Source of the DNA: Escherichia phage Bf23
Direction: 5' to 3' (one strand)
Sequence record: NC_042564.1
DNA: 14,504 nt
Shown: in pieces, positions 1 through 14,504 of the stretch
Layout of the letters: the number at the start of each line of letters is the position of its first letter
Position numbering within the stretch: the first letter of the stretch is position 1
Translations under genes and position numbers: made by a program
The notes under the pieces: model-generated
Told to the model about the DNA's origin: nothing
What the model saw: the letters and a program-made list of their open reading frames with translations, nothing else
Database searches by the model: none

Positions 1-35
1 TGATCACCAGATTGTTTACGATAAGTACGGCTCAT
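1..35 (-). CDS. 5'-partial CDS (N-terminus only, continues beyond window start)
   Basis: ATG at 33-35 on minus strand with GGAGGT Shine-Dalgarno (revcomp of 39-44); reads MSRTYRKQSGD... leftwards out of the window. Confidence 0.35.
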   Translation of the reverse strand, partial: MSRTYRKQSGD

Positions 36-82
36 ATTACCTCCATTAAGTCTTTTAAATTAACCTAATGTGGATGAATTTT

Positions 83-112
83 ATTATACATAAATTATTT
101 ACCTGTATGCAG
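83..112 (-). promoter_or_regulatory. putative sigma70 promoter (weak -35) for the partial gene at 1-35
   Basis: minus-strand TATAAT (revcomp of attata 83-88), 17-18 nt spacer, -35-like CTGCAT/TGCATA; weaker match than the other promoter copies. Confidence 0.3.
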
Positions 113-114
113 AA

Positions 115-152
115 AAACCCCAGACTACTTATTCAATAGCTGGGGTTTGTTA
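115..152 (-). terminator. putative rho-independent terminator downstream of CDS 157-471
   Basis: inverted repeat ccccag(117-122)/ctgggg(140-145) with A-run on plus strand before it = U-run after hairpin on minus strand; loop is long (17 nt). Confidence 0.5.
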
Positions 153-156
153 TTAA

Positions 157-471
157 TCACAGATCGGGGCGTTCATCTTCGAAACAGCCTGAGCTAATTC
201 CTTCTCCGAATCCTACAAAGCCATCAAATTCATCATTTGAAATATCCGTAATCATTGCTTCCATTTTCCTAATTTCCGAGGTTTTCATACCTGCTTTACT
301 ATTCTTAAAGTGTTTGCGAGGGTTCCCACACATCCAACAAGAACAGATGCAAGGAGTAGTAGTGATAATACCTAACCGTTTAGGGCTTTCTTCATGTGGG
401 AAGACTGTCCAATACTTCTTGCGGTTGTTCTTTACACGTTGCCGGTGATGACGTCTTAATGCTCGATCCAC
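157..471 (-). CDS. hypothetical basic, Cys-rich protein (possible zinc-binding), 104 aa
   Basis: ORF track; ATG at 469-471 with AGGAGA SD 7 nt upstream; Arg/Lys-rich N-terminus followed by CxCxCxxC cluster; terminator-like hairpin downstream. Confidence 0.6.
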   Translation of the reverse strand: MDRALRRHHRQRVKNNRKKYWTVFPHEESPKRLGIITTTPCICSCWMCGNPRKHFKNSKAGMKTSEIRKMEAMITDISNDEFDGFVGFGEGISSGCFEDERPDL

Positions 472-552
472 ACATTTCTCCTAAAACTTGGGAGATAAAT
501 GGAGTTTGCTCGACTACCTTACGTAGTTCGTAGAAACCGTATCCAAGCCCCA

Positions 553-921
553 TTACATCGCCTGAGTAAATGTACGACTAATAACGTCGTTCTGCTGTTC
601 ACGTGTCAGTGCGTTAAAGCGCACAGCATAACCAGAAACACGAATGGTTAACTGAGGGTATTTTTCAGGATGTTTCTGGGCATCCAAAAGCTGATCACGA
701 CTTAACACATTGACATTTAGGTGTTGACCACCTTCAATTTGAGGGGCGACCTCCACCTTGACTTCACGAAAGGATTCAGAGTCAAAGTGAGGTGTGATAC
801 CTTCTAGATCTTCAACTAGAACTTTTTGTTTAAGTTCACCATCTTTAGAGTACAGTTGAATAATCTGATTATCATGAACAAGATTAATTACGCCAGACTT
901 AAGATTTTGATATGCTTTCAT
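553..921 (-). CDS. grcA: GrcA/YfiD-like autonomous glycyl radical cofactor (pyruvate formate-lyase C-terminal domain homolog), 122 aa
   Basis: translation contains [11 protein letters not shown]...[40 protein letters not shown], matching the glycyl-radical motif RVSGYAVRF and C-terminus of PflB/GrcA as I recall them; ATG at 919-921 has AGGAGA SD; the longer ORF-track start at 996 would overlap tRNA 935-1011. Confidence 0.85.
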
Positions 922-934
922 TAGCTCTCCTGTT

Positions 935-1011
935 TGGTAGTTAGTAGTGGATTTGAACCACTGTAGTCGCTCCGTATGAAGGAGGTGCATAACCACTCTG
1001 CCAACTAACTA
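935..1011 (-). tRNA. tRNA-Met (anticodon CAT; could be elongator Met, initiator or Ile2-lysidine type)
   Basis: minus strand; encoded CCA (tgg 935-937), T-arm agtgg/atttgaa/ccact, acceptor 939-945 pairs with 1005-1011, anticodon loop TTCATAC with one mismatch in the anticodon stem. Confidence 0.6.
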
Positions 1012-1106
1012 TTATGTTTTACTAGACTAAGTAAGTATTCTTTGTACTCTTTAGACCAATTAGCTTTTTTAAACTTTCCTGGACGCATAGTCTTAATTCC
1101 TAGATT

Positions 1107-1183
1107 TGGTACTCCGGGAGGGATTTAAACCCCCGATCTCTCGGTTATCAGCCGAGTGCTTTAGATCGCTAAGCTACCGAAGT
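1107..1183 (-). tRNA. tRNA-Ile (anticodon GAT)
   Basis: encoded CCA, T-arm with loop TTTAAAT, perfect anticodon stem ctcgg/ccgag with loop CTGATAA, D-stem gctt/aagc, 7-bp acceptor with one G-U. Confidence 0.75.
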
Positions 1184-1184
1184 A

Positions 1185-1391
1185 TTAACATTTAATTGCA
1201 GAACGTTTACCATTTCTAGGCGCACCTGGAAGTCGTGCACGTTCTGCCATTCTTCGCTTAATCTTTGAGATATTTTCTAGTGTTTGTTCTTCAGGCTTAA
1301 TACCTGAAACACTACACCACTGATTACCATCCCATGCGGTAATGATCATAACACCATTACTCATGATCTTTTCTGTAAAAGTAATCCTCAT
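1185..1391 (-). CDS. hypothetical small protein (68 aa), translationally coupled to upstream ORF
   Basis: ORF track 1185-1412; ATG at 1389-1391 overlaps the TAA stop of ORF 1391-1684 (TAATG); longer start would require in-gene initiation. Confidence 0.4.
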   Translation of the reverse strand: MRITFTEKIMSNGVMIITAWDGNQWCSVSGIKPEEQTLENISKIKRRMAERARLPGAPRNGKRSAIKC

Positions 1392-1684
1392 TATAGCAAC
1401 TCGTCTAAGCAAGAGGTATAATGGAATTTAGCTTCTCCAGTCTTATCTATTTCTACCTCAGTTCGTGGTACTTGACGAACTACACCATGAATCATCTTAT
1501 AGCGAACGCCTTTAGCTGGTTCATGATCTTTTGGAAATACTTGTTTGACCGTTACTACTTTATACTCTTCACGCGGTGTTAATACAACTACTTGATCACC
1601 CTCTTTGATTTTCCAGGAAGATGGAAATTCATAGGTATACCTTTGGCCACCAGTTTGGAATACTACAGAAAGATAACGTTTCAT
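1391..1684 (-). CDS. hypothetical protein, 97 aa
   Basis: ORF track; ATG at 1682-1684 with GAGGG SD; located just downstream of promoter 1715-1743. Confidence 0.55.
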   Translation of the reverse strand: MKRYLSVVFQTGGQRYTYEFPSSWKIKEGDQVVVLTPREEYKVVTVKQVFPKDHEPAKGVRYKMIHGVVRQVPRTEVEIDKTGEAKFHYTSCLDELL

Positions 1685-1714
1685 TTGGTTTCCCTCTCAT
1701 TAATTTATATAAAT

Positions 1715-1743
1715 ATTATAACAAGAAATAAGAGAGAATGCAA
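1715..1743 (-). promoter_or_regulatory. sigma70 promoter (T5 early-promoter-like)
   Basis: minus strand TTGCAT (revcomp 1738-1743) - 17 nt - TATAAT (revcomp 1715-1720), A/T-rich UP region, conserved motif aatgaatttttaa shared with other copies. Confidence 0.65.
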
Positions 1744-1758
1744 ATGAATTTTTAAGTT

Positions 1759-1833
1759 TGGTGCTCCCACTAGGAATCGAACCCAGCTCAGATGCTTACA
1801 AGGCAACTGCATCGCCAACAATGCTTTAGGAGC
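1759..1833 (-). tRNA. tRNA-Thr (anticodon TGT)
   Basis: encoded CCA (1759-1761), T-arm ctagg/aatcgaa/cccag, D-stem GCAT/ATGC, anticodon loop CTTGTAA, acceptor with one G-U; one U-U mismatch in anticodon stem. Confidence 0.6.
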
Positions 1834-1843
1834 GATAATCCCA

Positions 1844-2008
1844 TTATTTCAATGGGATTTCTTTTTCAAATACAGGGGATTTATCTGACATTACTGTCAT
1901 TGCCAACTGCTGAAGAAACTCGAAAGTTAGCTTTAAACGTTCTTCGCCTAATTCAACCTCAACGTATTTCTTTTGTTTGTCAACCTTTAATTTTAGGTTA
2001 TCAGCCAT
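1844..2008 (-). CDS. possible small ORF (54 aa), overlapping stop of upstream ORF
   Basis: ATG at 2006-2008 overlapping TGA of ORF 2001-2222 (ATGGCTGA); weak SD; below ORF-track size cut-off. Confidence 0.3.
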   Translation of the reverse strand: MADNLKLKVDKQKKYVEVELGEERLKLTFEFLQQLAMTVMSDKSPVFEKEIPLK

Positions 2009-2222
2009 CTTCGGATTCTCGTTGCTCAGCTACTGCTAGCCAGTCTGGTAAAAGAAACTTAGTACGAAACTCTTCATAAGATTCTTCTGGATAAAAGCTA
2101 AAACCTCCTTTCTCATCATTCAAGATAACAGAGCCGTCAGTTTGTTCATATGCTCGATATGTTTCTCCAATAATGATAACTCGCTTATCAGTACTTTTAT
2201 TACGAAACTCAAAAACGTGCAT
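2001..2222 (-). CDS. hypothetical protein, 73 aa
   Basis: ORF track; ATG at 2220-2222 with AAGGAAA SD. Confidence 0.5.
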   Translation of the reverse strand: MHVFEFRNKSTDKRVIIIGETYRAYEQTDGSVILNDEKGGFSFYPEESYEEFRTKFLLPDWLAVAEQRESEDG

Positions 2223-2238
2223 AACGTTTCCTTAAAGT

Positions 2239-2314
2239 TGGAGCGGCTAGAGGGAATCGAACCCTACTCAGCGAGGCTTGGAAGGCCTGCGACACAACCC
2301 GTGTGCTTAACCGC
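2239..2314 (-). tRNA. tRNA-Gly (anticodon TCC)
   Basis: encoded CCA, T-loop TTCGATT, anticodon loop CTTCCAA (plus-strand aggc/ttggaag/gcct), acceptor 2243-2249 pairs 2308-2314 with one G-U. Confidence 0.6.
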
Positions 2315-2322
2315 TTATTGTT

Positions 2323-2398
2323 TGGCTGGAGAAGGAGGAGTCGAACCTACCATTAACGGAGTCAAAGGCCATTGTGTTAACCGTTACACTACTCTCCA
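2323..2398 (-). tRNA. tRNA-Gln (anticodon TTG)
   Basis: encoded CCA, U1-A72 and G73 as in bacterial tRNA-Gln, D-stem GTGT/ACAC, anticodon loop CTTTGAC; anticodon stem has C31-U39 mismatch. Confidence 0.55.
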
Positions 2399-2404
2399 AT
2401 TATT

Positions 2405-2480
2405 TGGCTGGAGTGCCTGGGATCGAACCAGGAACCTTCGGAGTCAGAGGCCGACGATCTGCCAATTGATCTACACTCCA
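2405..2480 (-). tRNA. tRNA-Gln (anticodon CTG)
   Basis: encoded CCA, perfect T-arm cctgg/gatcgaa/ccagg, perfect 7-bp acceptor (2409-2415/2474-2480), D-stem GATC/GATC, anticodon loop CTCTGAC; same C31-U39 mismatch as its neighbour. Confidence 0.6.
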
Positions 2481-2489
2481 AGAATGCTA

Positions 2490-2726
2490 TTAACTAGACA
2501 CTGGTTCTGCTGGCTGAGATACGGCAGGCTGTTCTAATGTATCTGGTGCTGATACAGAGAAAAGAGCTTGTAATGCTGCAATATCACGCTCGTAAGTTTC
2601 AATACGAGTAGTAAGAGTATCTACCATCTGTTTATGATAGGCTAAGTTATTCTGAGATTCATCTCGAAGAGTTTGCAGTTCTGCAAGACGTGTTAACATA
2701 ATTTCACTAATTAAAGCATTACTCAT
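2490..2726 (-). CDS. hypothetical coiled-coil protein, 78 aa
   Basis: ORF track; ATG with AGGAGA SD; start overlaps stop of 2719-2916 (coupled). Confidence 0.5.
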   Translation of the reverse strand: MSNALISEIMLTRLAELQTLRDESQNNLAYHKQMVDTLTTRIETYERDIAALQALFSVSAPDTLEQPAVSQPAEPVSS

Positions 2727-2916
2727 TTGTTTCTCCTAAATTTTCCGGTTCTTCTAAACGTTTGCCTTCATGATCTACTCGAATAACTCCGCATCCTTCG
2801 CAAACCACAACTGCACCATAACCTTCTTTGACTTCGGCTTCTGTAATCAGACCAGATAAGTCACCAGTATCTCTGCCCCACATATCAATGGAGCATTGTT
2901 TGCAGAAATCAGCCAT
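2719..2916 (-). CDS. hypothetical zinc-ribbon-like protein (two CxxC pairs), 65 aa
   Basis: ORF track; ATG at 2914-2916 with AGGAAA SD; CKQC ... CEGC motif. Confidence 0.55.
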   Translation of the reverse strand: MADFCKQCSIDMWGRDTGDLSGLITEAEVKEGYGAVVVCEGCGVIRVDHEGKRLEEPENLGETNE

Positions 2917-2941
2917 ATTTTATTTCCTATTTAAGTTAATT

Positions 2942-3018
2942 TGGGGTGGCTAGTGGAATTCGAATCCACATAGGCCTGATTCACAATCAGGATCATTAAC
3001 CAATTATGATATAGCCAC
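2942..3018 (-). tRNA. tRNA-His (anticodon GTG)
   Basis: encoded CCA, C73 discriminator, perfect T-arm gtgga/attcgaa/tccac, perfect anticodon stem cctga/tcagg with loop TTGTGAA, perfect acceptor 2946-2952/3012-3018. Confidence 0.8.
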
Positions 3019-3132
3019 AATTGAAAACTCGCAGGGTTAGCGAAACCATCCTCAATTAGCATGTTCTAGAATACTAATCAAGTTATCTCCTATTGCACGC
3101 AGCTCAAGACGAGTACGAATTTTCAATTGTGG
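3015..3132 (-). ncRNA. candidate structured RNA / precursor-processing stem flanking the 5' end of tRNA-His
   Basis: 17-nt inverted repeat ccacaattgaaaactcg (3015-3031) vs cgaattttcaattgtgg (3116-3132), one mismatch, enclosing 84 nt with no credible ORF; the first arm includes the first 4 nt of tRNA-His. Confidence 0.3.
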
Positions 3133-3247
3133 CGGCTCTCAGAAACTCTTCTATTCTAGCCCCAGAAGCTTACCCCCGAACGCCTGTCGGGAAAGTCTTT
3201 CCAAGAGCATCAAATAGCACCGTTACACTTTGAGCCATTGATATATC

Positions 3248-3332
3248 AAGGAACAGAAGGATTTGAACCTTCACGAGATAGACCATTTATCTCAACCGCT
3301 TTTAAGGTATATTTCTAGGAGTGGATGTTCCT
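3248..3332 (-). tRNA. tRNA-like gene, class II length (85 nt), isotype undetermined (possible Leu-TAA) or pseudogene
   Basis: perfect T-arm gaagg/atttgaa/ccttc and perfect 7-bp acceptor (3249-3255/3326-3332) but no canonical anticodon stem; CCA not encoded; contains hairpin agata/gaccatt/tatct. Confidence 0.35.
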
Positions 3333-3386
3333 AGTAAACCTATTCGGCAGTCCCGTCTACCAATTCCGGCATATTCCAAGAATTTT

Positions 3387-3560
3387 TTATAAACCAGCAG
3401 AAGCCTCATTTAAAGCATCAACAATAGCTTCACGCTGGGTCATTCCATACCCGGTGGAGTCTAGGTGAGGCAAATAGGCTGCCCACCCATTATCTGTTTC
3501 ATGAAGGAATGCTTTAAATTTTTTACCGTCCTTCATTGTTACAGTAACTGTTTTGCTCAT
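3387..3560 (-). CDS. small ORF (57 aa), possibly HicB/UPF0150-like fold
   Basis: ATG at 3558-3560 with AAGGAA SD; translation ...ETDNGWAAYLPHLDSTGYGMTQREAIVDALNEASAGL resembles the HicB N-terminal domain pattern; below ORF-track size cut-off. Confidence 0.4.
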   Translation of the reverse strand: MSKTVTVTMKDGKKFKAFLHETDNGWAAYLPHLDSTGYGMTQREAIVDALNEASAGL

Positions 3561-3580
3561 AAGGATTCCTTATAGTTAAT

Positions 3581-3670
3581 TGGAGGAAGGTAATGGAGTC
3601 GAACCATCACCGTATCACTACAGCGGGCTAGTTTTCAAGACTAGTTGCGTACCACTACGCCCTACCTTCC
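3581..3670 (-). tRNA. tRNA-Ser (anticodon TGA)
   Basis: 90 nt with long variable arm; encoded CCA; perfect anticodon stem ctagt/actag with loop CTTGAAA; perfect acceptor 3585-3591/3664-3670. Confidence 0.65.
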
Positions 3671-3677
3671 ATTTGTT

Positions 3678-3768
3678 TGGCGGAAGAGGAGAGATTTGAA
3701 CTCTCAAGCCGTTTTACCAGTCAGCCACTTTCCAAGCGGTTTTCGTCGCCAATTCGATTTGCTCTTCC
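3678..3768 (-). tRNA. tRNA-Ser (anticodon GGA), tentative
   Basis: 91 nt class II; encoded CCA, G73; perfect T-arm gagag/atttgaa/ctctc; perfect acceptor 3682-3688/3762-3768; anticodon loop TTGGAAA with one mismatch in stem; 3-bp D-stem. Confidence 0.5.
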
Positions 3769-3801
3769 AATAATAAGATGATGCCTCTATCACACCAGGC
3801 A

Positions 3802-3880
3802 GTTACGCCTCGCTGGGATTCGAACCCATTAAAACAGCTCAACCGAGATAGTAGGTTTAATTTACTCTGACCATCAAATT
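3802..3880 (-). other. orphan T-arm-like element (degenerate tRNA remnant?)
   Basis: tggg/attcgaa/ccca T-arm-like hairpin at 3814-3828 but no pairing partner for an acceptor stem and no anticodon arm. Confidence 0.25.
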
Positions 3881-3957
3881 TGGTGCGTGACAAGGGATTC
3901 GAACCCTCAAAACCCGACTTCTAAGGACGGTATGTATGCCAATTCCATCAATCACGC
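3881..3957 (-). tRNA. tRNA with anticodon TAG (Leu-type anticodon) on a short-variable-arm scaffold; isotype uncertain
   Basis: encoded CCA, T-arm aaggg/attcgaa/ccctc, acceptor 3885-3891/3951-3957 with one G-U, anticodon loop CTTAGAA with one U-U mismatch in stem, 3-bp D-stem, only 5-nt variable loop. Confidence 0.4.
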
Positions 3958-3962
3958 GTATT

Positions 3963-4036
3963 TGGTGGAGAAAGAGGGAGTTGAACCCTCGTTTTCTGCG
4001 TGCAAAGCAGATGTTCTACCATTAAACTATATCCCC
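3963..4036 (-). tRNA. tRNA-Ala (anticodon TGC)
   Basis: encoded CCA, perfect T-arm gaggg/agttgaa/ccctc, perfect anticodon stem tctgc/gcaga with loop TTTGCAC, acceptor shows G3-U70 (Ala identity pair) plus one mismatch. Confidence 0.65.
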
Positions 4037-4062
4037 AAATTCTTTAGTTTACTAAGGCTATT

Positions 4063-4230
4063 AGCTCGGCGTAACTATAGCACCTTCGCTTCGAGCGGAA
4101 GGAACTACGTCATCTCGCAAACCCGATACACTATTCAGTTGCCGCTGAATCTAGTGGACTAATCTAGAACCTCTCCCAAATCGTAGGGATCGTGCTTTTT
4201 GGCAGCCAGTCCTAGGTCGAGCTAATACCT
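4063..4230 (-). ncRNA. candidate structured RNA in promoter-proximal leader (no ORF)
   Basis: long-range inverted repeat ggctattagctcgg (4063-4076) vs gtcgagctaatacc (4217-4230) enclosing about 140 nt with internal hairpins (ttcag/ctgaa 4133-4148; ctag/ctag); no ORF with RBS. Confidence 0.3.
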
Positions 4231-4274
4231 TAGTGAACTATGATGAGGATTTCCCCTCATCAATTTATATAAAT

Positions 4275-4303
4275 ATTATAACAAGAAATTAAGCATTAAG
4301 CAA
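4275..4303 (-). promoter_or_regulatory. sigma70 promoter (T5 early-promoter-like)
   Basis: minus strand TTGCTT (revcomp 4298-4303) - 17 nt - TATAAT (revcomp 4275-4280); A-run upstream; 8-bp hairpin tgatgagg/cctcatca (4241-4262) immediately downstream of predicted start. Confidence 0.7.
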
Positions 4304-4409
4304 CTGCGTTTTTGAAATTTCTTGGACTTGGTACTCGGTGATAGAATCTAACTATCGCAACCGCCGTGTAAAGACGGGGTTCTCTCATTAAACTAACCGA
4401 GCAAAAATT

Positions 4410-4487
4410 TGGTGGATTGCCTGGGATTCGAACCCAGAACTGACGGATTAAAGGTCCGCTACTCTTATCCAGTTGAGCTAGCAATCC
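4410..4487 (-). tRNA. tRNA-Lys (anticodon TTT)
   Basis: encoded CCA, perfect T-arm ctggg/attcgaa/cccag, perfect acceptor 4414-4420/4481-4487, D-arm GCTC/GAGT, anticodon loop CCTTTAA (C at position 33). Confidence 0.6.
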
Positions 4488-4951
4488 AAATTCTCTACTA
4501 ATAGTTTGAAAGCGTCTAACAGAGGTACTTCAAACCATTCTCCTGATACTTTGTAGTCTTTCAGAAGATTATGTAATGCTTTTTCAGTTCTTCTCTTGTC
4601 CGAGGAGAATCTAAAATGGTATAACTTGTAATCACGATATGGCGAATATGTTTGATAACTAGACAGTCTTTCATTTACGTCTACTGTCATACCTATCTTA
4701 TAGAGTCCAGGCCATGCTGGGTTACCTATTACATATACAAACCCTTCTGTTATAGGGATTTTATGCTCCCTTTTATACTTCAGCAGGTTTAACGCTGCCA
4801 TTCTATAACAGAACTTAAACTCTGAGGATTTTAGTTTACCTTCTTTACCAGATATTTCGTTATACTTCTCCATATACCTACGTATTAAGGAGTCAGTAAT
4901 AGTAAAGTGCTTTGGAAGATCCAGGGCTTGAAGTACACTGTTAATAAGCAT
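4478..4951 (-). CDS. T5orf172-family (GIY-YIG-like) domain protein, 157 aa; putative homing-type nuclease
   Basis: ORF track; motif GFVYVIGNPAWPGLYKIGMTVDVNERLSSYQTYSPYRDYKL typical of the T5orf172 domain; AAGGAAG SD; paralog of 6749-7267; 3' end overlaps 5' end of tRNA-Lys. Confidence 0.8.
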   Translation of the reverse strand: MLINSVLQALDLPKHFTITDSLIRRYMEKYNEISGKEGKLKSSEFKFCYRMAALNLLKYKREHKIPITEGFVYVIGNPAWPGLYKIGMTVDVNERLSSYQTYSPYRDYKLYHFRFSSDKRRTEKALHNLLKDYKVSGEWFEVPLLDAFKLLVENLDC

Positions 4952-5105
4952 AAACTTCCTTAATAGAATGGACTTTTAAGTAAGAATGATTAATCCCAAA
5001 CTCCGCCATTACTTCTTTTTCATCTTTTCCATAATGTGCAAGTAAGGATCTTGAGGTATTATTACCTAAACGTTTGTCACTTACTACTAATCGAAATACT
5101 TTCAT
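4941..5105 (-). CDS. possible small ORF (54 aa)
   Basis: ATG at 5103-5105 with GAGGA SD 7 nt upstream; stop overlaps start region of 4478-4951; below ORF-track cut-off. Confidence 0.35.
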   Translation of the reverse strand: MKVFRLVVSDKRLGNNTSRSLLAHYGKDEKEVMAEFGINHSYLKVHSIKEVYAY

Positions 5106-5125
5106 TTCGAAATCCTCTATTAAAA

Positions 5126-5203
5126 TGGAAGCGGGTGCAGGAATCGAACCTACCTCTTTCTAGCTTATGAGACTAGCGATCTCTACCAGAGATCTAACCC
5201 GCA
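5126..5203 (-). tRNA. tRNA-Met-type (anticodon CAT), possibly initiator-like (position 1-72 unpaired)
   Basis: encoded CCA, T-arm gcagg/aatcgaa/cctac (one G-U), anticodon loop CTCATAA, acceptor 6 bp plus unpaired terminal pair. Confidence 0.55.
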
Positions 5204-5209
5204 ATTGTT

Positions 5210-5285
5210 TGGTCAGTGCGGCAGGACTCGAACCTGCGACCCGAAGCATCCAAGGCTCCCACGCTACCAACTCCGCTACGCACTG
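5210..5285 (-). tRNA. tRNA-Pro (anticodon TGG)
   Basis: encoded CCA, perfect T-arm gcagg/actcgaa/cctgc, perfect acceptor 5214-5220/5279-5285, anticodon loop CTTGGAT. Confidence 0.65.
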
Positions 5286-5316
5286 TTAATTTTTGTTAAC
5301 TCACTTTATAAAATAT

Positions 5317-5345
5317 ATTATACAGATAATTAAGCATAATAGCAA
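5317..5345 (-). promoter_or_regulatory. sigma70 promoter (T5 early-promoter-like)
   Basis: minus strand TTGCTA (revcomp 5340-5345) - 17 nt - TATAAT (revcomp 5317-5322); conserved flanking motif cagataattaagca / aatgaatttttaa. Confidence 0.7.
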
Positions 5346-5372
5346 ATGAATTTTTAATAAATTTACTTATTG

Positions 5373-5472
5373 TGTAGGCCACCTGGGGGCTATCAACCCC
5401 ACGGCTGACAAAGAAGTTTGCGAGACTTCTCTTAAAAGCCAGAATAGACCCGCCGATCTATCGGAACCTACA
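5373..5472 (-). ncRNA. tRNA-like cloverleaf element (about 100 nt), noncanonical; strand uncertain
   Basis: outer stem tgtagg(5373-5378)/cctaca(5467-5472) enclosing three hairpins: ggggg/cccc (5385-5400), agaagt/acttct with 7-nt loop (5412-5430), ccga/tcgg (5453-5464); no TTCGA T-loop, no CCA. Confidence 0.3.
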
Positions 5473-5620
5473 TAATAAGTAAACTTTCGTTTACTTACAC
5501 CTACTTGGTCAGGAGGATTTTCAGCGACTAGAACCGGCCGGAAACTTATCGCCTTGTTTTACTACCACCTTACGGACGCACAAGTTGTTACACGAATGCG
5601 CAAGCTCGGTTTGGTAGATT

Positions 5621-5694
5621 TGGTGCGGTCGGAGGGAATCGAACCCCCAACTTCTGGTTGGCAACCAAAAATTATACCCTTTAACTACGAACGC
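5621..5694 (-). tRNA. tRNA-Gly (anticodon GCC)
   Basis: encoded CCA, T-arm gaggg/aatcgaa/ccccc, anticodon loop TTGCCAA with G-U in stem, acceptor with one mismatch. Confidence 0.55.
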
Positions 5695-5703
5695 AAAATA
5701 AGT

Positions 5704-5824
5704 CATTCTAGGCAGGATTCGAACCTGCTATCACTTGTGCGGACTTACGAGAACCATTCTTTCACTCGAATCGAACGAGCTTCTGCCCTAGCCAAGCTGG
5801 TTTCCCCATCAACCACGCTAGAAT
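5704..5824 (-). ncRNA. composite tRNA-like element with two T-arm motifs (disrupted or expanded tRNA?)
   Basis: perfect T-arm gcagg/attcgaa/cctgc (5712-5728) and perfect 7-bp acceptor-like pairing attctag(5705-5711)/ctagaat(5818-5824), but 121 nt long with a second T-arm-like ctcg/aatcgaa/cgag (5765-5779) and no canonical anticodon arm. Confidence 0.3.
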
Positions 5825-5946
5825 GTTTGATTGTTTTCAGTGCAAGAGTCCGAGTCTTGGACACGACCGCTTCGCAAGTACATAGGCAGCTTATCATGAG
5901 TCAGCACTTCCGAATTGCTAGCTCCGTGTTCTGCACTGAAATTTTA

Positions 5947-6294
5947 TTAGTTTAACCGGAAAGTATTATCTACTTCACCATTAATTGTTCGGCATTCCTC
6001 TGGGATTGTCGGAGTGGCCTTGTATTCCCACCACTCAGCACCGTCATACTCCCCACGTTCTAGCCAAGTTCCATCGGCAAACCATACATTACCATAAAGT
6101 AATTGTCCACCGTATCCAGAATCATATTCAAAGTCTAGGTTATTAAGAAAATCCTCAATATCTTCTTCTGTATAGCCTAAAGGTAGTACCCAAACTTTTT
6201 TATCCCCATAATACCCGAATTCTATTTTAATACACTTAACTTCAGAATTAGTATTTTTTAAGGCAAGTAACAACTCTTCTTTGGCATTACGCAT
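5947..6294 (-). CDS. hypothetical protein, 115 aa
   Basis: ORF track; ATG at 6292-6294; Trp/Tyr/Gly-rich; weak SD. Confidence 0.55.
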   Translation of the reverse strand: MRNAKEELLLALKNTNSEVKCIKIEFGYYGDKKVWVLPLGYTEEDIEDFLNNLDFEYDSGYGGQLLYGNVWFADGTWLERGEYDGAEWWEYKATPTIPEECRTINGEVDNTFRLN

Positions 6295-6319
6295 AGTATA
6301 TTCTCATACTGAATTATTT

Positions 6320-6396
6320 TGGCGCGACCGATGGGATTTGAACCCACATTCTCTCCCGTGACAGGGGAGTACCATTACCAAGCCAGCCCCGGTCGC
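6320..6396 (-). tRNA. tRNA-Asp (anticodon GTC)
   Basis: encoded CCA, G73, T-arm atggg/atttgaa/cccac, perfect anticodon stem ctccc/gggag with loop CTGTCAC, perfect acceptor 6324-6330/6390-6396. Confidence 0.75.
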
Positions 6397-6405
6397 ATAA
6401 TTTAT

Positions 6406-6591
6406 TTACTCAGCTTTGAGTTTTTCAATAGCTGCATTAAGTTCTTTAAGAAACTCTTTTCGTACATTAAGACGATTGAGACTTACTAGTATATCATGTT
6501 TAAGTTCTTCGATGTATTTCTTCTCAACTTCAATATTGTTGATAGTGCTATCACGATGAACCTCTAGCTGTGCAATTACGTTCTTAGACAT
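6406..6591 (-). CDS. hypothetical coiled-coil protein, 61 aa
   Basis: ORF track; ATG with GAGGAAA SD. Confidence 0.5.
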   Translation of the reverse strand: MSKNVIAQLEVHRDSTINNIEVEKKYIEELKHDILVSLNRLNVRKEFLKELNAAIEKLKAE

Positions 6592-6694
6592 ACTTATTTC
6601 CTCAGTTATTAATGAAAATGGTATCTGTGGCTGAATTCGATGTCAGCAATGATAGCTGGTTTGGCTACCGGTTTACTTAACTCTACACAGAATT

Positions 6695-6772
6695 TGGCGG
6701 TTCCTGCTGGATTCGAACCAGCAACCCTCAACTTAACAAGATGCCGCTCTAACCAATTAGAGCTAAGGAACC
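6695..6772 (-). tRNA. tRNA-Asn (anticodon GTT), tentative
   Basis: encoded CCA, perfect T-arm gctgg/attcgaa/ccagc, perfect acceptor 6699-6705/6766-6772, D-arm GCTC/GAGC, anticodon loop TTGTTAA but two mismatches in anticodon stem. Confidence 0.5.
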
Positions 6773-7267
6773 ATATAAGTCAGAACTAGAGTTAATACGT
6801 TCTAGATATTTACTAAGATCTCTAGAATTTATACTAAACCACTCATGTTCTTTTAAATCTTTGAAATACTGGTGAATTAGTTTTTCACCTTTTCGTTTGT
6901 CAAACCAAAAAGACCAATGCTCTAACTTATAATCCCTATAAGGGGAATAAGTCTGATATTGAGCTAATCTCTCTTTTGGATTTTGACTCATGCCTATTTT
7001 ATACTGATTTTTCCATGCAGGATTACTAATACAGTATACAAAACCTTCAGAAATAGGAAGTTTATTTTCCTGCTTAAACTTTATAAAGGAAAGTGCAGCA
7101 AGTTTTCTCGAATACATAGTATTTGTATTCTTTTTGGTATTACCATTGGTTCCTGAAAGATTTATATATTCTTCCATAAATCTTTGGATTAGTTCTGCAG
7201 TTATATAGAAGGGCTCATTAGTAACAACGCCTTTCTTTACCAAACTATCAAAAACTTTTGTATGCAC
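6749..7267 (-). CDS. T5orf172-family (GIY-YIG-like) domain protein, 172 aa; paralog of 4478-4951
   Basis: ORF track; GTG start with AAGGAAAGG SD; motif GFVYCISNPAWKNQYKIGMSQNPKERLAQYQTYSPYRDYKL; 3' end overlaps 5' end of tRNA 6695-6772; the T5orf172 domain is, as I recall, named after a 172-aa ORF of phage T5. Confidence 0.8.
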   Translation of the reverse strand: MHTKVFDSLVKKGVVTNEPFYITAELIQRFMEEYINLSGTNGNTKKNTNTMYSRKLAALSFIKFKQENKLPISEGFVYCISNPAWKNQYKIGMSQNPKERLAQYQTYSPYRDYKLEHWSFWFDKRKGEKLIHQYFKDLKEHEWFSINSRDLSKYLERINSSSDLYGSLALIG

Positions 7268-7288
7268 TACGCCTTTCCTTTAGTAATT

Positions 7289-7364
7289 TGGACGACCGCA
7301 TGAGATTTGAACTCACATAAAAAGGATTTGCAATCCTTCGCCTAAGCCATTCAGCCAACGGTCG
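7289..7364 (-). tRNA. tRNA-Cys (anticodon GCA)
   Basis: encoded CCA, T-arm atgag/atttgaa/ctcac, perfect anticodon stem aagga/tcctt with loop TTGCAAA, acceptor with one G-U. Confidence 0.75.
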
Positions 7365-7542
7365 ATTTATCTTGTTTTTCGAGATCTTCAAATTCTAAAT
7401 CATTGAAGTTCCCTAGAGTACGGGAGTAGAACCCGTCTCCTGCGTCATAGCCTGATTTGCCACAATCACACATTTTAAATTCACGAAGATGTGTAAAAAC
7501 ATGTTCAGAACCACAACACTTAAATCTAACTAATCGTTTCAT
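7351..7542 (-). CDS. hypothetical Cys-rich (zinc-finger-like) protein, 63 aa
   Basis: ORF track; ATG with GGAGAAG SD; KCCGSEH ... CDCG; 3' end overlaps 5' end of tRNA-Cys by about 14 nt. Confidence 0.5.
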   Translation of the reverse strand: MKRLVRFKCCGSEHVFTHLREFKMCDCGKSGYDAGDGFYSRTLGNFNDLEFEDLEKQDKSTVG

Positions 7543-7570
7543 TAGCTTCTCCAGTTCAATTTATGTAATT

Positions 7571-7599
7571 ATTATATAGAACTTTTGGAAACTAAGCAA
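7571..7599 (-). promoter_or_regulatory. sigma70 promoter (T5 early-promoter-like)
   Basis: minus strand TTGCTT (revcomp 7594-7599) - 17 nt - TATAAT (revcomp 7571-7576), A-run upstream. Confidence 0.7.
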
Positions 7600-7870
7600 C
7601 TACATTTTTTAAGAATTTGATGCCTTTCTTTTTCTTCTTATATTTCCACGTTAATGGATTTTGTCGATTATGAACGCTTGAGATCTTTGTCTCGTCAAAG
7701 TTCTTCAATATCATGTAATCACAGGATAATTGTTTTAGTGGAATGTGATCCCCGTCAAAAGCGTATACATAAGGCTGTTGACTAGCACGATAATGATAGA
7801 CTTTGTTAATTCTACGTTTCAGCGACTTATCCGCACAGTAAATAAAGAAGTTTTCAGGATGCACTAGCAT
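7592..7870 (-). CDS. hypothetical protein (about 90 aa); start codon ambiguous
   Basis: ORF track 7592-7879 begins with TTG lacking SD; in-frame ATG at 7868-7870 abuts an AAGGAG SD, GTG at 7862-7864 has 6-nt spacing; C-terminus reads through the promoter A-tract. Confidence 0.4.
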   Translation of the reverse strand: MLVHPENFFIYCADKSLKRRINKVYHYRASQQPYVYAFDGDHIPLKQLSCDYMILKNFDETKISSVHNRQNPLTWKYKKKKKGIKFLKNVVA

Positions 7871-7881
7871 CTCCTTCAATT

Positions 7882-7956
7882 TGGTGCACCCTGTTCGAAT
7901 TGAACGAACCTCTCAAGCTCTTCAGGCAAGCGCTAATCCATCTCAGCTAAAGGTGC
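7882..7956 (-). tRNA. tRNA, tentative Phe (anticodon GAA); weak stems
   Basis: encoded CCA, perfect T-arm gttcg/aattgaa/cgaac, acceptor 7886-7892/7950-7956 with one G-U, anticodon loop CTGAAGA but two U-U mismatches in stem and only a 3-bp D-stem. Confidence 0.4.
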
Positions 7957-7962
7957 AAATTT

Positions 7963-8033
7963 TGGCAGGGGTAAAGGTATTCGAAACCTTTTCATGGGTT
8001 TTGTAGGCCCATTTGCAACCTATGCGTACCCCA
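7963..8033 (-). tRNA. tRNA-like gene (71 nt) with 9-nt anticodon loop; isotype undetermined
   Basis: encoded CCA, perfect T-arm aaggt/attcgaa/acctt, acceptor with unpaired 1-72, perfect 5-bp stem ATGGG/CCCAT closing a 9-nt loop CCTACAAAA; short D region. Confidence 0.35.
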
Positions 8034-8042
8034 ATTGTTAAT

Positions 8043-8119
8043 TGGCGTCCTGTGCGGGGATCGAACCCGCAAACCCTACCTTGAAAGGGTAGTGACTTTA
8101 CCCGTTTGTCTAACAGGAC
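8043..8119 (-). tRNA. tRNA-Glu (anticodon TTC)
   Basis: encoded CCA, perfect T-arm gcggg/gatcgaa/cccgc, perfect anticodon stem ctacc/ggtag with loop CTTTCAA, perfect acceptor 8047-8053/8113-8119. Confidence 0.8.
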
Positions 8120-8125
8120 TTAAAT

Positions 8126-8213
8126 TGGTAGGGGAGGATGGAGTCGAACCACCCGAGTCGCAATGACAACTAATTTACAGTCAGCTCTGCTACCACTTAC
8201 AGAATACTCCCCC
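8126..8213 (-). tRNA. tRNA-Tyr (anticodon GTA)
   Basis: 88 nt class II, encoded CCA, A73, T-arm gatgg/agtcgaa/ccacc, acceptor 8130-8136/8207-8213 with one G-U, anticodon loop CTGTAAA with two G-U pairs in stem. Confidence 0.55.
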
Positions 8214-8338
8214 ATATTTGAATGAAAAGTAAGTCGGTTAAACTCAAGGTGGAATATTTCAGGATTTCCTGACTTTACCCCTCAAAGCAGCTCGCTTAGT
8301 TACTTCTCATTCAGATATGTTTTCCAAATTAGATAACT

Positions 8339-8367
8339 ATTATACCAAGTTTTAGGGCACTGAGCAA
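8339..8367 (-). promoter_or_regulatory. sigma70 promoter (T5 early-promoter-like)
   Basis: minus strand TTGCTC (revcomp 8362-8367) - 17 nt - TATAAT (revcomp 8339-8344); -35 lies inside the 8358-8396 inverted repeat. Confidence 0.6.
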
Positions 8368-8396
8368 GTCAGATTTTGAAGAACTTGCTCAGTGCT
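8358..8396. repeat. 12-bp perfect inverted repeat (hairpin) downstream of CDS 8404-8679, overlapping promoter -35
   Basis: gcactgagcaag ... cttgctcagtgc with 15-nt loop; no clear U-run on either strand, so a terminator role is uncertain (possible processing or regulatory site). Confidence 0.5.
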
Positions 8397-8403
8397 GTAT
8401 TAG

Positions 8404-8679
8404 TTAGTCGAACTTAGGAGTGACAGCTAAGGAAAACGGAAGTTCAAAAATTTCTTCGCCCTCATTACTAACGGTAACTACACGACCTTTAAGTTCAGAC
8501 ATTGAAATATCAATATCAGCTTTTGCATCTGGAGCCATGCCAGCTTCAATACACTTAGCTTTAACTTCCGGTAAAAGCTCTACATTATAGAGATAGAGCC
8601 ACTCAATCTCACCTTCCCAGTCTTCCCAGGATTTACAGATTGCACTTTCAATACCAGTTGCTACAACACGATTTTGCAT
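8404..8679 (-). CDS. hypothetical acidic protein, 91 aa
   Basis: ORF track; ATG at 8677-8679 with GAAGGAG SD 7 nt upstream. Confidence 0.6.
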   Translation of the reverse strand: MQNRVVATGIESAICKSWEDWEGEIEWLYLYNVELLPEVKAKCIEAGMAPDAKADIDISMSELKGRVVTVSNEGEEIFELPFSLAVTPKFD

Positions 8680-8709
8680 TAGTTAACTCCTTCATCAATT
8701 TATATAACT

Positions 8710-8739
8710 ATTATATCAGAAATTTAAAGCAAAAGGCAA
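8710..8739 (-). promoter_or_regulatory. sigma70 promoter (T5 early-promoter-like, weaker -35)
   Basis: minus strand TTGCCT (revcomp 8734-8739) - 18 nt - TATAAT (revcomp 8710-8715); A-run upstream. Confidence 0.55.
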
Positions 8740-8769
8740 GTACATTTTTAAAAATTCTATTCGGAGGAG

Positions 8770-8976
8770 CTAAACTCCAGATTCTTCGGCCAAGTCTAGG
8801 CTAATAAGAGTTATAGCCATAATTGCTGCACCGTGTTCTTTTTCTCCGGTGTTTTTAGCAGAGTCTATAATATCCTTAATCTGCTCGTAATAACTTTTTA
8901 CTTCTTGTTCAATGCCCGCCTCGGCTATCATGCCTTTAGTCATGAGTCGTTGCATGGTAATTTCAGGATTAGCCAT
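8770..8976 (-). CDS. hypothetical protein, 68 aa
   Basis: ORF track; ATG at 8974-8976 with GGAGAAA SD. Confidence 0.5.
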   Translation of the reverse strand: MANPEITMQRLMTKGMIAEAGIEQEVKSYYEQIKDIIDSAKNTGEKEHGAAIMAITLISLDLAEESGV

Positions 8977-9136
8977 GTTGTTTCTCCAGTTTCATTTTTA
9001 ATAGTTTACAAATGAAGTCAATATCTTCATCTGTGCCTAAGTCTCTATCCTCAAGGGTCGCCTTGAAGTTTTTCGTCAATTCCATGAGGATGACCTCTCT
9101 AGAACGACGTGTTGGTGGCGGAGGAGGTCTATACAT
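8969..9136 (-). CDS. possible small ORF (55 aa, or 38 aa from an internal ATG)
   Basis: ATG at 9134-9136 with AAGGAA SD; stop overlaps start of 8770-8976 (ATGGCTAA); Pro-rich N-terminus makes the longer form doubtful. Confidence 0.3.
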   Translation of the reverse strand: MYRPPPPPTRRSREVILMELTKNFKATLEDRDLGTDEDIDFICKLLKMKLEKQHG

Positions 9137-9165
9137 CTTAATTCCTTAATTTGGTAGGGGTTATA

Positions 9166-9849
9166 TCATCTATTTTTCTTAATACTTTTAGGATCTTTCC
9201 CTGTTAGGGACTTATACCTTTTCCTTAATCCAGTATCAGACAATCCTAGTTCTTTGGAGGCACGAATCCAGGAATATTTAGATACCCAGTACTCTATTTG
9301 CTCCACAGTAATATCTGGATTTATAGTTATCTCTTTAGGAGTACATGATTTACAGTGTGTTGCTCTTGAGCTAATTTCGCAGTGACAAATAGCACACGTA
9401 TTTACAGTCCTTTCTGTATACCTGCCAATATTTTTGCCTGCATGAGTAGGTGTTAGTGCATGGCAATTTGGGCATAGGAGGGCTAAGTTATCCCATTCAT
9501 TATTATAGTGATTTCCATCCTTATGTTCAAGTTCTAAAGGAATTGGTTTATCTAACCAACTTTCTAAGCCACAACTCTCACATTTATGTGGTTTTAGCCC
9601 CTCGTTAAGAATTTTATTCTTTAGTTTATAGGAAGAAATAGGGCTGCCGTTATATAAATACTCTGTTGCAGACTTATATTTATTATCATACTGCCTATTC
9701 GCAGGGATAACTACTATTCCTAGTTTTCCTAAATATGCTTCCAAAGTGTTCGAGGAGCAGGATAGCATTCTTGCTATCTCTGCTTTAGATTTTCCCTGAG
9801 CTATCCACTGAGCTATTTCTTCCTTTCTATCTAGTATATCAGTTCTCAT
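9166..9849 (-). CDS. HNH homing endonuclease with HTH-like regions and an extra Cys/His cluster, 227 aa
   Basis: ORF track; HNH motif CESCG ... LELEHKDGNHYNNEWDNLALLCPNCHA; additional CAICHC ... HCKSC; helix-turn-helix-like segments at both ends. Confidence 0.85.
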   Translation of the reverse strand: MRTDILDRKEEIAQWIAQGKSKAEIARMLSCSSNTLEAYLGKLGIVVIPANRQYDNKYKSATEYLYNGSPISSYKLKNKILNEGLKPHKCESCGLESWLDKPIPLELEHKDGNHYNNEWDNLALLCPNCHALTPTHAGKNIGRYTERTVNTCAICHCEISSRATHCKSCTPKEITINPDITVEQIEYWVSKYSWIRASKELGLSDTGLRKRYKSLTGKDPKSIKKNR

Positions 9850-9872
9850 AGTTTATGACTTTTTAATTAAGT

Positions 9873-9950
9873 TGGTGGCTCCCCGAGGATTCGAACCTAC
9901 GTACCTTCCAGTTATGAGCTGGGTGCTCATACCATATGAGCTTGAGAACC
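9873..9950 (-). tRNA. tRNA with anticodon CAT (Met, initiator or Ile2 type)
   Basis: encoded CCA, acceptor 9877-9883/9944-9950 with two G-U, D-arm gctc/gagc, anticodon loop CTCATAA; T-stem has only 3 good pairs. Confidence 0.5.
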
Positions 9951-9956
9951 AGAATT

Positions 9957-10045
9957 TGGCGGAAGAAGTGGGAATCGAACCCACAAGGCTATATTTCAAA
10001 CCGACAGATTAGCAATCTGCTGCAATACCGTTATGCTATTCTTCC
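9957..10045 (-). tRNA. tRNA-Ser (anticodon GCT)
   Basis: 89 nt class II, encoded CCA, G73, perfect T-arm gtggg/aatcgaa/cccac, perfect acceptor 9961-9967/10039-10045, anticodon loop TTGCTAA. Confidence 0.65.
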
Positions 10046-10059
10046 GAATTTATAAATAT

Positions 10060-10088
10060 ATTATATTAGAAATTTAGCTTCATAGCAA
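10060..10088 (-). promoter_or_regulatory. sigma70 promoter (T5 early-promoter-like), inside 3' end of CDS 10066-10584
   Basis: minus strand TTGCTA (revcomp 10083-10088) - 17 nt - TATAAT (revcomp 10060-10065); A-run upstream. Confidence 0.65.
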
Positions 10089-10584
10089 GAAAATTTTTCA
10101 AGTTTTCGGTAGACATCTCATCCACATCTACAGGGGAAACAAACCCATTTAACTGTCTAGCAAACTTTTCGCCAGCAGGATCATTATCCCCAACAGCTAC
10201 CAATTTAAAAGGTAGTAATTTCAATTGCTTTAATAGCGCTTTTCCTGGAGAAGAACCCAACATTGCCAGGGCTGGATAACCAGCGTTATGTAACGCAACT
10301 GCCTTAAATACAGATTCAGCAATCAATACTACTTTTTCATCTCCATTGAGAGTTTCTAGTCCCCATACACACTGTGTAGTAGAATAAGTAAAATATCTAG
10401 CCTCAAAGGGGCACTTACCATGACCTTTTGGAGCAGAAGGATTATAAGTCTGATAGCCTCTCAACATCCCAGAGAAGTCATACAATGGGACTGTTAGCCA
10501 TCCTTCCGGGCTTAACCAGCAATGATATTTATCTGTATCAAATCCTCTAGATAAGAGATGTTCTGTTAGTTCATCAACAGTCAT
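10066..10584 (-). CDS. Toprim-domain protein (DnaG/OLD/RNase M5-type fold), 172 aa
   Basis: ORF track 10066-10635; ATG at 10582-10584 has GAGAGAGGAA SD and lies downstream of the promoter start, whereas the ORF-track ATG at 10635 lies within the promoter; motifs VVLIAESVFKAVALHNAGYPALAMLGS and LVAVGDNDPAGEKF (conserved Glu and DxD). Confidence 0.7.
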   Translation of the reverse strand: MTVDELTEHLLSRGFDTDKYHCWLSPEGWLTVPLYDFSGMLRGYQTYNPSAPKGHGKCPFEARYFTYSTTQCVWGLETLNGDEKVVLIAESVFKAVALHNAGYPALAMLGSSPGKALLKQLKLLPFKLVAVGDNDPAGEKFARQLNGFVSPVDVDEMSTENLKNFLAMKLNF

Positions 10585-10614
10585 ATTAGATTCCTCTCTC
10601 AAATTTATAAATAT

Positions 10615-10643
10615 ATTATACAGAGAATTTAGCATTCAAGCAA
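10615..10643 (-). promoter_or_regulatory. sigma70 promoter closely resembling classic coliphage T5 early promoters
   Basis: minus strand reads aaaaaattcaaTTGCTTgaatgctaaattctctgTATAATatatttataaatttgagagaggaa; as I recall it, T5 PN25 shares TTGCTT -35, CTGTATAAT, and the initial transcribed motif ATAAATTTGAGAGAGGA. Confidence 0.8.
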
Positions 10644-10759
10644 TTGAATTTTTTAACTTTTTAGAGGAAAATCACAGGATGCTTAAGGGTAGCAGGTAAG
10701 TGGTCAGGACCGAAATTTGTGACCCCACTAAAAATCTGGGGGCAATTTTTAAAGACCCC

Positions 10760-10788
10760 TTGACATTTTAGCCGGGGTAGTATAAAGT
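10760..10788 (+). promoter_or_regulatory. putative sigma70 promoter of the plus-strand cassette (divergent from 10615-10643)
   Basis: perfect -35 TTGACA (10760-10765); -10 candidates TATAAA (spacer 15) or TAAAGT (spacer 17); about 60-nt leader before AGGAGG SD. Confidence 0.55.
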
Positions 10789-10850
10789 ATATGTTATGGA
10801 TGAGTGATCAAAGAGACACACATTTTCTATATACTAGGAGGTGTCAAAAA

Positions 10851-11831
10851 ATGACAGAAGAAGTAGCTAAGAGTCCTGAAACCGTCGCTAGCGTAGCAGC
10901 AGAACTGCATCGTCACGAGGAATCAGATAAGAAAAAGTGGGAGAACGTCAAAGCCTACGAAGAAGAACATCGTGTTCACGATGATAAAGATGAAGAAGAT
11001 GACGATGATGAACATTGTCATAAATATGGAAAACATAAAATGCAAGAACCAGTAAACGTATTTACTAACGGCTTCCCTGGCATGGGTGCATTCCCAGCTA
11101 ATGCAAGTGCTTTCGGTGGAGAAGGTATGGGCCTATTCGGAGCTATCCTAATCGGTGCTCTATTAACAGGCGGATTTGGTGGTTTTGGTGGTTTTGGTCG
11201 CGGTGCTGGTGTTGCCGCTGAAGGAACCGCTGTGGACGCGATCCTTTCTAACCAAGATACTGCAAGTATTCTAGCTGCAATCAATACTACTCGTACAGAA
11301 GCTAATCAGGGCACCGGGGCTGTTCTAAGCGCAGTAAACGGTGTGGGAGCTGCTCAAGCTGCTAGCACTCAGCAAGTTCTGACTACTATCTACGGTACAG
11401 GTGCTAATCTGTCAAACCAGATCTGTGCTGAAACTCGTAACGTTATTCAGGGTCAGTTCGATCTTTCTCGTCAGATGGATCAATCTTTCGCTGCTAACCA
11501 GATCGCACGTGCTCAAGATAAGTTTGACTCTGCTCAGATTGCTTTCCAGCAGTCTATTCAGACTAACAACCAGTTTGCCGCTGTTCAGGCTCAGATGTGT
11601 GCTAACCAGAATGCTATCGAACGTCAGCTTGCCGAATGTTGCTGTGAGCTTCAGACTGCGATCGCTGGTGTAACTACTGCACGTATCCAGGACGAACTGA
11701 ATGAATGCCGTCTGCGCGAAGCAATCGCTGCAGGTAGCGGTGCAAATGGTCAGGTAATCAACCAAATCGCTGTAAGTCTTGGTGCTATCACTCAGACTCT
11801 GGCTGGTCTGCAGGCTAAACTGCCGGCTTAA
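10851..11831 (+). CDS. hypothetical low-complexity protein, 326 aa: acidic His-rich N-terminus, Gly-rich hydrophobic segment, Gln/Ala-rich helical C-terminal region with Cys cluster (ECCCE)
   Basis: ATG at 10851 with AGGAGG SD 9 nt upstream (ORF-track start 10791 lies within the promoter/leader); GGFGGFGGFG segment; opposite-strand ORFs 11018-11284 and 11412-11894 look like antisense artefacts; codons look E. coli-optimal by eye. Confidence 0.7.
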   Translation: MTEEVAKSPETVASVAAELHRHEESDKKKWENVKAYEEEHRVHDDKDEEDDDDEHCHKYGKHKMQEPVNVFTNGFPGMGAFPANASAFGGEGMGLFGAILIGALLTGGFGGFGGFGRGAGVAAEGTAVDAILSNQDTASILAAINTTRTEANQGTGAVLSAVNGVGAAQAASTQQVLTTIYGTGANLSNQICAETRNVIQGQFDLSRQMDQSFAANQIARAQDKFDSAQIAFQQSIQTNNQFAAVQAQMCANQNAIERQLAECCCELQTAIAGVTTARIQDELNECRLREAIAAGSGANGQVINQIAVSLGAITQTLAGLQAKLPA

Positions 11832-11852
11832 AATTAAGGGGAGGAGCCCATT

Positions 11853-12269
11853 ATGAGTAAATATGGTTTTGTAAACAACGGATTTAATCAACAAATGGGC
11901 TCCCAGCAGCCCGTTCCTGGTCTGGATAATCCTTACCTACAACAGTTGCAACAGCATTTAGCAGAAGCGCAACAGATGCAGCAACAACTCCAGCAAAACC
12001 CTGGAAGTGTGAGTCCTATGCAAATGATGCAGCAAATGAGCGGGCAGTCGCAAATGCCTCAACAAATGCAGCAACAGGTGCCTCAGCAGCAAGTTCAGCA
12101 ACAAACCCAACAACCGCAGGTTTCTGCGGAAGGACAGGCAGTACTAGCCCTTTTCGAAGATTTCGCAAAGACAGAGGATGGGAAACAGCTTGTATCACTT
12201 ATGGGTAAGTTTAATAGCTTCTGCCAAAGCCAAGTTGCAAAAGCTCAAAATGGTGGTAATAACTCCTAA
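11853..12269 (+). CDS. hypothetical Gln-rich (prion-like composition) protein, 138 aa
   Basis: ORF track; ATG with GGGGAGGAG SD; 21 nt after the stop of the upstream gene; long Q/M/P-rich tract then short structured C-terminus. Confidence 0.65.
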   Translation: MSKYGFVNNGFNQQMGSQQPVPGLDNPYLQQLQQHLAEAQQMQQQLQQNPGSVSPMQMMQQMSGQSQMPQQMQQQVPQQQVQQQTQQPQVSAEGQAVLALFEDFAKTEDGKQLVSLMGKFNSFCQSQVAKAQNGGNNS

Positions 12270-12278
12270 GGAGGAATT

Positions 12279-12473
12279 ATGTGTTGCAGAAAATCTGTTT
12301 CGTGCTGCCCAATGCCTGTAGCACGTTGTTGCTCTCCAGCAATGTTTACACAAATACCGGCGTTCAATCCCTTTGCCTTTAAGCCTACTCTTATCCTGCC
12401 CCCTAGAGTAGATTTTCAGTCAAGATTGGCCTCCCGTATGGGTGGTTGCTGTAATAAGAGTATATGGTTCTAA
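12279..12473 (+). CDS. hypothetical Cys-rich small protein, 64 aa (four CC doublets)
   Basis: ORF track; ATG with AAGGAGG SD that overlaps the TAA stop of the upstream gene; followed by rho-independent terminator. Confidence 0.55.
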   Translation: MCCRKSVSCCPMPVARCCSPAMFTQIPAFNPFAFKPTLILPPRVDFQSRLASRMGGCCNKSIWF

Positions 12474-12488
12474 AGAACCAAACAATAA

Positions 12489-12524
12489 AGCCCCTAGTCG
12501 AAAGACTTAGGGGCTTTTCTTTTA
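12489..12524 (+). terminator. rho-independent terminator of the plus-strand cassette
   Basis: GC-rich hairpin agcccctagtc / gacttaggggct followed by TTTTCTTTT. Confidence 0.7.
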
Positions 12525-12536
12525 TCTTAAGTACAG

Positions 12537-12576
12537 AAAAGCCCTGCGCTCTCCAGGGAACGCAGGGCTTACTTCG
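12537..12576 (-). terminator. rho-independent terminator downstream of SPFH gene (convergent with 12489-12524)
   Basis: hairpin agccctgcg / cgcagggct; on the minus strand it is followed by TTTTCTGT. Confidence 0.65.
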
Positions 12577-12593
12577 AATATTACGTGTGGGTA

Positions 12594-13541
12594 TTACTTG
12601 TTACGCATATCCATAATCATCTGGCCATCGTAACCAGTGCCAACTACTGTTTGCGGTACACCACCTTGATATTTCTGAGCACGAATCATTTCAACTTCTA
12701 GTTGTTTCCAACGAATCATCTCAGGAGTAATAGTACGTTGCAGAGCGGCGTTAGCTTCAGCTTCTTTCTTAGCTGCGTACAGTTTAGCATCTGCATCACG
12801 TTCGTTTGCAATAGCTTGGTTGTTACGAGCTTCACGATCTGCTTCTGCTTGTTTAACCTTCTGCTGTGCTTCTTGTTCAACACGAGCCAATTCAGCTTTC
12901 GCAGCATTAACTTGTTCTTCACGAACTTTGGTATTCTGTACCTGTTCCATAATTACCGGTGGCAATGTAATATCCTGAAGGAACACTTGCTTAACTGTGT
13001 AACCATAAGGGCGTGCGTACTCTTCAACTTCCTGCTGAATTGCAGTTTGCAATTGTGCTTGAATTTTAGCATCAAACAAATCTTGTGCTTTAGGTACAGA
13101 CTTACCAAACTCACGAATAGTAGATAGTAATTTCTCAGTTACATACTTATCTAGAGCCTGATCCTGGGTGCCTGCGTTAATACGGTTAATCGGTGCCTTA
13201 GAACCATCAAATTGTAACATAACAGTCAGGTCAACAGTGGATTTAAACTTATCCTGGCTAGGAACCTGAAGTTTATCTAATTTTACAGCAATATCTTTTG
13301 TACTAAAAGTATCGAAAGATGCAAATGGGTTTACAAGATGGAAACCAGGTAATACTGGGTTAGGATCTACTTTACCTAGAAATGTTTGGGTTTTAACCGT
13401 ACCATCAGAAACAATAGTATATGAATTAAAAGCTAGGATTAAACCTGCTAAACCAACTACAGCACCAATACCCCAACGTTTAATAGTGCGAATTACTTTT
13501 TGCTCAGAAGTCAGTTCTTTCATATTTTTAGTATTAAACAT
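12594..13541 (-). CDS. SPFH/band-7 (stomatin/prohibitin/HflK-HflC-like) membrane protein, 315 aa
   Basis: ORF track; ATG with AAGGAA SD; N-terminal transmembrane helix (WGIGAVVGLAGLILAF), SPFH-like core, C-terminal Ala/Glu/Gln-rich coiled coil. Confidence 0.8.
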   Translation of the reverse strand: MFNTKNMKELTSEQKVIRTIKRWGIGAVVGLAGLILAFNSYTIVSDGTVKTQTFLGKVDPNPVLPGFHLVNPFASFDTFSTKDIAVKLDKLQVPSQDKFKSTVDLTVMLQFDGSKAPINRINAGTQDQALDKYVTEKLLSTIREFGKSVPKAQDLFDAKIQAQLQTAIQQEVEEYARPYGYTVKQVFLQDITLPPVIMEQVQNTKVREEQVNAAKAELARVEQEAQQKVKQAEADREARNNQAIANERDADAKLYAAKKEAEANAALQRTITPEMIRWKQLEVEMIRAQKYQGGVPQTVVGTGYDGQMIMDMRNK

Positions 13542-13575
13542 ATATTTCCTTTGTTTTAGTTACAGTTAATAAAAT

Positions 13576-13650
13576 TGGCCGAGGTGACAGGATTCGAACC
13601 TGCATAAAGGAATTTAGAAGACTCCTGCCTCTCCCTTAGACTACACCCCG
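13576..13650 (-). tRNA. tRNA-Arg (anticodon TCT), tentative
   Basis: encoded CCA, T-arm acagg/attcgaa/cctgc, acceptor 13580-13586/13644-13650 with G-U, anticodon loop CTTCTAA with G-U in stem; D-arm poorly defined. Confidence 0.5.
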
Positions 13651-14152
13651 TTTAAGTATTTTTAAGAACTCTCGTAAAAACTCTTAAAAATACAGACGAT
13701 ACCGGGAGAGTCATAAGTCTCACTCATTAAGTATTTCAAGACAAAATACAGTAACGTCTATTATTTTCCAGTTTAAGTCAAGGTGACTTAGTGGTTATGT
13801 CCTGCGGTATGCTGAGGACTCGGTTAGGCTAGGGTCATGACTCCCCACCTTTTTGCTGCTACTCAACAGGAGTTATCGCGAATTACCTGTGCTATTGTGC
13901 ACCATTAGTGGCATCTCTCATGCCAGCATTTCCCACTTTGTGGATAGTTTGAAAAACTACTCCGATATGGAGAAAGAACTTCACTATCCTAGAATACCTT
14001 CTAAAGTTCTTCTTTAGCCTGGACATAGTTAAATCGTAATAAAACTATTCAGCAGACTGGTTGGTTAGTCTGGAACCAACTACCGCGTGGTTTAGGCAGT
14101 GCGCAACTAACCTCGGAAGCTTTTACGTTAAAAGCATCAGTTATCCAGTTCT

Positions 14153-14224
14153 TACCGTCCGTAGGATTCGAACCTACATCTTCCACCAGTTACGGCTTGA
14201 TAATACCAATTATACTAGGACGGC
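14153..14224 (-). tRNA. tRNA-like gene, isotype undetermined (possible pseudogene)
   Basis: perfect T-arm gtagg/attcgaa/cctac (14161-14177) and 6-7 bp acceptor pairing (14154-14160/14218-14224) but no recognizable anticodon stem; CCA not encoded. Confidence 0.35.
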
Positions 14225-14447
14225 AGTGTTACTACATAAGTGATTTCCACACCCCACTATTTATAAATTAGAGAAGAGTTTAGGGGAGAGGTTTCAGACG
14301 CCCCATTTTATACGTTCTAGCCACTAACCGGGATTGCCGCCCCCTGTGTACTAGTTTTACAACTAACCCACCGACTCTATTCAGTGCACTCCGGTTGGGA
14401 TTCTGCACTCAGCGTAATCGGCTCGCTGTTCCCTAATTTATGAATAT

Positions 14448-14476
14448 ATTATACAGAATTTATAAGCATTTAGCAA
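14448..14476 (-). promoter_or_regulatory. sigma70 promoter (T5 early-promoter-like)
   Basis: minus strand TTGCTA (revcomp 14471-14476) - 17 nt - TATAAT (revcomp 14448-14453); conserved motif cagaatttataagca / aatgaatttttag. Confidence 0.7.
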
Positions 14477-14504
14477 ATGAATTTTTAGAAAAATTCACTA
14501 GCAG

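Follow-up and report, generated by a model that had tools for sequence, protein, structure and literature searches.

The closest described systems to the locus studied here are GrcA (YfiD) of E. coli and its counterpart Y06I of phage T4. Oxygen cleaves activated pyruvate formate-lyase (PFL, PflB) at Gly734, and both YfiD and Y06I, once given a glycyl radical by PFL-AE, attach to the cleaved PFL and restore its activity (PMC8683613; PMC13450708). The Y06I result was obtained in vitro by Wagner et al. 2001, as cited in PMC8683613. The radical on G102 of GrcA passes to C419 of PflB, and GrcA rescues the PflB variant G734A in vivo (PMC12338860). PFL-AE binds the heptapeptide RVSGYAV, as seen in PDB 3CB8 (PMC10665898). 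YfiD's N-terminal half aids the binding of cleaved PFL and the installation of the radical and is dispensable for catalysis (PMC8683613; PMC13450708), and the N-terminus was found to be disordered in solution by NMR (PMC8683613).

Our analysis identified a gene for a protein of this kind in Escherichia phage BF23, a relative of T5. The window, i.e. the whole stretch of 14,504 nucleotides that was analysed (NC_042564.1), contains 23 tRNAs, all on the minus strand, and a coding sequence of 122 codons on the same strand (553..921; ATG 921-919, stop 555-553). This gene corresponds to BF23_00058, which is labelled 'hypothetical protein' in the genome record OR083247, and is the ortholog of T5.056. 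Positions 400-1100 of the window are 100% and positions 1-4100 are 99.98% identical to Escherichia phage BF23 OR083247.1. The ORF is a real, well-conserved gene of BF23 and, judged from its sequence, encodes a stand-alone glycyl-radical protein of the GrcA/YfiD type. The 122-aa protein begins with a segment peculiar to the T5 lineage (residues 1-31) and ends in the glycyl-radical domain (residues 61-122), in which G97 is the radical glycine.

The sole Pfam domain of the protein is PF01228 Gly_radical (residues 62-103, E 3.9e-18; score 66.4 bits, cut-off 22.2). A sequence search of the PDB returned E. coli GrcA/YfiD (6owr) as top match (E 1.5e-30, residues 48-121) as well as PflB (1cm5/1h16, E ~4e-27), where residues 61-122 correspond to PflB 698-759. 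In BLASTP comparisons with E. coli GrcA 55/74 positions were identical, with 74% identity over residues 51-122, and PHROG 1209 matched across the whole protein (4.6e-48). An earlier note, made from the sequence alone, had proposed a GrcA/YfiD-like glycyl-radical protein in a phage tRNA region, and these matches bear the proposal out. The same note described the C-terminal match to GrcA and PFL as almost residue for residue; the domain match is indeed strong, the exact figure being 77-81% over the last 62 residues, of which 48 are identical in E. coli GrcA, 49 in PflB and 50 in TdcE. This similarity is far above chance. Identities over the same 62 residues amount to 52-53 when the proteins of jumbo phages and Vibrio phages are compared. 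The motif RVSGYAVRF, to which the note had also pointed, is intact (R94-V95-S96-G97-Y98-A99-V100-R101-F102), thus keeping the context of the radical glycine, and includes the PFL-AE heptapeptide RVSGYAV in identical form. In an alignment of 29-40 phage and bacterial homologs, which took in T5-like, jumbo-phage, T4 and bacterial GrcA sequences, R94-F102 belong to 40 invariant positions between E63 and T119, and Q5 and R52 are near-invariant throughout the family. Within the BF23 protein, resemblance to TdcE and PflB is greatest in the tail following G97, the counterpart of the stretch lost from PflB when oxygen cleaves it; 20/22 of the final residues are identical to TdcE (counted by eye).

The NCBIfam models for GrcA all matched with scores under their thresholds; TIGR04365 gave 121.9 bits, below its equivalog cut-off of 170, and aligned with residues 49-122 only. 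For calibration, T4 Y06I scored 151.1 bits, also below 170, and E. coli GrcA scored 234. Since the experimentally validated Y06I fails the cut-off too, the missed threshold weakens the assignment as a strict GrcA equivalog, not the notion that the protein works like GrcA. By function and homology the BF23 protein appears to fit among the autonomous glycyl-radical cofactors, and its nearest phage clade appears to be the one with T4 Y06I. Two further assignments were considered and rejected. The PFL/2-ketobutyrate formate-lyase model TIGR01255 gave 86 bits against a cut-off of 994 and matched at profile positions 683-744 only; lacking the ~700-residue barrel and Cys418/Cys419, the protein cannot be a formate acetyltransferase. 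A class III ribonucleotide reductase (RNR, NrdD) subunit is rejected on a BLASTP E-value of 5.6 against BF23 NrdD, and the gene for the actual NrdD lies at another place in the genome. Annotations of the orthologs are diverse. T5.056 is annotated as 'putative acetyltransferase-related protein', the orthologs of DT57C, Gostya9, T5_ev219 and others as 'putative autonomous glycyl radical cofactor GrcA', and further labels include pyruvate formate-lyase, 2-ketobutyrate formate-lyase and ribonucleotide reductase subunit. The labels 'pyruvate formate-lyase' and '2-ketobutyrate formate-lyase' are misnomers.

The gene is contained in ~430-440 T5-like genome records, and tblastn searches turned up relatives in 1581 phage records, among them those of T4-like phages with ~52% identity over the full length. 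T5-like grcA sequence with ~95% identity also occurs in OR848450.1 ('Listeria phage LM 4-14-1', 6.3 kb) and in two 'Campylobacter' records, which probably represent contamination or mis-assigned hosts. Among 28 distinct T5-like ortholog DNA sequences dN/dS was 0.065 over the whole gene, with a mean dS of 0.40 (max 0.99) and a mean dN of 0.026; codons 61-122 gave 0.016 and codons 1-60 gave 0.10. The reading frame was unbroken in all T5-like orthologs examined (30; 28 distinct sequences). Both halves of the protein are thus under purifying selection. DNA identity to E. coli pflB/tdcE is just 73-75% and confined to the last 186 nt, on which grounds a recent capture from the host was rejected. With a probable host-type metabolic function, conservation in phage genomes and a place in neither the replication nor the virion machinery, the gene is an auxiliary metabolic gene of the phage, as the earlier note had supposed.

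The gene is directly preceded by a co-oriented tRNA-Met(CAT) (935..1010, minus strand), and the two are closely joined. On the minus strand, the CCA that the tRNA gene encodes at its end (937-935) is followed by AACA, the Shine-Dalgarno sequence GGAGAG (930-925, read from the sequence), CTA and the ATG. The ribosome binding site therefore starts 4 nt past the CCA, its GGAG (930-927) lies 5 nt before the ATG, and the ATG lies 13 nt past the tRNA. The nearest upstream tRNA on the same strand was tRNA-Met in 26/29 related T5-like IMG/VR loci, at a gap of 13-417 nt, the larger gaps being due to small inserted ORFs such as a 64-aa ORF with no Pfam match in T5_ev219. The distance between tRNA-Met and the ATG of the grcA-like gene is 13 nt in BF23 and T5 and 274 nt in 10/29 IMG/VR loci; many T5-like phages other than BF23 and T5 have a small ORF at this place.

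Further upstream on the minus strand follow a 27-aa mini-ORF (1005..1088), preceded by AGGA and overlapping the 5′ end of tRNA-Met by 6 nt, tRNA-Ile(GAT) (1107..1183), which belongs to the transcription unit of the grcA-like gene, and two small ORFs at the head of the unit (1185..1684), one of 97 aa (1684..1391) and one of 68 aa (1391..1185). The mini-ORF, situated between the two tRNAs, has the same position and the same length of 84 nt as T5.057. A sigma-70 promoter-like site, TTTGCA-18-TATAAT, lies on the minus strand at 1744..1715 (10/12 matches, TG before the -10 element). It occupies the position of the annotated T5 promoter P11 and is listed as a 'hypothetical early promoter' in OR083247. 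This site, ~790 nt upstream and separated from the gene by the two ORFs, the two tRNAs and the mini-ORF, is the likely start of the unit that holds the grcA-like gene. A search of the stretch from tRNA-Ile to the ATG for a dedicated promoter of the gene found none; on this strand the site at 1744..1715 is the nearest and the only good one. The description of the gene as driven from an early promoter therefore holds as to the early region, and not as to a promoter next to the gene.

Downstream and co-oriented lies a Cys-rich ORF of 104 aa (157..471, minus strand), which is found at the position of T5.055, belongs to no Pfam family and is probably co-transcribed with the grcA-like gene. It has a basic N-terminus and a …TPCICSCWMCGNPRKHF… stretch. 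A Pfam search of the neighbouring ORFs, including the two at the head of the unit, gave no significant match. An intrinsic terminator follows on the minus strand at 112..148, with a CCCCAG/CUGGGG stem-loop and a UUUUU run, and carries a terminator annotation in BF23 as well as in T5; in a 71-nt context its folding energy is -24.2 kcal/mol (z = -4.4). The order of the unit would thus be promoter, 97-aa ORF, 68-aa ORF, tRNA-Ile, 27-aa mini-ORF, tRNA-Met, grcA-like gene, 104-aa ORF and terminator.

Elsewhere in the window, a segment of ~4.26 kb (9901-14158) is absent from the 2023 BF23 genome OR083247. The segment holds tRNA-Ser(GCT) (9957..10045), tRNA-Arg(TCT) (13576..13650) and several ORFs. 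Window positions 9639-9900 map to 36000-36261 of OR083247 and positions 14159-14502 to 36244-36586, which leaves an overlap of ~18 nt, and both breakpoints fall in tRNA-like sequences. From the overlap and the location of the breakpoints, recombination between tRNA-like repeats seems to have removed the segment from the OR083247 stock. The BF23 genome paper reports no tRNA-Arg (PMC10644984), and the loss would explain this. Two weak tRNA-like elements were seen on the minus strand, one at 9876..9950 (Rfam tRNA call with 38.2 bits, no ARAGORN call) and one at 14152..14225 (ARAGORN 'tRNA-Ser' with the unusual anticodon ACT, Rfam 39.6 bits). The counterpart region of T5 is annotated with stable RNAs of unknown function, e.g. 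RNAX.

An AlphaFold2 model of the BF23 protein was obtained at moderate confidence (pLDDT 73, pTM 0.39). The model shows a helix (75-83), a hairpin (92-95/98-101) with G97 at its tip and a second helix (107-117). It superposes on PFL (2pfl) over 51 residues with 2.4 A rmsd and matches the YfiD NMR structure 6owr in Foldseek with E 2.6e-5. Residues 2-36 are modelled as four beta strands (pLDDT ~80), and a Foldseek search of this N-terminal region against the PDB gave no significant match outside the radical domain. Because the N-terminus of YfiD is disordered, we treat these predicted strands cautiously, and they may form on binding only.

The N-terminal half also distinguishes the T5 type at the sequence level. 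In hhalign comparisons of N-terminal halves, the T4/jumbo type (including Y06I) matched bacterial GrcA with 96% over all 58 columns and the T5 type matched the T4/jumbo type with 91% over residues 32-61 only, while the match between the T5 type and bacterial GrcA was weak (27%), residues 1-31 being unmatched. Neither BLAST nor HMM searches aligned the N-terminal 50 residues of the BF23 protein with E. coli GrcA. A tblastn search with the first 61 residues found T5-like phages alone, which is why residues 1-31 are considered lineage-specific. Since residues 1-31 are unlike the GrcA and T4 types, and given the role of the N-terminal half in YfiD (PMC8683613), target recognition by the T5-type protein could differ. 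The T5-type N-terminus could moreover help to explain the enigmatic N-terminal half of GrcA.

BF23 and T5 both encode a class III RNR NrdD that is 51-54% identical to E. coli NrdD (positions 49909-51783 in the BF23 record; the T5 ortholog was also located). T5-like NrdD falls into two divergent types, most sequences being at least 95% identical to that of BF23 and that of HildyBeyeler ~60%. No PflA or NrdG homologs were found by tblastn with the E. coli PflA and NrdG queries in T5 1-111000 and in the BF23 pieces fetched, the best match having an E-value of 0.43; this search covered part of the BF23 genome, and nearly all of T5, whose remainder beyond 1-111000 by annotation contains the right terminal-repeat copy. 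As NrdD is present and a phage-encoded activase was not found in these sequences, BF23 has to depend on activases of the host for both of its glycyl-radical proteins, NrdD and the GrcA-like protein. NrdD is also encoded in each GrcA-bearing phage lineage sampled, namely T5-like and T4-like phages, Vibrio phage PVA23 and Klebsiella phage K64-1, a co-occurrence that rests on few phage lineages and carries no phylogenetic control. In T4-like phages nrdG adjoins nrdD. Most of the class III RNRs characterised to date use formate, the product of PFL, as their reductant, according to PMC4493059 where it cites Mulliez 1995. A literature search on T5.056, on T5-like GrcA and on an explicit link between GrcA and NrdD in phages found nothing relevant.

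By analogy with these relatives, the best explanation, in which we have good confidence, is that the BF23 protein acts as a spare part that most likely repairs oxygen-damaged pyruvate formate-lyase of the host. That the protein keeps host PFL working had been suggested in the earlier note, and such a role agrees with the in vitro result for the full-length T4 homolog Y06I as it is cited in PMC8683613. From the established facts on the relatives and the identical RVSGYAV heptapeptide, we infer the same mechanism for BF23. The gene would be transcribed early within a mixed tRNA/mRNA unit. Host PflA would then recognise the RVSGYAV loop and abstract a hydrogen from G97 to give the glycyl radical, and the C-terminal domain (~61-122) would replace the glycyl-radical domain that PflB, and possibly TdcE, loses on cleavage at Gly734. 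T5-type phages break down the DNA of the host and stop its gene expression, and the infected cell would therefore be without new PflB or GrcA. A cheap part of 122 aa could maintain the existing PflB pool under microaerobic or fluctuating oxygen conditions. The maintained PflB would preserve ATP, via acetyl-CoA and acetate, as well as formate, which would serve as the reductant for a class III RNR of the kind the phage encodes. The benefit to the phage would thus lie in ATP and formate supply.

Some features of the protein suggest other roles. The T5-type proteins may make up a sub-class of spare part with a function of its own, in which the N-terminal module alters target or timing and the chief benefit is formate for the phage NrdD rather than energy; once the host has been shut off, the T5-type protein might, for example, displace the radical domain in PflB/TdcE that is intact or has not been activated. 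The selected ~31-residue N-terminus with its predicted beta structure, the PflB/TdcE-like tail and the lack of an activase in the phage sequences searched hint at such a sub-class, which we nevertheless regard as doubtful. The lineage-specific and conserved N-terminal ~31 residues could also belong to a decoy or inhibitor that mimics the PflB radical domain and soaks up PflA or blocks PflB/TdcE, thereby shutting down host fermentation, and a tail closer to TdcE/PflB than to GrcA (20/22 with TdcE) could compete with the native domains. We judge this role to be unlikely, because the effect of the T4 homolog on PFL is restoration and not inhibition (PMC8683613), because the invariant radical glycine and catalytic loop and a dN/dS of 0.016 exceed what binding alone would need, and because inhibition of PFL would starve the formate-type NrdD of the phage.

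It is very unlikely that the protein is a spare part for another glycyl-radical enzyme, either the phage NrdD or specifically host TdcE. Such a target might be considered given that the phage NrdD is oxygen-sensitive and no phage activase was found in the sequences searched, that some GenBank records call the ortholog an RNR subunit and that the C-terminal tail is nearest to TdcE (50/62). Similarity to the C-terminus of BF23 NrdD is undetectable, however (BLASTP E 5.6), which excludes NrdD as the partner, and the domain shares 77-81% of its residues with PflB, TdcE and GrcA. Rescue of TdcE, a PFL paralog, is a variant of PFL repair and no true rival to it. Hardly credible is a non-functional remnant of host pflB, tdcE or grcA that is merely carried along, as might be thought from the 73-75% DNA resemblance to host genes in only the last 186 nt and from the 'hypothetical protein' label of the BF23 record: it is excluded by the selection analysis (dN/dS 0.065 with dS up to 0.99, frame intact in 30/30 orthologs examined), and the proper ribosome binding site, the conserved position after tRNA-Met, the retention of the gene in ~430-440 genomes and a host DNA identity too low for recent capture also speak against it.

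A spare-part phage protein of this kind has been known since the T4 test in 2001, and annotation as GrcA already exists for close orthologs. The BF23 protein is thus already known in kind, and our finding opens no new class of biology. It corrects the 'hypothetical protein' label of the BF23 record and the misleading ortholog labels 'pyruvate formate-lyase', 'ribonucleotide reductase subunit' and 'acetyltransferase'. It would also mean that T5-like phages share with T4 an investment in the upkeep of an anaerobic enzyme of the host, and the pair of NrdD and GrcA-like protein in T5-like phages, with host activases needed for both, is in keeping with adaptation to the gut, where oxygen is low and fluctuating.

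Among the known systems, Vs.6 (Y06I) of T4 resembles the BF23 protein in being phage-encoded, ~120 aa long and alignable over the full length with 52% identity, in the shared MKAYQ start, the phrog_1209 assignment and the identical RVSGYAVRF, and in that T4-like phages also carry NrdD. The C-terminal domain of Y06I is close to that of E. coli GrcA (59/62), whereas that of BF23 is equidistant from GrcA, PflB and TdcE (48-50/62), and the N-terminal half of the T4/jumbo type is clearly homologous to bacterial GrcA (hhalign 96%), whereas the BF23 type matches from residue 32 on only. T4-like phages have their own NrdG activase and none was found in the T5 and BF23 sequences searched; Y06I has been tested biochemically, whereas the T5 type is known from sequence. 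E. coli GrcA (YfiD, 6owr) is likewise a stand-alone glycyl-radical protein of similar size with the same C-terminal fold. Host grcA is an FNR/stress-regulated chromosomal gene, whereas the BF23 gene is viral and lies within a tRNA cluster. The C-terminal domains of PflB (698-759) and TdcE share 49/62 and 50/62 residues with the BF23 protein, which is without the barrel of these enzymes. The nearest relatives outside the T5-like phages are the proteins of jumbo phages (K64-1, SE_PL and relatives) and Vibrio phages, with 57-60% identity over the full length; they share the DAQ and ISRTFT signatures in the radical domain with BF23 and, unlike BF23, have N-terminal halves of the T4/bacterial type.

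Follow-up and report, generated by a model that had tools for sequence, protein, structure and literature searches.

What is a dense array of tRNA genes, interrupted by nuclease genes, doing in a phage genome, and how did it come to differ from its counterparts in close relatives? We are highly confident in the reading that the window (the whole 14,504-nucleotide stretch analysed here) belongs to coliphage BF23 (Tequintavirus BF23), which is closely related to T5, and comprises its early-region cluster of tRNA genes; this reading includes the tRNA roles and nuclease spread proposed below. The BF23 cluster, with nuclease genes between its tRNAs, is already known and is ordinary for T5-like phages. 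In megablast searches against phage genomes, the high-coverage matches were Tequintavirus genomes only, including VAH1 (95% coverage, 95.4% identity) and T5 (87% coverage, 96.3% identity). The window has a GC content of 40%, and its genes follow, one feature after another, the order of the curated tRNA-region annotations of T5 and Salmonella phage 5, and of the BF23 annotation likewise. T5 (AY543070, 26.7–41.6 kb) shares the order of tRNAs, stable RNAs, promoters, hegA and the T5orf172 gene T5.069, as well as that of the Toprim gene, the Band_7 gene and RNAX. Relative to T5, BF23 lacks hegD (F-TflII), hegC (F-TflI) and T5.066, and has an extra T5orf172 gene (4478–4951), tRNA-Gly-GCC, ORF 1185–1391 and an intact Gln-CUG.

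The array comprises 27 tRNA and tRNA-like elements, all on one strand, with small ORFs of no assigned function, homologs of T5 stable RNAs and nine promoter modules between them. ARAGORN at default settings called 23 tRNAs between 935 and 14225, every one of them on the minus strand. Rfam RF00005 at its gathering threshold also gave 23 (33–71 bits), adding 9876–9950 and missing Tyr at 8126–8213, for a union of 24. Twenty-four same-strand calls in 14.5 kb are far above chance, with E-values down to 3e-14. Alignment to the T5 annotation and relaxed-threshold ARAGORN (-ps80) added Gly-UCC and Ser-GGA, and alignment to the T5 annotation alone added a Trp-like element. CCA is encoded at the end of 26 of the 27 elements, which are as follows (fractions are identical positions).

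935–1010 (minus): elongator tRNA-Met (CAU); ARAGORN, Rfam 51.5 bits; 76/76 vs T5 tRNAM
1107–1183 (minus): tRNA-Ile (GAU); ARAGORN, Rfam 65.5 bits; 77/77 vs T5
1759–1833 (minus): tRNA-Thr (UGU); ARAGORN, Rfam 47.3 bits; 72/75 vs T5
2239–2315 (minus): tRNA-Gly (UCC), non-canonical D arm; ARAGORN -ps80, weak Rfam match at 2242–2315; identical to T5 tRNAG1
2323–2398 (minus): tRNA-Gln (UUG); ARAGORN, Rfam 46.8 bits; 49/76 vs T5, 73/76 vs phage 5
2405–2480 (minus): tRNA-Gln (CUG), intact, whereas the T5 annotation has a pseudogene overlapped by hegD; ARAGORN, Rfam 58.5 bits; 47/76 vs T5, 76/76 vs phage 5
2942–3018 (minus): tRNA-His (GUG); ARAGORN, Rfam 59.9 bits; identical to T5
3581–3670 (minus): tRNA-Ser (UGA); ARAGORN, Rfam 33.1 bits; 90/90 vs T5
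3678–3768 (minus): tRNA-Ser (GGA), BF23/phage-5 allele; ARAGORN -ps80; 91/91 vs phage 5 tRNAS2, 68/91 vs T5
3881–3957 (minus): tRNA-Leu (UAG), 77 nt; ARAGORN, Rfam 47.5 bits; 77/77 vs phage 5 tRNAL1
3963–4036 (minus): tRNA-Ala (UGC); ARAGORN, Rfam 71.5 bits; 53/74 vs the T5 allele
4329–4402 (minus): tRNA-Val (UAC); ARAGORN, Rfam 53.1 bits; 69/74 vs T5
4410–4487 (minus): tRNA-Lys (UUU), C33; ARAGORN, Rfam 59.9 bits; 58/78 vs T5
5126–5203 (minus): tRNA-fMet (CAU), initiator by T5 annotation, with a U1·U72 mismatch; ARAGORN, Rfam 43.6 bits; 78/78 vs T5 tRNAfM
5210–5285 (minus): tRNA-Pro (UGG); ARAGORN, Rfam 57.7 bits; 51/76 vs the T5 allele
5621–5694 (minus): tRNA-Gly (GCC); ARAGORN, Rfam 57.5 bits; within a 214-nt segment (5488–5701) missing from T5 and VAH1
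6320–6396 (minus): tRNA-Asp (GUC); ARAGORN, Rfam 49 bits; identical to T5
6695–6772 (minus): tRNA-Asn (GUU); ARAGORN, Rfam 55.4 bits; 78/78 vs T5, 53/78 vs phage 5
7289–7364 (minus): tRNA-Cys (GCA); ARAGORN, Rfam 48.5 bits; identical to T5
7882–7956 (minus): tRNA-Phe (GAA); ARAGORN, Rfam 45.8 bits; identical to T5
7963–8033 (minus): degenerate homolog of the T5 'tRNA-Trp'; alignment to T5
8043–8119 (minus): tRNA-Glu (UUC); ARAGORN, Rfam 61.9 bits
8126–8213 (minus): tRNA-Tyr (GUA); ARAGORN, sub-threshold Rfam match; 88/88 vs T5 tRNA-Tyr
9873–9950 (minus): CAU tRNA, homolog of T5 tRNA-Ile2; Rfam 38.2 bits, ARAGORN -ps80; 78/78 vs T5 tRNAI2
9957–10045 (minus): tRNA-Ser (GCU); ARAGORN, Rfam 60.5 bits; identical to T5
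13576–13650 (minus): tRNA-Arg (UCU); ARAGORN, Rfam 49.3 bits; identical to T5
14152–14225 (minus): tRNA-like element inside RNAX; ARAGORN, Rfam 39.6 bits; 70/74 vs T5

Judged by their sequences, 23 tRNA genes look fully functional, with anticodons CAU (three genes), GAU, UGU, UUG, CUG, GUG, UGA, UAG, UGC, UAC, UUU, UGG, GCC, GUC, GUU, GCA, GAA, UUC, GUA, GCU and UCU. Gly-UCC and Ser-GGA are non-canonical yet conserved tRNAs, and two elements are decayed: the Trp-like one and the one inside RNAX. A T-arm remnant also lies at ~3800–3835. The Leu-UAG cloverleaf has a short variable loop, A73 and a Leu-type D arm; it lacks a long variable arm and matches the 85-nt long-arm Leu tRNA of T5 at 56/77 positions.

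A preliminary description made from the letters had placed a dense array of about 27 tRNA and tRNA-like genes, nearly all encoding CCA, on the minus strand between 935 and 14224, with a T5-type architecture. Number, strand, limits and CCA ends all agree with our calls, default ARAGORN does not return far fewer genes than it listed, and T5 gene order is matched at ~96% identity, as its proposed similarity to T5-like phages implied. Every isotype on its list was found, its tentative Phe proved sound, and its tentative TAG-anticodon tRNA is present, its identity being Leu-UAG. The three CAT tRNAs that it assigned to Met all exist, but that at 9873–9950 is a homolog of the annotated T5 tRNA-Ile2. 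It had seen no clean Leu, Val or Trp tRNA; Leu-UAG and Val-UAC are in fact clean, whereas Trp occurs only as a decayed element, inside the window and not beyond it, which was one of the two possibilities suggested there.

The DNA between and beside the tRNAs contains homologs of other T5 RNAs and early promoters.

3020–3125 (minus): RNAIII homolog (T5 stable RNA); T5 annotation liftover, fold
3130–3236 (minus): RNAI homolog (T5 stable RNA); T5 annotation liftover, fold
3237–3380 (minus): homolog of T5 tRNA-like RNA1; liftover, fold, sub-threshold Rfam tRNA match (25.9 bits)
4056–4227 (minus): homolog of T5 stable RNA 2H; liftover
5371–5473 (minus): homolog of T5 stable RNA IV; liftover, cloverleaf-shaped fold (z = -3.3)
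5702–5825 (minus): homolog of T5 tRNA-like stable RNA2, with two T-arm motifs; liftover
6619–6692 (minus): homolog of T5 putative tRNA-like RNA3; liftover, fold
13651–14434 (minus): homolog of the T5 'RNAX' non-coding region; T5 annotation, liftover
1689–1763 (minus): homolog of T5 early promoter P11; direct repeats, liftover
Other promoter modules, by repeats and liftover: P13b, 4249–4323; P13a, 5301–5364; P14b, 7545–7619; P14a, 8310–8385; P15c, 8684–8758; P15b, 10034–10108; P15a, 10589–10663; P16-17, ~14422–14496

In the RNAX region no minus-strand ORF exceeds 45 aa, and a 149-nt insertion is present relative to T5 (14281–14429). The nine repeated promoter modules (direct-repeat families D1, D5, D6 and D8) coincide with promoters lifted over from T5, and the best sigma-70 matches, at 10/12, fall at five of them. 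A sigma-70 scan of the whole window gave no enrichment over shuffles (37 sites vs 34.3 expected), the repeated modules being the sole exception. On the basis of the T5 annotation and published work, host RNA polymerase would produce several early polycistronic transcripts, the repeated T5 early promoters driving tRNAs together with small ORFs, and host RNases would then free the tRNAs. With CCA encoded, no CCA addition would be needed.

The function of these tRNAs is assigned here by analogy with T5, and two roles are likely. In one, the cluster would supply one reader per codon family, suited to the A/T-ending codons of the phage. Of 2928 codons, 70% have A or T in the third position. Cognate phage tRNAs exist for CUA, AGA, AUA and GGA, all rare codons in E. 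coli, which here make up 22% of the codons for Leu, 25% for Arg, 19% for Ile and 22% for Gly, respectively. In the other, phage tRNAs would take over from host tRNAs that tRNA-targeting defences have destroyed. It is possible, though we consider it unlikely, that codon-usage compensation between an AT-rich phage and a GC-richer host is the whole explanation, with no defence-related role. The base composition, the codon figures and the single U34 tRNA in most four-codon boxes all suit that account, but the cluster also serves codons that are by no means rare, such as GAA, AAA and CAG. Moreover, the T5 tRNA-Lys escapes cleavage by PARIS AriB and rescues infection in experiments (PMC11464382), and T5 deletion mutants that lack many of the tRNAs can be grown in the laboratory, as cited in the same paper. 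Similarly, a preprint reports that retron Ec78 is inhibited by tRNA-Tyr of the T5 family and by Rad (bioRxiv 10.1101/2023.03.15.532788), and BF23 tRNA-Tyr is identical to that of T5. We favor the two roles together. BF23 tRNA-Lys differs from the PARIS-resistant T5 allele at 20/78 positions and retains the E. coli-like A31-U39 pair, so its resistance to PARIS cannot be assumed. This allele, with the anticodon loop CCUUUAA, occurs unchanged in VAH1 and at 99% identity or more in 76 phage records.

Three nuclease genes interrupt the array.

4478–4951 (minus): T5orf172/MUG113 (GIY-YIG-type) putative homing endonuclease, 157 aa; Pfam; 157/157 vs VAH1
6749–7267 (minus): T5orf172/MUG113 (GIY-YIG-type) putative homing endonuclease, 172 aa (= T5.069); Pfam
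9166–9849 (minus): hegA, HNH endonuclease F-TflIV with an N-terminal HTH; 225/227 vs T5 hegA

Both kinds had been recognized in the preliminary description, as two T5orf172 GIY-YIG paralogs and an HNH endonuclease, and comparison upholds them. The paralogs match Pfam T5orf172 and MUG113 (E 1e-12 to 4e-19) and are 50% identical to each other. The third gene, annotated as hegA in BF23, has a GerE HTH and a sub-threshold HNH_3 match in Pfam, and an HNH motif is visible in its translation. ORF 4478–4951 is an insertion relative to T5 with its stop codon inside tRNA-Lys, and the 3′ end of ORF 6749–7267 overlaps tRNA-Asn by 24 nt.

The nuclease genes most likely behave as free-standing homing genes; F-Tfl genes have been described as homing endonucleases in the T5 tRNA region (PMC10644984, PMC2330249). 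F-TflIV and the two T5orf172 proteins would cut the nuclease-free allele in co-infecting relatives, and repair would then copy the nuclease gene along with adjoining tRNA alleles. Such co-copying would explain cassette-like allele differences found only beside slots of differing occupancy. Annotation comparison gives six polymorphic nuclease slots across four genomes. The first T5orf172 gene is present in BF23 and VAH1 and absent from T5 and phage 5, hegD and hegC are present in T5 and absent from BF23, hegB occurs in phage 5 only, and the second T5orf172 gene and hegA are both missing from phage 5. Seven tRNAs diverge strongly between BF23 and T5 (both Gln, Ser-GGA, Leu, Ala, Lys and Pro). 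All seven lie at most two genes from a slot of differing occupancy, and 0/15 elsewhere are divergent (hypergeometric p ~2.5e-4, a post hoc count, the statistic having been chosen once the data had been seen).

The T4 tRNA cluster likewise contains a free-standing GIY-YIG-type nuclease gene, segB, whose reading frame runs up to or into the following tRNA; a further parallel is that mixed infections favor inheritance of the T4 tRNA region (PMC2330249), as homing would bring about in BF23. By this comparison, tRNA processing may limit nuclease expression. T4 belongs to an unrelated lineage with 8 tRNAs, against about 25 in BF23, and SegB activity was shown experimentally (PMC2330249), whereas the BF23 T5orf172 proteins are putative nucleases known from sequence.

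The T5orf172 ORFs might instead encode anti-defence proteins or regulators that bind DNA, rather than mobile homing endonucleases, but this strikes us as improbable. No cleavage activity is documented for them, neither matches any solved structure by sequence, the first 70 residues make up a helical domain of their own, and a modest structural match points weakly to a GIY-YIG fold. Nonetheless, the Pfam matches are well above cutoff, and the residues invariant in 26 homologs include G75, Y78, K90, G92, R100 and E142, which we take to be the catalytic GIY, YIG, Arg and Glu residues. One homolog bears the NCBI name 'GIY-YIG nuclease family protein'. Among close relatives, each of the two genes is either there or missing at a fixed intergenic site between tRNAs, and an occupied Lys slot is accompanied by a different tRNA-Lys allele. 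Homing remains our preferred reading of both genes.

Doubtful to a greater degree is the idea that much of the array has no function and consists of tRNA pseudogenes and scars of recombination, which persist only since the region is dispensable. The Trp-like element receives no ARAGORN or Rfam call in the window, T5 or VAH1, and according to the T5 annotation the 'tRNA-Trp' element cannot be turned into a suppressor. Its anticodon position reads ACA in BF23 and CCA in T5 and VAH1, and the ACA variant was not found in IMG/VR; it is a probable pseudogene. The element inside RNAX has a good acceptor and T arm, an aberrant anticodon loop with ACT at the anticodon position, and no CCA; we rejected a Ser tRNA assignment and call it tRNA-like. 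The T-arm remnant, and the loss of 4.3 kb of the region from one BF23 stock, point the same way. However, 23 genes score above Rfam's curated threshold, encoded CCA is kept in all elements but one, and 14 tRNAs are base-for-base identical in BF23 and T5 while the surrounding DNA is only ~96% identical. Even divergent alleles hold their structure: that of Leu retains full acceptor-stem complementarity although 6/7 positions have changed.

The window is 99.889% identical to BF23 genome OR083247 over 1–9910 and 100% over 14163–14502; a bacterial tRNA island or prophage remnant, to which tRNA gene density and nothing else would point, is ruled out by this identity and the phage-only high-coverage matches, and two window tRNA genes (short queries with little power) had no match in 5,426 E. 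coli genomes. OR083247 has the same tRNAs, hegA and T5orf172 ORFs as the window; a separate GenBank record for BF23, NC_042564, is mentioned in PMC10644984. The 2023 record OR083247 lacks 4277 bp (window ~9902–14178) that the window retains, a segment carrying Ser-GCU, Arg-UCU, the Toprim gene (identified as Rad in PMC10644984), the Band_7 gene and three plus-strand ORFs. This lab-stock deletion runs between two tRNA T-arms.

The window is readily placed among the T5-like phages. A megablast search against 50,697 phage records returned T5-like phages, with phage VAH1 covering 95% of the window at 95.4% identity and phage T5 (AY543070) covering 87% at 96.3%, and two stretches of the window gave 100% matches to Escherichia phage BF23 (OR083247, a 2023 genome record). 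Direct alignment to OR083247 gave 99.889% identity over window positions 1–9910 and 100% over 14163–14502, so we identify the window as the BF23 tRNA region, for which a separate record, NC_042564, exists (PMC10644984). The curated annotations of T5 and Salmonella phage 5 map onto it feature by feature (tRNAs, stable RNAs, promoters, hegA, Toprim, and Band_7), and the window has the hallmarks of a Tequintavirus (T5/BF23) tRNA region: collinearity and sequence identity, more than 20 tRNAs on one strand with repeated early promoters, and stable RNAs. The T5-type architecture that the preliminary description had proposed is borne out by the T5-like phages in BLAST and by synteny with T5 and BF23. 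A bacterial tRNA island or prophage is rejected by the 99.9–100% match to BF23 and the T5-like phage hits. Three segments of the window have no T5 counterpart:

5488–5701: 214-nt block carrying tRNA-Gly(GCC), absent from T5 and also from VAH1
1192–1402: 211-nt block carrying the ORF 1185–1391 (phrog_9814, also in phage 5), absent from T5
14281–14429: 149-nt insertion in RNAX, a T5-annotated non-coding region, absent from T5

The T5/BF23 tRNA cluster, stable RNAs, promoters, and F-Tfl homing endonucleases have all been described already. Because the region has long been sequenced and annotated, and this exact sequence is public, it carries little weight as a discovery. It does make a good positive control, since a reader without tools was right about the array, the strand it lies on, the nuclease genes, and the fact that CCA ends are encoded.

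ARAGORN finds 23 tRNA genes in the window, all on the minus strand and spanning 935 to 14225, in agreement with the minus-strand array originally proposed at 935–14224. The Rfam tRNA model RF00005 gives 23 loci at its curated gathering threshold of 29 bits (33–71.5 bits, E-values down to 3e-14). The union of both sets is 24, with 9876–9950 coming from Rfam alone and Tyr (8126–8213) from ARAGORN alone. Alignment to T5 adds three further annotated tRNAs, Gly-UCC (2239–2315, identical to its T5 counterpart), Ser-GGA (3678–3768), and a Trp-like element (7963–8033), all of which, together with Tyr, fall below the RF00005 threshold; ARAGORN at relaxed thresholds also calls Gly-UCC and Ser-GGA. The resulting total of 27 tRNA and tRNA-like elements equals the approximate count first suggested, and the 3′ CCA is encoded in 26 of them, again as anticipated. 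Neither ARAGORN nor Rfam detected a tRNA on the plus strand of the window or outside 935–14225. The base following the encoded CCA is A in 25 of 26 cases (the usual context is CCA-A-A/T), and adjacent tRNAs are separated by AT-rich spacers of 5–8 nt; together these may form a conserved 3′-processing context.

Several isotypes required reassignment. The preliminary description reported no clean Val or Leu gene. Val-UAC (4329–4402) is called cleanly at 53.1 bits, and the TAG-anticodon tRNA at 3881–3957 (47.5 bits) is an annotated tRNA-Leu gene, its counterparts bearing that annotation in BF23, VAH1, and phage 5. Three CAT-anticodon genes are present as claimed; the T5 annotation distinguishes them as follows:

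935–1010, minus strand: elongator Met
5126–5203, minus strand: initiator fMet, with a U1·U72 mismatch
9873–9950, minus strand: Ile2

These putative assignments to Met, fMet, and Ile2 follow the T5 annotation. When Ile2 and Leu were searched by BLAST in 5,426 E. coli genomes, so as to assign identity through a host homolog, nothing matched with E-values as high as 10; queries of 77–78 nt are too short for that database.

The missing Trp gene, which the preliminary description thought might lie among noncanonical elements or outside the window, lies inside it as the degenerate 71-nt element at 7963–8033. It is called by neither ARAGORN, even at relaxed thresholds, nor Rfam in the window, T5, or VAH1, and the T5 annotation notes that it cannot be converted to a suppressor. 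Its anticodon position reads ACA in the window, with the same base in the 2023 BF23 record, and CCA in T5 and VAH1; the ACA variant occurs in 0 IMG/VR contigs and the CCA variant in four. Phage 5 differs in carrying its own 77-nt tRNA-Trp at this position, unrelated to the BF23 element. The latter is most plausibly a pseudogene in decay. ARAGORN labels the element at 14152–14225 Ser(act), and both its acceptor stem and its T arm are well formed. We reject it as a true tRNA-Ser(ACU) because CCA is missing and the anticodon loop is aberrant, with A at position 33 and G at position 37; located within the T5-annotated RNAX region, it is a tRNA-like element rather than a Ser tRNA. Pairwise comparison with all tRNAs of the window revealed no clear parent gene for this element, the Trp-like element, the stable-RNA homologs RNA2 and RNA3, or a remnant at 3769–3880, with identities (48–68%) at the tRNA-to-tRNA background.

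Two canonical tRNAs depart from expectation. U33 is near-universal in tRNAs and is found in 24 of the 25 canonical genes here. The exception is Lys(UUU) (4410–4487, minus strand), whose anticodon loop, CCUUUAA, has C33; in T5 and phage 5 the Lys gene has U33. With identity of at least 99% across 76 phage records (T5-like and Epseptimavirus), the C33 allele is conserved rather than a sequencing error. An IMG/VR scan for the U33 form of the BF23 Lys anticodon arm found more than 120 unrelated contigs; because the arm is a generic tRNA-Lys arm, the scan is uninformative on T5-like phages. PrrC-type anticodon nucleases cut directly 5′ of the wobble base, that is, next to position 33, and the C33 form of tRNA-Lys may allow escape from an anticodon nuclease.

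The second is Leu(UAG) (3881–3957, minus strand). In BF23, VAH1, and phage 5 this gene measures 77 nt and its variable loop 5 nt, whereas the T5 gene is 85 nt long and has the long variable arm that bacterial Leu tRNAs typically carry. The BF23 and T5 genes are homologous in their 5′ halves, and BF23 keeps the Leu-type D arm and A73; six of the seven acceptor pairs differ, with complementarity still complete. Across 108 phage records the 311-nt region around this gene keeps at least 99% identity. Leu and Ser-GGA are separated by a 112-nt spacer (3769–3880, minus strand) that occupies the site of hegC in T5 and contains an isolated T-arm-like hairpin, GGGTTCGAATCCC (∼3800–3835). Neither an acceptor stem nor an anticodon arm to match it is present, and the hairpin is probably a tRNA remnant.

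As the preliminary description held, an HNH endonuclease gene and a pair of T5orf172 paralogs interrupt the array:

4478–4951: T5orf172-1
6749–7267: T5orf172-2 (T5.069)
9166–9849: hegA (F-TflIV)

Both T5orf172 ORFs exceed the Pfam cutoffs for T5orf172 (PF10544; 47.6–54.7 bits, cutoff 20) and MUG113 (PF13455; 59.3–69.5 bits, cutoff 22.3), families that we take to belong to the GIY-YIG clan, and they are 50% identical to each other. A PDB sequence search with a T5orf172 ORF and the family profile returned nothing useful. The hegA product is identical to that of T5 at 225 of 227 positions, and its translation contains the HNH motif ELEHKDGNHYNNEWDNLALLCPNCH; its match to Pfam HNH_3 scores 16.8 bits, under the 24.8 cutoff. 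Both T5orf172 ORFs end within the 5′ part of the next tRNA, overlapping Lys (4410–4487) at 4478–4487 and Asn (6695–6772) at 6749–6772, as do hegC and hegD of T5 and hegB of phage 5. Because of this overlap, tRNA 5′ processing by RNase P would strip the stop codons from both ORFs. Stop-codon removal by tRNA processing has been discussed as a brake on nuclease expression, both for segB of T4 and for the F-Tfl genes of T5 (PMC2330249).

Comparison of the four genomes indicates six slots that vary in occupancy.

Occupancy of the variable slots in BF23, T5, VAH1, and phage 5
After Gln-CUG, hegD (F-TflII): BF23 absent; T5 present; VAH1 a 582-nt ORF, by position only; phage 5 absent
Leu/Ser-GGA, hegC (F-TflI): BF23 absent; T5 present; VAH1 a different ORF; phage 5 absent
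Before Lys, T5orf172-1: BF23 present; T5 absent; VAH1 present; phage 5 absent
Before Pro, hegB (F-TflIII): BF23 absent; T5 has T5.066 instead; VAH1 a 159-nt ORF of T5.066's length, by position and length only; phage 5 present
Asn/Cys, T5orf172-2 (T5.069): BF23, T5, and VAH1 present; phage 5 absent
Before Ile2, hegA (F-TflIV): BF23, T5, and VAH1 present; phage 5 absent

Of the BF23 tRNAs, 14 agree with their T5 counterparts at every base, and seven (Gln-UUG, Gln-CUG, Ser-GGA, Leu, Ala, Lys, and Pro, at 2323–2480, 3678–4036, 4410–4487, and 5210–5285) share just 62–75% identity. All seven lie no more than two genes from a slot whose occupancy differs between BF23 and T5, and the 15 tRNAs located elsewhere show no such divergence (p ∼2.5e-4 by a post hoc hypergeometric count). 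Presence or absence at fixed sites in close relatives, with diverged flanks, marks these as putative free-standing homing endonuclease genes. For F-TflI, II, and IV, cleavage of nuclease-free alleles and biased inheritance in mixed infections are cited by two papers (PMC10644984, PMC2330249), reportedly from Akulenko 2004. By such a route a nuclease would cut the empty allele and repair would then co-convert the flanks; alternatively, the flanks would diverge to resist cutting. Divergence only beside differing slots is the pattern expected from either co-conversion or cut-resistant flanks. The BF23-type C33 tRNA-Lys accompanies, and directly adjoins, the T5orf172 gene at 4478–4951, and the BF23-type short-arm tRNA-Leu-UAG occurs at the hegC-free slot. 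Both could have been selected to escape particular host tRNA-cleaving defences. That nuclease-driven cassette exchange in T5-like phages shuffles functionally distinct tRNA alleles is a speculation to which we assign a low probability. If such exchange did occur, the nuclease genes would be vehicles that spread anti-defence tRNA alleles among co-infecting phages.

The region remains topical: in recent studies of PARIS and retron Ec78, tRNA-cleaving defences are neutralized by tRNAs of the T5 family. Infection is rescued by T5 tRNA-Lys, which is resistant to AriB, the nuclease of PARIS (PMC11464382), and a preprint reports that retron Ec78 is inhibited by a T5-family tRNA-Tyr and the protein Rad (bioRxiv 10.1101/2023.03.15.532788), which has been identified with the T5 TOPRIM-domain ORF (PMC10644984). 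BF23 encodes a homolog of this ORF at 10066–10635 (171 of 172 positions identical to T5.076). Its tRNA-Tyr is identical to that of T5, whereas its tRNA-Lys is a different allele (58/78). Allele differences are therefore candidates for determining which host nucleases each allele evades, among them the C33 tRNA-Lys, the short-arm tRNA-Leu, and the divergent alleles beside polymorphic nuclease slots. The tRNAs may also serve translation: the window is 40% GC, 70% of 2928 ORF codons end in A or T, and CUA, AGA, AUA, and GGA, each with a cognate phage tRNA, each make up 19–25% of their own codon family, a usage that fits codon compensation. Other cargo includes:

553–921: GrcA-like glycyl-radical cofactor (Pfam Gly_radical)
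12594–13541: SPFH/Band_7 membrane protein

The 2023 BF23 genome (OR083247) lacks 4277 bp present in the window (∼9902–14178). The deletion junction is a 15-nt direct repeat, AGGATTCGAACCTAC (plus strand), found at 9887–9901 and 14164–14178, where it forms the T arm of two genes or elements, Ile2 and the tRNA-like 14152–14225 in RNAX. Ser-GCU, Arg-UCU, the Toprim (Rad) gene, the Band_7 gene, and three plus-strand ORFs are lost, and a chimeric non-functional tRNA is left at the junction. This ∼4-kb loss has been attributed to the flanking nucleases (PMC10644984); from the repeat sequence, recombination between the two tRNA T arms would be a simpler explanation. The deletion is apparently specific to the stock.

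Some 1.8 kb of the window corresponds to what T5 annotates as ‘stable RNAs with unknown functions’. All eight (RNAI, III, IV, 1, 2, 2H, 3, and X) lift over from T5, with 91–100% of positions mapped, to the following segments:

3020–3380
4056–4227
5371–5473
5702–5825
6619–6692
13651–14434

The T5 annotation lists these RNAs as observed, whereas in BF23 they are known from sequence homology. They matched no Rfam family except tRNA. RNAIV and RNAIII fold into cloverleaf shapes larger than a tRNA (z = −3.3 and −2.3, respectively), and RNA1 resembles a Leu-type long-arm tRNA with a long hairpin in place of the anticodon arm.

A sigma-70 scan of the window was not enriched as a whole (37 sites vs 34.3 expected from shuffles). 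The best sigma-70 matches fall in a conserved promoter module of 57–67 nt, present in nine minus-strand copies (repeat families D1, D5, D6, and D8) that coincide with the lifted-over T5 promoters P11 to P16-17. Nine modules at T5 promoter sites point to several early polycistronic transcripts, each of which, going by the T5 annotation, would combine tRNAs and ORFs.

Follow-up and report, generated by a model that had tools for sequence, protein, structure and literature searches.

Two unrelated tRNA-Gln genes in the tRNA cluster of phage BF23 share a C31·U39 mismatch within a recurrent anticodon arm

The two neighboring glutamine tRNA genes of phage BF23 carry the same unusual anticodon arm, in which the closing pair of the stem, 31-39, is a C·U mismatch. 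With moderate confidence, we consider these to be working phage tRNAs whose looser arm is stable and tolerated, with selection acting on the entire arm to maintain it. Both genes lie on the minus strand, as does the tRNA cluster of the window (the whole stretch of DNA analyzed, 14,504 nucleotides of Escherichia phage Bf23, NC_042564.1).

A preliminary description of this DNA had proposed two glutamine tRNAs that differ in the wobble base, have a Gln-like U1-A72 and G73, and share C31·U39. ARAGORN called the genes with anticodons ctg and ttg (Table 1), and U1-A72, G73, and an encoded CCA were seen in both. Each matches the Rfam tRNA model RF00005 over its full length (model 1-71) as an ordinary cloverleaf, at 58.5 bits for Gln(CUG) and 46.8 bits for Gln(UUG) against a gathering score of 29. 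The model marks 31-39 as non-standard in Gln(CUG), and 31-39 together with 50-64 in Gln(UUG). Direct reading gives the arms UCGGC CUCUGAC UCCGA (CUG) and AUGGC CUUUGAC UCCGU (UUG), each with C31·U39 and with G29-G30-C31 / C32-U33-N-U-G-A37-C38 / U39-C40-C41 in common; in Gln(UUG), 28-42 is additionally a U·G wobble and the T stem contains a U50·C64 mismatch. The anticodon stem of each tRNA is therefore built of four standard pairs plus C31·U39 and not of the canonical five, a departure at one terminal pair only, with the 7-nt loop register, U33, and A37 retained and the CCA end, T loop, and G18-G19 intact. Among the 23 ARAGORN tRNAs of the window, these two are the only ones in which 31-39 is non-standard.

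No better-paired fold, the outcome that the preliminary description had named as telling against the mismatch, was assigned by RF00005, and the model offered no alternative register pairing 31-39 for either tRNA. Sliding G30 onto U39 disrupts 28-42 and was rejected. Minimum-free-energy folds of the single tRNAs were non-cloverleaf or shifted, with z-scores near 0, which is usual for tRNAs and uninformative; the cloverleaf with a 4-bp arm lies at most 2 kcal/mol from the minimum.

Table 1 Features of the BF23 glutamine tRNA locus, with positions numbered along the window.
Feature	Coordinates (strand)	Details	Basis
tRNA-Gln(CUG)	2405..2480 (-)	76 nt, encoded CCA	ARAGORN; RF00005; annotated tRNA-Gln(ctg) in OR083247
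Gln(CUG) anticodon arm, positions 27-43	2438..2454 (-)	C31 = 2450, C34-U35-G36 = 2447..2445, U39 = 2442	sequence, covariance-model register
Spacer AAUAAU between Gln tRNAs	2399..2404 (-)	6 nt	sequence; promoter/terminator scan
tRNA-Gln(UUG)	2323..2398 (-)	76 nt, encoded CCA	ARAGORN; RF00005; annotated tRNA-Gln(ttg) in OR083247
Gln(UUG) anticodon arm, positions 27-43	2356..2372 (-)	C31 = 2368, U34-U35-G36 = 2365..2363, U39 = 2360	sequence, covariance-model register
tRNA-Gly(UCC), third cluster gene	2239..2314 (-)	8 nt downstream of Gln(UUG)	alignment with T5 T5t04 and phage 5 tRNAG1

Outside the mismatch, the determinants of glutamine identity are largely preserved. When compared with the GlnRS identity list of PMC1483225, nine of ten elements are intact in both genes, the sole replacement being C38 for U38. 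Both have U1-A72, G2-C71, G3-C70, and G73 (UGGAG... / ...CUCCA-G), G10 (as G10-C25), a pyrimidine at 34, U35, G36, and A37, in loops reading C-U-(C/U)-U-G-A-C. C38 is itself frequent in phage tRNA-Gln loops, often as CUUUGAC. The predicted stability of the arms is 0.0 and -1.7 kcal/mol in BF23 versus -6.1 and -6.6 kcal/mol in the E. coli host, making the BF23 arms 4-6 kcal/mol weaker, and the predicted cost of C·U relative to A-U closure is ~2.5 kcal/mol. The "5 bp" energies given by ViennaRNA for mismatched arms were disregarded as meaningless.

The E. coli tRNAs themselves, tRNA-Gln1(UUG) and tRNA-Gln2(CUG) (glnU/W and glnV/X), share with the BF23 pair the anticodons, U1-A72, G2-C71, G3-C70, G10, G73, A37, G29-C41, and G30-C40. 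Their arms, CCGGU UUUUGAU ACCGG (UUG) and CCGGA UUCUGAU UCCGG (CUG), have instead a Watson-Crick 31-39 (U31-A39 or A31-U39), U32, and U38. Overall, they match the BF23 genes at just 60-65% identity, and the BF23 arm differs at 31, 32, and 38.

A recent tandem duplication was rejected as the source of the shared mismatch. The two BF23 Gln genes are 64.5% identical overall, a value that falls among those of unrelated BF23 tRNAs (pairwise median 59.7%, 95th percentile 66.7%), and for this reason the 14-nt arm stands out: over positions 29-42, 13 of 14 bases are the same in both. This sharing is evidently not a matter of chance. The mismatch had been described as conserved in "both copies"; it is indeed shared, but the genes are not sister copies, and the phrase thus understates how odd the shared arm is. 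A promoter and terminator scan gave no minus-strand site between 1744 and 3028, and since no promoter-like site separates the two Gln genes they are presumably co-transcribed.

The arm is widespread among T5-like phages. Exact 28-mer megablast queries of INPHARED, on which all population counts are based, returned the exact arm in 313 (CUG) and 323 (UUG) phage records, and megablast returned the matching backbones in 248+65 (CUG) and 322 (UUG) records, so that essentially all records with these backbones have the arm and C·U is near fixation, although these several hundred records represent far fewer independent observations, since T5-like phages are closely related. A specific 24-mer matched only 19 IMG/VR loci; a degenerate D-arm pattern was too generic and drew in unrelated phage tRNAs, and those loci serve as unselected background. 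Across the 11 distinct sequences of the CUG family, pairing is kept in 97.8% of cells, and both partners have changed in 11 of 21 pairs, a level of pairing and covariation reached by 0 of 500 shuffles. All five unpaired cells are the 31-39 C·U. In the UUG family, which is weaker evidence with five sequences only, 31-39 is never paired, and in the member from phage VEc33 both bases have changed, to A·C. The Gln(CUG) genes of RN29 and BF23 differ at exactly four bases, 31, 32, 39, and 40. More broadly, the tRNA-Gln alleles of T5-like phages are mosaic, with four unrelated gene types and with chimeric genes in L143 and L145, where the CUG C·U allele adjoins a Watson-Crick UUG gene.

Alignment with T5-like phages and the host, as the preliminary description had suggested, supported its view in that the arm recurs in the phage records above, with the qualification that T5 itself and E. 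coli are Watson-Crick at 31-39. T5 tRNA-Gln1(UUG) (T5t05) and tRNA-Gln2(CUG) (T5t06) have the same anticodons and occupy the same slot of a syntenic cluster, upstream of an identical tRNA-Gly(UCC). The Gln1 backbone, however, is unrelated to that of BF23 (78 nt, arm UCGGC CUUUGAA GUCGA, C31-G39, A38, and a U1·U72 end), and Gln2, likewise unrelated, carries a pseudogene annotation, has two inner mismatches in its stem, and is overlapped by the HNH endonuclease gene hegD. As these unrelated backbones do not have the C·U arm, we regard it as a feature of the BF23/EPS7 type and not of T5. For T5 Gln1, conversion to an effective amber suppressor is on record. T5 tRNA-Leu(UAG), which has the same C·U stem, is also recorded as convertible to an amber suppressor, and this indicates that such a stem can work in E. 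coli.

The same arm is also found in tRNA-Gln(UUG) of other tRNA-rich phages, at 46 loci that represent 35 distinct backbones and for the most part do not belong to T5-like phages. These loci lie in tRNA-dense arrays (association with tRNA-rich phages, p=3.5e-9). In IMG/VR, the 31-39 states were A-U (at least 121), C-G (67), C·U (62), A·C (14), and at most 4 for each other state, C·U being about as frequent as C-G and 4-60x commoner than any other mismatch; the scans were conditioned on the surrounding arm sequence, and these frequencies apply to that arm context, not to all tRNA-Gln genes. Terminal anticodon-stem mismatches are general in phage tRNAs (3.5-9%), which partly rules out an oddity specific to glutamine, and among the other tRNAs of the phages with C·U Gln(UUG) the 31-39 mismatch frequency is 9.6% vs 3.5%. 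A rough neighbor-joining tree with parsimony gave 17 state changes vs 30.5 with shuffled labels and suggests several switches between A31 and C31, on a 73-nt tree that is too weak to rely on.

In cellular genomes, the identical arm was found in 49 intact tRNA-Gln(CUG) genes from ~49 species genomes, the majority Bacillota, with 24 distinct sequences among them, which rules out a phage-only feature for the CUG form. A 50th intact cellular gene is UUG and is the only C·U tRNA-Gln(UUG) among 185,579 bacterial species genomes. The cellular CUG arm, NCGGC CUCUGAC UCCGN, occurs in Erysipelotrichaceae, Christensenellaceae, other Clostridia, and Bacilli; it equals that of BF23 over 15-17 nt, including C31·U39, C32, and C38. 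The commonest bacterial sequence (Erysipelotrichaceae, Bacilli, Bacillales) is 77.6% identical to BF23 Gln(CUG), above any unrelated BF23 pair, whereas the D arm and acceptor stem of the cellular genes are unlike those of BF23. Some of the cellular genes sit in housekeeping arrays, and six of the 49 are in arrays that hold a UUG partner. All six partners are A31-U39, and the mismatch in those arrays is thus on the CUG isoacceptor only. Taking the phage-wide terminal mismatches and the cellular tRNA-Gln(CUG) genes together, the mismatch is less exotic than the preliminary description implied. The BF23 Gln genes are already annotated; a literature search found no described C31·U39 tRNA-Gln class or arm variant.

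We thus favor working tRNAs with a tolerated, looser arm. With nine of ten GlnRS elements intact, the phage would have its own CAA and CAG decoders with an arm unlike that of the host at 31, 32, and 38. If expressed, Gln(CUG) would read CAG and Gln(UUG) would read CAA, both presumably after charging by the host GlnRS. The arm is a distinct heritable tRNA-Gln variant, with four Watson-Crick or wobble pairs followed by a pyrimidine-pyrimidine C31·U39 over two G-C pairs, and with C32 and C38 standing in for host U32 and U38. C·U would be a stable, tolerated state between the A31-U39 and C31-G39 of related tRNAs and not one awaiting repair, and physically it would probably weaken the base of the anticodon stem and make it more flexible. 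The most likely benefit would be continued glutamine decoding when host tRNA-Gln is depleted or attacked, and a more specific one, whether evasion of nucleases, tuning of GlnRS, or wobble at stop codons, is plausible. Because C·U can be repaired only by a transversion, mutational inertia may account for part of its persistence. Weighing against this reading are the loss of an identity element at U38, the close kinship of the T5-like records, and the finding that a 31-39 mismatch in yeast tRNA-Gln(CUG) destabilizes the tRNA and impairs charging (PMC3664417).

A possible, though rather unlikely, account is that C31·U39, C32, and C38 were selected as a poor substrate for anticodon stem-loop nucleases of the host or its prophages, allowing glutamine decoding to survive abortive infection. 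Recent work presents phage tRNA clusters as a counter to tRNA-cleaving immunity, with tRNA-Lys, Thr, Asn, and Tyr of the T5 family as examples; for glutamine tRNAs, no link to any such system was found in the literature. T5 tRNA-Lys, Thr, and Asn resist PARIS AriB through anticodon-stem substitutions (PMC12409363), and a phage tRNA-Thr resists P2-OLD through an altered CNG motif and a shortened anticodon stem (PMC12445682). These tRNAs resemble the BF23 pair in lying in a similar cluster and in having few arm substitutions relative to the host, but resistance and rescue are experimental for the Lys, Thr, and Asn tRNAs, while BF23 Gln is known from sequence. The tRNAs whose inactivation or cleavage in P2-OLD interference is discussed include Gln (PMC12445682). 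In vitro, the anticodon loops of Gln are cut by Ec2ApeA. Nuclease evasion would also be consistent with the confinement of the RN29 and BF23 differences to the arm, with the concentration of C·U Gln(UUG) in tRNA-rich phages and its single bacterial occurrence, and with the excess of 31-39 mismatches in other tRNAs of those phages. However, recognition of 31-39 in tRNA-Gln is not known for any nuclease, our literature search found no tRNA-Gln-directed phage defense, and tRNA-Gln(UUG) is not cut by AriB (PMC12409363). The documented stem shortening against OLD, moreover, removes the pair 27-43, not 31-39, and the CNG motifs C28-G29-G30 and C40-C41-G42 are kept in BF23 Gln(CUG) and only half-lost (U28) in Gln(UUG). 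Cellular housekeeping tRNA-Gln(CUG) genes use the identical arm, and there the logic of evasion is not obvious.

More generally, C31·U39 might define a distinct tRNA-Gln class, repeatedly adopted by tRNA-rich phages and selected for its loosened arm through either nuclease escape or first-position wobble, a proposal that we judge unlikely.

We are doubtful that the arm serves to tune decoding, with the looser closing pair altering A-site affinity or permitting first-position wobble and so inserting low levels of glutamine at UAG (CUG) or UAA (UUG). The relevant comparison is yeast sup70-65, a tRNA-Gln(CUG) in which G31A creates A31·C39, so that the same tRNA species is mismatched at the same position and the foot of the stem is loosened (PMC3664417). 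In single copy it suppresses UAG by first-base wobble, and other anticodon-stem mutations likewise suppress, with 4-9% readthrough (PMC3664417); the same effect in E. coli is attributed to Schultz and Yarus 1994, as cited in PMC3664417. BF23 Gln(CUG) has the same combination of a CUG anticodon and a disrupted 31-39. The yeast tRNA is nonetheless a eukaryotic laboratory mutant with A·C and not C·U, the phage tRNAs were compared with it by sequence alone, and the price of suppression in yeast was instability and poor charging (PMC3664417). The bacterial arrays with a mismatched CUG and a Watson-Crick UUG isoacceptor point to an effect linked to the anticodon and would fit tuning of this kind, but phages show the reverse of the bacterial pattern, with the mismatch mostly on UUG. 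Were wobble reading true, the BF23 pair would be natural weak suppressors of UAG and UAA, providing phages with low-level programmed readthrough.

Equally open to doubt is selection on the base C31 itself, which would favor GlnRS and disfavor LysRS, an enzyme that reads the same U35, with U39 persisting as a tolerated partner of C31. In the work of Fukunaga et al. 2006, changes at 31-39 shifted LysRS and GlnRS acceptance like a seesaw, and acceptance with C31-G39 was highest for Gln and lowest for Lys (PMC1483225). Among phage tRNA-Gln(UUG) genes that have this arm, C31 is common (the C-G and C·U loci together, set against the A-U loci counted above), and T5's own Gln(UUG) has C31-G39. Those experiments, however, used suppressor tRNA-Tyr and tRNA-Lys transcripts with paired 31-39 variants only, and stem rigidity was the proposed cause (PMC1483225), whereas a mismatch is the opposite of tightening. 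E. coli tRNA-Gln, moreover, has A31-U39 or U31-A39, and phage VEc33 has exchanged C31 for A while remaining mismatched.

It is very improbable that the arm arose once as a neutral event and moved to the neighboring gene by short-patch gene conversion or homing-endonuclease recombination, in which case the agreement of the two copies would carry no independent weight. The short spacer, the mosaic alleles of T5-like phages, including the L143 and L145 chimeras, and the overlap of hegD with the T5 Gln(CUG) pseudogene are all compatible with such copying. The identical block, however, is just 14 nt, without flanking homology to support conversion; other phages and bacteria have the arm on dozens of unrelated backbones; and L143 and L145 pair a C·U CUG allele with a Watson-Crick UUG gene. 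Decaying pseudogenes or a sequencing error, to which the U50·C64 mismatch, the modest score of the UUG copy, and the pseudogene annotation of T5 Gln(CUG) might point, are effectively refuted by the same bases in >300 independently sequenced genomes and by compensatory changes that maintain all other helices, alongside the intact CCA end, T loop, G18-G19, and GlnRS identity elements. C·U is an inherited variant, and the preliminary description was right to view the shared irregularity as functional and not as an error, with "functional" taken as maintained in tRNA genes.

C·U is nearly fixed in both of these unrelated Gln genes across several hundred T5-like phages, recurs on ~35 other phage backbones, equals C-G in frequency among phage tRNAs with this arm, and occurs once in cellular tRNA-Gln(UUG) among the 185,579 species genomes. 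It is on these grounds a candidate, inexpensive to test, for a new determinant of resistance to nucleases, discrimination between synthetases, or wobble at stop codons. If it is merely tolerated, it would still show 31-39 in a stable non-Watson-Crick state that lies between A-U and C-G, useful to tRNA gene finders and suppressor-tRNA design.

The Gln pair is really part of a triplet, Gln(CUG)-Gln(UUG)-Gly(UCC). The tRNA-Gly(UCC) gene is 100% identical to T5 tRNAG1 and was picked up neither by ARAGORN nor by Rfam at its gathering threshold; it is also absent from the OR083247 annotation. The T5 RefSeq note describes this tRNA-Gly as convertible to an effective amber suppressor, and our analysis adds it, as a functional tRNA, to the current BF23 annotation.

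The tRNA genes of the window are all on the minus strand, in a region syntenic with the T5 tRNA region; over the stretch queried, the window is a 100% match to Escherichia phage BF23 (OR083247.1). A preliminary description had placed two adjacent tRNA-Gln genes here and reported a C31-U39 mismatch (C·U) common to both. ARAGORN recovers the two genes with identical ends; they are separated by a 6-nt spacer and both encode CCA. The Rfam tRNA covariance model (gathering score 29) aligns to each from end to end and flags the innermost anticodon-stem pair as non-standard in both. The anticodon arms (positions 27-43) read UCGGC CUCUGAC UCCGA in the CUG gene and AUGGC CUUUGAC UCCGU in the UUG gene, so that C31 faces U39 within a common block G29-G30-C31 / C32-U33-N34-U35-G36-A37-C38 / U39-C40-C41. 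Since the covariance-model alignment offers no better-paired register for either gene, the mismatch stands as described. The T stem of the UUG gene is mismatched as well, at U50·C64, and this second mismatch is invariant in all five distinct UUG-family sequences, including the divergent gene of Enterobacter phage KKP_3711.

Features of the window and their supporting evidence
Feature	Position	Strand	Evidence or remark
tRNA-Gln(ctg), CUG gene	2405-2480	-	ARAGORN; Rfam tRNA model 58.5 bits
CUG gene C31; U39	2450; 2442	-	
tRNA-Gln(ttg), UUG gene	2323-2398	-	ARAGORN; Rfam tRNA model 46.8 bits
UUG gene C31; U39	2368; 2360	-	
UUG gene positions 50; 64	2349; 2335	-	U50·C64
tRNA-Gly(UCC), intact	2314..2239	-	8 nt downstream of Gln(UUG); 100% identical to T5 tRNAG1
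Small ORFs upstream of Gln-Gln-Gly	2916..2719; 2726..2490		
131-codon ORF, TTG start	2142..2537	+	antisense across all three tRNAs
tRNA	9876-9950	-	Rfam 38.2 bits; no ARAGORN call
'tRNA-Ser(act)'	14152-14225	-	ARAGORN; Rfam 39.6 bits; two non-standard anticodon-stem pairs

Neither gene is a sister copy of the other. Their identity in an optimal alignment is 64.5%; for unrelated BF23 tRNAs of comparable length the median is 59.7% and the 95th percentile 66.7%. Against this background the agreement at positions 29-42 (13 of 14 bases) is conspicuous. Only C31, C32, and C38 of the shared bases are phage-specific; G29, G30, U39, C40, and C41 also occur in the host tRNA-Gln2 arm. Both E. coli arms (UUG, CCGGU UUUUGAU ACCGG; CUG, CCGGA UUCUGAU UCCGG, the latter sequence matched in 5,424 of 5,426 genomes) are Watson-Crick at 31-39, unlike those of BF23. 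Nine of the ten GlnRS identity elements used for comparison (PMC1483225) are retained in the phage tRNAs (U1-A72, G2-C71, G3-C70, G10, Y34, U35, G36, A37, and G73), and the tenth, U38, is C in both. Nearest-neighbour predictions for isolated arms give -1.7 and 0.0 kcal/mol for BF23 CUG and UUG as compared to -6.6 and -6.1 kcal/mol for the host. Repair of the BF23 CUG arm to A31-U39 is predicted to yield -4.2 kcal/mol; the naturally 'repaired' CUG arm of phage RN29, which contains G30·U40, is at -1.3 kcal/mol, and a weak predicted energy was obtained for every T5-like Gln arm examined.

Approximately 30 sampled T5-like loci contain several unrelated tRNA-Gln gene types, and C·U is found in the majority type of both genes.

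Anticodon arms of tRNA-Gln genes in T5-like phages
Gene	Type	Phages	Arm	31-39
CUG	BF23/EPS7 type	majority	UCGGC CUCUGAC UCCGA	C·U
CUG	BF23/EPS7 backbone	RN29	UCGGU UUCUGAC AUCGA	U-A
CUG	BF23/EPS7 backbone	HMD-7	UCGAU UUCUGAC AUCGA	U-A
CUG	related backbone	SB6, saus132	ACGGU UUCUGAC ACCGU	U-A
CUG	unrelated gene	T5 (pseudogene, hegD overlap), FFH1	different arm	U-A
UUG	BF23/EPS7 type	majority, KKP_3711	A(C/U)GGC CUUUGAC UCCGU	C·U
UUG	BF23/EPS7 backbone	VEc33	ACGGA CUUUGAC CCCGU	A·C
UUG	other types	T5, SB6, saus132, FFH1	UCGGC CUUUGAA GUCGA	C-G
UUG	other types	RN29, HMD-7	GGAGA UUUUGAA UCUCU	A-U

The RN29 CUG gene differs from that of BF23 at four bases only (31, 32, 39, and 40). In VEc33 Gln(UUG), both 31 and 39 have been replaced and the position remains mismatched. 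The T5-like Gln genes form a mosaic of four unrelated types plus chimeras, the latter including UUG genes joined from different 5' and 3' halves (loci L143 and L145), and the Gln(CUG) pseudogene of T5 (2618-2693) is overlapped by hegD (2671-3252), an HNH endonuclease gene. Together, these observations suggest exchange driven by homing endonucleases at the tRNA-Gln site. The T5 tRNA-Leu(UAG) (4898-4982), a long-arm tRNA that according to its record can be converted into an amber suppressor, has the arm ACGGC CUUAGAU UCCGU, with a C31·U39 stem identical to EPS7-type Gln(UUG); the BF23 Leu(UAG) arm differs. Several tRNAs (Thr, Trp, and Leu) of two Vibrio T5-like phages (L009 and L010) have A31·C39 (CUGGA...CCCAG and UCGGA...CCCGU), a different recurrent 31-39 mismatch within this virus family.

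On BF23/EPS7-type backbones C·U is essentially fixed. Exact-word searches of a phage genome collection returned the CUG C·U arm in 313 records (3' halves of two backbone types, 248 + 65) and the UUG C·U arm in 323 (3' half, 322), as compared to two records, from one phage, for the VEc33 A·C arm. Across 11 distinct CUG-family sequences, 97.8% of pair cells are standard, 11 of 21 pairs have changed on both sides, and no shuffle or slid register approaches the real pairing; the five unpaired cells all fall at 31-39 and are C·U. The small UUG family is paired at 31-39 in no member (four C·U, one A·C), and KKP_3711 has compensatory changes at 1-72, 6-67, and 12-23. Both genes are maintained tRNA genes in which the pairing rule does not hold at 31-39, a reading tempered by the close kinship of the phages and by the transversion needed to repair C·U. 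With the other helices covarying and C·U near-fixed in several hundred phage records, the shared irregularity is not a sequence error, in agreement with the preliminary description.

The arm extends well beyond these phages. A scan of IMG/VR for the arm plus T loop recovered 46 intact C·U tRNA-Gln(UUG) loci on 35 distinct backbones (median pairwise identity 0.70), mostly outside the T5-like group; Gln(CUG) C·U in viral contigs comes nearly exclusively from the T5-like lineage. With the remainder of the arm held fixed, 31-39 is A-U in at least 121 loci, C-G in 67, C·U in 62, A·C in 14, C·C in 4, U·U in 3, G·U and C·A in 2 each, and A·A and A·G in 1 each. By these counts C·U is as frequent as a Watson-Crick alternative and far outnumbers A·C, though the latter is one transition from A-U. 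C·U behaves like a stable intermediate of the A-U and C-G states. Anticodon-stem mismatches of phage tRNAs in general cluster at the two terminal pairs, with 10-13% for 27-43 and 3.5-9% for 31-39 against ~1% for the inner pairs. Loci with C·U Gln(UUG) lie in tRNA-dense arrays (median 18.7 tRNAs per 10 kb versus 4.8 for A31-U39 loci, p=3.5e-9), and their other tRNAs are more often non-standard at 31-39 (9.6% versus 3.5%, p=3e-4; IMG/VR loci L236-L292), most affecting Leu, Trp, Thr, and His.

The same scan of one genome per bacterial species yielded 86 loci, including 50 intact tRNA-Gln genes (49 CUG, 1 UUG; 25 distinct sequences), most from Bacillota (e.g., Erysipelotrichaceae, Christensenellaceae, Bacilli, and Clostridia). 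Among the intact genes, six fall within complete or partial housekeeping arrays Val-Tyr-Gln(UUG)-Lys-Leu-Gln(CUG), where the UUG partner is A31-U39 in all six. Most non-intact matches are 3' halves of tRNA-Gln; 3'-half-only tRNA-Gln(CUG) was found at ~25 bacterial loci, many in Alphaproteobacteria (including L153, L156, L162, L196, L197, L199, L203, L210, L217, L223, L226, L230, L233, and L234), and in nine viral contigs (including IMG/VR loci L237, L241, L243, L249, L259, and L292). These begin near position 28-31 with 'GGCCTCTGACTCCG...CCCCAGCCA', preceded by unrelated sequence, and look like attachment-site copies from elements integrating into tRNA-Gln.

On balance we lean towards functional tRNAs whose variant arm is tolerated and maintained and requires no dedicated role. 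In this best-supported reading, both BF23 genes would be working glutamine tRNAs and the arm a heritable variant whose pyrimidine-pyrimidine closing pair may stack on two G-C pairs, leaving a looser foot of the anticodon stem. Counter-evidence exists against each of three more specific roles. Evasion of tRNA-cutting nucleases by a loosened or altered Gln arm is unlikely, though it has precedent: arm substitutions protect T5-family tRNAs from AriB and P2-OLD, nucleases that cut the stem (PMC12409363, PMC12445682), stem-pair loss contributes to P2-OLD resistance and Gln is named as one of the tRNAs that P2-OLD affects (PMC12445682), and Ec2ApeA is reported to cut Gln anticodon loops in vitro. 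Tuning of GlnRS versus LysRS acceptance appears still less probable, even as the E. coli 31-39 pair shifts this acceptance and C31 favours GlnRS (PMC1483225). Altered decoding is an equally improbable role; a 31-39 mismatch in yeast tRNA-Gln(CUG) boosts wobble at the first position along with UAG suppression, while making the tRNA less stable and less well charged (PMC3664417).

Annotation of the BF23 Gln tRNA genes goes back many years: identity between the phage 5 gene and its equivalent in BF23 is noted in a 2004-era record, and tRNA-Gln(CUG) is listed in the BF23 genome paper (PMC10644984). Our literature search turned up no account of the C31·U39 Gln arm, its near-fixation in T5-like phages, or its recurrence elsewhere. 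A terminal stem mismatch alone would not surprise specialists; its distribution poses a sharp, inexpensive experimental question.

The adjacent tRNA-Gly(UCC), whose T5 counterpart is convertible to an effective amber suppressor according to the T5 RefSeq record, was missed by ARAGORN, by Rfam at gathering threshold (best match tRNA-Sec, 30.9 bits, below threshold), and by the BF23 GenBank annotation; the published tally of tRNAs that BF23 lacks in comparison with T5 may therefore be an overcount. On the minus strand, the scan from the upstream small ORFs to the three tRNAs found no sigma-70-like promoter or terminator, and the Gln-Gln-Gly genes are probably transcribed together with their neighbours. 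The antisense ORF is almost certainly spurious and probably an artefact of gene calling; the EPS7 record places a comparable plus-strand 'hypothetical protein' across its Gln tRNAs, with no tRNAs annotated there. Elsewhere, the tRNA without an ARAGORN call lies directly downstream of tRNA-Ser(GCU), where T5 has tRNA-Ile2(CAU). The 'tRNA-Ser(act)' may be a tRNA-like RNA rather than a decoder; the corresponding T5 area is annotated with the stable RNA 'RNAX', adjoining tRNA-Arg.

What the first reader, a model, noticed from the sequence alone, without database searches (positions are those of the whole stretch)
3015..3132. 17-nt inverted repeat pairing the 5' end of tRNA-His with upstream sequence
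ccacaattgaaaactcg and its near-perfect reverse complement lie 84 nt apart with no ORF between. In the minus-strand precursor this would sequester the first nucleotides of tRNA-His in a long helix, a plausible RNase III or RNase P regulatory or processing structure, or the stem of a small RNA.
Basis: seen in the sequence. Interest (0 to 1): 0.5.

Follow-up and report, generated by a model that had tools for sequence, protein, structure and literature searches.

The report
Closing stem of phage T5 RNAIII
The inverted repeat is real and is the closing stem of a small stable RNA (RNAIII) already annotated in phage T5. In the uncut transcript the stem extends to about 20 base pairs that hold the first bases of tRNA-His, and relatives keep that length while swapping the RNA's interior, which suggests a cutting site for the host's double-strand RNA nuclease.

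Summary
Arms 3014-3031 and 3116-3133 are 17/18 complementary with 84 nt between them. This is the longest such repeat in the window, and none of 60 resampled sequences matched it.

On the minus-strand RNA the single mismatch is a U·G wobble, and the helix runs 20 bp (3014-3033 / 3114-3133).

The window is the BF23/T5 tRNA cluster. The repeat is the terminal stem of annotated T5 'RNAIII' (3020-3125, minus strand, 100% identical to T5). It extends 6-8 bp further, into the tRNA-His 5' end and the CCA end of the neighbouring RNAI.

Comparison across 18 distinct arm sequences from Tequintavirus, Epseptimavirus, Sugarlandvirus and Erwinia phage KEY shows:
- The apical insert ranges from a 4-nt loop to about 150 nt of unrelated sequence.
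- The helix stays 19-21 bp and always covers the tRNA-His 5' end.
- 13 of 22 tested positions changed on both sides, and positions 21-22 are unpaired.
- Its G·U pairs work only on the transcribed strand.

The annotated RNAIII ends lie inside the helix with a 2-nt 3' overhang. Two other T5 stable RNAs, RNAIV and RNA2H, are built the same way.

Best reading: an RNase III-type excision stem that releases RNAIII and frees tRNA-His. The enzyme is inferred, not shown. The element itself is already known.

The parts
3114..3133 (-). 5' arm of the 20-bp precursor helix (RNA GCCACAAUUGAAAAUUCGUA). It comprises the last 4 nt of RNAI (GCCA, 3133-3130), the 4-nt spacer CAAU (3129-3126) and the first 12 nt of RNAIII (3125-3114).
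3014..3033 (-). 3' arm of the helix (RNA UGCGAGUUUUCAAUUGUGGC). It comprises the last 14 nt of RNAIII (3033-3020), the -1 U (3019) and tRNA-His nt 1-5, GUGGC (3018-3014).
3020..3125 (-). RNAIII, 106 nt, a 'stable RNA with unknown functions'. It is 100% identical to the T5 rnaIII feature. The predicted fold is a 12-bp closing stem with a 2-nt 3' overhang and three apical hairpins.
3126..3129 (-). 4-nt spacer CAAU between the RNAI CCA end and the RNAIII 5' end. In the model it is what 3' exonucleases remove after the cut.
   Evidence: annotation; the trimming step is inference
3130..3236 (-). RNAI, 107 nt. It has a 5-bp acceptor-like terminal stem (GGCUC/GAGCC) and a single-stranded GCCA 3' tail. 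In the precursor fold that stem abuts the 20-bp helix.
2942..3018 (-). tRNA-His (GUG). The acceptor stem GUGGCUA/UAGCCAC and C73 match the host tRNA-His, and CCA is encoded. The -1 nucleotide (3019) is U, not G.
3237..3380 (-). RNA1, a tRNA-like stable RNA directly upstream in the same transcription unit.
5359..5486 (-). Analogous element: RNAIV (5371-5473) enclosed by a 22-position closing helix (arms 5359-5380 / 5465-5486). The helix continues 12-13 nt beyond the annotated mature ends.
4045..4240 (-). Analogous element: RNA2H (4056-4227) enclosed by a closing helix of about 23 positions (arms about 4045-4069 / 4218-4240). The helix continues about 11 bp beyond the annotated ends.

Best explanation
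The repeat is the closing helix of the known T5/BF23 stable RNA 'RNAIII'. RNAIII lies inside a polycistronic transcript that reads RNA1 - RNAI - RNAIII - tRNA-His on the minus strand.

In the uncut transcript the helix is 20 bp long. Its outer 8 bp are formed by the GCCA end of RNAI plus the spacer CAAU on one strand. The other strand supplies the last two nucleotides of RNAIII, U(-1) and tRNA-His nucleotides 1-5.

The most likely mechanism has four steps:
1. The helix forms during transcription, before the 3' strand of the tRNA-His acceptor stem exists.
2. Host RNase III makes a staggered double cut inside it, at 3126|3125 and 3020|3019. This releases RNAIII as a closed, exonuclease-resistant stem-loop with a 12-bp stem and a 2-nt 3' overhang.
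3. The cut leaves RNAI with four extra 3' nucleotides, which are trimmed back to CCA.
4. The remaining 6-bp duplex falls apart, so the tRNA-His acceptor stem can form. RNase P then finishes the 5' end, or U(-1) is kept.

What selection maintains is the roughly 20-bp stem anchored in the tRNA-His 5' end. The apical body of RNAIII is replaceable.

Shown: the identity of the element, the helix, its conservation and covariation, and its strand specificity. Inferred: the order of events and the enzyme.
For: Identity:
- The window is 99.8% identical to BF23 and 99.3-99.5% to T5.
- T5 rnaIII maps to 3020-3125 at 100% identity.
- T5, phage 5 and DT571/2 records annotate rnaIII between rnaI and tRNA-His.

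One transcription unit:
- T5 annotates no promoter between P13b and P11.
- The scan finds no promoter-like site on the minus strand between RNA1 and tRNA-His.

Helix:
- The minimum-energy folds of 2942-3140 and 2942-3236 contain 20 continuous pairs; z = -5.2 for the shorter construct.
- Forcing the tRNA-His cloverleaf costs +8.9 kcal/mol.

Selection on the RNA helix:
- The first 45 loci gave 23 distinct slot sequences in four apical insert types, A to D. These are found in 281, 55, 65 and 15 phage records respectively.
- Further relatives added a bare hairpin in phage S124, a Sugarlandvirus form and phage KEY.
- In every case the stem is 19-21 bp in one register and stops sharply.
- In the arms-only alignment of 18 distinct rows, 89.9% of cells pair, against 32-47% when the partner is slid by 1-3 columns.
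- 13 of the 22 tested positions changed on both sides; 0 of 500 shuffles reached that.
- Positions 21-22 are unpaired.
- The 1-3 G·U pairs per helix become C·A mismatches on the opposite strand.
- In phage KEY and the Klebsiella phages the pairs that overlap the tRNA change together with the tRNA sequence.
- S124 lacks any RNAIII body yet keeps 19 stacked positions capped by a GCAA loop.

RNase III fit:
- E. coli RNase III accommodates about 22 bp and makes double cuts that leave 2-nt 3' overhangs (PMC6212723).
- At least 11 bp are needed between the cut and the helix end (PMC1540722). Here there are 12.
- The annotated RNAIII ends give exactly a 2-nt 3' overhang.
- The 4-nt gap after the RNAI CCA is what a cut followed by 3' trimming predicts.
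- RNAIV and RNA2H have the same design. Their 22-23-position helices continue 11-13 nt past the annotated ends, which are staggered with 3' overhangs.
- In RNA2H the 3-nt overhang comes with a bulge, the pattern reported for most 'distance 3' sites.

Precedent: RNase III takes part in T4 tRNA maturation and cuts the stems of rRNA operons (PMC4810235).
Against: - No cleavage or rnc-dependence data for T5 were found in the paper library.
- I could not establish how the annotated ends were mapped. The RNAIII 3' end abuts the annotated tRNA-His start, so it may have been set by analogy with an 8-bp tRNA-His acceptor stem rather than measured.
- The two base pairs between the proposed cuts are A-U and U-A. 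In vivo E. coli sites usually have at least one G-C there.
- The published scoring matrix was not available, so the site could not be scored.
- The RNAIV overhang is 1 nt, not 2.
- In the Klebsiella phages the tRNA start sits 2 nt differently relative to the helix. A cut measured from the apical end would leave a 3-nt leader there, so RNase P is still needed.
- Nearest-neighbour energies ignore tRNA tertiary structure and modification.
Confidence: 0.6

Rival explanations
1. The helix is only the structural closing stem of a functional small RNA. On this view RNase P makes the RNAIII 3' end by cutting at the tRNA-His 5' end. A single-strand endonuclease such as RNase E, followed by exonuclease trimming that stalls at the stem, makes the other ends. 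The extension into tRNA-His and RNAI is incidental.
For: - The RNAIII 3' end coincides with the annotated tRNA-His start.
- RNAI has an acceptor-like stem and a GCCA tail typical of RNase P and 3'-trimming substrates.
- The A-U/U-A pairs between the proposed cuts are atypical for RNase III.
- 3' trimming up to a stable stem commonly leaves short overhangs (general knowledge).
Against: - The outer 6-8 bp lie outside mature RNAIII, yet they are conserved and covary with the tRNA sequence in KEY and the Klebsiella phages.
- Total helix length, 19-21 bp, is what stays constant. It persists in S124, where no RNAIII body remains.
- The RNAIII 5' end lies inside a perfect duplex, which a single-strand-specific nuclease cannot easily reach. 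E. coli has no 5' exonuclease (general knowledge).
- RNAIV and RNA2H show the same ends-inside-a-long-helix geometry away from any tRNA.
Confidence: 0.22
2. The helix is mainly regulatory. By holding tRNA-His nt 1-5 it delays or throttles RNase P maturation, setting the timing or yield of tRNA-His. It may also define which 5' nucleotide the tRNA keeps.
For: - The predicted precursor fold excludes the tRNA-His acceptor stem by about 9 kcal/mol.
- The helix covers the tRNA 5' end in every lineage examined, including KEY, where no RNAI partner exists.
- The phage tRNA-His has U rather than the host's G at -1.
Against: - The overlap with the tRNA is 5 nt in T5-type phages but only 2 nt in the Klebsiella phages, so the degree of sequestration is not conserved.
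- RNAIV and RNA2H have the same helices without an adjacent tRNA 5' end.
- This reading does not exclude the processing model; it could be a consequence of it.
Confidence: 0.1
3. The repeat acts at the DNA level, as terminal inverted repeats of a mobile or recombining cassette, or as a cruciform or nuclease target. That would explain why the interior is swapped between phages.
For: - The interior occurs in several unrelated forms between constant arms that contain the palindrome CAATTG.
- The region is rich in HNH homing endonuclease genes in T5.
Against: - Each cassette type occurs at one place per genome, and only at this locus.
- No empty site appeared among the best matches of a chimeric junction query.
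- The variable part of the helix contains G·U pairs that are C·A mismatches on the other strand, so complementarity is maintained for the transcript and not for the DNA.
- Compensatory changes keep pairing rather than sequence.
Confidence: 0.05
4. The structure is an intrinsic terminator or attenuator upstream of tRNA-His.
For: The consensus scan flags a 5-bp hairpin at 3044-3028 on the minus strand, followed by TTTTCAATTG.
Against: - The run is only four U and is itself base-paired within the long helix.
- tRNA-His follows immediately and has no promoter of its own.
- Four terminator-like hits were found against 1.8 ± 1.4 expected by chance in that region.
- The feature is not kept in the other cassette types.
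Confidence: 0.03

Closest known systems
Bacteriophage T5 stable RNA 'RNAIII' (rnaIII, T5s01; also annotated in Salmonella phage 5 and phage DT571/2)
   Same: The sequence is identical over all 106 nt. The position (between rnaI and tRNA-His), the strand and the neighbours are the same.
   Different: Nothing differs; it is this element. The records give only 'stable RNA with unknown functions'. They say nothing about the helix extending into tRNA-His and RNAI, or about variation of the insert among relatives.
RNase III processing stems of E. coli rRNA operons, which flank 16S and 23S rRNA, and RNase III involvement in phage T4 tRNA-cluster maturation
   Same: Sequences on both sides of a stable RNA pair into a helix of about two turns within a polycistronic stable-RNA transcript. 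A staggered double cut releases the enclosed RNA and separates its neighbours (PMC4810235; PMC6212723).
   Different: Here the enclosed RNA is about 100 nt or less, and in S124 only a tetraloop. One strand of the stem is the 5' end of a tRNA. The excised piece has no known function. RNase III dependence is untested.
Phage T7 R1.1-type RNase III hairpin sites and the minimal substrate µR1.1
   Same: At least 11 bp lie between the cut and the apical end, and the products carry a 2-nt 3' overhang. The S124 form, about 11 stacked positions plus a GCAA tetraloop above the predicted cut, resembles µR1.1 in size.
   Different: T7 sites lie between mRNAs and are often cut on one strand at an internal loop. 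The proximal and distal box sequence rules could not be scored here.
Other T5 stable RNAs, RNAIV and RNA2H, in the same window
   Same: Each has a closing helix of 22-23 positions that continues 11-13 nt beyond the annotated mature ends, and the ends are staggered with a 3' overhang.
   Different: Their helices carry one mismatch or a bulge, and they do not overlap a tRNA.

Membership tests
T5 stable RNA III (rnaIII) | Sequence identity to the annotated T5 rnaIII feature | tested here: met
   106/106 identical at window 3020-3125.
T5 stable RNA III (rnaIII) | Location between rnaI and tRNA-His on the same strand within the tRNA cluster | tested here: met
T5 stable RNA III (rnaIII) | Accumulates as a discrete stable RNA in infected cells | not testable with these tools
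   Only the words 'stable RNA' in the GenBank annotation are available. The primary papers are not in the library.
E. coli RNase III double-cleavage substrate | Quasi-continuous helix of about two turns (about 20-22 bp) | tested here: met
   20 continuous pairs here, and 19-21 in all relatives.
E. coli RNase III double-cleavage substrate | Product ends staggered with a 2-nt 3' overhang | tested here: inconclusive
   The annotated RNAIII ends (5' end 3125 pairs with 3022; 3' end 3020) give exactly 2 nt. How the ends were determined could not be verified.
E. coli RNase III double-cleavage substrate | [quoted passage not shown] | tested here: met
   12 bp (pairs 9-20) here. The criterion comes from PMC1540722.
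E. coli RNase III double-cleavage substrate | The two pairs between the cuts are paired and usually include a G-C | tested here: not met
   Both positions are paired, but as A-U and U-A (3127:3020 and 3126:3021). The preference is reported. It is a tendency, not an absolute rule.
E. coli RNase III double-cleavage substrate | Cleavage depends on rnc in vivo or on purified RNase III in vitro | not testable with these tools
   This needs an experiment.
tRNA / tRNA-like RNA (Rfam RF00005), asked of RNAIII itself | Match to the tRNA covariance model | tested here: not met
   No hit for 3020-3125 even at E ≤ 10; only RNA1 (3248-3378) scores, at 25.9 bits. ARAGORN finds nothing there.
Intrinsic terminator | G+C-rich hairpin followed by a U tract that ends transcripts | tested here: not met
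   Only a 5-bp hairpin followed by four U that pair within the long helix. tRNA-His lies immediately downstream and has no promoter of its own.
MITE-like or mobile cassette with terminal inverted repeats | Several copies per genome, or copies at other loci | tested here: not met
   Each cassette type occurs at one place per record, and only at this locus.

The most novel reading that the evidence does not exclude
The unit under selection is a ruler-length (about 20 bp) RNase III stem anchored in the 5' end of tRNA-His. 'RNAIII' is whatever occupies its apical slot.

At least six forms exist, from a GCAA tetraloop to about 150 nt. Phages would therefore use processing stems as exchangeable slots that produce lineage-specific, exonuclease-protected small RNAs. 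These could be payloads, for example decoys against host defences.

In T5-type phages the same cut would leave tRNA-His with a 5'-phosphorylated U(-1). That would stand in for the G(-1) that the host obtains from an unusual RNase P cut and that HisRS uses as an identity element.
Probability: 0.2. Interest if true: 0.55.

Novelty: already known. Interest (0 to 1): 0.33.

Why it matters
The element itself is an RNA catalogued decades ago, so the finding adds no new gene.

The comparison adds a concrete, testable account of why T5-type phages make 'stable RNAs of unknown function'. At least three of them (RNAIII, RNAIV, RNA2H) look like the excised tops of two-turn processing stems in long tRNA/mRNA co-transcripts. 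For RNAIII, evolution keeps the stem and its grip on the tRNA-His 5' end while freely replacing the top.

If RNase III dependence is confirmed, three things follow:
- It would explain how these mosaic tRNA clusters are cut up.
- It would give a rule for finding such processing sites in other phage tRNA clusters.
- It would raise the question of how a tRNA-His with no encoded G(-1) is matured and charged in E. coli.

Tried and rejected
- **Rfam.** At gathering thresholds over the window, and at E ≤ 10 over 3010-3400, there is no family for RNAIII or RNAI.
- **Literature.** Searches for how the T5 RNAIII ends were mapped, or for RNase III work on T5, found nothing usable. One search failed on term length.
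- **BF23 record.** The BF23 tRNA-region record NC_042564 is not in the collections.
- **RNase III scoring matrix.** Supplementary Table S4 of PMC6212723 is not held, so the site could not be scored.
- **Metagenome scan.** The 18-mer junction pattern gave mostly chance hits and added only about 8 T5-like loci.
- **Distant neighbour-gene relatives.** Distant relatives of the neighbouring 65-aa protein (window 2719-2916, minus strand) are not in tRNA clusters and gave no information. The same scan did deliver S124 and a Klebsiella-type contig.
- **Klebsiella phage KNP2.** This Vequintavirinae phage has a similar tRNA-His but no such helix.
- **Phage tRNA-His against E. coli genomes.** BLAST gave no match. 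The host gene was instead confirmed with its own sequence.
- **Empty site.** A chimeric query for RNAI joined directly to tRNA-His found no single-piece match among the best hits. This check was not exhaustive.
- **tRNA origin for RNAIII.** Types A and D share a hairpin with the 7-nt loop UUCGCUA next to the 3' arm, but no tRNA-model support exists, so a tRNA origin is not claimed.
- **Covariation inside type A.** The one informative substitution in the central hairpin breaks a pair, so the internal fold of RNAIII is not supported by comparison.

Full report
**What is there**

The window is the tRNA-gene region of a T5-type phage. A 601-bp stretch around the finding is 99.8% identical to phage BF23 and 99.3-99.5% to T5. 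ARAGORN and Rfam find 23 tRNA genes, all on the minus strand.

The inverted repeat exists as described. The arms are 3014-3031 and 3116-3133: 18 nt, 17/18 complementary, 84 nt apart. It is the longest repeat of its kind in the window. In 60 Markov resamples the longest repeat was 15 nt.

tRNA-His occupies 2942-3018 on the minus strand, so its first five nucleotides and the preceding U (3019) lie in one arm.

**What it is**

The T5 RefSeq record, the T5 st0 record, the Salmonella phage 5 tRNA-region record and DT571/2 all annotate three 'stable RNAs' directly upstream of tRNA-His. Mapped to the window they are:
- RNAIII: 3020-3125, 100% identical to T5.
- RNAI: 3130-3236.
- RNA1: 3237-3380.

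The two arms are therefore the two ends of RNAIII. Alone, RNAIII folds into a 12-bp closing stem with a 2-nt 3' overhang and three apical hairpins (-29.7 kcal/mol, z = -2.9).

In the precursor the stem continues outward for eight more pairs, giving 20 continuous pairs (3014-3033 / 3114-3133). On the 5' strand the outer part is the GCCA end of RNAI plus the spacer CAAU. On the 3' strand it is the last two nucleotides of RNAIII, U(-1), and GUGGC of tRNA-His.

T5 annotates no promoter between P13b and P11, and the scan finds none on the minus strand here. These RNAs therefore belong to one transcript. Neither RNAIII nor RNAI matches any Rfam family.

**Competition with the tRNA fold**

The minimum-energy fold of RNAI-RNAIII-tRNA-His (-99.1 kcal/mol) has the 20-bp helix abutting the acceptor-like stem of RNAI. 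It has no tRNA-His acceptor stem. Forcing the cloverleaf costs 8.9 kcal/mol.

After a cut at the annotated ends, the leftover 6-bp duplex (-10.8 kcal/mol, between two molecules) is no stronger than the acceptor stem (-10.6 kcal/mol, within one molecule). These are model energies and ignore tRNA tertiary structure.

**Comparative evidence**

I collected this slot from GenBank phages, IMG/VR and metagenomes.

*The insert varies widely.* In Tequinta- and Epseptimaviruses the flanks GAGCCGCCACAAUUGA ... UCAAUUGUGGCUAUA are constant, but the interior comes in at least four forms:

| Type | Example | Size | Phage records |
|---|---|---|---|
| A | T5 and this window | 84 nt between the repeat arms | 281 |
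| B | chee158 | about 113 nt | 55 |
| C | S114 | about 55 nt | 65 |
| D | TrudiGerster | about 125 nt | 15 |

Each type occurs once per genome, and only at this locus. A and D share some similarity at their ends, so they are not fully independent.

*More distant relatives keep the helix too:*
- Salmonella phage S124 has no RNAIII body at all. The slot is a 42-nt hairpin of 14 bp, one mismatch, 4 bp and a GCAA loop.
- Klebsiella Sugarlandviruses have a different tRNA-His (GGGAUAU...) and a different RNAI end. They still form a 19-bp helix between the RNAI CCA end and the tRNA 5' end.
- Erwinia phage KEY lacks an RNAI-type partner. It still has a 20-bp helix covering tRNA-His nt 1-5.

*The pairing is maintained by selection.* In an arms-only alignment of 18 distinct sequences:
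- 89.9% of cells pair, against 32-47% when the partner strand is slid by 1-3 columns.
- 13 of the 22 tested positions changed on both sides; 0 of 500 shuffles reached that.
- Four of those pairs lie in the part that is invariant among T5-type phages. One of them tracks a C5-to-U change in the tRNA.
- Positions 21 and 22 are unpaired in nearly all sequences, so the helix ends sharply at 19-21 bp.

*The pairing is specific to the transcribed strand.* Each helix has one to three G·U pairs, and these would be C·A mismatches in the complementary strand. The constraint therefore acts on the minus-strand RNA, not on the DNA.

**Mechanism**

A helix held at about two turns whatever it encloses points to E. 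coli RNase III.
- The enzyme accommodates about 22 bp and makes staggered double cuts with 2-nt 3' overhangs (PMC6212723).
- It needs at least 11 bp between the cut and the helix end (PMC1540722).
- The annotated RNAIII ends fit. The 5' nucleotide 3125 pairs with 3022 and the 3' end is 3020, which gives 2 nt. Twelve pairs lie above the cut.
- The four nucleotides between the RNAI CCA and the RNAIII 5' end are what 3' trimming after such a cut would remove.

Two other annotated stable RNAs in the window have the same build. RNAIV (5371-5473) and RNA2H (4056-4227) have closing helices of 22-23 positions that continue 11-13 nt past the annotated ends. Their ends are staggered with 3' overhangs, and the helices are conserved in relatives.

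RNase III is already known to act in T4 tRNA maturation and at the stems of rRNA operons (PMC4810235).

**Caveats**

- I found no experimental mapping or rnc data for T5.
- The RNAIII 3' end may have been set by the annotators from the tRNA-His boundary rather than measured.
- The two pairs between the proposed cuts are A-U and U-A, whereas in vivo sites usually include a G-C.
- The RNAIV overhang is 1 nt.
- The published scoring matrix was not available.
- In the Klebsiella phages the tRNA start is shifted by 2 nt relative to the helix, so RNase P must still finish the 5' end there.

My confidence by sub-claim:

| Claim | Confidence |
|---|---|
| Identity as RNAIII | about 0.97 |
| RNA-level selection on the helix | about 0.9 |
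| RNase III as the enzyme | about 0.55-0.6 |

**Rivals**

- *A purely structural stem, with ends made by RNase P, RNase E and exonucleases.* This does not explain why the outer pairs, which lie outside mature RNAIII, are conserved and covary. It also does not explain why S124 keeps the stem with no RNA body.
- *A DNA-level or mobile-cassette role.* The cassettes are single-copy, and the G·U asymmetry argues against it.
- *A terminator.* Only four paired U follow the hairpin, and a promoterless tRNA lies immediately downstream.
- *A regulatory role in holding back tRNA-His maturation.* This is compatible with the processing model and may be its consequence.

**Verdict**

The element is an already annotated RNA, so novelty is low.

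The added value is the comparative result. A roughly 20-bp stem anchored in the tRNA-His 5' end is conserved across four groups of T5-like phages, while its apical insert is exchangeable. That gives a specific, testable processing model for T5's 'stable RNAs of unknown function'.

Noticed in passing
window 3019 and 2942-3018 (-): The phage tRNA-His has the same acceptor stem (GUGGCUA/UAGCCAC) and C73 as E. coli tRNA-His, but U instead of G at -1. The host gene encodes G(-1) in all 5426 complete E. coli genomes. U(-1) is invariant in T5-type relatives because it pairs within the helix. How this tRNA gets the extra 5' nucleotide that HisRS normally needs is unclear.
   Followed up: partly
window 5359-5486 (-) and 4045-4240 (-): RNAIV (5371-5473) and RNA2H (4056-4227) are each enclosed by a helix of 22-23 positions that runs 11-13 nt beyond the annotated mature ends. 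This is the same design as RNAIII, and it is conserved in relatives.
   Followed up: partly
window 3248-3378 (-): RNA1 gives a sub-threshold tRNA match (25.9 bits against a cut-off of 29). It has intact acceptor, D and T arms, a 47-nt insertion in the anticodon loop and a long variable arm. It looks like a tRNA-like RNA with an interrupted anticodon loop.
   Followed up: no
window 3130-3236 (-); L005-L008, L137: RNAI is also modular. Its ends (GGCUCAAAG.GUAACGGUGC ... GAGUUUC.GAGAGCCGCCA) are constant, but the central roughly 60 nt come in two unrelated versions among relatives. The terminal 5-bp stem plus GCCA tail looks like a tRNA acceptor end.
   Followed up: no
window 9876-9950 (-): Rfam finds a tRNA (38.2 bits) that ARAGORN misses, next to tRNA-Ser(GCU). 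By position it corresponds to T5 tRNA-Ile2(CAU).
   Followed up: no
window 14152-14225 (-), within 13651-14277: ARAGORN calls a 'tRNA-Ser' with the odd anticodon ACT, and Rfam scores it 39.6 bits. It lies inside the region homologous to T5 'RNAX', a 719-nt stable RNA of unknown function directly upstream of tRNA-Arg.
   Followed up: no
L006 932-1117 (phage TrudiGerster); also L196 209-328: Short 'hypothetical protein' CDSs are annotated across the RNAIII-slot cassette, and in TrudiGerster also across RNAI. They are probably spurious calls over non-coding RNA genes.
   Followed up: no
window 3028-3047 (-); cassette D in L006 and L018: Cassette types A and D share a hairpin next to the 3' arm with the same 7-nt loop, UUCGCUA. 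The 3-bp stem differs on both sides (GGU/ACC against GAG/CUC). Type B and the Klebsiella/KEY inserts share another hairpin, GGAGG.CUGAUCA.CCC. The 'unrelated' inserts may therefore share a conserved 3' module.
   Followed up: partly

Follow-up and report, generated by a model that had tools for sequence, protein, structure and literature searches.

RNA1 of phage BF23, a conserved tRNA-like RNA with an extended anticodon arm in T5-family tRNA gene arrays

The tRNA gene array of Escherichia phage BF23 contains a locus that has several hallmarks of a tRNA gene and yet does not read as one, which raises the question of whether it encodes a decaying tRNA, a tRNA with an unusual fold, or a structural RNA built on a tRNA-like body. 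The window analyzed here (the whole stretch of 14,504 nucleotides from sequence record NC_042564.1) is the tRNA array of a T5-family phage, with every RNA gene on the minus strand, including the 23-24 tRNA genes recognized by ARAGORN and Rfam. A sequence-only reading of the window had singled out an 85-nt segment, 3248..3332, as a class-II-length tRNA-like gene with a perfect acceptor stem and T-arm but no anticodon stem. The features noted in this segment are present, but its boundaries were misplaced: the tRNA-like core runs from 3378 to 3248 and, given that the gene known in T5 as RNA1 maps to 3237..3380, the segment amounts to the 3' two-thirds of that gene. The explanation that best accounts for the observations, and that we consider likely, is that the locus is BF23 RNA1, whose product is conserved, does not decode and is built on the class-II body of a Leu-type tRNA.

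Identification of the locus as RNA1

Over an 801-nt stretch around 3248..3332, identity is 99.9% with Escherichia phage Bf23 (OR083247) and 98.5% with T5. The T5 records (NC_005859/AY543070 and AY692264) and the tRNA-region record of Salmonella phage 5 (AJ604531) label this locus "RNA1, tRNA-like stable RNA with unknown functions" and place three adjacent misc_RNAs, rna1, rnaI and rnaIII, between tRNA-Ser1 and tRNA-His. The T5 gene order is tRNA-Ser1, ORF T5.063, RNA1, RNAI, RNAIII and tRNA-His, and the BF23 window carries the same genes on the flanks of RNA1. The T5 rna1 gene (NC_005859, 30501-30644) matches the window with 98.6% identity across all 144 nt, whereas the BF23 genome sequence matches it with 100% identity. 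The positions of the three RNAs in the window are as follows.

3237..3380, minus strand: RNA1, 144 nt, annotated in T5 (gene rna1, T5s03) and in Salmonella phage 5
3130..3236, minus strand: RNAI, mapped from the T5 and phage 5 annotation
3020..3125, minus strand: RNAIII, mapped from the T5 and phage 5 annotation

Judging by this full-length match, the flagged element is the BF23 orthologue of the T5-family RNA1. As an object, RNA1 is already known: GenBank names it in the records of both T5 and phage 5, which state neither its structure nor its function. The BF23 genome record OR083247 does not annotate it, and the literature searched yielded no paper on its function. Evidence that it is expressed comes from the words "stable RNA" in the GenBank note. 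No ORF spans RNA1 on either strand, so that a coding explanation is unsupported. What the present analysis adds is a secondary structure backed by covariation, a clear case that RNA1 is selected and does not decode, and two invariant loops that are open to mutation.

Predicted secondary structure

Neither ARAGORN in its default mode nor Rfam at the gathering score produced a match for 3248..3332. A tRNA fold can be found by search tools, but only with an insert of 40-47 nt and only over a span that reaches past the segment initially delimited. Covariance-model scoring with the tRNA model, which had been proposed for this locus, succeeds in permissive mode only: Rfam RF00005 covers 3378..3248 with 25.9 bits, below its gathering score of 29, and the resulting alignment places a 47-nt insert in the anticodon loop. 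In intron mode, ARAGORN reads the core as a class-II tRNA-Leu(taa) of 91 nt that is interrupted by 40 nt between positions 31 and 32. The unconstrained minimum free energy structure of the 144-nt RNA1 (-38.2 kcal/mol, z = -2.4) is a cloverleaf that agrees with the Rfam and ARAGORN results. The parts of the fold are listed below from the 5' to the 3' end of the RNA, after the core as a whole.

3248..3378, minus strand: tRNA-like core of 131 nt, from acceptor position 1 to the discriminator, delimited by ARAGORN intron mode, Rfam RF00005 and the covariance model R1 described below
3372..3378, minus strand: 5' strand of the acceptor, UGGAAUA, pairing with 3249..3255 and lying 46 nt upstream of AGGAACA
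3353..3369, minus strand: D-arm, CCG-GAAUUGGUAGA-CGG, of Leu type with G18G19; stem invariant and 100% paired
3347..3351, minus strand: 5' strand of the anticodon stem, ACUGC (helix 3)
3300..3346, minus strand: 47-nt extension in place of the anticodon loop, from folding and covariation
3326..3332, minus strand: AGGAACA, the 3' part of the 5' strand of the apical stem plus the first bases of the apical loop
3321..3328, minus strand: 8-nt apical loop ACAUCCAC, capping the extension
3295..3299, minus strand: 3' strand of the anticodon stem, GCGGU (helix 3)
3275..3293, minus strand: long variable arm, GAGAUA-AAUGGUC-UAUCUC (helix 6)
3256..3272, minus strand: T-arm, GAAGG-UUCAAAU-CCUUC, 100% paired, found by Rfam and ARAGORN intron mode and in the orthologues
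3248..3255, minus strand: 3' strand of the acceptor, UGUUCCU, followed by the discriminator U, with no encoded CCA
3237..3247, minus strand: 3' trailer GAUAUAUCAAU, within the annotated RNA1 and abutting the 5' end of RNAI

RNA1 possesses the acceptor stem, the G18G19 D-arm, the UUCRA T-arm and the long variable arm of a class II tRNA. The acceptor has 6-7 bp, and the U at position 1 faces a U at position 72, a conserved non-pair. In the extension, an A-rich internal loop leads into a 4-bp stem (AGGU/ACCU), which is followed by another internal loop and then by a 6-bp stem (CUAGGA/UCCUAG) that carries the 8-nt loop. The T-arm had been recognized correctly from the sequence, and so had the affinity of the body to tRNA-Leu: the D-arm GCCGGAAUUGGUAGACGG is common to genuine phage tRNA-Leu genes. 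The anticodon stem that had appeared to be missing does exist, as ACUGC/GCGGU with three covarying pairs, and encloses 47 nt instead of a 7-nt loop. The hairpin AGAUA-AAUGGUC-UAUCU is real as well, although it is not the defective anticodon arm for which it had been taken but the long variable arm of a class II tRNA.

Conservation and covariation among orthologues

Full-length RNA1 is present in 491 phage records, with identity down to 74%, from phages of Escherichia, Salmonella and Klebsiella. From GenBank and IMG/VR we assembled an alignment of 32 distinct orthologues, which come from phages of these three host genera and are all 131-132 nt long. When the cloverleaf with the extended arm is imposed on these 32 sequences, 95.7% of the cells form a standard pair, and 13 pairs, comprising 95 cells, show changes on both sides. 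The covariation score is 0.291, against 0.127 for shuffled alignments, and was reached by none of 500 shuffles, a control that overstates the significance because the sequences are related. The safer measures are the number of distinct pair types and a control in which the partners are slid by 1-3 columns, whereupon pairing falls to 40-49% (n = 32). A smaller set of 16 distinct sequences gives a picture that agrees with the 32-sequence result.

The compensatory changes are spread over the acceptor, the anticodon stem, the extension and the variable arm. Acceptor pairs 2-7 are formed in 29-32 of the 32 sequences and four of them have changed on both sides, with A-U, G-C or U.G at 3-70, G-C, A-U or C-G at 5-68, and U.G, U-A or C-G at 6-67; position 1-72 is U.U in 29 of 32. 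The anticodon stem (helix 3) is 99.4% paired, its three covarying pairs having changed on both sides. Within the extension, covariation involves two pairs of helix 4 and three pairs of helix 5: the 4-bp stem AGGU/ACCU is replaced elsewhere by GGG/CCC or GAGU/ACUC, and the 6-bp apical stem CUAGGA/UCCUAG by UAGAGA/UCUCUA or GCAGA/UCUGC. In the variable arm (helix 6), which is 100% paired, the fourth pair is A-U, U-A or C-G. Two loops are nearly constant: seven of the eight positions of the apical loop are invariant in all 32 orthologues, the sole departure being a single base in T5, which reads ACAUCCGC, and 31 of the 32 share the variable-arm loop AAUGGUC. As far as comparison of sequences can show it, the RNA1 fold is under selection, with every varying stem compensated across phages of the genera Tequintavirus, Epseptimavirus and Sugarlandvirus. 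The suggestion of a structural tRNA-like RNA is thus borne out by a cloverleaf with compensatory changes across orthologues.

We also built a covariance model, R1, from the RNA1 orthologues and their shared secondary structure. The model scores 151.7 bits on the window, by construction, given that the window sequence is in the training alignment. Among the loci searched, R1 hits 38 phage loci once each, with scores of 123-160 bits, and the IMG/VR members of RNA1 lie outside its training alignment. Scores of this size place the element well clear of chance. The next class consists of ordinary tRNA-Leu genes at 45-61 bits, with all non-members at or below 61 bits; the phage's own tRNA-Leu(UAG) scores 29-40 bits.

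The same alignment bears on the original reading of the locus, namely an 85-nt class-II-length tRNA-like gene at 3248..3332 with the acceptor AGGAACA/UGUUCCU and without an anticodon arm. The 7-bp match is perfect in BF23 and T5, and we estimate that chance alone would supply a 7-mer with a perfect complement inside some 120 nt in roughly 1 in 100 cases; of the two strands, UGUUCCU is indeed the acceptor 3' strand. Comparison with the orthologous loci, however, shows that this helix is not conserved: it is paired in 78.1% of cells against 77.0% after column shuffling, without covariation (n = 32), four of its seven pairs vary solely by breaking, pair 51-127 forms in 8 of 32 sequences, and the helix is already broken in close relatives with the 3' strand UAUUCCU. 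The strand that covaries with UGUUCCU is not AGGAACA but the upstream UGGAAUA (3378..3372), its conserved 5' partner. Furthermore, forcing the AGGAACA helix in BF23 gives a structure 7.4 kcal/mol worse than the cloverleaf, and an 85-nt model leaves the perfectly conserved D-arm unexplained. Because it fails the pairing test in orthologues, AGGAACA/UGUUCCU is a coincidence of the T5/BF23 lineage that selection has not maintained, and we give next to no credence to the 85-nt gene.

Pseudogene and intron interpretations

Two further readings take RNA1 to be, or to have been, a decoding tRNA. According to the first, it is a drifting, decaying tRNA-Leu(UAA) pseudogene with a 40-nt insertion. Once 40 nt are removed, the RNA1 of BF23 or T5 becomes a clean tRNA-Leu(taa) whose loop is CUUAAAA, the one other tRNA-Leu in T5 and BF23 is UAG, and with its insert left out RNA1 shares 58-67% identity with the genuine phage tRNA-Leu genes compared. 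A drifting pseudogene, however, would lose pairing and gain indels, whereas RNA1 is full-length in the 491 records, the helices of the insert, like the other varying stems, are kept through compensatory changes, and the loop of the insert is invariant across three phage genera, as is that of the variable arm. Decay of a Leu tRNA, one of the possibilities raised from the sequence, is therefore very improbable.

The second reading is a genuine intron-containing tRNA-Leu(UAA), from which 40 nt would be excised after transcription and which would serve T5 and BF23 as a decoder for UUA/UUG. In its favor are the ARAGORN intron-mode call, the perfect UAA anticodon loop in the T5/BF23 lineage and the lack of any other tRNA-Leu(UAA) in T5 and BF23. 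Group I introns of tRNA genes are over 200 nt long and lie inside the anticodon, and E. coli is not known to have a tRNA splicing endonuclease. The 40-nt insert is located between positions 31 and 32, not at the canonical 37/38 site, and searches of RNA1 against intron families in Rfam gave no match even at E up to 10. In other lineages there is neither U33 nor a consistent anticodon at the corresponding positions: the bases preceding the 3' strand of the anticodon stem are CUUAAAA, CUCAUAAA, CCGAAAAC or UCGACGG depending on the lineage, the CUUAAAA (UAA) loop being confined to T5/BF23 and the loops of the other lineages mostly lacking U33. The 3' end argues against an intron-containing tRNA-Leu as well. 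A73 is the main identity element for LeuRS in E. coli, and it is found in all genuine phage tRNA-Leu genes with an RNA1-type D-arm that we compared; the RNA1 discriminator is U73 in 29 of 32 sequences, with A73 in Klebsiella phages only. A CCA end is encoded by the neighboring T5/BF23 tRNAs and by RNAI, and is absent from the RNA1 gene. We consider an intron-containing decoder very unlikely, though marginally less so than a pseudogene.

Given the lack of a conserved anticodon or U33, the predominance of U73, the U1.U72 apposition and the missing CCA, RNA1 cannot decode as tRNA-Leu. On the comparative evidence, then, both a pseudogene in decay and a tRNA that decodes can be set aside: RNA1 is a selected, non-decoding RNA scaffolded on a tRNA. 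The instability of the decoding assignment is also seen in automatic annotation: when ARAGORN is forced to call the orthologues, it reports Leu(taa), Phe(aaa) or Val(aac), and one GenBank record labels its RNA1 tRNA-Phe(aaa). These calls flip because the putative anticodon-loop bases differ by lineage, and annotators should beware that intron-tolerant tRNA finders will label RNA1 as tRNA-Leu, tRNA-Phe or tRNA-Val accordingly.

Comparison with other tRNA-like RNAs

The closest resemblance is to the class-II tRNA-Leu of bacteria and phages, especially the UAA isoacceptor, with which RNA1 shares the D-arm sequence, the 3-bp D-stem, G18G19, the T-loop, the variable arm and the overall cloverleaf. 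It departs from tRNA-Leu in the structured 47-nt extension that replaces the anticodon loop, in the anticodon, U33, U1.U72, U73 and CCA features discussed above, and in scoring below the Rfam gathering score and escaping ARAGORN in default mode.

Among phage RNAs, the tRNA cluster of T4 encodes two small stable RNAs, RNAC (species 1 RNA) and RNAD (PMC3014915, PMC9697503). Like RNA1, RNAC belongs to a phage tRNA array, is about 140 nt long, and combines an acceptor-like stem and a T-arm of tRNA type with a long hairpin resembling a variable arm; in intron mode, ARAGORN forces a Leu(taa) call on its 3' ~95 nt, just as on RNA1. Local alignment of RNAC with RNA1 gave a score of 20, compared with a mean of 15.2 and a maximum of 27 for shuffled sequences, and R1 gave no hit on the T4 locus at E up to 1. 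Homology of RNA1 to RNAC or RNAD was thus detected neither by alignment nor by R1, and we regard RNAC as the nearest analogue, homology to RNA1 not being demonstrated. The combination of a tRNA body with an insert may be a recurrent design in phages.

An artificial counterpart is the "tRNA scaffold" reportedly engineered by Ponchon and Dardel in 2007, in which a foreign RNA replaces the anticodon loop and the product is said to be stable and correctly processed in E. coli. With its intact acceptor, D-arm and T-arm and its apparent cargo on the anticodon stem, RNA1 resembles such scaffolds in design logic only, being natural and conserved. In tmRNA, too, an acceptor and T-arm module of tRNA type is linked to a domain foreign to tRNAs; the tRNA part of tmRNA is Ala-like and has G3.U70, and the molecule also contains pseudoknots and a tag reading frame. 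RNA1 differs from tmRNA in lacking a tag reading frame and keeping a full D-arm, and, in contrast to G3.U70 of tmRNA, its 3-70 pair is never G.U (n = 32). Searches for tmRNA and for other RNA families with tRNA-like domains produced no ARAGORN tmRNA call and no Rfam hit.

Expression, processing and possible functions

We found no promoter specific to RNA1, and in many relatives RNA1 begins 3 nt after tRNA-Ser; it would thus be made within a polycistronic early tRNA transcript and probably cut from that precursor. The acceptor, the T-arm and the elbow are the parts of a tRNA that are recognized by RNase P and the enzymes that process tRNA ends. The tRNA body of RNA1 may accordingly act as a scaffold for folding, processing and stability, allowing RNase P to generate the 5' end and conferring resistance to exonucleases, a role that would explain the "stable RNA" annotation.

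Taken to its limit, this role would make RNA1 a purely cis-acting element for processing and stability, a tRNA-shaped punctuation mark for RNase P and exonucleases with no function in trans. The position of RNA1, without a detectable promoter of its own, between tRNA-Ser (or ORF T5.063) and RNAI/RNAIII is compatible with such a role, and its best-conserved parts, the acceptor, the T-arm and the elbow, are those recognized by RNase P. Punctuation needs neither a covarying 47-nt extension nor an invariant 8-nt loop and a near-invariant variable-arm loop, however, and RNA1 stays constant while its neighbors vary between phages. We therefore regard an exclusively cis-acting role as unlikely.

In the reading that we favor, the working surfaces of RNA1 would be the extended arm with its A-rich internal loops, the apical loop and the variable-arm loop, which would contact a protein or RNA partner. 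The apical, variable-arm and A-rich loops are likely contact surfaces because they are conserved without a tRNA-related reason; alternatively, the invariant loops could reflect needs of tertiary folding instead of a partner in trans. Within the window, the apical-loop complement has no match other than itself, and the variable-loop complement is matched as often as expected by chance. The longest complementarity between the RNA1 loops and the 16S, 23S and 5S rRNAs of E. coli is 7 nt, which is no better than chance, being reached by shuffled loops in 398 of 500 and 217 of 500 trials.

Our best guess, and the weakest step of the argument, is that RNA1 mimics a tRNA, as an accessory factor, in the conflict between phage and host or in the takeover of the host. 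A more specific version, which we offer tentatively as possible but doubtful, is that RNA1 is a natural tRNA-scaffolded effector whose ACAUCCAC and AAUGGUC loops bind a host tRNA-binding factor and neutralize or redirect it, and that it represents an unrecognized, recurrent class of phage RNAs. Candidate targets would be a tRNA-targeting defense nuclease or a Leu-tRNA-specific enzyme, and candidate members of the class would be T5 RNA2, T4 RNAC and a "GGUGUGG" family from the tRNA arrays of unrelated large phages.

Some bearing on these ideas comes from T5-123, a viable T5 mutant in which 29191-32442 is deleted (PMC11464382). RNA1 (30501-30644) falls within this deletion and is hence an accessory element that T5 can do without in laboratory E. 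coli. The sensitivity of T5-123 to the PARIS defense is rescued by the tRNA-Lys fragment alone, other fragments having no effect, which excludes RNA1 as a PARIS suppressor (PMC11464382). The countering of PARIS by T5 tRNA-Lys is nevertheless a case of a phage tRNA acting against a tRNA-cleaving defense (PMC11464382), and since phage tRNAs counter such defenses, it is reasonable to consider the stable, tRNA-like RNAs of T5 and T4 for similar roles.

A 57-aa ORF located just upstream of RNA1 belongs to phrog_16298 and was considered as an Sm/Hfq-like partner. This assignment was rejected, the Pfam LSM score of 14.9 bits being below the threshold of 23.4. The AlphaFold model of the protein (pLDDT 76) has a beta-beta-beta-alpha arrangement and gave no significant match in the PDB (best E = 0.2). 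In many RNA1-bearing phages, the position upstream of RNA1 lacks this ORF.

Origin and distribution

The D-arm motif UGCCGGAAUYGGUAKACGG retrieves RNA1 together with 19 ordinary phage tRNA-Leu genes, 16 of which are UAA. The insert-free body of RNA1 resembles the phage's own tRNAs only loosely, and a blastn search of 5,426 E. coli genomes returned no match to it even at E = 10, which speaks against its having arisen recently from a tRNA of the host or from a prophage. The preferred reading is that RNA1 derives from a phage tRNA-Leu of long ago in which the anticodon loop was apparently swapped for a new domain.

The RNA1 insert motif by itself matches at least 120 loci in bacterial genomes. 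In the 80 of these that were searched, R1 gave no hit at E up to 1e-6, and neither the D-arm motif nor the variable-loop motif occurs in any of the insert-motif loci examined, so they look like chance matches.

T5 annotates two further tRNA-like RNAs besides RNA1. The T5 tRNA-like RNA designated RNA2 is found in the window at 5702..5825 and has the same design of tRNA ends with an enlarged middle. In unrelated large phages, another family combines a Leu-type D-arm like that of RNA1 with an insert of about 90-110 nt.

tRNA-like RNAs in BF23 and in other phage tRNA arrays

The combination of tRNA ends with an enlarged middle is a design that RNA1, the T5-family tRNA-like stable RNA, has in common with RNA2. 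Both RNA2 and RNA3 of T5 have counterparts in BF23:

Window 5702..5825 (-): RNA2, 96.8% identical to T5 'RNA2' (tRNA-like stable RNA)
Window 6619..6692 (-): RNA3, counterpart of T5 'RNA3' (putative tRNA-like RNA)

In RNA2, the acceptor CAUUCUAG/CUAGGAUG and the T-arm CAGG-UUCGAAU-CCUG are accompanied by a D-like hairpin, and the middle part is larger by approximately 60 nt. Neither RNA2 nor RNA3 was called by ARAGORN or Rfam.

Among the loci of other phages and viral contigs that were compared with the window, we identified four elements without annotation in unrelated phage contigs, each within a tRNA array; three of these contigs, the larger ones, span 80-277 kb:

L030 1669-1824 (+): Leu-type tRNA-like element
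L049 2485-2643 (-): Leu-type tRNA-like element
L088 802-956 (-): Leu-type tRNA-like element
L100 13879-14054 (+): Leu-type tRNA-like element

These elements, which are unrecognized by ARAGORN, or by Rfam at the gathering score, share with RNA1 the Leu-type D-arm UGCCGGAAUUGGUAKACGG. They can be aligned with each other and possess a closing stem GGUGUGG...CCAC and an insert of about 90-110 nt, followed by ACGUAAU (in 3 of the 4), the T-arm and the 3' strand of the acceptor. The covariance model of RNA1 orthologs (123-160 bits for its members) assigns them only 32-39 bits, and they are a family separate from RNA1. The elements in loci L026, L059, L062/L080 and L105 look like additional variants of this family. 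The short viral contig L100 encompasses, together with its odd Leu-type element, a large tRNA array and a GOLLD RNA (11234-11702 (+), 168.5 bits).

The tRNA cluster of phage T4 also encodes a stable RNA of this shape:

L107 (T4) 2409-2547 (-): rnaC, species 1 RNA

In its intron mode, ARAGORN produced a forced tRNA-Leu(taa) with a 5-nt 'intron' on the 3' ~95 nt of this RNA, with the acceptor ACGGAAC/GUUUCGU and the T-arm CCGGG-UUCGAAU-CCCGG. Thus, T4 species 1 RNA is Leu-tRNA-shaped as well; however, homology between it and RNA1 is undetectable.

RNA1 variants in other phages

Two variants of RNA1 differ in the acceptor stem:

L006 203-333: RNA1 copy of Salmonella phage GEC_vB_N3, a mosaic sequence
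L018/L019/L020 240-378: RNA1 copies of Klebsiella Sugarlandvirus phages

In GEC_vB_N3, the 5' acceptor strand (UGAAGUA) and the D-loop come from one lineage and the rest, including the 3' strand UAUUCCU, from the T5/BF23 lineage; because the lineages are mixed in one copy, position 3-70 of the acceptor is a mismatched A.C and position 5-68 is G.U. This mosaic suggests recombination within the gene. The acceptor of the Klebsiella phage copies is wholly different (GAUGCCG/CGGGGUU, with G.G at 4-69), and the discriminator is A73. Given that the terminal helix can continue for about 4 bp past position 1, the mature ends of these RNAs may differ from those of a standard tRNA.

The RNA1 neighborhood

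RNA1 is directly followed by RNAI and RNAIII, and an ORF is located 6 nt upstream of its annotated start:

Window 3387..3560 (-): 57-aa ORF, homolog of T5.063 (phrog_16298, function unknown)
Window 3130..3236 (-): RNAI, annotated in T5 as a stable RNA of unknown function
Window 3020..3125 (-): RNAIII, with the same T5 annotation

The ends of RNAI (5' GGCUC, 3' GAGCC-GCCA) make up a stem that resembles an acceptor and has CCA encoded at its end, and RNAIII is closed by a 9-bp terminal stem. Some relatives (TrudiGerster, EscoHU1) carry an annotated ORF across the RNAI region, and its start AUG spans the RNA1/RNAI boundary. The match of the 57-aa protein to the Pfam LSM profile is below the threshold (14.9 vs 23.4 bits); its AlphaFold model (pLDDT 76) consists of three strands and one helix, and a PDB search with this model returned no significant match.

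tRNA genes and a possible tRNA remnant

Elsewhere in the window, several tRNA genes and tRNA-like sequences were detected:

Window 3678..3771 (-): diverged copy of T5 tRNA-Ser2(GGA)
Window 3772..3880 (-): spacer with an orphan T-arm-like motif, GGGUUCGAAUCCCAG
Window 3881..3957 (-): tRNA-Leu(UAG), 77 nt
Window 9876..9950 (-): tRNA (Rfam, 38.2 bits)
Window 14152..14225 (-): tRNA-Ser(act) by ARAGORN, tRNA by Rfam (39.6 bits)

Bacterial-type tRNA-Leu is usually class II. The BF23 tRNA-Leu(UAG) has a short variable region and class-I length, whereas in T5 the corresponding tRNA is class II and 85 nt long. ARAGORN calls tRNA-Ser2(GGA) in T5; the BF23 copy was called neither by ARAGORN nor by Rfam at the gathering score. 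According to the T5 record, tRNA-Ser2(GGA) could not be turned into an amber suppressor. The motif GGGUUCGAAUCCCAG may be a tRNA remnant; in T5, the site of this spacer is occupied by the HNH endonuclease gene hegC. The tRNA at 9876..9950, which ARAGORN missed, does not differ in sequence from the gene listed in T5 as tRNA-Ile2(CAU). The tRNA-Ser(act) is also called by ARAGORN in T5 (L021 14932-15005), where it lies within a 719-nt feature annotated as 'RNAX, stable RNA with unknown functions'.

Follow-up and report, generated by a model that had tools for sequence, protein, structure and literature searches.

A Short-Armed tRNA-Leu(UAG) Gene in the tRNA Cluster of Phage Bf23 and Its Relatives in Enterobacterial Phages

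The window analyzed here is a stretch of 14,504 nt from Escherichia phage Bf23 (Tequintavirus, Demerecviridae; NC_042564.1) that covers the tRNA gene cluster of this phage. ARAGORN reports 23 tRNAs on the minus strand of the window, and the single tRNA-Leu in the Bf23 cluster is a gene with the anticodon UAG. The program places this tRNA-Leu(tag) at exactly 3881–3957 (minus strand, 77 nt) and draws a cloverleaf with a 7-bp acceptor stem, a 3-bp D-stem, and an encoded CCA. Likewise, positions 3884–3957 match the Rfam tRNA model RF00005 with a score of 47.5 bits, where the gathering score is 29 (window-wide E = 1.1e-7). This alignment takes in model positions 1–71 of 71, and it preserves the same register with a single noncanonical pair in the anticodon stem. 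The full-length match above the gathering score identifies the sequence as a member of the tRNA family, and ARAGORN concurs. The gene has also been annotated in GenBank as tRNA-Leu(tag) (BF23_00073 in OR083247.1). A neighboring tRNA-Ala(UGC), recognized by ARAGORN, by Rfam, and in the OR083247.1 annotation, lies 5 nt upstream at 3963–4036 on the minus strand, and the two genes are probably co-transcribed. Elsewhere in the cluster there are degenerate tRNA-like elements at 3682–3768 and 14152–14225.

The encoded RNA reads GCGUGAU UG AUG GAAUUGGCAUA CAU A CCGUC CUUAGAA GUCGG GUUUU GAGGG UUCGAAU CCCUU GUCACGC A CCA, and all of its parts lie on the minus strand. Alignment with the five Escherichia coli leucine isoacceptors and the D-arm ranking described below define U8, G9, and the D-arm at 3932–3950, which has the stem AUG/CAU, a G13.A22 mismatch, and the loop A14 A15 U16 U17 G18 G19 C20 A20a U21. 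The anticodon arm (3914–3930) consists of the stem CCGUC/GUCGG, interrupted by one U30.U40 mismatch, and the loop C32 U33 U34 A35 G36 A37 A38. Within it, both ARAGORN and the RF00005 alignment place the anticodon UAG at 3921–3923 (cta on the plus strand), which reads CUA. The variable loop GUUUU (G44 U45 U46 U47 U48; 3909–3913) is just 5 nt long according to ARAGORN and the alignment with E. coli tRNAs. Finally, the discriminator A73 and the encoded CCA end occupy 3881–3884, as placed by the RF00005 alignment.

The first-pass annotation of this DNA had described a leucine-type anticodon on a class-I scaffold with a short variable arm, a 3-bp D-stem, one U-U mismatch, and a 5-nt variable loop, and both ARAGORN and Rfam bear out this description. 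The 5-nt loop stands where class II tRNA-Leu carries an arm of 13–15 nt, although U48, the partner of A15, has been kept. The long variable arm of class II is therefore absent, and this is the trait that makes the RNA atypical in comparison with tRNA-Leu of the E. coli type. With a leucine anticodon on a cloverleaf whose variable loop is within the range of 4–5 nt, the Bf23 RNA qualifies as a type I tRNA-Leu. The generalization that bacterial leucine tRNAs have long variable arms, from which the earlier description had started, holds as a good rule, but it has documented exceptions in Streptomyces coelicolor and in a tRNA cluster of Mycobacterium.

A short variable loop and a mismatched stem could also mean that the anticodon arm had simply been drawn in the wrong place, as the first-pass annotation had itself suggested. 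The single-sequence minimum free energy fold offers no help because it is not a cloverleaf (z = -1.38). Such folds are usual for tRNA sequences and provide no argument against the tRNA assignment. To examine covariation, 18 distinct relatives collected by BLAST and by pattern search were aligned. The class-I cloverleaf is paired in 96.1% of cells of this alignment, compared with 42%–50% when the 3' partners are slid by 1–3 columns. Changes on both sides are seen in 16 of the 20 pairs, compensatory changes occur across lineages in all four helices, and none of 500 shuffles matched the covariation score. All five pairs of the anticodon stem covary; phages of the VpaE1 type, for example, carry UCUCG/CGAGA. 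When RNAalifold was given the alignment of relatives and no structure, it returned the identical cloverleaf. The predictors, the covariation, and RNAalifold thus all give the same arm. The misassignment is refuted, and the outcome that would have counted against the original proposal, a predictor favoring another anticodon on a better-paired stem, did not occur, since ARAGORN and Rfam both give UAG.

Comparison with the annotated tRNAs of the T5 family, which the first-pass annotation had recommended, places the gene in a familiar slot. In the curated record of phage T5 (NC_005859), tRNAL1(UAG), also called T5t10, lies directly downstream from tRNA-Ala(UGC) just as the Bf23 gene does, but it is a class II tRNA of 85 nt with a 13-nt variable region. 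The same record indicates that this tRNA can be converted to an amber suppressor. For some other tRNAs of the T5 cluster, the record carries a pseudogene mark or says that conversion to a suppressor is not possible. By BLAST, the Bf23-type allele is found at 95% identity or more in about 160 phage records, of which 129 are at least 99% identical; for the T5-type allele, a threshold of 90% identity yields about 55 phage records. The Leu(UAG) genes of T5-like phages come in lengths of 87, 85, 81, and 77 nt. The class I and class II forms are probably not mutually exclusive, since a genome of the HildyBeyeler type appears to carry two Leu(UAG) genes, one of 77 nt and one of 81 nt.

The homology of Bf23 to T5 is broken between window positions 3768 and 3920; at this place the T5 genome carries tRNA-Ser2(GGA) and hegC, a gene for an HNH endonuclease. 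Homing endonucleases may plausibly have driven an exchange of tRNA modules at this break. The break falls inside the leucine tRNA gene and could possibly mark a recombination junction, with the qualification that the extension of BLAST similarity into the 5' half may reflect generic similarity among leucine D-arms.

What amino acid would such a tRNA carry? For E. coli, leucine identity has been assigned to A73, the A15-U48 Levitt pair, G18G19, A20a, and the tertiary pairs that link the D-loop with the T-loop, with A73 as the key determinant for leucyl-tRNA synthetase (LeuRS) (PMC9976931). Neither the anticodon nor the long arm is crucial for leucylation by the E. coli enzyme, and variants without the arm stay active (PMC9976931). 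We therefore aligned the phage tRNAs with all five leucine isoacceptors of E. coli K-12 (NC_000913.3). Throughout this set there is no variation at U8, A14, A15, U16, G18, G19, A20a, A22, U48, A73, or the T-loop positions, and A73 is present in Bf23, in all 18 relatives, and in all five E. coli isoacceptors. The Bf23 tRNA has the entire tertiary core of U8-A14, A15-U48, G18G19, and A20a within a D-loop of the leucine type. In its T-loop, UUCGAAU, the nucleotides U54, U55, C56, and A58 are invariant, and the partners for G18:U55, G19-C56, and U54:A58 are present. A leucine anticodon, which is needed for decoding and is not an identity element for LeuRS, is also there.

The D-arm, in which most of the LeuRS identity nucleotides lie, provides a further clue. 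Phage and E. coli leucine tRNAs have in common a layout with a 3-bp stem, an R13.A22 mismatch, and a 9-nt loop. When the Bf23 D-arm was ranked against those of a panel of 69 other tRNAs, drawn from the window, T5, E. coli, and two further phages, the top nine were all tRNA-Leu and included class II representatives from both E. coli and T5. Thus, the Bf23 RNA resembles a class II tRNA-Leu stripped of its arm, and is unlike a tRNA of another isotype whose anticodon has mutated. The isotype ranking rests on this anchored comparison rather than on whole-molecule identity. Pairwise comparison of the whole molecule with 60 tRNAs, using a cheap gap extension, gave chopped alignments of 42–63 columns with tRNAs for Gln, Thr, and Gly on top, and was judged to be meaningless.

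A search pattern for the scaffold in which the anticodon was left free was then run on IMG/VR and GTDB genomes. It returned 62 matches, of which 61 have leucine anticodons (UAG in 29, UAA in 21, CAA in 10, and AAG in one) and one is an outlier. Four leucine anticodons on one scaffold mean that both leucine codon boxes are served, as would be expected if LeuRS recognizes these RNAs without regard to the anticodon. A blastn search of 5,426 E. coli genomes with the Bf23 tRNA gave no match, and so there is no sign of recent capture from the host. Judged from these sequence features, the amino acid carried by the Bf23 tRNA-Leu(UAG) is most likely leucine.

These same data bear on a more exotic proposal. 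The first-pass annotation had raised the prospect that the RNA is aminoacylated with something other than leucine and serves as a tool for decoding manipulation, which would entail that the class-I body is charged by ValRS, IleRS, or ThrRS and that CUA is partly read as another amino acid. The class-I shape is compatible with this proposal, and A73, A35, G3-C70, and U4-A69 belong to the valine identity set of E. coli. There are also precedents for class-I UAG tRNAs that reassign CUN codons, namely the mitochondrial tRNA-Thr(UAG) of yeast and the mitochondrial tRNA-Ala(UAG) of A. gossypii (PMC7609411). However, ValRS, the nearest rival to LeuRS, would look for C36, G20, and G45, where the Bf23 tRNA has G36, C20, and U45, and the U4-A69 pair is not conserved in relatives. 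The identities for threonine and isoleucine include anticodon nucleotides that the Bf23 tRNA is missing. Nor does the RNA display the marks of the mitochondrial precedents, since it has G3-C70 instead of the G3.U70 pair read by AlaRS, and an anticodon loop of 7 nt instead of the 8 nt seen in yeast mitochondrial tRNA-Thr(UAG).

Codon comparisons provide an additional argument against recoding. Across 25 orthologue pairs of Bf23 and T5, 55 of the 62 Bf23 CUA codons that differ in T5 are replaced by other leucine codons. This rate is the same as for other leucine codons of Bf23, because 54 of 61 UUA codons and 32 of 34 CUG codons likewise stay leucine in this comparison. Thus, CUA behaves as a leucine codon in these phages. 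Moreover, the equivalent slot in T5 holds a class II Leu(UAG), and the anticodons UAG, UAA, CAA, and AAG found on the scaffold have only leucine in common. Given the full E. coli LeuRS identity set, the leucine-type D-arm, and the missing determinants of the rival synthetases, charging with a different amino acid is disfavored, and we regard it as very improbable.

The leucine reading extends to a larger collection of RNAs. Phages of the genus Epseptimavirus carry a UAA version on a scaffold of the Bf23 type, and UAG versions are present in a 142-kb Demerecviridae phage and in Felixounavirus phages. Thirteen FelixO1-like loci have three short leucine tRNAs each, with anticodons CAA (78 nt), UAA (79 nt), and UAG (78 nt), and in the FelixO1-like phages these short-armed tRNAs make up the entire phage leucine set. 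CAA and UAG versions with short arms also occur in metagenomic phage contigs of roughly 10–110 kb, and short-armed leucine tRNAs are found in tRNA arrays of bacterial metagenome-assembled genomes and in one array of Ca. Uabimicrobium amorphum. Short-armed phage leucine tRNAs are therefore a widespread but little-remarked family. Although the Bf23 gene is routinely annotated as tRNA-Leu, and type I tRNA-Leu was already known from animal mitochondria and S. coelicolor, we found no description in the searchable literature of such a family in enterobacterial phages or of its meaning for E. coli LeuRS.

Across the window and all of the arrays that were examined, the tRNAs for Ser and Tyr are long-armed and tRNA-Leu alone is short-armed. 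Bacterial TyrRS depends on the long arm of its tRNA. Likewise, the long arm is the major identity element of cytosolic tRNA-Ser (PMC9976931). Among the class II isotypes, then, only the one whose synthetase in E. coli reportedly has no need of the arm shows its loss. The leucine-type D-arm suggests that the short-armed phage family arose independently, out of class II tRNA-Leu. In our proposed scheme, the Bf23 RNA would be a class II tRNA-Leu that lost its long arm while keeping everything that E. coli LeuRS reportedly reads.

Evidence against charging of the Bf23 tRNA by the E. coli enzyme comes from S. coelicolor, whose type I tRNA-Leu(CAA) was not charged at all by E. coli LeuRS (PMC6614811). 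The authors of that study concluded that the enzyme charges only type II tRNA-Leu, and they noted that its C-terminal domain touches nucleotides 47f–47i of the arm in the crystal complex (PMC6614811). This RNA is the sole bacterial type I tRNA-Leu that has been tried so far with E. coli LeuRS. Because the S. coelicolor system uses a different identity set, in which A73 plays no part, and the phage RNAs keep the E. coli set, the negative charging result is not directly transferable. No aminoacylation data for the Bf23 allele were found in the published literature searched. We also count the U.U mismatch in the anticodon stem against full function of the Bf23 tRNA.

That mismatch and the failure of the E. 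coli enzyme on another type I tRNA-Leu (PMC6614811) might indicate that the gene is decaying or nonfunctional, such that deletion of the arm left a crippled class II tRNA-Leu that persists only by hitchhiking in the cluster. The degenerate elements at 3682–3768 and 14152–14225, together with the pseudogene-marked tRNAs in the T5 cluster, would fit such a scenario. The record of conservation is difficult to reconcile with it, however. In addition to the 129 phage records with near-identical alleles and the compensatory changes in all four helices, with 96% of cells paired, every nucleotide involved in tertiary interactions is invariant, as are A73 and the CCA end. Furthermore, FelixO1-like phages maintain three anticodon variants side by side. 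This combination of conservation, compensation, and retained anticodon variants is not expected of a pseudogene, and so decay is disfavored and, in our view, highly unlikely. Instead, the pattern of substitutions gives a clear indication that the short-armed phage leucine tRNAs are under purifying selection.

At positions 32, 37, and 38, the anticodon loop CUUAGAA departs from the UUUAGGU of host leuW, and the tRNA-Leu-TAG of phage Sf14 has the same three differences from its host (PMC12482277). The UAA paralogue has the loop CUUAAAA, from which the UAG form differs by a single A36-to-G change. All three E. coli isoacceptors that read CUN codons (leuW, leuV, and leuU) have G37, whereas the Bf23 tRNA and the class II Leu(UAG) of T5 have A37 instead. 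We take the G37 of the host CUN-reading tRNAs to be the m1G37 site that is methylated by TrmD. In that case, the modification would not be needed by a tRNA with A37, and the decoding properties of such a tRNA may differ as a result.

The altered loop and the missing arm could also be adaptive in a different sense. Together, arm loss and the C32/A37/A38 loop might be a form of counterdefense by which a leucine tRNA escapes a host or prophage effector that reads the long arm or a host-type loop, and CUN decoding would then survive an attack on host tRNA-Leu. This possibility would add to the leucine tRNA explanation, not replace it. Phage tRNAs have been proposed or shown to evade tRNA-targeting defenses by changes in their loops (PMC10264068; PMC13056530, discussion), and the parallel changes in Sf14 are in keeping with this idea. 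A long variable loop is the specificity handle of the toxin MenT3, and deletion of the loop abolishes targeting (PMC11541572). A title among the references of PMC13056530 refers to SLFN11-dependent cleavage of type II tRNAs. In addition, short-armed leucine tRNAs recur in several unrelated phage groups.

Several observations weigh against this idea. In the literature searched, we found no arm-reading effector that acts on tRNA-Leu in Enterobacteria. The target of MenT3 is tRNA-Ser in Mycobacterium, and this toxin discriminates against tRNA-Leu (PMC11541572), and the bacterial Schlafen paper (PMC13056530) reports no specificity for tRNA-Leu or for the variable arm. Because the T5 class II tRNA also has C32 and A37, arm loss and the change in the loop do not go hand in hand. 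Relaxed constraint would account equally well for the graded lengths of the Leu(UAG) genes in T5-like phages, and some phages hold long-armed and short-armed Leu(UAG) together. On balance, we consider an adaptive counterdefense role unlikely, though appreciably more credible than recoding or decay. The same low expectation applies to the broader proposition that T5-like and FelixO1-like phages keep "stealth" leucine tRNAs that are charged by LeuRS and yet go unseen by tRNA-targeting effectors of the host or its prophages. If this doubtful proposition were true, the LeuRS enzymes of E. coli and Salmonella would have to charge type I tRNA-Leu efficiently in vivo, contrary to the conclusion of PMC6614811.

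For the leucine tRNA itself, codon usage points to a more ordinary function. Codons were counted in open reading frames of at least 150 aa, used as proxies for genes, which gave 29 long frames for Bf23 and 34 for E. coli. In Bf23, CUA accounts for 18.8 per thousand codons and 23% of leucine codons, and the values for T5 are nearly equal. In the E. coli sample, the corresponding values are 4.4 per thousand and 4.4%. Among leucine codons, CUA ranks second in use in Bf23 and last in E. coli. In K-12, leuW is the one gene annotated for the UAG isoacceptor. From the heavy use of CUA by the phage and its rarity in the host, we infer that the phage tRNA supplements a scarce host isoacceptor. This codon-usage argument is correlative, and UUA is about as common as CUA in Bf23 and yet has no phage tRNA. 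Even so, codon supplementation is the simplest function.

A tRNA with the anticodon UAG is expected to read at least CUG in addition to CUA through wobble at U34. Under the proposed mechanism, the gene would be transcribed from the Bf23 cluster beside tRNA-Ala, and the transcript would mature with its encoded CCA end. Host LeuRS would then charge the tRNA with leucine, and the charged tRNA would decode CUA together with, at a minimum, the wobble codon CUG. By adding to a scarce host isoacceptor, it would presumably benefit the phage. Overall, we assign a probability of about 0.83 to the reading that this gene specifies a functional phage leucine tRNA, presumably charged by host LeuRS, that decodes the host-rare codon CUA.

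If the Bf23 tRNA merely supplies CUA decoding, then it represents an instance of ordinary codon supplementation. Its architecture is of wider interest. According to a 2023 review of tRNA identity, tRNA-Leu is long-armed everywhere except in animal mitochondria (PMC9976931), and textbooks say the same, but hundreds of phage genomes from Escherichia, Salmonella, Klebsiella, and Cronobacter have short-armed leucine tRNAs with a complete E. coli identity set. These RNAs offer a natural means of testing which features E. coli LeuRS truly requires. They are also compact leucine scaffolds that may serve in the engineering of suppressor or orthogonal tRNAs, and, for the idea that evasion of tRNA-targeting immunity has shaped the tRNAs of phages, they supply a concrete candidate. 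For annotators, the practical message is that phage "tRNA-Leu" calls of about 77 nt are real and are not errors.

Several known systems can be set beside the Bf23 tRNA. In the host, E. coli leuW (class II, 85 nt) has the same anticodon, A73, U8-A14, A15-U48, G18G19, A20a, and R13.A22, as well as a D-arm with a 3-bp stem and 9-nt loop, and the acceptor stem starts with GCG in both RNAs. It differs in its long variable arm and in U32, G37, and U38, and there is no similarity at the DNA level that blastn can detect. The tRNAL1(UAG) of T5 matches the Bf23 tRNA in its anticodon, its slot, C32 and A37, and its leucine-type D-arm, but it has a 13-nt variable region and the acceptor stem GGGGCUA. In T5, hegC lies directly 3' of tRNAL1(UAG), and this gene is absent from Bf23.

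Other likenesses are architectural. The Bf23 tRNA is grouped with the type I leucine tRNAs of S. coelicolor and mitochondria by architecture and not by descent. Animal mitochondrial leucine tRNAs belong to an organelle, have a floppy structure, and depend for charging on a mitochondrial LeuRS of their own. We know of no sequence relationship between them and the Bf23 tRNA. They do have the class I shape, as in human mt-tRNA-Leu(UUR), and their identity is essentially A73 and A14 (PMC9976931). The type I tRNA-Leu(CAA) of S. coelicolor also has a short variable loop, and it works in a bacterial cytoplasm alongside type II leucine tRNAs and with a single LeuRS (PMC6614811). Unlike the Bf23 gene, it is chromosomal, and its LeuRS ignores A73 and needs a special leucine-specific domain (PMC6614811).

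The UAG tRNAs for Thr and Ala of fungal mitochondria have in common with the Bf23 RNA a class-I body and the anticodon, but they carry an 8-nt loop or G3:U70 and reside in genomes without a tRNA-Leu(UAG) (PMC7609411). In another bacterial phylum, the tRNA-Leu(TAG) of a Mycobacterium cluster, likened here from a passing description, has the same anticodon and a short variable loop and belongs to an accessory multi-tRNA cluster, apart from the long-loop core tRNA-Leu (PMC6582537).

Among T5-like phages, the tRNA-Leu(UAG) genes form a graded series of lengths, of 87, 85, 81, and 77 nt, made up of loci L017, L018/L022, and L059 and the Bf23 window. The 87- and 81-nt genes belong to a single lineage that carries the host-like anticodon loop UUUAGGU, and the chief difference between them lies in the variable region. 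This suggests that the arm of the T5-like phage tRNA-Leu(UAG) has been shortened repeatedly.

Further observations concern matches to the class-I scaffold outside of Bf23. A hybrid tRNA-Leu gene in viral contig IMGVR_UViG_2974642025_000001 (locus L037, match 1306-1356) resembles a class-I tRNA-Leu(UAA) gene in its 5' portion and a class-I tRNA-Leu(UAG) gene in its 3' portion. As a result, the acceptor strands GGGGGUG and GUCACGC are unable to pair, and ARAGORN makes no call for the hybrid gene. It looks like either a recombinational deletion between the UAA and UAG paralogues or an assembly artefact. The sole scaffold match lacking a Leu anticodon is located on a 3.1 Mb contig of a Paracoccaceae MAG (L064, 7227-7303). 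This tRNA has a Leu-type D-arm, A73, and an encoded CCA, and its loop is CUAGCAA, which ARAGORN calls as Ala(agc). The anticodon stem pairs poorly, and position 3-70 is G-C rather than G.U. The locus represents a gene in decay or, alternatively, a tRNA of Leu identity that reads an Ala codon. In the complete planctomycete genome of Candidatus Uabimicrobium amorphum, a tandem chromosomal array (L062, 524-1119) holds five short-armed tRNA-Leu genes of 74 nt, with anticodons UAG, CAA, UAA (two copies), and AAG. Interspersed among these are two tRNA-Tyr genes with long arms of normal size.

Within the Bf23 cluster itself, four elements lack annotation in the GenBank record. A tRNA with anticodon CAU in the loop CUCAUAA (9876-9950, minus strand) scores 38.2 bits with Rfam, has an irregular T-stem, and receives no ARAGORN call in a scan of the window. 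At the matching position in T5, a tRNA-Ile2(CAU) is annotated that adjoins tRNA-Ser(GCU), and the neighbour of the Bf23 gene is likewise a tRNA-Ser(GCU) (9957-10045). The third element is a tRNA-Arg(UCU) at 13576-13650. The fourth, at 14152-14225 on the minus strand, is called by ARAGORN as a 74-nt 'tRNA-Ser(act)'. The Rfam match (39.6 bits) is confined to the acceptor, D, and T arms; its alignment jumps 18 nt where the anticodon arm is expected. The Ser identity is not credible, and the element is a tRNA-like RNA whose anticodon arm is non-canonical. T5 carries the same element within a region annotated as the stable RNA 'RNAX'.

The spacer 3' of tRNA-Leu contains a T-arm-like hairpin at 3814-3828 (UGGG-UUCGAAU-CCCA on the minus strand; plus strand tgggattcgaaccca). 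Because no tRNA is called around it, the hairpin may be the remnant of another tRNA gene. Between tRNA-Ser(UGA) and tRNA-Leu also lies a degenerate class II tRNA-like element (3682-3768, minus strand) with the acceptor GGAAGAG/CUCUUCC and GGA in its loop, which the tRNA-Sec model matches at just 19.7 bits (E = 0.12). Its positional counterpart in T5 is tRNA-Ser2(GGA), which according to the T5 record is not convertible to a suppressor.

Swapping of tRNA modules may be driven by homing endonucleases. In some other T5-like phages (records H34 and H35), the annotation includes an HNH homing endonuclease that overlaps with the class-I tRNA-Leu gene. Comparison of window positions 3769-3919 with 3037-3671 of the T5 locus (L070) revealed that T5 carries the HNH endonuclease gene hegC directly 3' of tRNA-Leu, whereas Bf23 lacks it.

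Follow-up and report, generated by a model that had tools for sequence, protein, structure and literature searches.

Phage T4 encodes two small stable RNAs, the species 1 and species 2 RNAs (rnaC, rnaD), within its tRNA cluster and on the same strand as the tRNAs; neither of them has a function assigned in the T4 record. In T5-type phages, several "stable RNAs with unknown functions" are likewise found among the tRNA genes, and GenBank assigns them no function. One of these, rna2H, is a misc_RNA of 172 nt in phage T5 (AY543070, 31808-31979; the gene is also present in AY692264 and NC_005859). A matching stretch of phage DT57C (KM979354) bears the same annotation, and in both phages the feature follows one named "promoter P13b". 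The label "stable RNA" is a GenBank annotation made by the T5 sequencing group, and a search of the literature on RNA2H, T5 stable RNAs and Tequintavirus non-coding RNAs, whose scope did not extend to the primary T5 papers, returned no description of it. Recent work has shown that tRNAs of the same region counteract host defences, PARIS and retron Eco7 among them (PMC11464382, PMC10644984), so that the orphan RNAs beside them are obvious candidates for similar roles.

RNase III stems, such as those of the 16S and 23S rRNA of E. coli, the early-RNA sites of phage T7 and the T4 tRNA precursor, are helices of about 22 bp formed by the sequences that flank a stable RNA; both strands are cut with a 2-nt 3' stagger and the stable RNA is released. 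The put RNA of phage HK022 comprises about 70 nt folded into two simple stem-loops, mediates processive antitermination and must stay attached to the polymerase.

The RNA2H locus of Escherichia phage BF23 was analysed here in a sequence window of 14,504 nt (NC_042564.1, the whole stretch examined). Like the T4 RNAs, the element lies on the tRNA strand of a tRNA cluster; rnaC and rnaD are located at the distal end of their cluster, whereas RNA2H heads a promoter-proximal unit. A covariance model of RNA2H applied with filters off to the T4 tRNA cluster gave hairpin-only matches of at most 13.5 bits, and homology with rnaC or rnaD was rejected on the basis of these trivial matches. Like put, which was compared by description only, RNA2H is a structured RNA located just after an early phage promoter and in front of the genes that it possibly serves, but it is much larger (about 195 nt), double-pseudoknotted and apparently excised. 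The aspects that appear to be new are the covariation-supported fold, the Demerecviridae-wide family, the dedicated promoter conserved with it and a processing model of the RNase III type. The best-supported reading is that of a stable RNA acting in trans, whose core would bind a specific partner and whose role would be accessory.

Identity and genomic context of RNA2H in phage BF23

The window is 100% identical to the BF23 record OR083247, in which nothing is annotated between tRNA-Val and tRNA-Ala. The T5 misc_RNA rna2H aligns over its entire length (172/172 nt) with positions 4227-4056 of the minus strand, with 96.5% identity, and the DT57C stretch shows 97.9% identity. Furthermore, the neighbours and their strand are alike in T5 and BF23 (tRNA-Val, promoter P13b, RNA2H, tRNA-Ala and tRNA-Leu). 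Judged by this comparison, the minus-strand segment 4046-4240 of BF23 is an ortholog of T5 RNA2H, a non-coding RNA gene that was already known, and nothing material separates it from its T5 and DT57C counterparts beyond the missing annotation in the BF23 record. A reading of the name as "RNA2 homolog" was rejected, because RNA2H has no detectable sequence similarity to T5 RNA2.

The 292-nt gap on the minus strand between tRNA-Val (4329-4402) and tRNA-Ala contains no ORF of at least 40 aa, and none was found on the minus strand of 4037-4295, as expected from the initial annotation, which had described an ORF-free, promoter-proximal leader with nested inverted repeats. Within the element itself, indels of 1, 7 and 23-26 nt are incompatible with a coding sequence, and the coding reading was rejected on both grounds. 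The promoter proposed by the same annotation was confirmed, its two hexamers and their spacer being read directly (Table 1); a generic promoter scanner had missed it, because the -35 hexamer matches at only 3/6 positions. The "promoter P13b" of T5 maps by BLAST to positions 4323-4249 with 98.7% identity. A hairpin of 8 bp that had been placed at the 5' end of the leader is present and perfect, but it belongs to the promoter cassette and not to the RNA. The cassette and its hairpin are found together in BF23, T5, DT57C, oselot, SB10 and bobsandoy, and in TrudiRoth, S126 and S132 an unrelated sequence replaces the cassette and the hairpin is gone as well. From these alignments, the hairpin is part of the cassette and lies outside the conserved RNA, which begins at about 4240 rather than at the transcription start from which the leader had been drawn.

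The promoter-proximal position holds throughout the family. A promoter of the type TTGnnn-17-TATAAT is located just upstream of the homologous RNA in 4/4 distant lineages, with GATAAT in place of TATAAT in Akh-2 and TS3 (read by eye). In Sugarlandvirus and Shenzhenvirus, the promoter ends 7-8 nt before P1, the closing helix of the RNA, so that P1 would begin approximately at the transcription start; no hairpin is present there. In the T5-like phages and in My1, the distance is 34-38 nt and a hairpin occupies the gap, that of My1 having 12 bp and an unrelated sequence. The order promoter-RNA-tRNA is kept in four lineages, with a tRNA gene 2-9 nt downstream: it follows the homologous RNA after 2-4 nt in Sugarlandvirus (tRNA-Ala), Shenzhenvirus (tRNA-Tyr) and My1 (a Leu-like tRNA). 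The exceptions are TrudiRoth, S126 and S132, which have no promoter cassette, and Ace and CRW-SP5, in which an ORF of 264 nt is inserted between the RNA and tRNA-Ala.

Predicted secondary structure

The minus strand has a predicted minimum free energy (MFE) of -83.7 kcal/mol, against -58.0 +/- 4.7 kcal/mol for 200 dinucleotide shuffles (z = -5.5), none of which was as stable (0/200). The imperfect 14-nt inverted repeat that had been reported at 4063-4076/4217-4230 is present; its coordinates are about 3 nt off and it is really a 22-bp helix. The repeat consists of two adjoining arms (4059-4073/4213-4227 and 4045-4057/4228-4240), and the closing helix P1 that they form contains one C.A mismatch and one bulged G. 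P1 encloses four hairpins, Pa, Pb, Pc and Pd, together with the helix P2 and two predicted pseudoknots, PK1 and PK2, which the initial annotation was not in a position to recognise (Table 1). In many Epseptimavirus sequences, Pa carries an extra hairpin of 23-26 nt.

Table 1. Features of the RNA2H locus of phage BF23 (positions in the window; helices and pseudoknots as predicted by the covariation model)
Feature	Position	Strand	Remarks
Sigma-70 early promoter	4275-4303	-	TTGCTT (4303-4298), 17-nt spacer, TATAAT (4280-4275), read directly
8-bp hairpin	4241-4262	-	UGAUGAGG-GGAAAU-CCUCAUCA; arms 4255-4262/4241-4248; perfect; about 6 nt past the predicted start
RNA2H-family element, 195 nt	4046-4240	-	covariance-model match of 240.7 bits; 34 distinct homologs aligned
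Predicted mature RNA, 172 nt	4056-4227	-	coordinates transferred from rna2H of T5 and DT57C
P1, 5' strand	4218-4239	-	lower AGUUCACUAAGG (4239-4228), upper UAUUAGCUCG (4227-4218)
P1, 3' strand	4046-4068	-	CGAGCUAAUA (4068-4059), bulged G (4058), CCUUAGUAAACU (4057-4046)
PK1, 5' strand GGACU	4208-4212	-	pairs with Pb loop AGUCC (4156-4160)
PK2, 5' strand UGCC(A)	4200-4204	-	4201-4204 pairs with Pc loop GGCA (4140-4143)
A-rich linker after PK2 5' strand	4196-4199	-	
P2, 5' strand GCAC	4192-4195	-	pairs with GUGU (4128-4131); encloses Pa, Pb and Pc
Pa hairpin (UCCC...GGGA)	4174-4189	-	variable arm
Pb hairpin (UCUAG/CUAGA)	4150-4168	-	loop A-UUAGUCC-A supplies PK1
Pc hairpin (UUCAG/CUGAA)	4134-4149	-	loop CGGCAA supplies PK2; directly adjoins Pb
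Conserved joiner UAGUGUAUCGGGUUUG	~4118-4133	-	
Pd, long variable hairpin	4073-4111	-	
tRNA-Ala(UGC)	3963-4036	-	9 nt downstream of P1; first tRNA in the unit headed by RNA2H

In the MFE structure of BF23, an alternative pairing of CUAGGACU with GGUUCUAG is favoured over Pb and PK1, and the nested part of the covariation model amounts to -44.9 kcal/mol, against -69.1 kcal/mol for the MFE. A further candidate, the helix CUAGGACU/AGUUCUAG with an extended Pc stem from the RNAalifold consensus, was rejected: it is broken in bobsandoy, the single T5-like sequence that is informative on this helix versus Pb and one that has two compensatory changes in Pb, and it is absent in the other lineages.

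Covariation support for the fold

Comparative folding, which had been suggested as a check on the pairing, shows that a predicted fold with two pseudoknots is conserved across related phages. Among the T5-like phages (n = 34 distinct sequences), the covariation model gives 99.6% paired cells on the minus strand, with changes on both sides of a pair in Pa, Pb and Pd. In brief, (i) two pairs of Pa have both-side changes in 8/34 sequences, and (ii) 7/10 pairs of Pd have them between Tequintavirus and Epseptimavirus. The same pairs are 95.9% paired when read on the plus strand, and G.U cells outnumber A.C cells by 73 to 5, from which it follows that RNA2H is read from the minus strand, as the tRNAs are; the reading as a plus-strand RNA was rejected for this reason. 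In an alignment of representatives, conservation runs from AGUUCACUAAGG (4239) to CCUUAGUAAACU (4046); the core strands are nearly invariant, and Pa and Pd are rebuilt with differing sequences.

Across lineages, a gapless alignment of 19 distinct rows was used, in which the register of the helices is fixed by conserved flanks. In this alignment, 95.8% of the cells are paired, and both-side changes are found in 33/46 pairs, namely 15/22 in P1, 5/5 in PK1, 2/5 in PK2, 1/4 in P2, 5/5 in Pb and 5/5 in Pc, with the reservation that the registers were assigned by hand, so that both the total and the counts per helix lean towards the model. None of 500 shuffles (0/500) reached the observed values, and slid registers gave at most 10 pairs and at most 44% pairing. 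The compensatory changes are spread over Tequintavirus, Epseptimavirus, Sugarlandvirus (Klebsiella phages), Shenzhenvirus (Aeromonas phages) and Myunavirus (Pectobacterium phages). Depending on the lineage, PK1 is formed by GGACU/AGUCC, GAGCC/GGCUC, GAGUC/GACUC, CGACG/CGUCR or GAGUC/GGCUC, and PK2 by UGCC/GGCA, (A)ACC/GGU(A) or UUGC/GCAA. The weakest helix of the fold is P2, whose single compensatory change (C-G to U-A) occurs in the Aeromonas phages, the remaining positions being invariant or wobble pairs. Together with the rna2H annotation, these compensatory base changes support the earlier proposal of a stable structured RNA or a cis-regulatory leader at this locus.

Distribution of the RNA2H family

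Homologs of RNA2H were found in 425 phage records. The covariance model built from the T5-like sequences was used to search the distant Demerecviridae and recovered full-length matches in Klebsiella phage Sugarland (Sugarlandvirus; 94.5 bits, E = 4e-28), Aeromonas phage AhSzq-1 (Shenzhenvirus; 52 bits, E = 9e-15) and Pectobacterium phage My1 (Myunavirus; 48.6 bits, E = 1e-13), and KpGranit, Akh-2 and TS3 also match it. A BLAST match in AhP_Mru1, 90.1% identical to AhSzq-1, falls below the covariance-model thresholds used. The family thus spans at least five genera and has a conserved dedicated promoter. Vibrio phage pVp-1 gave no homolog (first 50 kb, and the tRNA region with filters off), and the covariance model detected no paralog in the window. 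Beyond isolated phages, pattern scans of IMG/VR returned T5-like isolates and chance matches only; the pattern AGTGTATYGKRTTTGYGA occurs at 106 loci in bacterial and archaeal genomes, of which 0 pass the covariance model; and the metagenome contigs that pass it are T5-like and Sugarland-like only. A partial metagenome match (L196, 23 bits), which is devoid of Pb and PK1, was judged to be due to chance, and a neighbouring protein of 346 aa was of no help in anchoring distant phages.

The Rfam scan that had been recommended as a check identified no family: Rfam 15 at the gathering threshold gave 0 matches in 4040-4270, and at E values up to 10 (1 kb, and the element alone) only spurious matches of 12 and 18 bits. 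ARAGORN detected no tRNA or tmRNA in 4037-4328, nor did the tRNA-clan and tmRNA models of Rfam. The covariation-supported fold also differs from a cloverleaf, and on these three grounds RNA2H was rejected as a tRNA, a tRNA-like RNA or a tmRNA. The family, which has no Rfam model, could be submitted as one.

Predicted processing

The ends of the RNA annotated in T5 correspond to U14 and C218 of the alignment, and both are located inside P1, the 5' end at the opening base of the upper helix. The 3' end lies two paired bases and the bulged G beyond the partner of the 5' end; this offset between the annotated ends equals a 2-nt 3' stagger plus the bulged G. Ends located inside P1 with such a stagger would point to excision by RNase III. 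P1 is, furthermore, a nearly uninterrupted double-stranded RNA of about two helical turns formed from the flanks of the released RNA, as RNase III stems are, and its length matches that of the described stems, as the stagger of the annotated ends would match theirs. Taken with the geometry of the helix, the annotated coordinates suggest that RNase III could excise RNA2H at P1.

The lower half of P1 (12-13 bp) lies outside the annotated mature RNA. The sizes of the lower half, of the upper half (9-10 bp) and of the bulged purine are constant in all lineages, while the sequences covary. A lower half that is missing from the annotated mature RNA, yet keeps its length and covaries, resembles a signal for double-strand-specific processing. 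At the putative cut, the AGG/CCU pairs and the bulged purine are conserved in sequence across lineages, which RNase III alone would not obviously require. An alternative route of maturation would involve RNase P and 3' trimming; the invariant AGG/CCU pairs and a conserved R-CC beside the 3' end of RNA2H resemble the RCC(A) end of the tRNA type. Downstream, the precursor is presumably ended by RNase P, acting at the tRNA that starts 2-9 nt after P1.

Proposed mechanism and alternative explanations

In the proposed mechanism, the sigma-70 RNA polymerase of the host would transcribe RNA2H from the ortholog of P13b, at the head of the tRNA unit. The unit of about 195 nt would fold into the 22-bp helix P1 around a compact core, in which P2 would enclose Pa, Pb and Pc and Pd would form a fourth hairpin, and the strand between P1 and P2 would pair with the loops of Pb and Pc, thereby creating the two pseudoknots. 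P1 would then be cut midway along its length, with a stagger between the two strands and with the host RNase III as the simplest candidate; this would free the RNA from the hairpin-bearing 5' leader and from the 3' trailer, and RNase P would cut at the adjacent tRNA. What is left would be a 172-nt RNA whose ends are held in a 10-bp stem with a short 3' overhang, a shape that would account for the stability of the molecule. The invariant core with its pseudoknots would most likely work in trans and offer a host or phage factor a specific surface to bind, in a non-essential, accessory role such as host takeover or counter-defence. The identity with T5 rna2H, the promoter, the conserved fold and the dispensability of the element are shown by the present analysis; RNase III as the processing enzyme, trans action and the nature of the partner are the parts of this model that we infer.

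A natural internal deletion of the element, with loss of its interior, occurs in phage FFH1, and viable T5 mutants devoid of RNA2H have been described, namely T5Mos (delta-30661-38625) and T5-123 (delta-29191-32442) (PMC11464382). On the basis of the FFH1 deletion and these mutants, RNA2H is dispensable.

We lean, with some caution, towards the reading of BF23 RNA2H as a discrete stable non-coding RNA that is transcribed from its own early promoter, processed and active in trans. Its main rival, to which we attach a low though appreciable probability, is a cis-acting leader of the tRNA transcription unit, the stable species being a by-product; such a leader could render the polymerase resistant to Rho-dependent or intrinsic termination, or could protect the pre-tRNAs or present them for processing. 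Long untranslated tRNA arrays are plausible targets of premature termination, and the order promoter-(hairpin)-RNA-tRNA, with 2-9 nt before the tRNA, persists in four lineages despite the change of tRNA (Ala, Ala, Tyr, Leu-like), an order that suits a leader just as well as a trans-acting RNA. The start of P1 near the transcription start in Sugarlandvirus and Shenzhenvirus would suit a leader as well. However, the minus strand between the RNA and the tRNA is devoid of terminators, antiterminators and elements that would sequester an RBS, and the arrangement is not obligatory, given the phages without the cassette (TrudiRoth, S126, S132) and those with an inserted ORF (Ace, CRW-SP5). The annotated ends, moreover, speak for a release of the RNA from its transcript, after which it could no longer act while tethered, and the tRNA region is served by many other promoters.

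Less likely are three further readings, as a ribozyme or aptamer, as a pure spacer and as a DNA-level element. A self-cleaving ribozyme or an orphan riboswitch-like aptamer, with the double-pseudoknot core as its active site or pocket, would account for core strands that are nearly invariant beside peripheral hairpins that covary freely; a pair of pseudoknots, with an A-rich linker next to a helix, is a typical trait of compact active folds, and the pairing that competes with Pb and PK1 in T5-like sequences could be a switch. That competing pairing is not conserved beyond the T5-like phages, however, Rfam 15 yields no match to a ribozyme or riboswitch family even with E values of up to 10 allowed, the annotated ends fall in a regular helix, unlike the junction typical of self-cleavage, and an expression platform is absent: on the minus strand of 4037-4270 there is no terminator-like site, and the downstream gene is a tRNA, hence without an RBS. 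We regard this explanation as improbable, and marginally more so one in which RNA2H is a processing spacer only, that is, an RNase III stem separating the transcripts of the tRNA cluster around a functionless interior. The geometry of P1 and the annotated ends would fit such a site, the element is dispensable, and a role of RNase III in T4 tRNA synthesis is attributed to McClain 1979, as listed in PMC4810235 (reference 48); a spacer, on the other hand, would need neither an interior of about 150 nt with two covarying pseudoknots and a core invariant across five genera, nor a conserved promoter. Very improbable, finally, is a DNA-level element or chance inverted repeat (a recombination or endonuclease site, or a tRNA remnant) without RNA function. 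The plus strand folds well too (z = -6.7) and HNH homing endonucleases populate the region in T5, but the pairing is strand-specific, as seen in the G.U and A.C cells and in the paired fractions of the two strands, covariation of the pseudoknots has no rationale at the DNA level, and neither ARAGORN nor the tRNA and tmRNA models of Rfam find anything at the element.

Possible tasks of the conserved core

With the helix coordinates of Table 1 and the processing prediction, RNA2H passes from a bare annotation to a testable object that is open to mutagenesis. More speculatively, and with little confidence, RNA2H might be the founding member of an undescribed, Demerecviridae-wide class of double-pseudoknotted phage RNAs, kept together with an early promoter of their own, whose core performs a specific biochemical task. 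The core may serve phage tRNA operons in cis, as an antitermination, ribozyme or sensor module, or it may act against a host RNA-directed defence or RNA-processing enzyme as its decoy or inhibitor, the latter option being one that would match the counter-defence role shown for the neighbouring T5 tRNAs.

Alternative pairing in RNA2H

In addition to the RNA2H hairpin Pb and the pseudoknot PK1 formed with its loop, an 8-bp alternative helix can be drawn in the T5-like sequences between CUAGGACU and GGUUCUAG (4164-4171/4206-4213, minus strand). This helix is a rival of Pb and PK1, is preferred by both MFE and RNAalifold, and is invariant among T5-like phages and missing from other lineages. It could be a coincidence, UCUAG being palindromic, or a conformational switch specific to the T5-like lineage.

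The flanks of RNA2H and its junction with tRNA genes

The early-promoter cassettes form one repeat family, akin to T5 P13a/P13b, which is dispersed over the tRNA region (see table). The copy located upstream of RNA2H bears the label 'repeat b copy 3' in AY587007.

On the other side, a 264-nt ORF whose own RBS (AGAAGGAAU) lies immediately 3' of the RNA2H closing helix P1 is inserted between RNA2H and tRNA-Ala in some Epseptimavirus, namely Ace, CRW-SP5 and the further homolog loci L012 and L023; the RNA2H-tRNA junction is therefore tolerant of insertions. In Pectobacterium phage My1, a tRNA-like start is found 2 nt past the RNA2H homolog and near the annotated ORF My1_054; no tRNA is annotated there in the My1 record.

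Features in the window and in related phages (window coordinates unless a locus is named)
Feature	Position	Strand	Basis
Promoter cassette copies	about 1696-1729, 5301-5364, 7546-7618, 8687-8758, 10047-10100, 10590-10660, 14435-14491	minus	73-97% identity to P13a/P13b
RNAIII	3020-3125	minus	identity to T5
RNAI	3130-3236	minus	identity to T5
RNA1	3237-3380	minus	identity to T5
Degenerate tRNA-like sequence	3682-3768	minus	long variable arm, GGA anticodon-like triplet
Spacer without ORF	3774-3880	minus	perfect T-arm-like GGGUUCGAAUCCC
RNAIV	5371-5473	minus	identity to T5
RNA2	5702-5825	minus	identity to T5
RNA3	6619-6692	minus	identity to T5
tRNA-Trp(CCA)-like stretch	7963-8033	minus	97% identity to annotated T5 gene
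tRNA-Ile2(CAU) ortholog	9873-9950	minus	100% identity to T5
tRNA-Ser, anticodon ACU	14152-14225	minus	ARAGORN; Rfam tRNA 39.6 bits
264-nt ORF, phage Ace (L036)	539-802
264-nt ORF, CRW-SP5 (L034)	532-795
tRNA-like start, My1 (L081)	29320-29364	minus	GGGGUUAUGCUGGAACUGGUAGAC...CUUAGAA, UAG anticodon

Other stable RNAs and tRNA genes

Six more T5 'stable RNAs' (RNAIII, RNAI, RNA1, RNAIV, RNA2 and RNA3) have orthologs in the window, at 97-100% identity; none of them is annotated in the BF23 record or matched by Rfam.

Among the tRNA genes, (i) the tRNA-Trp(CCA)-like stretch is called neither by ARAGORN nor by the Rfam tRNA model, and the BF23 genome paper describes the Trp tRNA as absent from this phage, and (ii) the tRNA-Ile2(CAU) ortholog, which comes immediately after tRNA-Ser(GCU), is matched by Rfam (38 bits) and missed by ARAGORN. 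The Ser identity that ARAGORN gives to the tRNA with anticodon ACU would be an unusual match of identity and anticodon.

The degenerate tRNA-like sequence, which scores 19.7 bits with the tRNA-Sec model and aligns with T5 tRNA-Ser(GGA) in its 5' half only (79% identity), may be a tRNA gene in decay. The ORF-free spacer may be a tRNA remnant, or the scar of an endonuclease gain or loss; the counterpart position in T5 is occupied by the HNH endonuclease gene hegC.

Follow-up and report, generated by a model that had tools for sequence, protein, structure and literature searches.

Two open reading frames ending inside tRNA genes

The window analysed here, a stretch of 14,504 nucleotides from Escherichia phage BF23 (NC_042564.1), is the tRNA region of this coliphage. 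It contains two open reading frames, designated ORF A and ORF B and taken from the ORF list with its translations, each of which runs on the minus strand into a tRNA gene called by ARAGORN (Table 1). The original prediction, according to which the two stop codons lie 10 and 24 nt inside tRNA-Lys and tRNA-Asn, respectively, is borne out by ARAGORN and by the Rfam model RF00005 (gathering score 29), which agrees with ARAGORN in placing the 5' ends of the tRNAs at positions 4487 (59.9 bits) and 6772 (55.4 bits). The TAG of ORF A (4480-4478) coincides with nucleotides 8-10 of tRNA-Lys (U8-A9-G10), and the TAG of ORF B (6751-6749) with nucleotides 22-24 in the D-loop of tRNA-Asn, the terminal codons within this tRNA being GGT TCC TTA GCT CTA ATT GGT TAG. 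Both ORFs thereby take their stop from conserved nucleotides of a tRNA, a point absent from the original prediction, as are the linkage to tRNA alleles and the precedents described below; the stop inside the tRNA is kept in every orthologue examined.

Table 1 Features of the two loci in the tRNA region of BF23 (positions within the window)
Feature	Position	Strand	Remarks
ORF A	4478..4951	-	157 aa, ATG start; homing-endonuclease-like, T5orf172 type (GIY-YIG superfamily)
ORF A, three predicted helices	4951-4757	-	residues 1-65
ORF A, predicted nuclease core	4750-4481	-	residues 68-157
ORF A/tRNA-Lys overlap	4478..4487	-	10 nt; final codons GAT TGC TAG = tRNA-Lys nt 2-10
tRNA-Lys(UUU), ORF A-linked allele	4410..4487	-	78 nt; anticodon loop CCUUUAA, C at position 33
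54-aa resident ORF, T5.065 homologue	4941..5105	-	last 11 nt overlap ORF A start
Shine-Dalgarno-like AAGGAAG	4955..4961	-	ends three bases (TTT) before ORF A ATG; read from the sequence
Best promoter-like site	5317..5345	-	10/12 consensus positions; consensus match only
ORF B	6749..7267	-	172 aa, GTG start; homing-endonuclease-like, T5orf172 type
ORF B, predicted nuclease core	7045-6794	-	residues 75-158
ORF B/tRNA-Asn overlap	6749..6772	-	24 nt; final eight codons = tRNA-Asn nt 1-24
tRNA-Asn(GUU), ORF B-accompanying allele	6695..6772	-	78 nt
510-bp insertion	6773..7282	-	versus empty site CCA-aattac-GGTTCC in Salmonella phage S124
tRNA-Cys	7289..7364	-	upstream boundary of the ORF B insertion site
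HNH gene F-TflIV	9166-9849		in this window

At the other end of ORF A, the left junction of the cassette falls within the last ~15 nt of the upstream 54-aa ORF, the end of which has acquired the AAGGAAG motif by substitutions specific to ORF A-carrying genomes. The best promoter-like site, at a position equivalent to which a promoter is given in the BF23 annotation, lies upstream of the genes for tRNA-Pro, tRNA-fMet, the 54-aa ORF, ORF A, tRNA-Lys, and tRNA-Val. Since a consensus scan found no promoter-like site between either nuclease gene and its tRNA, ORF A is probably carried on the tRNA precursor transcript, a transcription-unit assignment that is weak because shuffled sequence yielded at least as many hits in the scans for promoters and terminators.

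Protein family, predicted fold, and selection

Both proteins pass the profile cut-offs of the T5orf172 family (PF10544, 20 bits) and of MUG113 (PF13455, 22.3 bits), which belong to the GIY-YIG superfamily. The scores were 54.7 bits (E 2e-14) and 69.5 bits (E 4e-19), respectively, for ORF A and 47.6 bits (E 2.5e-12) and 59.3 bits (E 5e-16) for ORF B, which is the orthologue of T5.069. As a profile search against PDB sequences returned no relative, fold comparison was used instead. The AlphaFold model consists of an N-terminal three-helix domain, which is probably DNA-binding, and a C-terminal domain with the alpha/beta fold of GIY-YIG nucleases. Residues G70, Y73, K85, G87, R95, E123, E138, and W139 (ORF A numbering) are invariant in 94 homologues; by analogy, Y73 would represent the first-strand tyrosine, R95 the arginine following the second strand, and E138 the metal-binding glutamate of the catalytic site. 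The Pfam matches, the conserved residues of catalytic type, and the predicted fold together support the identification of both proteins as putative T5orf172/GIY-YIG nucleases, and we infer both that they cleave DNA and where they cut.

The two proteins share about 50% identity across residues 16-151 of ORF A and differ at their ends, in line with the view that they are paralogues with a common domain core and divergent termini; part of the terminal divergence comes from tRNA sequence, which makes up the last three codons of ORF A and the last eight of ORF B (counting the stop). Both genes are under strong purifying selection, with dN/dS ratios of 0.045 (ORF A) and 0.06-0.08 (ORF B). Values as low as these would also fit a domesticated function.

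Distribution, empty sites, and linkage to tRNA alleles

Orthologues of ORF A were found in 84 of ~560 records of T5-like phages and those of ORF B in about 80, so that each gene is present in just ~15% of the records. This variation excludes a uniform gene order among the T5-like relatives. Phage T5 itself lacks ORF A at a locus which is otherwise 96% identical. For ORF B, empty sites are available in S124 and in phagemcphageface (CCA-aatttat-GGTTCC), where tRNA-Cys is followed by a spacer of 6-7 nt and by the same tRNA-Asn allele that occurs with ORF B. Compared with these sites, ORF B is an insertion of 510 bp at nucleotide +1 of tRNA-Asn, comprising a Shine-Dalgarno-like sequence (7281-7272), the GTG start, and the body of ORF B, and lacking a stop codon. 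Variable presence and a precise empty site, two marks of a free-standing homing endonuclease gene, are both observed for ORF B. For ORF A, the only gene-free counterparts found were sites with a different tRNA-Lys allele. Other tRNAs are preceded in a similar manner by related T5orf172 paralogues and by HNH genes, and sister paralogues adjoin different tRNAs (Glu/Asn, Asn/Glu, Glu/Leu). Specificity of each nuclease clade for one tRNA identity was considered and rejected, the tRNA-Pro group alone being coherent. Between phage genera, the dS of ORF B is 0.29, that of the flanking genes mostly 0.4-1.3 (range 0.07-1.3).

The ORF A-type tRNA-Lys occurs in 86 records, 84 of which gave ORF A in the search; for the other two, ORF A proved to be present in the representative checked, phiR2-01, and no genome with this tRNA-Lys and without ORF A was found among the 86. 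At the level of the loci examined, the allele was present in 7/7 that carry ORF A versus 0/18 that do not. The 78-nt tRNA-Asn is accompanied by ORF B in 10/11 loci called by ARAGORN, compared with 0/11 for other alleles, and S124, which was read by eye, is a second locus with the 78-nt allele and without ORF B; most relatives lacking ORF B have an unrelated 83-nt tRNA-Asn instead. Nuclease genes located before tRNA-Asp, tRNA-Glu, and tRNA-Leu are likewise accompanied by tRNA alleles not seen in gene-free loci, and the gene-linked alleles at tRNA-Gln and tRNA-Ser(GGA) each occur once also without a full-length gene. The cassette rule is not absolute, as two nuclease families, represented by the gene before tRNA-Glu of S133 and the gene before tRNA-Pro, precede the common tRNA allele. 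Moreover, dimorphism of tRNA alleles is widespread in these arrays, also at positions without a nuclease gene, so that part of the linkage could reflect general mosaic recombination. Overall, each gene is co-inherited with its own tRNA allele, a pattern expected of co-conversion and visible here as linkage in genomes. ORF A always occurs with a tRNA-Lys(UUU) bearing C at position 33, and the tRNA-Asn linked to ORF B has a mismatched anticodon stem. The C33 tRNA-Lys is not specific to nuclease-linked alleles, since the same anticodon arm was found in three viral contigs without an adjacent T5orf172 gene.

Occurrence of stop codons inside downstream tRNAs

When gene families were counted over the loci examined, 12/13 homing-endonuclease-like families (T5orf172 or HNH) had the stop codon inside the downstream tRNA, versus 2/15 families of resident small ORFs (Fisher p = 7e-5); the overlap of ORF A and ORF B with tRNA genes is more than chance. 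The stops are TAG, TAA, or TGA triplets within the first 27 nt of the tRNA, most of them at core positions that are conserved; five lie at nt 8-10, three at nt 12-15, and four at nt 20-27. Stops inside a tRNA also occur in Klebsiella phage Sugarland, Aeromonas phage 44RR2.8t, and Vibrio phage KIT04. In some close relatives, the gene stops 4 nt short of the tRNA or right at its boundary. In five metagenome contigs with tRNA arrays, three of six nuclease genes stop inside a tRNA, two abut one, and the remaining gene has its own stop 164 nt upstream. An association of the whole T5orf172 family with tRNAs was rejected, as only 1/69 more distant relatives in IMG/VR abuts a tRNA; one marine homologue lies between the genes for DnaB and DNA polymerase. 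The tRNA niche is that of the close, full-length subfamily (5/6 metagenome contigs).

Proposed mode of spread and alternative explanations

The reading that we regard as probable is that both ORFs are free-standing homing endonuclease genes of the T5orf172 (GIY-YIG) type that spread as nuclease-plus-tRNA cassettes. Each gene is inserted in the early tRNA operon, in the spacer of a few nucleotides that directly precedes a tRNA gene. The inserted DNA supplies the ribosome-binding site and the start codon but is itself stopless, and translation ends at the TAG formed by the tRNA. During co-infection, the nuclease would cut the gene-free allele of a related phage in or beside the tRNA gene, and recombinational repair would copy the nuclease gene together with its tRNA, which would take the place of the resident tRNA with that anticodon. 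With the stop codon located inside the mature tRNA, cleavage by RNase P at nucleotide +1 would separate the coding sequence from its stop, and tRNA 5' processing probably keeps nuclease levels low, a limit on expression already suggested for segB of T4 and the F-Tfl genes of T5 (PMC2330249). The original prediction of nuclease-driven remodelling of the tRNA array is supported by the patchy distribution of the genes, the empty sites of ORF B, and the exchange of tRNA alleles together with the genes.

The overlap might nevertheless be a passive by-product, the genes being homing genes whose stop in the tRNA has no regulatory role. Because positions 8-10 and the D-loop of tRNAs provide TAG or TAA in two of three frames, a stopless insert would end there in any case; the spacers at empty sites and between tRNAs measure just 6-8 nt, the stops are distributed over the several tRNA positions given above, and the relatives ending at or 4 nt before the boundary, like T4 segB, which ends 5 nt before tRNA-Arg, indicate that the overlap is not obligatory. 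We consider this possible but doubtful, because the pattern recurs in two mutually unrelated nuclease families (T5orf172 and HNH) and in four phage groups, survives saturated synonymous divergence of the orthologues (dS of ORF A about 2.2), and has not been lost to an earlier stop in any orthologue examined, although a one-base change could create one. That the overlap is an annotation artefact, with unexpressed ORFs or wrong tRNA boundaries, could be suspected from the fact that most databases label both ORFs merely as hypothetical proteins; it is already contradicted by the evidence and has a negligible chance of being correct, given the agreement of two independent tRNA finders on the 5' ends, full-length orthologues of each ORF in about 80 or more genomes, dN/dS far below 1, strong Pfam matches, a confidently predicted fold, and Shine-Dalgarno-like sequences for both ORFs.

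It is also conceivable that the T5orf172 proteins are domesticated and no longer active homing endonucleases; they might cut the tRNA arrays of competitors, act as a CapR-like DNA-binding regulator, or promote a SegB-like amplification of tRNAs against host defences. The dN/dS of 0.045-0.08 and the retention of ORF A in two genera despite saturated synonymous divergence would suit such roles, and there are precedents in the co-option of T5orf172-related domains in ICP1 and its satellite PLE (PMC10448857) and in the tRNA amplification driven by SegB against the Septu defence (PMC13096335). We nonetheless judge domestication unlikely: the genes are missing from ~85% of relatives, exact empty sites exist for ORF B, paralogues hop between tRNAs, and the catalytic-type residues are invariant. 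Patchiness, empty sites, and hopping are hallmarks of selfish mobility and misfit a fixed host function.

Significance

The finding gives a likely role to genes that carry only a hypothetical annotation in T5 (T5.069), in BF23, and in over 150 records of related phages, and a third, unrelated nuclease family joins the colonisers of phage tRNA clusters. The replacement of resident tRNAs of the same anticodon by nuclease-plus-tRNA cassettes could explain why tRNA alleles form a patchwork in T5-like phages, and the natural alleles with and without ORF B, which differ by one insertion exactly at tRNA +1, provide clean experimental material. On the current view, phage tRNAs help against host defences that cleave tRNAs, so that a mechanism shuffling their alleles between phages is relevant to phage-host conflict and to designing therapeutic T5-like phages. 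Position 33 of tRNA-Lys adjoins the cut site of the anticodon nuclease PrrC. If the variant tRNAs resisted such defences, the unit would combine a selfish nuclease with an anti-defence tRNA, inseparable through their common stop codon; that the nuclease genes are drivers spreading variant tRNA genes useful to the phage is, in our opinion, quite improbable.

Comparison with known systems

Homing endonucleases are known to behave in this way in phage tRNA clusters, and ORF A and ORF B are a clear new case. T5orf172 has been described as a GIY-YIG subfamily whose members behave as homing genes, are abundant in T5-like phages, and are situated at recombination boundaries beside conserved genes (Barth, Dunham and Seed 2023, PMC10448857). 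The ICP1-type genes share the Pfam domain with ORF A and ORF B but usually carry zinc-finger DNA-binding repeats (CapR, DUF723, or DUF4397) instead of a short three-helix N-terminus, and they are located near terminase, nrd, capsid, or replisome genes rather than in tRNA arrays; neither tRNA association nor stop codon overlap is described in PMC10448857.

Closer in location are the HNH genes encoding the F-Tfl enzymes of T5, which occur in the same phage group and the same tRNA array, vary in presence and absence, and are linked to tRNA classes not shared with the common alleles; hegC and hegD of T5 end 14 and 23 nt inside tRNA-Ser(GGA) and tRNA-Gln(CUG), respectively. They differ in superfamily, being of the HNH_3 type with a NUMOD4-type N-terminus, and the enzymes have been shown to cleave DNA (2004 study, as cited in PMC2330249 and PMC3326045), whereas the nuclease activity of ORF A and ORF B is predicted.

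A functional parallel is SegB, a free-standing GIY-YIG homing endonuclease encoded in the tRNA gene cluster of T4, which cuts the tRNA genes of relatives lacking it, so that its tRNA region is preferentially inherited, and homologues of which are statistically associated with tRNAs across phages (PMC2330249; PMC13096335). Its gene, too, is flanked by tRNA genes, one of which follows it closely, and it is transcribed as part of the tRNA precursor. A physical overlap of segB with tRNA-Arg was rejected in view of the 5-nt gap, which makes this precedent a conceptual and not a structural one. Homology was likewise rejected (hhalign probability 0.3%): SegB matches the Pfam family GIY-YIG (PF01541) at its N-terminus (residues 3-71), whereas ORF A and ORF B gave no PF01541 match in Pfam and have a C-terminal core of the T5orf172 type. 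Members of the Seg family (SegA-G) have a canonical GIY-YIG domain (PF01541 or SegE_GIY-YIG) at the N-terminus and a DNA-binding region behind it. With their reversed domain order and no PF01541 domain, ORF A and ORF B fall outside this family, and they would work like SegB without belonging to the SegB family.

The tRNA gene array and its nuclease genes

The window comes from a T5-like phage (Tequintavirus) and represents its early tRNA gene region. Across positions 4300-7400 it shares 99.9% identity with Escherichia phage Bf23 (OR083247.1) and, in the aligned parts, ~96% with T5. ARAGORN predicted 23 tRNAs, all on the minus strand, and one further tRNA was recovered with the Rfam model (see table). 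The tRNA-Ser at the far end of the window looks like a non-canonical tRNA or a tRNA-like element. Past hegA/F-TflIV, one of the T5-type HNH (F-Tfl) homing endonuclease genes, the window (9850-14504) is T5-like, with tRNA-Ser, a Toprim protein and a Band_7 protein, whereas the complete BF23 genome record OR083247.1 carries other genes there. As the BF23 genome paper describes a deletion of ~4 kb relative to T5 in the region downstream of hegA, the window may stem from another BF23 stock or from a partial record of older date.

Features of the tRNA array and of related loci
Feature	Position	Strand	Basis and remarks
tRNA-Lys(UUU)	4410-4487	minus	ARAGORN; Rfam tRNA model, same 5' end, 59.9 bits (threshold 29)
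ORF A	4478-4951	minus	157 aa
tRNA-Asn(GUU)	6695-6772	minus	ARAGORN; Rfam tRNA model, same 5' end, 55.4 bits (threshold 29)
ORF B	6749-7267	minus	172 aa, GTG start
tRNA-Cys	7289-7364		
63-aa resident small ORF	7351-7542	minus	TGA stop 14 nt inside tRNA-Cys; six loci
hegA/F-TflIV (HNH)	9166-9849		starts 26 nt downstream of the tRNA at 9876-9950
tRNA missed by ARAGORN	9876-9950	minus	Rfam, 38.2 bits; identical to the T5 tRNA-Ile2(CAU) gene as annotated
tRNA-Ser, anticodon ACU	14152-14225	minus	ARAGORN; Rfam 39.6 bits; A at position 33, loop UAACUGG
152-nt spacer	4178-4329 of Shivani		also in loci L010, L012, L013, L021 and L023 (S133)
S124 nuclease-rich array	2566-5179 of S124		at least four nuclease genes before tRNAs

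The proteins encoded by ORF A and ORF B, the two T5orf172-type genes, both exceed the cut-offs of the Pfam families MUG113 and T5orf172, belong to PHROG 5032, a group without assigned function, and share ~50% identity across ORF A residues 16-151. In an alignment of 94 homologues, G70, Y73, N77, K85, G87, R95, T101, P104, R106, E123, E138, and W139 are invariant, and by analogy Y73, R95, and E138 would be the counterparts of the active-site Tyr, Arg, and Glu residues of GIY-YIG enzymes. The confident AlphaFold model of ORF A (pLDDT 90.4, pTM 0.83) is composed of three N-terminal helices (residues 2-62) and a strand-strand-helix-strand-helix core; a sequence search of the PDB and a Foldseek search gave no significant match. 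The dN/dS ratios are 0.045 for ORF A (BF23 versus phage S133) and 0.06-0.08 for ORF B, and both are therefore maintained as proteins. ORF A and ORF B encode conserved proteins with a predicted GIY-YIG fold.

Stop codons located within tRNA genes

ORF A ends with ...TTG GAT TGC TAG, its stop codon being formed by nt 8-10 of tRNA-Lys (10-nt overlap), and ORF B ends with ...TAT GGT TCC TTA GCT CTA ATT GGT TAG, so that nt 1-24 of tRNA-Asn constitute its final eight codons and the stop is located in the D-loop. The original prediction, which placed these stops 10-24 nt inside the two tRNAs, agrees exactly with the 5' ends assigned by ARAGORN and Rfam. Shine-Dalgarno-like sequences are located 5' of the ORF A ATG (AAGGAAG) and of the ORF B GTG (AAAGGAAAGG).

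Such overlap is the rule in these tRNA arrays. When all ORFs of at least 50 aa ending near a tRNA in 30 loci were clustered into families, 13 were homing-endonuclease-like (nine T5orf172 paralogue and four HNH families); in 12 of these the stop lies 6-27 nt inside the downstream tRNA and in the remaining one exactly at the boundary. Resident small ORFs, counted if present in at least three loci, have their own stop, usually TAA, 1-43 nt upstream of the tRNA, and only two of their 15 families overlap (Fisher p = 7e-5). Examples of overlapping HNH genes are T5 hegD (tRNA-Gln, 23 nt), T5 hegC/F-TflI (tRNA-Ser(GGA), 14 nt), and an S124 gene (tRNA-Asp, 10 nt), and T5orf172 paralogues also overlap tRNA-Glu, tRNA-Leu, and tRNA-Asn. 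The borrowed stops mostly fall on conserved tRNA positions: five are at nt 8-10 (U8-A9-G10 = TAG), three at nt 12-15, and four in the D-loop (nt 20-27). One of the two overlapping resident families is that of the 63-aa ORF before tRNA-Cys, whose orthologues from other phages end 1-3 nt short of the tRNA. The S124 array, with HNH genes before tRNA-Asp and tRNA-Phe, a T5orf172 gene before tRNA-Glu, and hegA, shows that tRNA arrays can be heavily colonised.

The layout also occurs outside T5-like coliphages, as in Klebsiella phage Sugarland (tRNA-Asn, 10 nt), the T4-like Aeromonas phage 44RR2.8t (tRNA-Lys, 27 nt), and Vibrio phage KIT04 (tRNA-Glu, 22 nt). Five of six metagenomic contigs with close full-length homologues are tRNA arrays and together contain six nuclease genes; counted from the 5' end of the tRNA, the stops in five contexts lie at +5, -4, +13, 0, +10, and 0, and one gene terminates at a stop of its own, 164 nt before the next tRNA begins. 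An association of the wider T5orf172 family with tRNAs was rejected, since only one of 69 more distant relatives in IMG/VR abuts a tRNA and a marine homologue sits between DnaB and DNA polymerase. The tRNA niche is thus a property of the close subfamily having a common N-terminal domain.

Presence, absence, and insertion sites

The region is matched by ~560 T5-like phage records, of which just seven cover at least 80% of it. At an amino-acid identity of at least 80%, 84 records contain an orthologue of ORF A, and at an identity of at least 90%, 78 contain one of ORF B; the complete tRNA-Cys/ORF B/tRNA-Asn segment is found in ~80. T5 possesses ORF B as T5.069, annotated as hypothetical protein, with the identical 24-nt overlap, and lacks ORF A, the small gene T5.065 directly adjoining tRNA-Lys. 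Empty sites of ORF B with the same 78-nt tRNA-Asn allele are present in Salmonella phage S124 (tRNA-Cys...CCA aattac GGTTCC...) and in phagemcphageface (...CCA aatttat GGTTCC...). Compared to S124, the window contains a 510-bp insertion precisely at position +1 of tRNA-Asn, which comprises the ribosome-binding site, the GTG start, and the body of ORF B and is devoid of a stop codon. The ORF A cassette has its left junction in the final ~15 nt of the upstream 54-aa ORF, the homologue of T5.065; this junction alters the C-terminus of the encoded protein and generates both the ribosome-binding site and the start of ORF A. The data show that both genes were inserted directly at the 5' side of tRNA genes, are variably present among relatives, and lack stop codons of their own. 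The proposal that nucleases drive remodelling of the tRNA array gains support, as an interpretation, from this variation and from the empty sites of ORF B.

Between Tequintavirus and Epseptimavirus, dS is 0.29 for ORF B and mostly 0.4-1.3 for the flanking genes, and a fairly recent transfer of ORF B would fit these values; dS of ORF A is ~2.2. Many relatives without ORF B have a conserved 152-nt spacer between tRNA-Cys and an 83-nt tRNA-Asn, and others just 7-8 nt.

Linkage of nuclease genes and tRNA alleles

Every locus carrying ORF A has an identical 78-nt tRNA-Lys (GGATTGCTAGCTCAACTGGATAAG...), while loci without it have a 79-nt allele (AGATCGC...) or a T5-type allele (GGGTTGC...), both sharing 74-77% identity with the ORF A type. 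The latter is present in 86 phage-collection records, 84 of which have an ORF A orthologue or the 3' end of ORF A joined to the tRNA; the other two are records of Yersinia phage phiR2-01, and the one checked contains this 157-aa ORF, likewise overlapping the tRNA by 10 nt. Genomes with ORF B always have the 78-nt tRNA-Asn, and most of those without it, Shivani and Lindwurm included, have an unrelated 83-nt tRNA-Asn(GUU) with a long variable arm, a feature unusual in tRNA-Asn. In Klebsiella phages, the 78-nt tRNA-Asn, at 96% identity, is preceded by another paralogue ~47% identical to ORF B. Pairing with an own allele also holds for nuclease genes at tRNA-Asp, tRNA-Gln, one tRNA-Glu family, tRNA-Leu, and tRNA-Ser(GGA), although the alleles linked at tRNA-Gln and tRNA-Ser(GGA) were each also seen once in the absence of a full-length gene; it fails for the families represented by the S133 tRNA-Glu gene and by the tRNA-Pro gene. 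The linkage is strong evidence for co-inheritance of nuclease and tRNA.

Dimorphism of tRNA alleles (about 60-75% versus 95-100% identity) is, however, common in the arrays even where no nuclease gene is present, and the linkage is therefore no proof of nuclease-driven conversion. When same-anticodon tRNAs were compared between the window and the otherwise close phages T5, S133, S124, and Lindwurm, many had an identity of either 95-100% or just ~58-75%; between BF23 and T5, the alleles of tRNA-Pro, tRNA-Gln, tRNA-Leu(UAG), tRNA-Ala, and tRNA-Lys are divergent. Whole tRNA genes have been swapped repeatedly, also beyond the neighbours of nuclease genes.

The linked tRNAs have unusual features of their own. 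U is near-universal at tRNA position 33, whereas the anticodon loop of the ORF A-linked tRNA-Lys (~4448-4454) is CCUUUAA, with C33, the resident alleles having CUUUUAA; C33 adjoins the site of PrrC cleavage. An identical anticodon arm (GCGGA-CCUUUAA-UCCGU) is shared by Aeromonas phage 44RR2.8t and three uncultivated viral contigs; in these contigs the acceptor stems differ and no T5orf172 gene adjoins the tRNA. The anticodon stem of the ORF B-linked tRNA-Asn has two mismatches, G.A and U.U.

Proposed mechanism

The most likely reading of these sequence patterns is of the homing type, in which ORF A and ORF B would spread with their tRNAs by nuclease action. The nuclease would cut the matching locus of a co-infecting relative, and repair would then copy the nuclease gene together with its tRNA. 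The junction of tRNA-Cys and the 78-nt tRNA-Asn, which is split by the insertion, would be the simplest target of the ORF B nuclease; in the case of ORF A, the tRNA-Lys alleles are most divergent in the 5' half, which would fit target-site immunity.

As to the overlap, a promoter scan revealed no promoter-like site between ORF A or ORF B and its tRNA and a good one upstream of tRNA-Pro, so that an RNase P cut at tRNA +1 would deprive the nuclease message of its stop codon. Alternatively, the overlap may be passive: translation of an insert that lacks a stop and lies in a very short spacer would simply run on to a stop triplet of the tRNA.

Comparison with known systems

The closest functional analogue of ORF A and ORF B is the T4 GIY-YIG homing endonuclease SegB (PMC2330249), which shows no sequence relationship with them and has its domains in the reverse order, and whose gene stops 5 nt before its tRNA, whereas ORF A and ORF B overlap theirs. 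A recent study (PMC13096335) found that SegB homologues from phages in general are associated with tRNAs and that they promote the amplification of tRNAs as a counter to Septu defence. Damping of expression by processing of the kind considered here was proposed for segB (PMC2330249) and, in the part of that paper which cites Ksenzenko, for the T5 F-Tfl genes. The F-Tfl HNH endonucleases share the tRNA array and the overlap with ORF A and ORF B and belong to another nuclease superfamily; a previous study of a T5-like phage gives just three HNH homing endonucleases as known in the tRNA region of T5 (PMC3326045). Barth et al. 2023 (PMC10448857) established T5orf172 genes, which are abundant in T5-like phages, as a homing family; their account covers neither the tRNA niche nor the borrowed stop codons nor the linkage to tRNAs. 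Beyond these systems, the present analysis contributes an exact empty site, the supply of stop codons by conserved tRNA nucleotides, and cassettes in which nuclease gene and tRNA allele are tightly linked.

Follow-up and report, generated by a model that had tools for sequence, protein, structure and literature searches.

The tRNA clusters of the phages T4 and T5 encode stable RNAs whose function, to our knowledge, has been open for decades. In T4, two small stable RNAs, species 1 and species 2 (rnaC and rnaD), are encoded on the same strand as the tRNA cluster and at its distal end. The T5 RNAs that bear Roman numerals are reportedly low-molecular-weight RNAs that were purified from gels during the 1970s and 1980s in the laboratories of Weiss, Ozeki and Ksenzenko/Bayev. 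Outside this group, the bacterial Y RNA-like YrlA has a long closing stem and a tRNA-like module, and some stable RNAs are excised from long duplexes by RNase III, which leaves a 2-nt overhang, as in the rRNA precursor stems and at the T7 early processing sites. In the T5 record (AY692264, T5 st0), the cluster orthologous to the one studied here carries RNAIII, RNAI, RNA1, RNA2H, RNAIV and rna2 as misc_RNA features. In the tRNA region of Salmonella phage 5 (AJ604531), rnaIV is annotated at 5465-5567 as a "stable RNA with unknown functions", while its neighbours rna2 and rna3 are labelled "tRNA-like RNA with unknown functions".

The window analysed here, a stretch of 14,504 nt, comes from the T5-like coliphage BF23 and constitutes its tRNA gene cluster. 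Over the 335 nt that surround the element under study, the identity with Escherichia phage BF23 (OR083247.1, Tequintavirus) is 100%, and both ARAGORN and Rfam recognised 23 tRNAs in the window, all of them on the minus strand. The original prediction had proposed a 100-nt cloverleaf-like element at 5373-5472 that looked tRNA-derived and might be a regulatory or processing RNA. This interval lies between tRNA-Pro (5210-5285) on one side and tRNA-Gly(GCC) (5621-5694) on the other, where the only annotation in the BF23 record is a predicted promoter. In some genome annotations, small plus-strand "hypothetical proteins" have been called over the element.

The flagged element is the BF23 ortholog of T5 RNAIV. 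It is not a new kind of RNA, since RNAIV is already annotated and catalogued, and finding it in raw sequence was mainly a correct rediscovery. T5 RNAIV occupies 32841-32943 on the minus strand of AY692264, is 103 nt long and corresponds to 5371-5473 (minus strand) of the window, so the flagged interval coincides with the ortholog to within 1-2 nt per end. A pairwise alignment over the 103 nt revealed only 2 substitutions between BF23 and T5, both in hairpin 3, and a covariance model built from the family (model R1) gave 153.7 bits for the BF23 element over 5359-5487 and 152.1 bits for that of T5. In T5 and phage 5, as in BF23, RNAIV lies on the same strand as the tRNAs, is 103 nt long and is located immediately upstream of the promoter P13a. 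The suggestion that a non-tRNA stable RNA resides in this phage tRNA cluster therefore agrees with two T5-group records, which annotate the stretch as rnaIV. The analogy with T4 that accompanied this suggestion was apt in that the T4 cluster does contain the stable RNAs rnaC and rnaD, but the phage is the T5-like BF23 and its element shows no similarity to either of them. Accumulation of a stable RNA of ~103 nt in infected cells is stated by the depositors' annotation for T5 and phage 5 and would be expected for BF23 by analogy. Our search of the open-access literature found nothing on the function of RNAIV or on the T5/BF23 small-RNA transcriptome, older non-open literature being outside that search. 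Overall, the best explanation, to which we assign a probability of about 70%, is that the element is BF23 RNAIV, a small stable non-coding RNA with a four-way fold, for which we propose excision and a role in trans.

Fold, strand and sequence constraint

The interval 5373-5472 folded with -31.4 kcal/mol on the plus strand (z -2.65 against shuffles) and with -39.3 kcal/mol on the minus strand (z -2.97), and on both strands the result was an outer stem around three hairpins, so that the proposed cloverleaf-like structure is real and beyond chance. The fold signal was strong once the flanks of the 100-nt interval were included. The 145-nt stretch 5356-5500 (minus strand) reached -52.9 kcal/mol with a z of -5.88, which was equalled by none of 200 shuffles, and the segments 5359-5378 and 5467-5486 make up the two 20-nt arms of an inverted repeat, complementary at 90%. 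An outer stem of 6 bp, as originally described, is indeed present, but it is only the middle of a ~23-bp closing duplex that spans 5359-5487.

Homologs collected from GenBank phages, IMG/VR and metagenomes yielded 25 distinct 129-nt sequences, in the alignment of which (A3) column i corresponds to window position 5488-i. The extended element, delimited by the inverted repeat and the fold (5359-5487, minus strand, columns 1-129), comprises RNAIV and a lower closing duplex. The latter is AU-rich, joins columns 1-14 to columns 117-129 and has one bulged G. Its 5' arm (AAAGUUUACUUAUU, 5474-5487, minus strand) lies outside the annotated mature RNA and pairs with the 3' arm (AAUAAGUAAAUUU, 5359-5371, minus strand), which overlaps the A/T-rich region upstream of the P13a promoter. 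The upper closing helix, P1, is formed by 5463-5472 (minus strand, columns 16-25) and 5373-5383 (minus strand, columns 105-115, with U107 bulged), as supported by covariation and RNAalifold. Pair 20-111 of this helix changes from G-C to A-U, and several other P1 pairs are kept through single changes that preserve a wobble. Lower stem and inner helix amount to ~23 pairs in total, and a conserved single mismatch, 15x116 in the T5/BF23 type or 16x115 in the Epseptimavirus types, was found in 24 of the 25 sequences.

Hairpin 1 (5443-5462, minus strand) has an 8-bp stem that is paired in 100% of cells and a GGCG tetraloop (5451-5454). At two of its pairs both partners have changed in a compensatory manner (U-A to C-G and G-C to C-G), which backs the 8-bp hairpin over an alternative 4-bp hairpin resembling a D arm (CCGA-UAGA-UCGG), which was disfavoured. 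Hairpin 2 (5405-5442, minus strand) consists of a 5-bp lower stem, a 5-nt bulge, an 8-bp upper stem and the loop CUCGCAA (5418-5424), with double changes at 3 pairs. It had been described as a 6-bp stem with a 7-nt loop; the loop stands, whereas the upper stem is 8 bp long and sits on the lower stem and bulge. For the base of this hairpin, the MFE register (columns 47-51/82-86) was discarded, being paired in 77.9% of cells compared with 100% for the comparative register (columns 46-50/79-83). Hairpin 3 (5386-5400, minus strand) has a 4-bp stem and a variable loop of ~7 nt (UUGAUAG). All 8 of its stem columns and most of its loop columns vary, 98% of its cells are paired and 3 of its 4 pairs show double changes. 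Because the sequence varies throughout yet the pairing holds, this hairpin looks like a structural spacer. The junction linkers measure 0/0/4/2 nt, the 4-nt linker standing before hairpin 3 and the 2-nt linker after it. The RNAIV core is a compact four-way junction made up of the closing helix and hairpins 1, 2 and 3.

Covariation was scored on this hand-derived consensus structure over 1196 pair cells, of which 98.8% contained standard pairs across the 25 sequences. Changes on both sides were found at 9 pairs, compared with 2.5±1.2 in column shuffles, and none of 500 shuffles reached 9. As a control, the partner was slid by 1-3 columns, which left 0-4 double-changed pairs and 40-53% pairing. 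Covariation among relatives had been named in the original prediction as a way to check the fold; an independent RNAalifold run arrived at this structure too, with an identical set of 9 covarying pairs, and backed all four core helices. Seven of the 9 pairs owe their changes to one divergent lineage (TrudiGerster/STWB21), while changes in hairpin 3 come from at least 3 further lineages. Because most of the compensatory changes belong to that single lineage, the independent events are fewer than the cell counts suggest; TrudiGerster differs from BF23 at 33 of the 103 core positions. The loops GGCG and CUCGCAA are under sequence constraint: none of their 11 columns (0/4 and 0/7) is variable among the 25 sequences, as against 36 of the 71 core stem columns (51%).

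The original prediction had left the strand open, noting U33/A37-like positions in the 7-nt loop on either strand. The loop does read C32 U33...A37 A38, and the strand can now be assigned, as the RNA is read from the minus strand. When the core is taken as minus-strand RNA, 98.5% of its pair cells are standard, whereas only 78.3% are standard on the plus strand, because 180 G·U cells turn into A·C mismatches there. Several one-sided changes are likewise neutral for a minus-strand RNA only, for example where a U·G pair has become C-G or U-A, or where an A-U or G-C pair has become G·U. A plus-strand RNA was rejected on the basis of the pairing percentages, and the minus-strand assignment agrees with the orientation of all the tRNAs.

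These data also bear on the idea that the conserved object is not an RNA from the minus strand but an element at the DNA level, such as a promoter upstream element, a recombination or homing site or a palindrome, or else a plus-strand product or small ORF. The flanks would fit such a role: only 1 of the 27 columns of the lower closing stem is variable among the 25 sequences, the 3' arm extends into the A/T-rich region in front of P13a, module breakpoints between phages fall at the 5' edge of the element, and some annotations place small proteins on the plus strand. Because this stem is near-invariant beyond what pairing needs and its 3' arm overlaps the promoter region, its conservation is silent on RNA pairing and could come from the adjacent promoter. 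However, what explains the flanks does not explain the core, in which the compensatory and G·U-preserving changes make sense only for a minus-strand RNA, and a stable RNA is annotated at this place in both T5 and phage 5. We thus consider a DNA-level or plus-strand explanation highly improbable.

Relation to tRNAs and other RNA families

The likeness of RNAIV to tRNA is confined to its topology and to the arm of hairpin 2. Like tRNA (RF00005), RNAIV is a four-helix cloverleaf with a 7-nt loop of anticodon format closed by U-A and a terminal helix of 7 positions from which the annotated 3' end protrudes by 1 nt. At its apex, hairpin 2 follows the format of an anticodon arm, with a U-A closing pair and then C32 U33 NNN A37 A38, and has 11 of 17 positions in common with the anticodon arms of the phage tRNA-Ser(UGA), tRNA-Pro and tRNA-Arg. 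However, the arms of 8 bp and 5+8 bp and the linkers of RNAIV are unlike those of tRNA. Tests for tRNA identity were negative throughout. First, the Rfam tRNA model gave no match over 5373-5472 even at E<=10. Second, ARAGORN made no tRNA call on the element. Third, a T-loop (GTTCRA), a D loop with GG and a CCA are all absent from RNAIV, in line with the observation of the original prediction that neither a TTCGA T-loop nor CCA is present. While CCA is encoded in 22 of the 23 tRNAs of the window, the 3' end of RNAIV reads ...CCUACACA, followed by AUAAG. On these grounds tRNA identity was rejected, and the label "tRNA-derived" found no support.

A decayed tRNA gene that still folds as a cloverleaf could in principle leave such a picture. 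Its position in a tRNA cluster, its topology, the anticodon-like 7-nt loop with its matches to tRNA arms and the acceptor-like helix of 7 positions with a 1-nt overhang are all what a pseudogene might retain. Nevertheless, even the permissive search at E<=10 and ARAGORN found nothing of a tRNA in it, the T-loop, D-loop and CCA are absent, and the compensatory changes together with the invariant loops indicate purifying selection on the structure of RNAIV, which makes decay a most improbable account.

The comparison with other families placed RNAIV apart from each of them. In Rfam 15, only tRNAs reached the gathering threshold in the window, and at E<=10 over 5280-5960 nothing overlapped the element, so the Rfam scan that had been put forward as a check supports its non-tRNA status. 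In the T4 tRNA region, model R1 scored no higher than 8.9 bits anywhere and no higher than 5.6 bits over rnaC (E 2.5), and the folds differ; rnaC has the T arm of a canonical tRNA (CCGGGUUCGAAUCCCGG), a feature missing from RNAIV. The rna2 and rna3 of the T5 group are non-tRNA RNAs of the same cluster, as is RNAIV, but rna2 has kept a canonical T arm and a D-like arm, both of which are missing from RNAIV. With YrlA, RNAIV has in common a long terminal stem that closes a module of several hairpins, but it has no T-arm mimic and no Rfam match at E<=10.

Genomic setting and proposed maturation

Directly downstream of RNAIV lies a sigma-70 promoter (TTGCTA-17-TATAAT, 5317-5345, minus strand), the top promoter match in the region (10/12) and the equivalent of P13a, which is annotated in both T5 (AY692264) and phage 5 (AJ604531); in the BF23 record it is listed as a predicted promoter. 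This promoter starts the next tRNA transcription unit. A scan of 4900-6400 predicted no intrinsic terminator (GC-rich hairpin plus U-tract), and the promoter scan of the region gave no convincing minus-strand candidate directly upstream that could serve RNAIV as its own promoter. Because neither a terminator nor a convincing promoter of its own was predicted and P13a follows directly, the simplest view is that RNAIV closes the upstream tRNA/ORF unit as its last gene. The junction between RNAIV and P13a is constant in all homologs examined, whereas the neighbours upstream and downstream both vary among phages. On the upstream side, BF23 has tRNA-Gly(GCC), an additional ~130 nt and a competing GAAA-loop hairpin, its rna2 being a neighbour in the cluster at 5703-5830, while in T5 rna2 is directly upstream. 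On the downstream side, P13a is followed directly by tRNA-Pro in BF23, by a small ORF in T5 and by the homing endonuclease gene hegB in phage 5.

The upstream hairpin (5476-5497, minus strand) is an inverted repeat that forms a perfect 9-bp stem around the GAAA loop and folds with -8.0 kcal/mol (z -7.2). The lower closing stem takes its 5' arm from the very sequence that serves this hairpin as 3' arm, so only one of the two structures can form at a time. The hairpin is present in BF23 and in most non-T5 upstream contexts, and absent from T5.

In T5 and phage 5, the annotated 5' end of the mature RNA falls at column 15 (5473) and the 3' end at column 117. These ends sit at the conserved mismatch, one on either strand of the duplex, and imply a 1-nt 3' overhang. 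The mature RNA is flanked by a duplex that reaches the length of an RNase III processing stem (about two helical turns, at least 20 bp), to which the 20-nt arms and the inner helix contribute ~23 pairs. We propose that a long minus-strand tRNA/ORF unit would be transcribed with RNAIV as its final gene, directly upstream of P13a, and that in the precursor the closing helix would be extended to this duplex of ~23 bp. By one route, a double-strand-specific cut of the RNase III type with slight trimming at the 3' end would release the RNA. By another, akin to tRNA maturation, in which the GAAA hairpin sequesters the 5' arm and so liberates the trailer, RNase P might generate the 5' end and an exonuclease might trim the other end to the "discriminator" base. 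For BF23, the processing enzymes and the ends are those suggested by the T5/phage 5 annotation and by analogy. RNAIV resembles the RNAs that RNase III excises in mechanism only, through its ~23-bp duplex, the conserved mismatch within it and ends on both strands; the cleavage is here a proposal, and the overhang of 1 nt rather than 2 counts against an RNase III product.

The same setting invites a purely cis-acting interpretation, in which RNAIV is a processing site (RNase III/RNase P "punctuation") or a block to 3' exonucleases, the 103-nt RNA is a by-product, and the structure could also insulate P13a from read-through. Such a role is consistent with the invariable position of RNAIV immediately upstream of a P13a-type promoter between changing neighbours, with the lack of a predicted intrinsic terminator in the region, with the length of the closing duplex, with the equally distal position of the two stable RNAs in the T4 cluster and with the dispensability of RNAIV discussed below. 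For a processing or stabilising hairpin, however, three further hairpins would be superfluous, as would two loops without a single variable column while half of the stem columns vary, and a terminator with a U-tract is absent. A cis-acting role as the sole function of RNAIV is therefore unlikely in our view, though it is the rival that deserves most attention.

Distribution and possible role of RNAIV

The element occurs in about 381-404 phage records of GenBank, practically all of which belong to Tequintavirus or Epseptimavirus. Blastn returned 381 records at 80-100% identity, for which the ~436 records with a T5-type RNase H at >=80% identity provide a rough denominator only. Of 15 close T5-like contigs from IMG/VR, 12 contain the element according to model R1 (146-154 bits), while in the other 3 (L044, L045 and L053) RNAIV is missing and other tRNA modules occupy the site. 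Neither the window nor 16 kb of T5 yielded a paralog with this model, which also revealed no homolog in 64 viral contigs (L059-L122) that encode distant relatives of the neighbouring 115-aa protein or, with filters off, in the tRNA region of Klebsiella phage Sugarland (Sugarlandvirus). Sixty bacterial genome stretches selected by pattern were all spurious and contained no RNAIV according to the model, and pattern scans of metagenomes and IMG/VR returned only T5-like sequences plus spurious GC-rich matches. In addition, the viable T5 variant T5Mos carries the deletion Δ30661-38625 (PARIS study, PMC11464382). The fragment coordinates in that study agree with the numbering of AY692264, and by this match the deletion should include RNAIV at 32841-32943. 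Since it is restricted to Tequintavirus and Epseptimavirus, is absent from some members and, by its coordinates, lies inside a viable T5 deletion, RNAIV is a lineage-restricted, accessory and dispensable RNA.

The guess that the element might be a "regulatory or processing RNA" was a reasonable one. Because the stems need only to pair whereas the GGCG and CUCGCAA loops never change, a role in trans is suggested, in which RNAIV would present the two loops to a protein or RNA partner as an accessory and not an essential factor. We infer that RNAIV acts in trans through its two invariant loops with a confidence somewhat short of even odds, and favour this over a purely cis-acting RNAIV, the rest of the probability being spread over the other readings.

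We found no partner for the invariant loops; the sole candidate, the neighbouring stable RNA 2H (4056-4227, minus strand), did not hold up. According to this hypothesis, the CUCGCAA loop would pair with RNA 2H to form an RNA-RNA complex. The apex of hairpin 2, loop and flanking stem together, can form 13 bp, including 3 G·U, with GGGUUUGCGAGAU (4108-4122), and at -18.8 kcal/mol this site ranks first along the entire minus strand of the window. This segment is mostly unpaired in the predicted fold of RNA 2H, and Epseptimaviruses retain 10 of the base pairs by means of wobbles. Nevertheless, an equally good site in the window was found for 10 of 120 shuffled probes (8%), so the match is not significant. 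The two RNAs also occur separately, as FFH1-like phages have RNAIV without that part of RNA 2H and the contigs L044 and L045 have RNA 2H without RNAIV, and covariation is uninformative at an invariant loop. Pairing with RNA 2H is accordingly a very doubtful explanation of the loop.

In one version of the trans role, RNAIV might be a decoy or sponge, its target being a host factor able to recognise loops of the anticodon type. More specifically, RNAIV might be a trans-acting RNA of counter-defence or host takeover, whose GU-CUCGCAA-AC hairpin and GGCG loop would mimic a tRNA or another host RNA and titrate or block a host factor; this is a speculative reading to which we give little weight. Such a factor might, for instance, be a nuclease that targets tRNAs or some other defence protein that binds RNA. 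A decoy against tRNA-targeting defences is attractive because of what the T5 tRNAs do, but it is without direct support. It was recently shown that the T5 tRNAs neutralise tRNA-cleaving defences (PMC11464382).

Several aspects of RNAIV described here may be new, namely its secondary structure supported by covariation together with the strand assignment, the ~23-bp precursor duplex in which the mature RNA is embedded, the finding that two loops are invariant although the stems covary freely, and its distribution, including its absence from some members and its location inside a viable T5 deletion. Because T5 tRNAs have been shown to neutralise tRNA-cleaving defences (PMC11464382), mutants of the RNAIV loops are now a sensible and cheap experiment. 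If the decoy reading were true, the role of the T5 cluster against tRNA cleavage would extend from real tRNAs to a non-tRNA decoy.

Sequence flanking and overlying RNAIV

Just 5' of RNAIV, positions 5476-5497 on the minus strand form a hairpin whose 9-bp stem is perfectly paired and capped by a GAAA tetraloop (fold z of -7.2). The closing duplex of RNAIV has the 3' arm of this hairpin as its own 5' arm, and because one arm is common to both, the two structures are mutually exclusive. The GAAA hairpin is kept 5' of RNAIV in combination with several differing upstream modules; T5 does not have the hairpin seen in BF23. The stretch of about 130 nt between tRNA-Gly(GCC) and RNAIV (5488-5620, minus strand) is conserved in several Epseptimaviruses but missing from T5, and no convincing fold was found for it (z of -0.65).

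In several GenBank genome annotations, a small plus-strand CDS for a "hypothetical protein" overlaps RNAIV, as at 497-607 (+) in sequence L005 and likewise in the matches H46, H65 and H88. Because the covariation there is of the RNA type, these CDSs are probably annotation artefacts.

Other stable and tRNA-like RNAs

The ortholog of rna2, which is annotated in T5 and phage 5 as a "tRNA-like RNA with unknown functions", lies at 5703-5830 on the minus strand. It combines an acceptor-like stem of 8 bp and a D-like arm with a canonical T arm (GCAGGUUCGAAUCCUGC) resembling that of T4 rnaC, the species 1 stable RNA of the T4 tRNA cluster, and the place of the anticodon arm is filled by approximately 65 nt. 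No tRNA was called at this locus by ARAGORN or with the tRNA model of Rfam.

The counterpart of T5 RNAIII, RNAI and RNA1 occupies 3019-3580 on the minus strand, notably 3248-3378. The Rfam tRNA model gave a sub-threshold match, 131 nt long, at 3248-3378 (25.9 bits vs. a gathering score of 29), which suggests a further tRNA-like RNA that carries a large insertion.

The ortholog of the stable RNA "RNA 2H" (4056-4227, minus strand) is the first gene past promoter P13b and has a closing stem of 10 bp. Within it, GGGUUUGCGAGAU is complementary to the invariant apex of RNAIV hairpin 2 and, at -18.8 kcal/mol, was the top site for this apex in the window; the match was rejected as neither significant nor co-conserved.

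Among the tRNA genes, all on the minus strand, Rfam and ARAGORN were discordant at two loci: the tRNA at 9876-9950 was called by Rfam and missed by ARAGORN, whereas the tRNA-Tyr at 8126-8213 was called by ARAGORN and is not on the Rfam gathering list. CCA is not encoded in the "tRNA-Ser(act)" gene at 14152-14225, whose anticodon arm is unusual.

Arrangement of the region in close T5 relatives

The module formed by RNAIV and the downstream promoter P13a is missing from three closely related T5-like IMG/VR contigs (L044, L045 and L053), in which the site, roughly 600-800 nt downstream from the gene for the 115-aa protein, is taken by other tRNA modules. The rna2 gene is also missing from L044 and L045, where RNA 2H comes directly after the next promoter, but is retained in L053. 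These arrangements illustrate the cassette-like mosaicism of the tRNA region.
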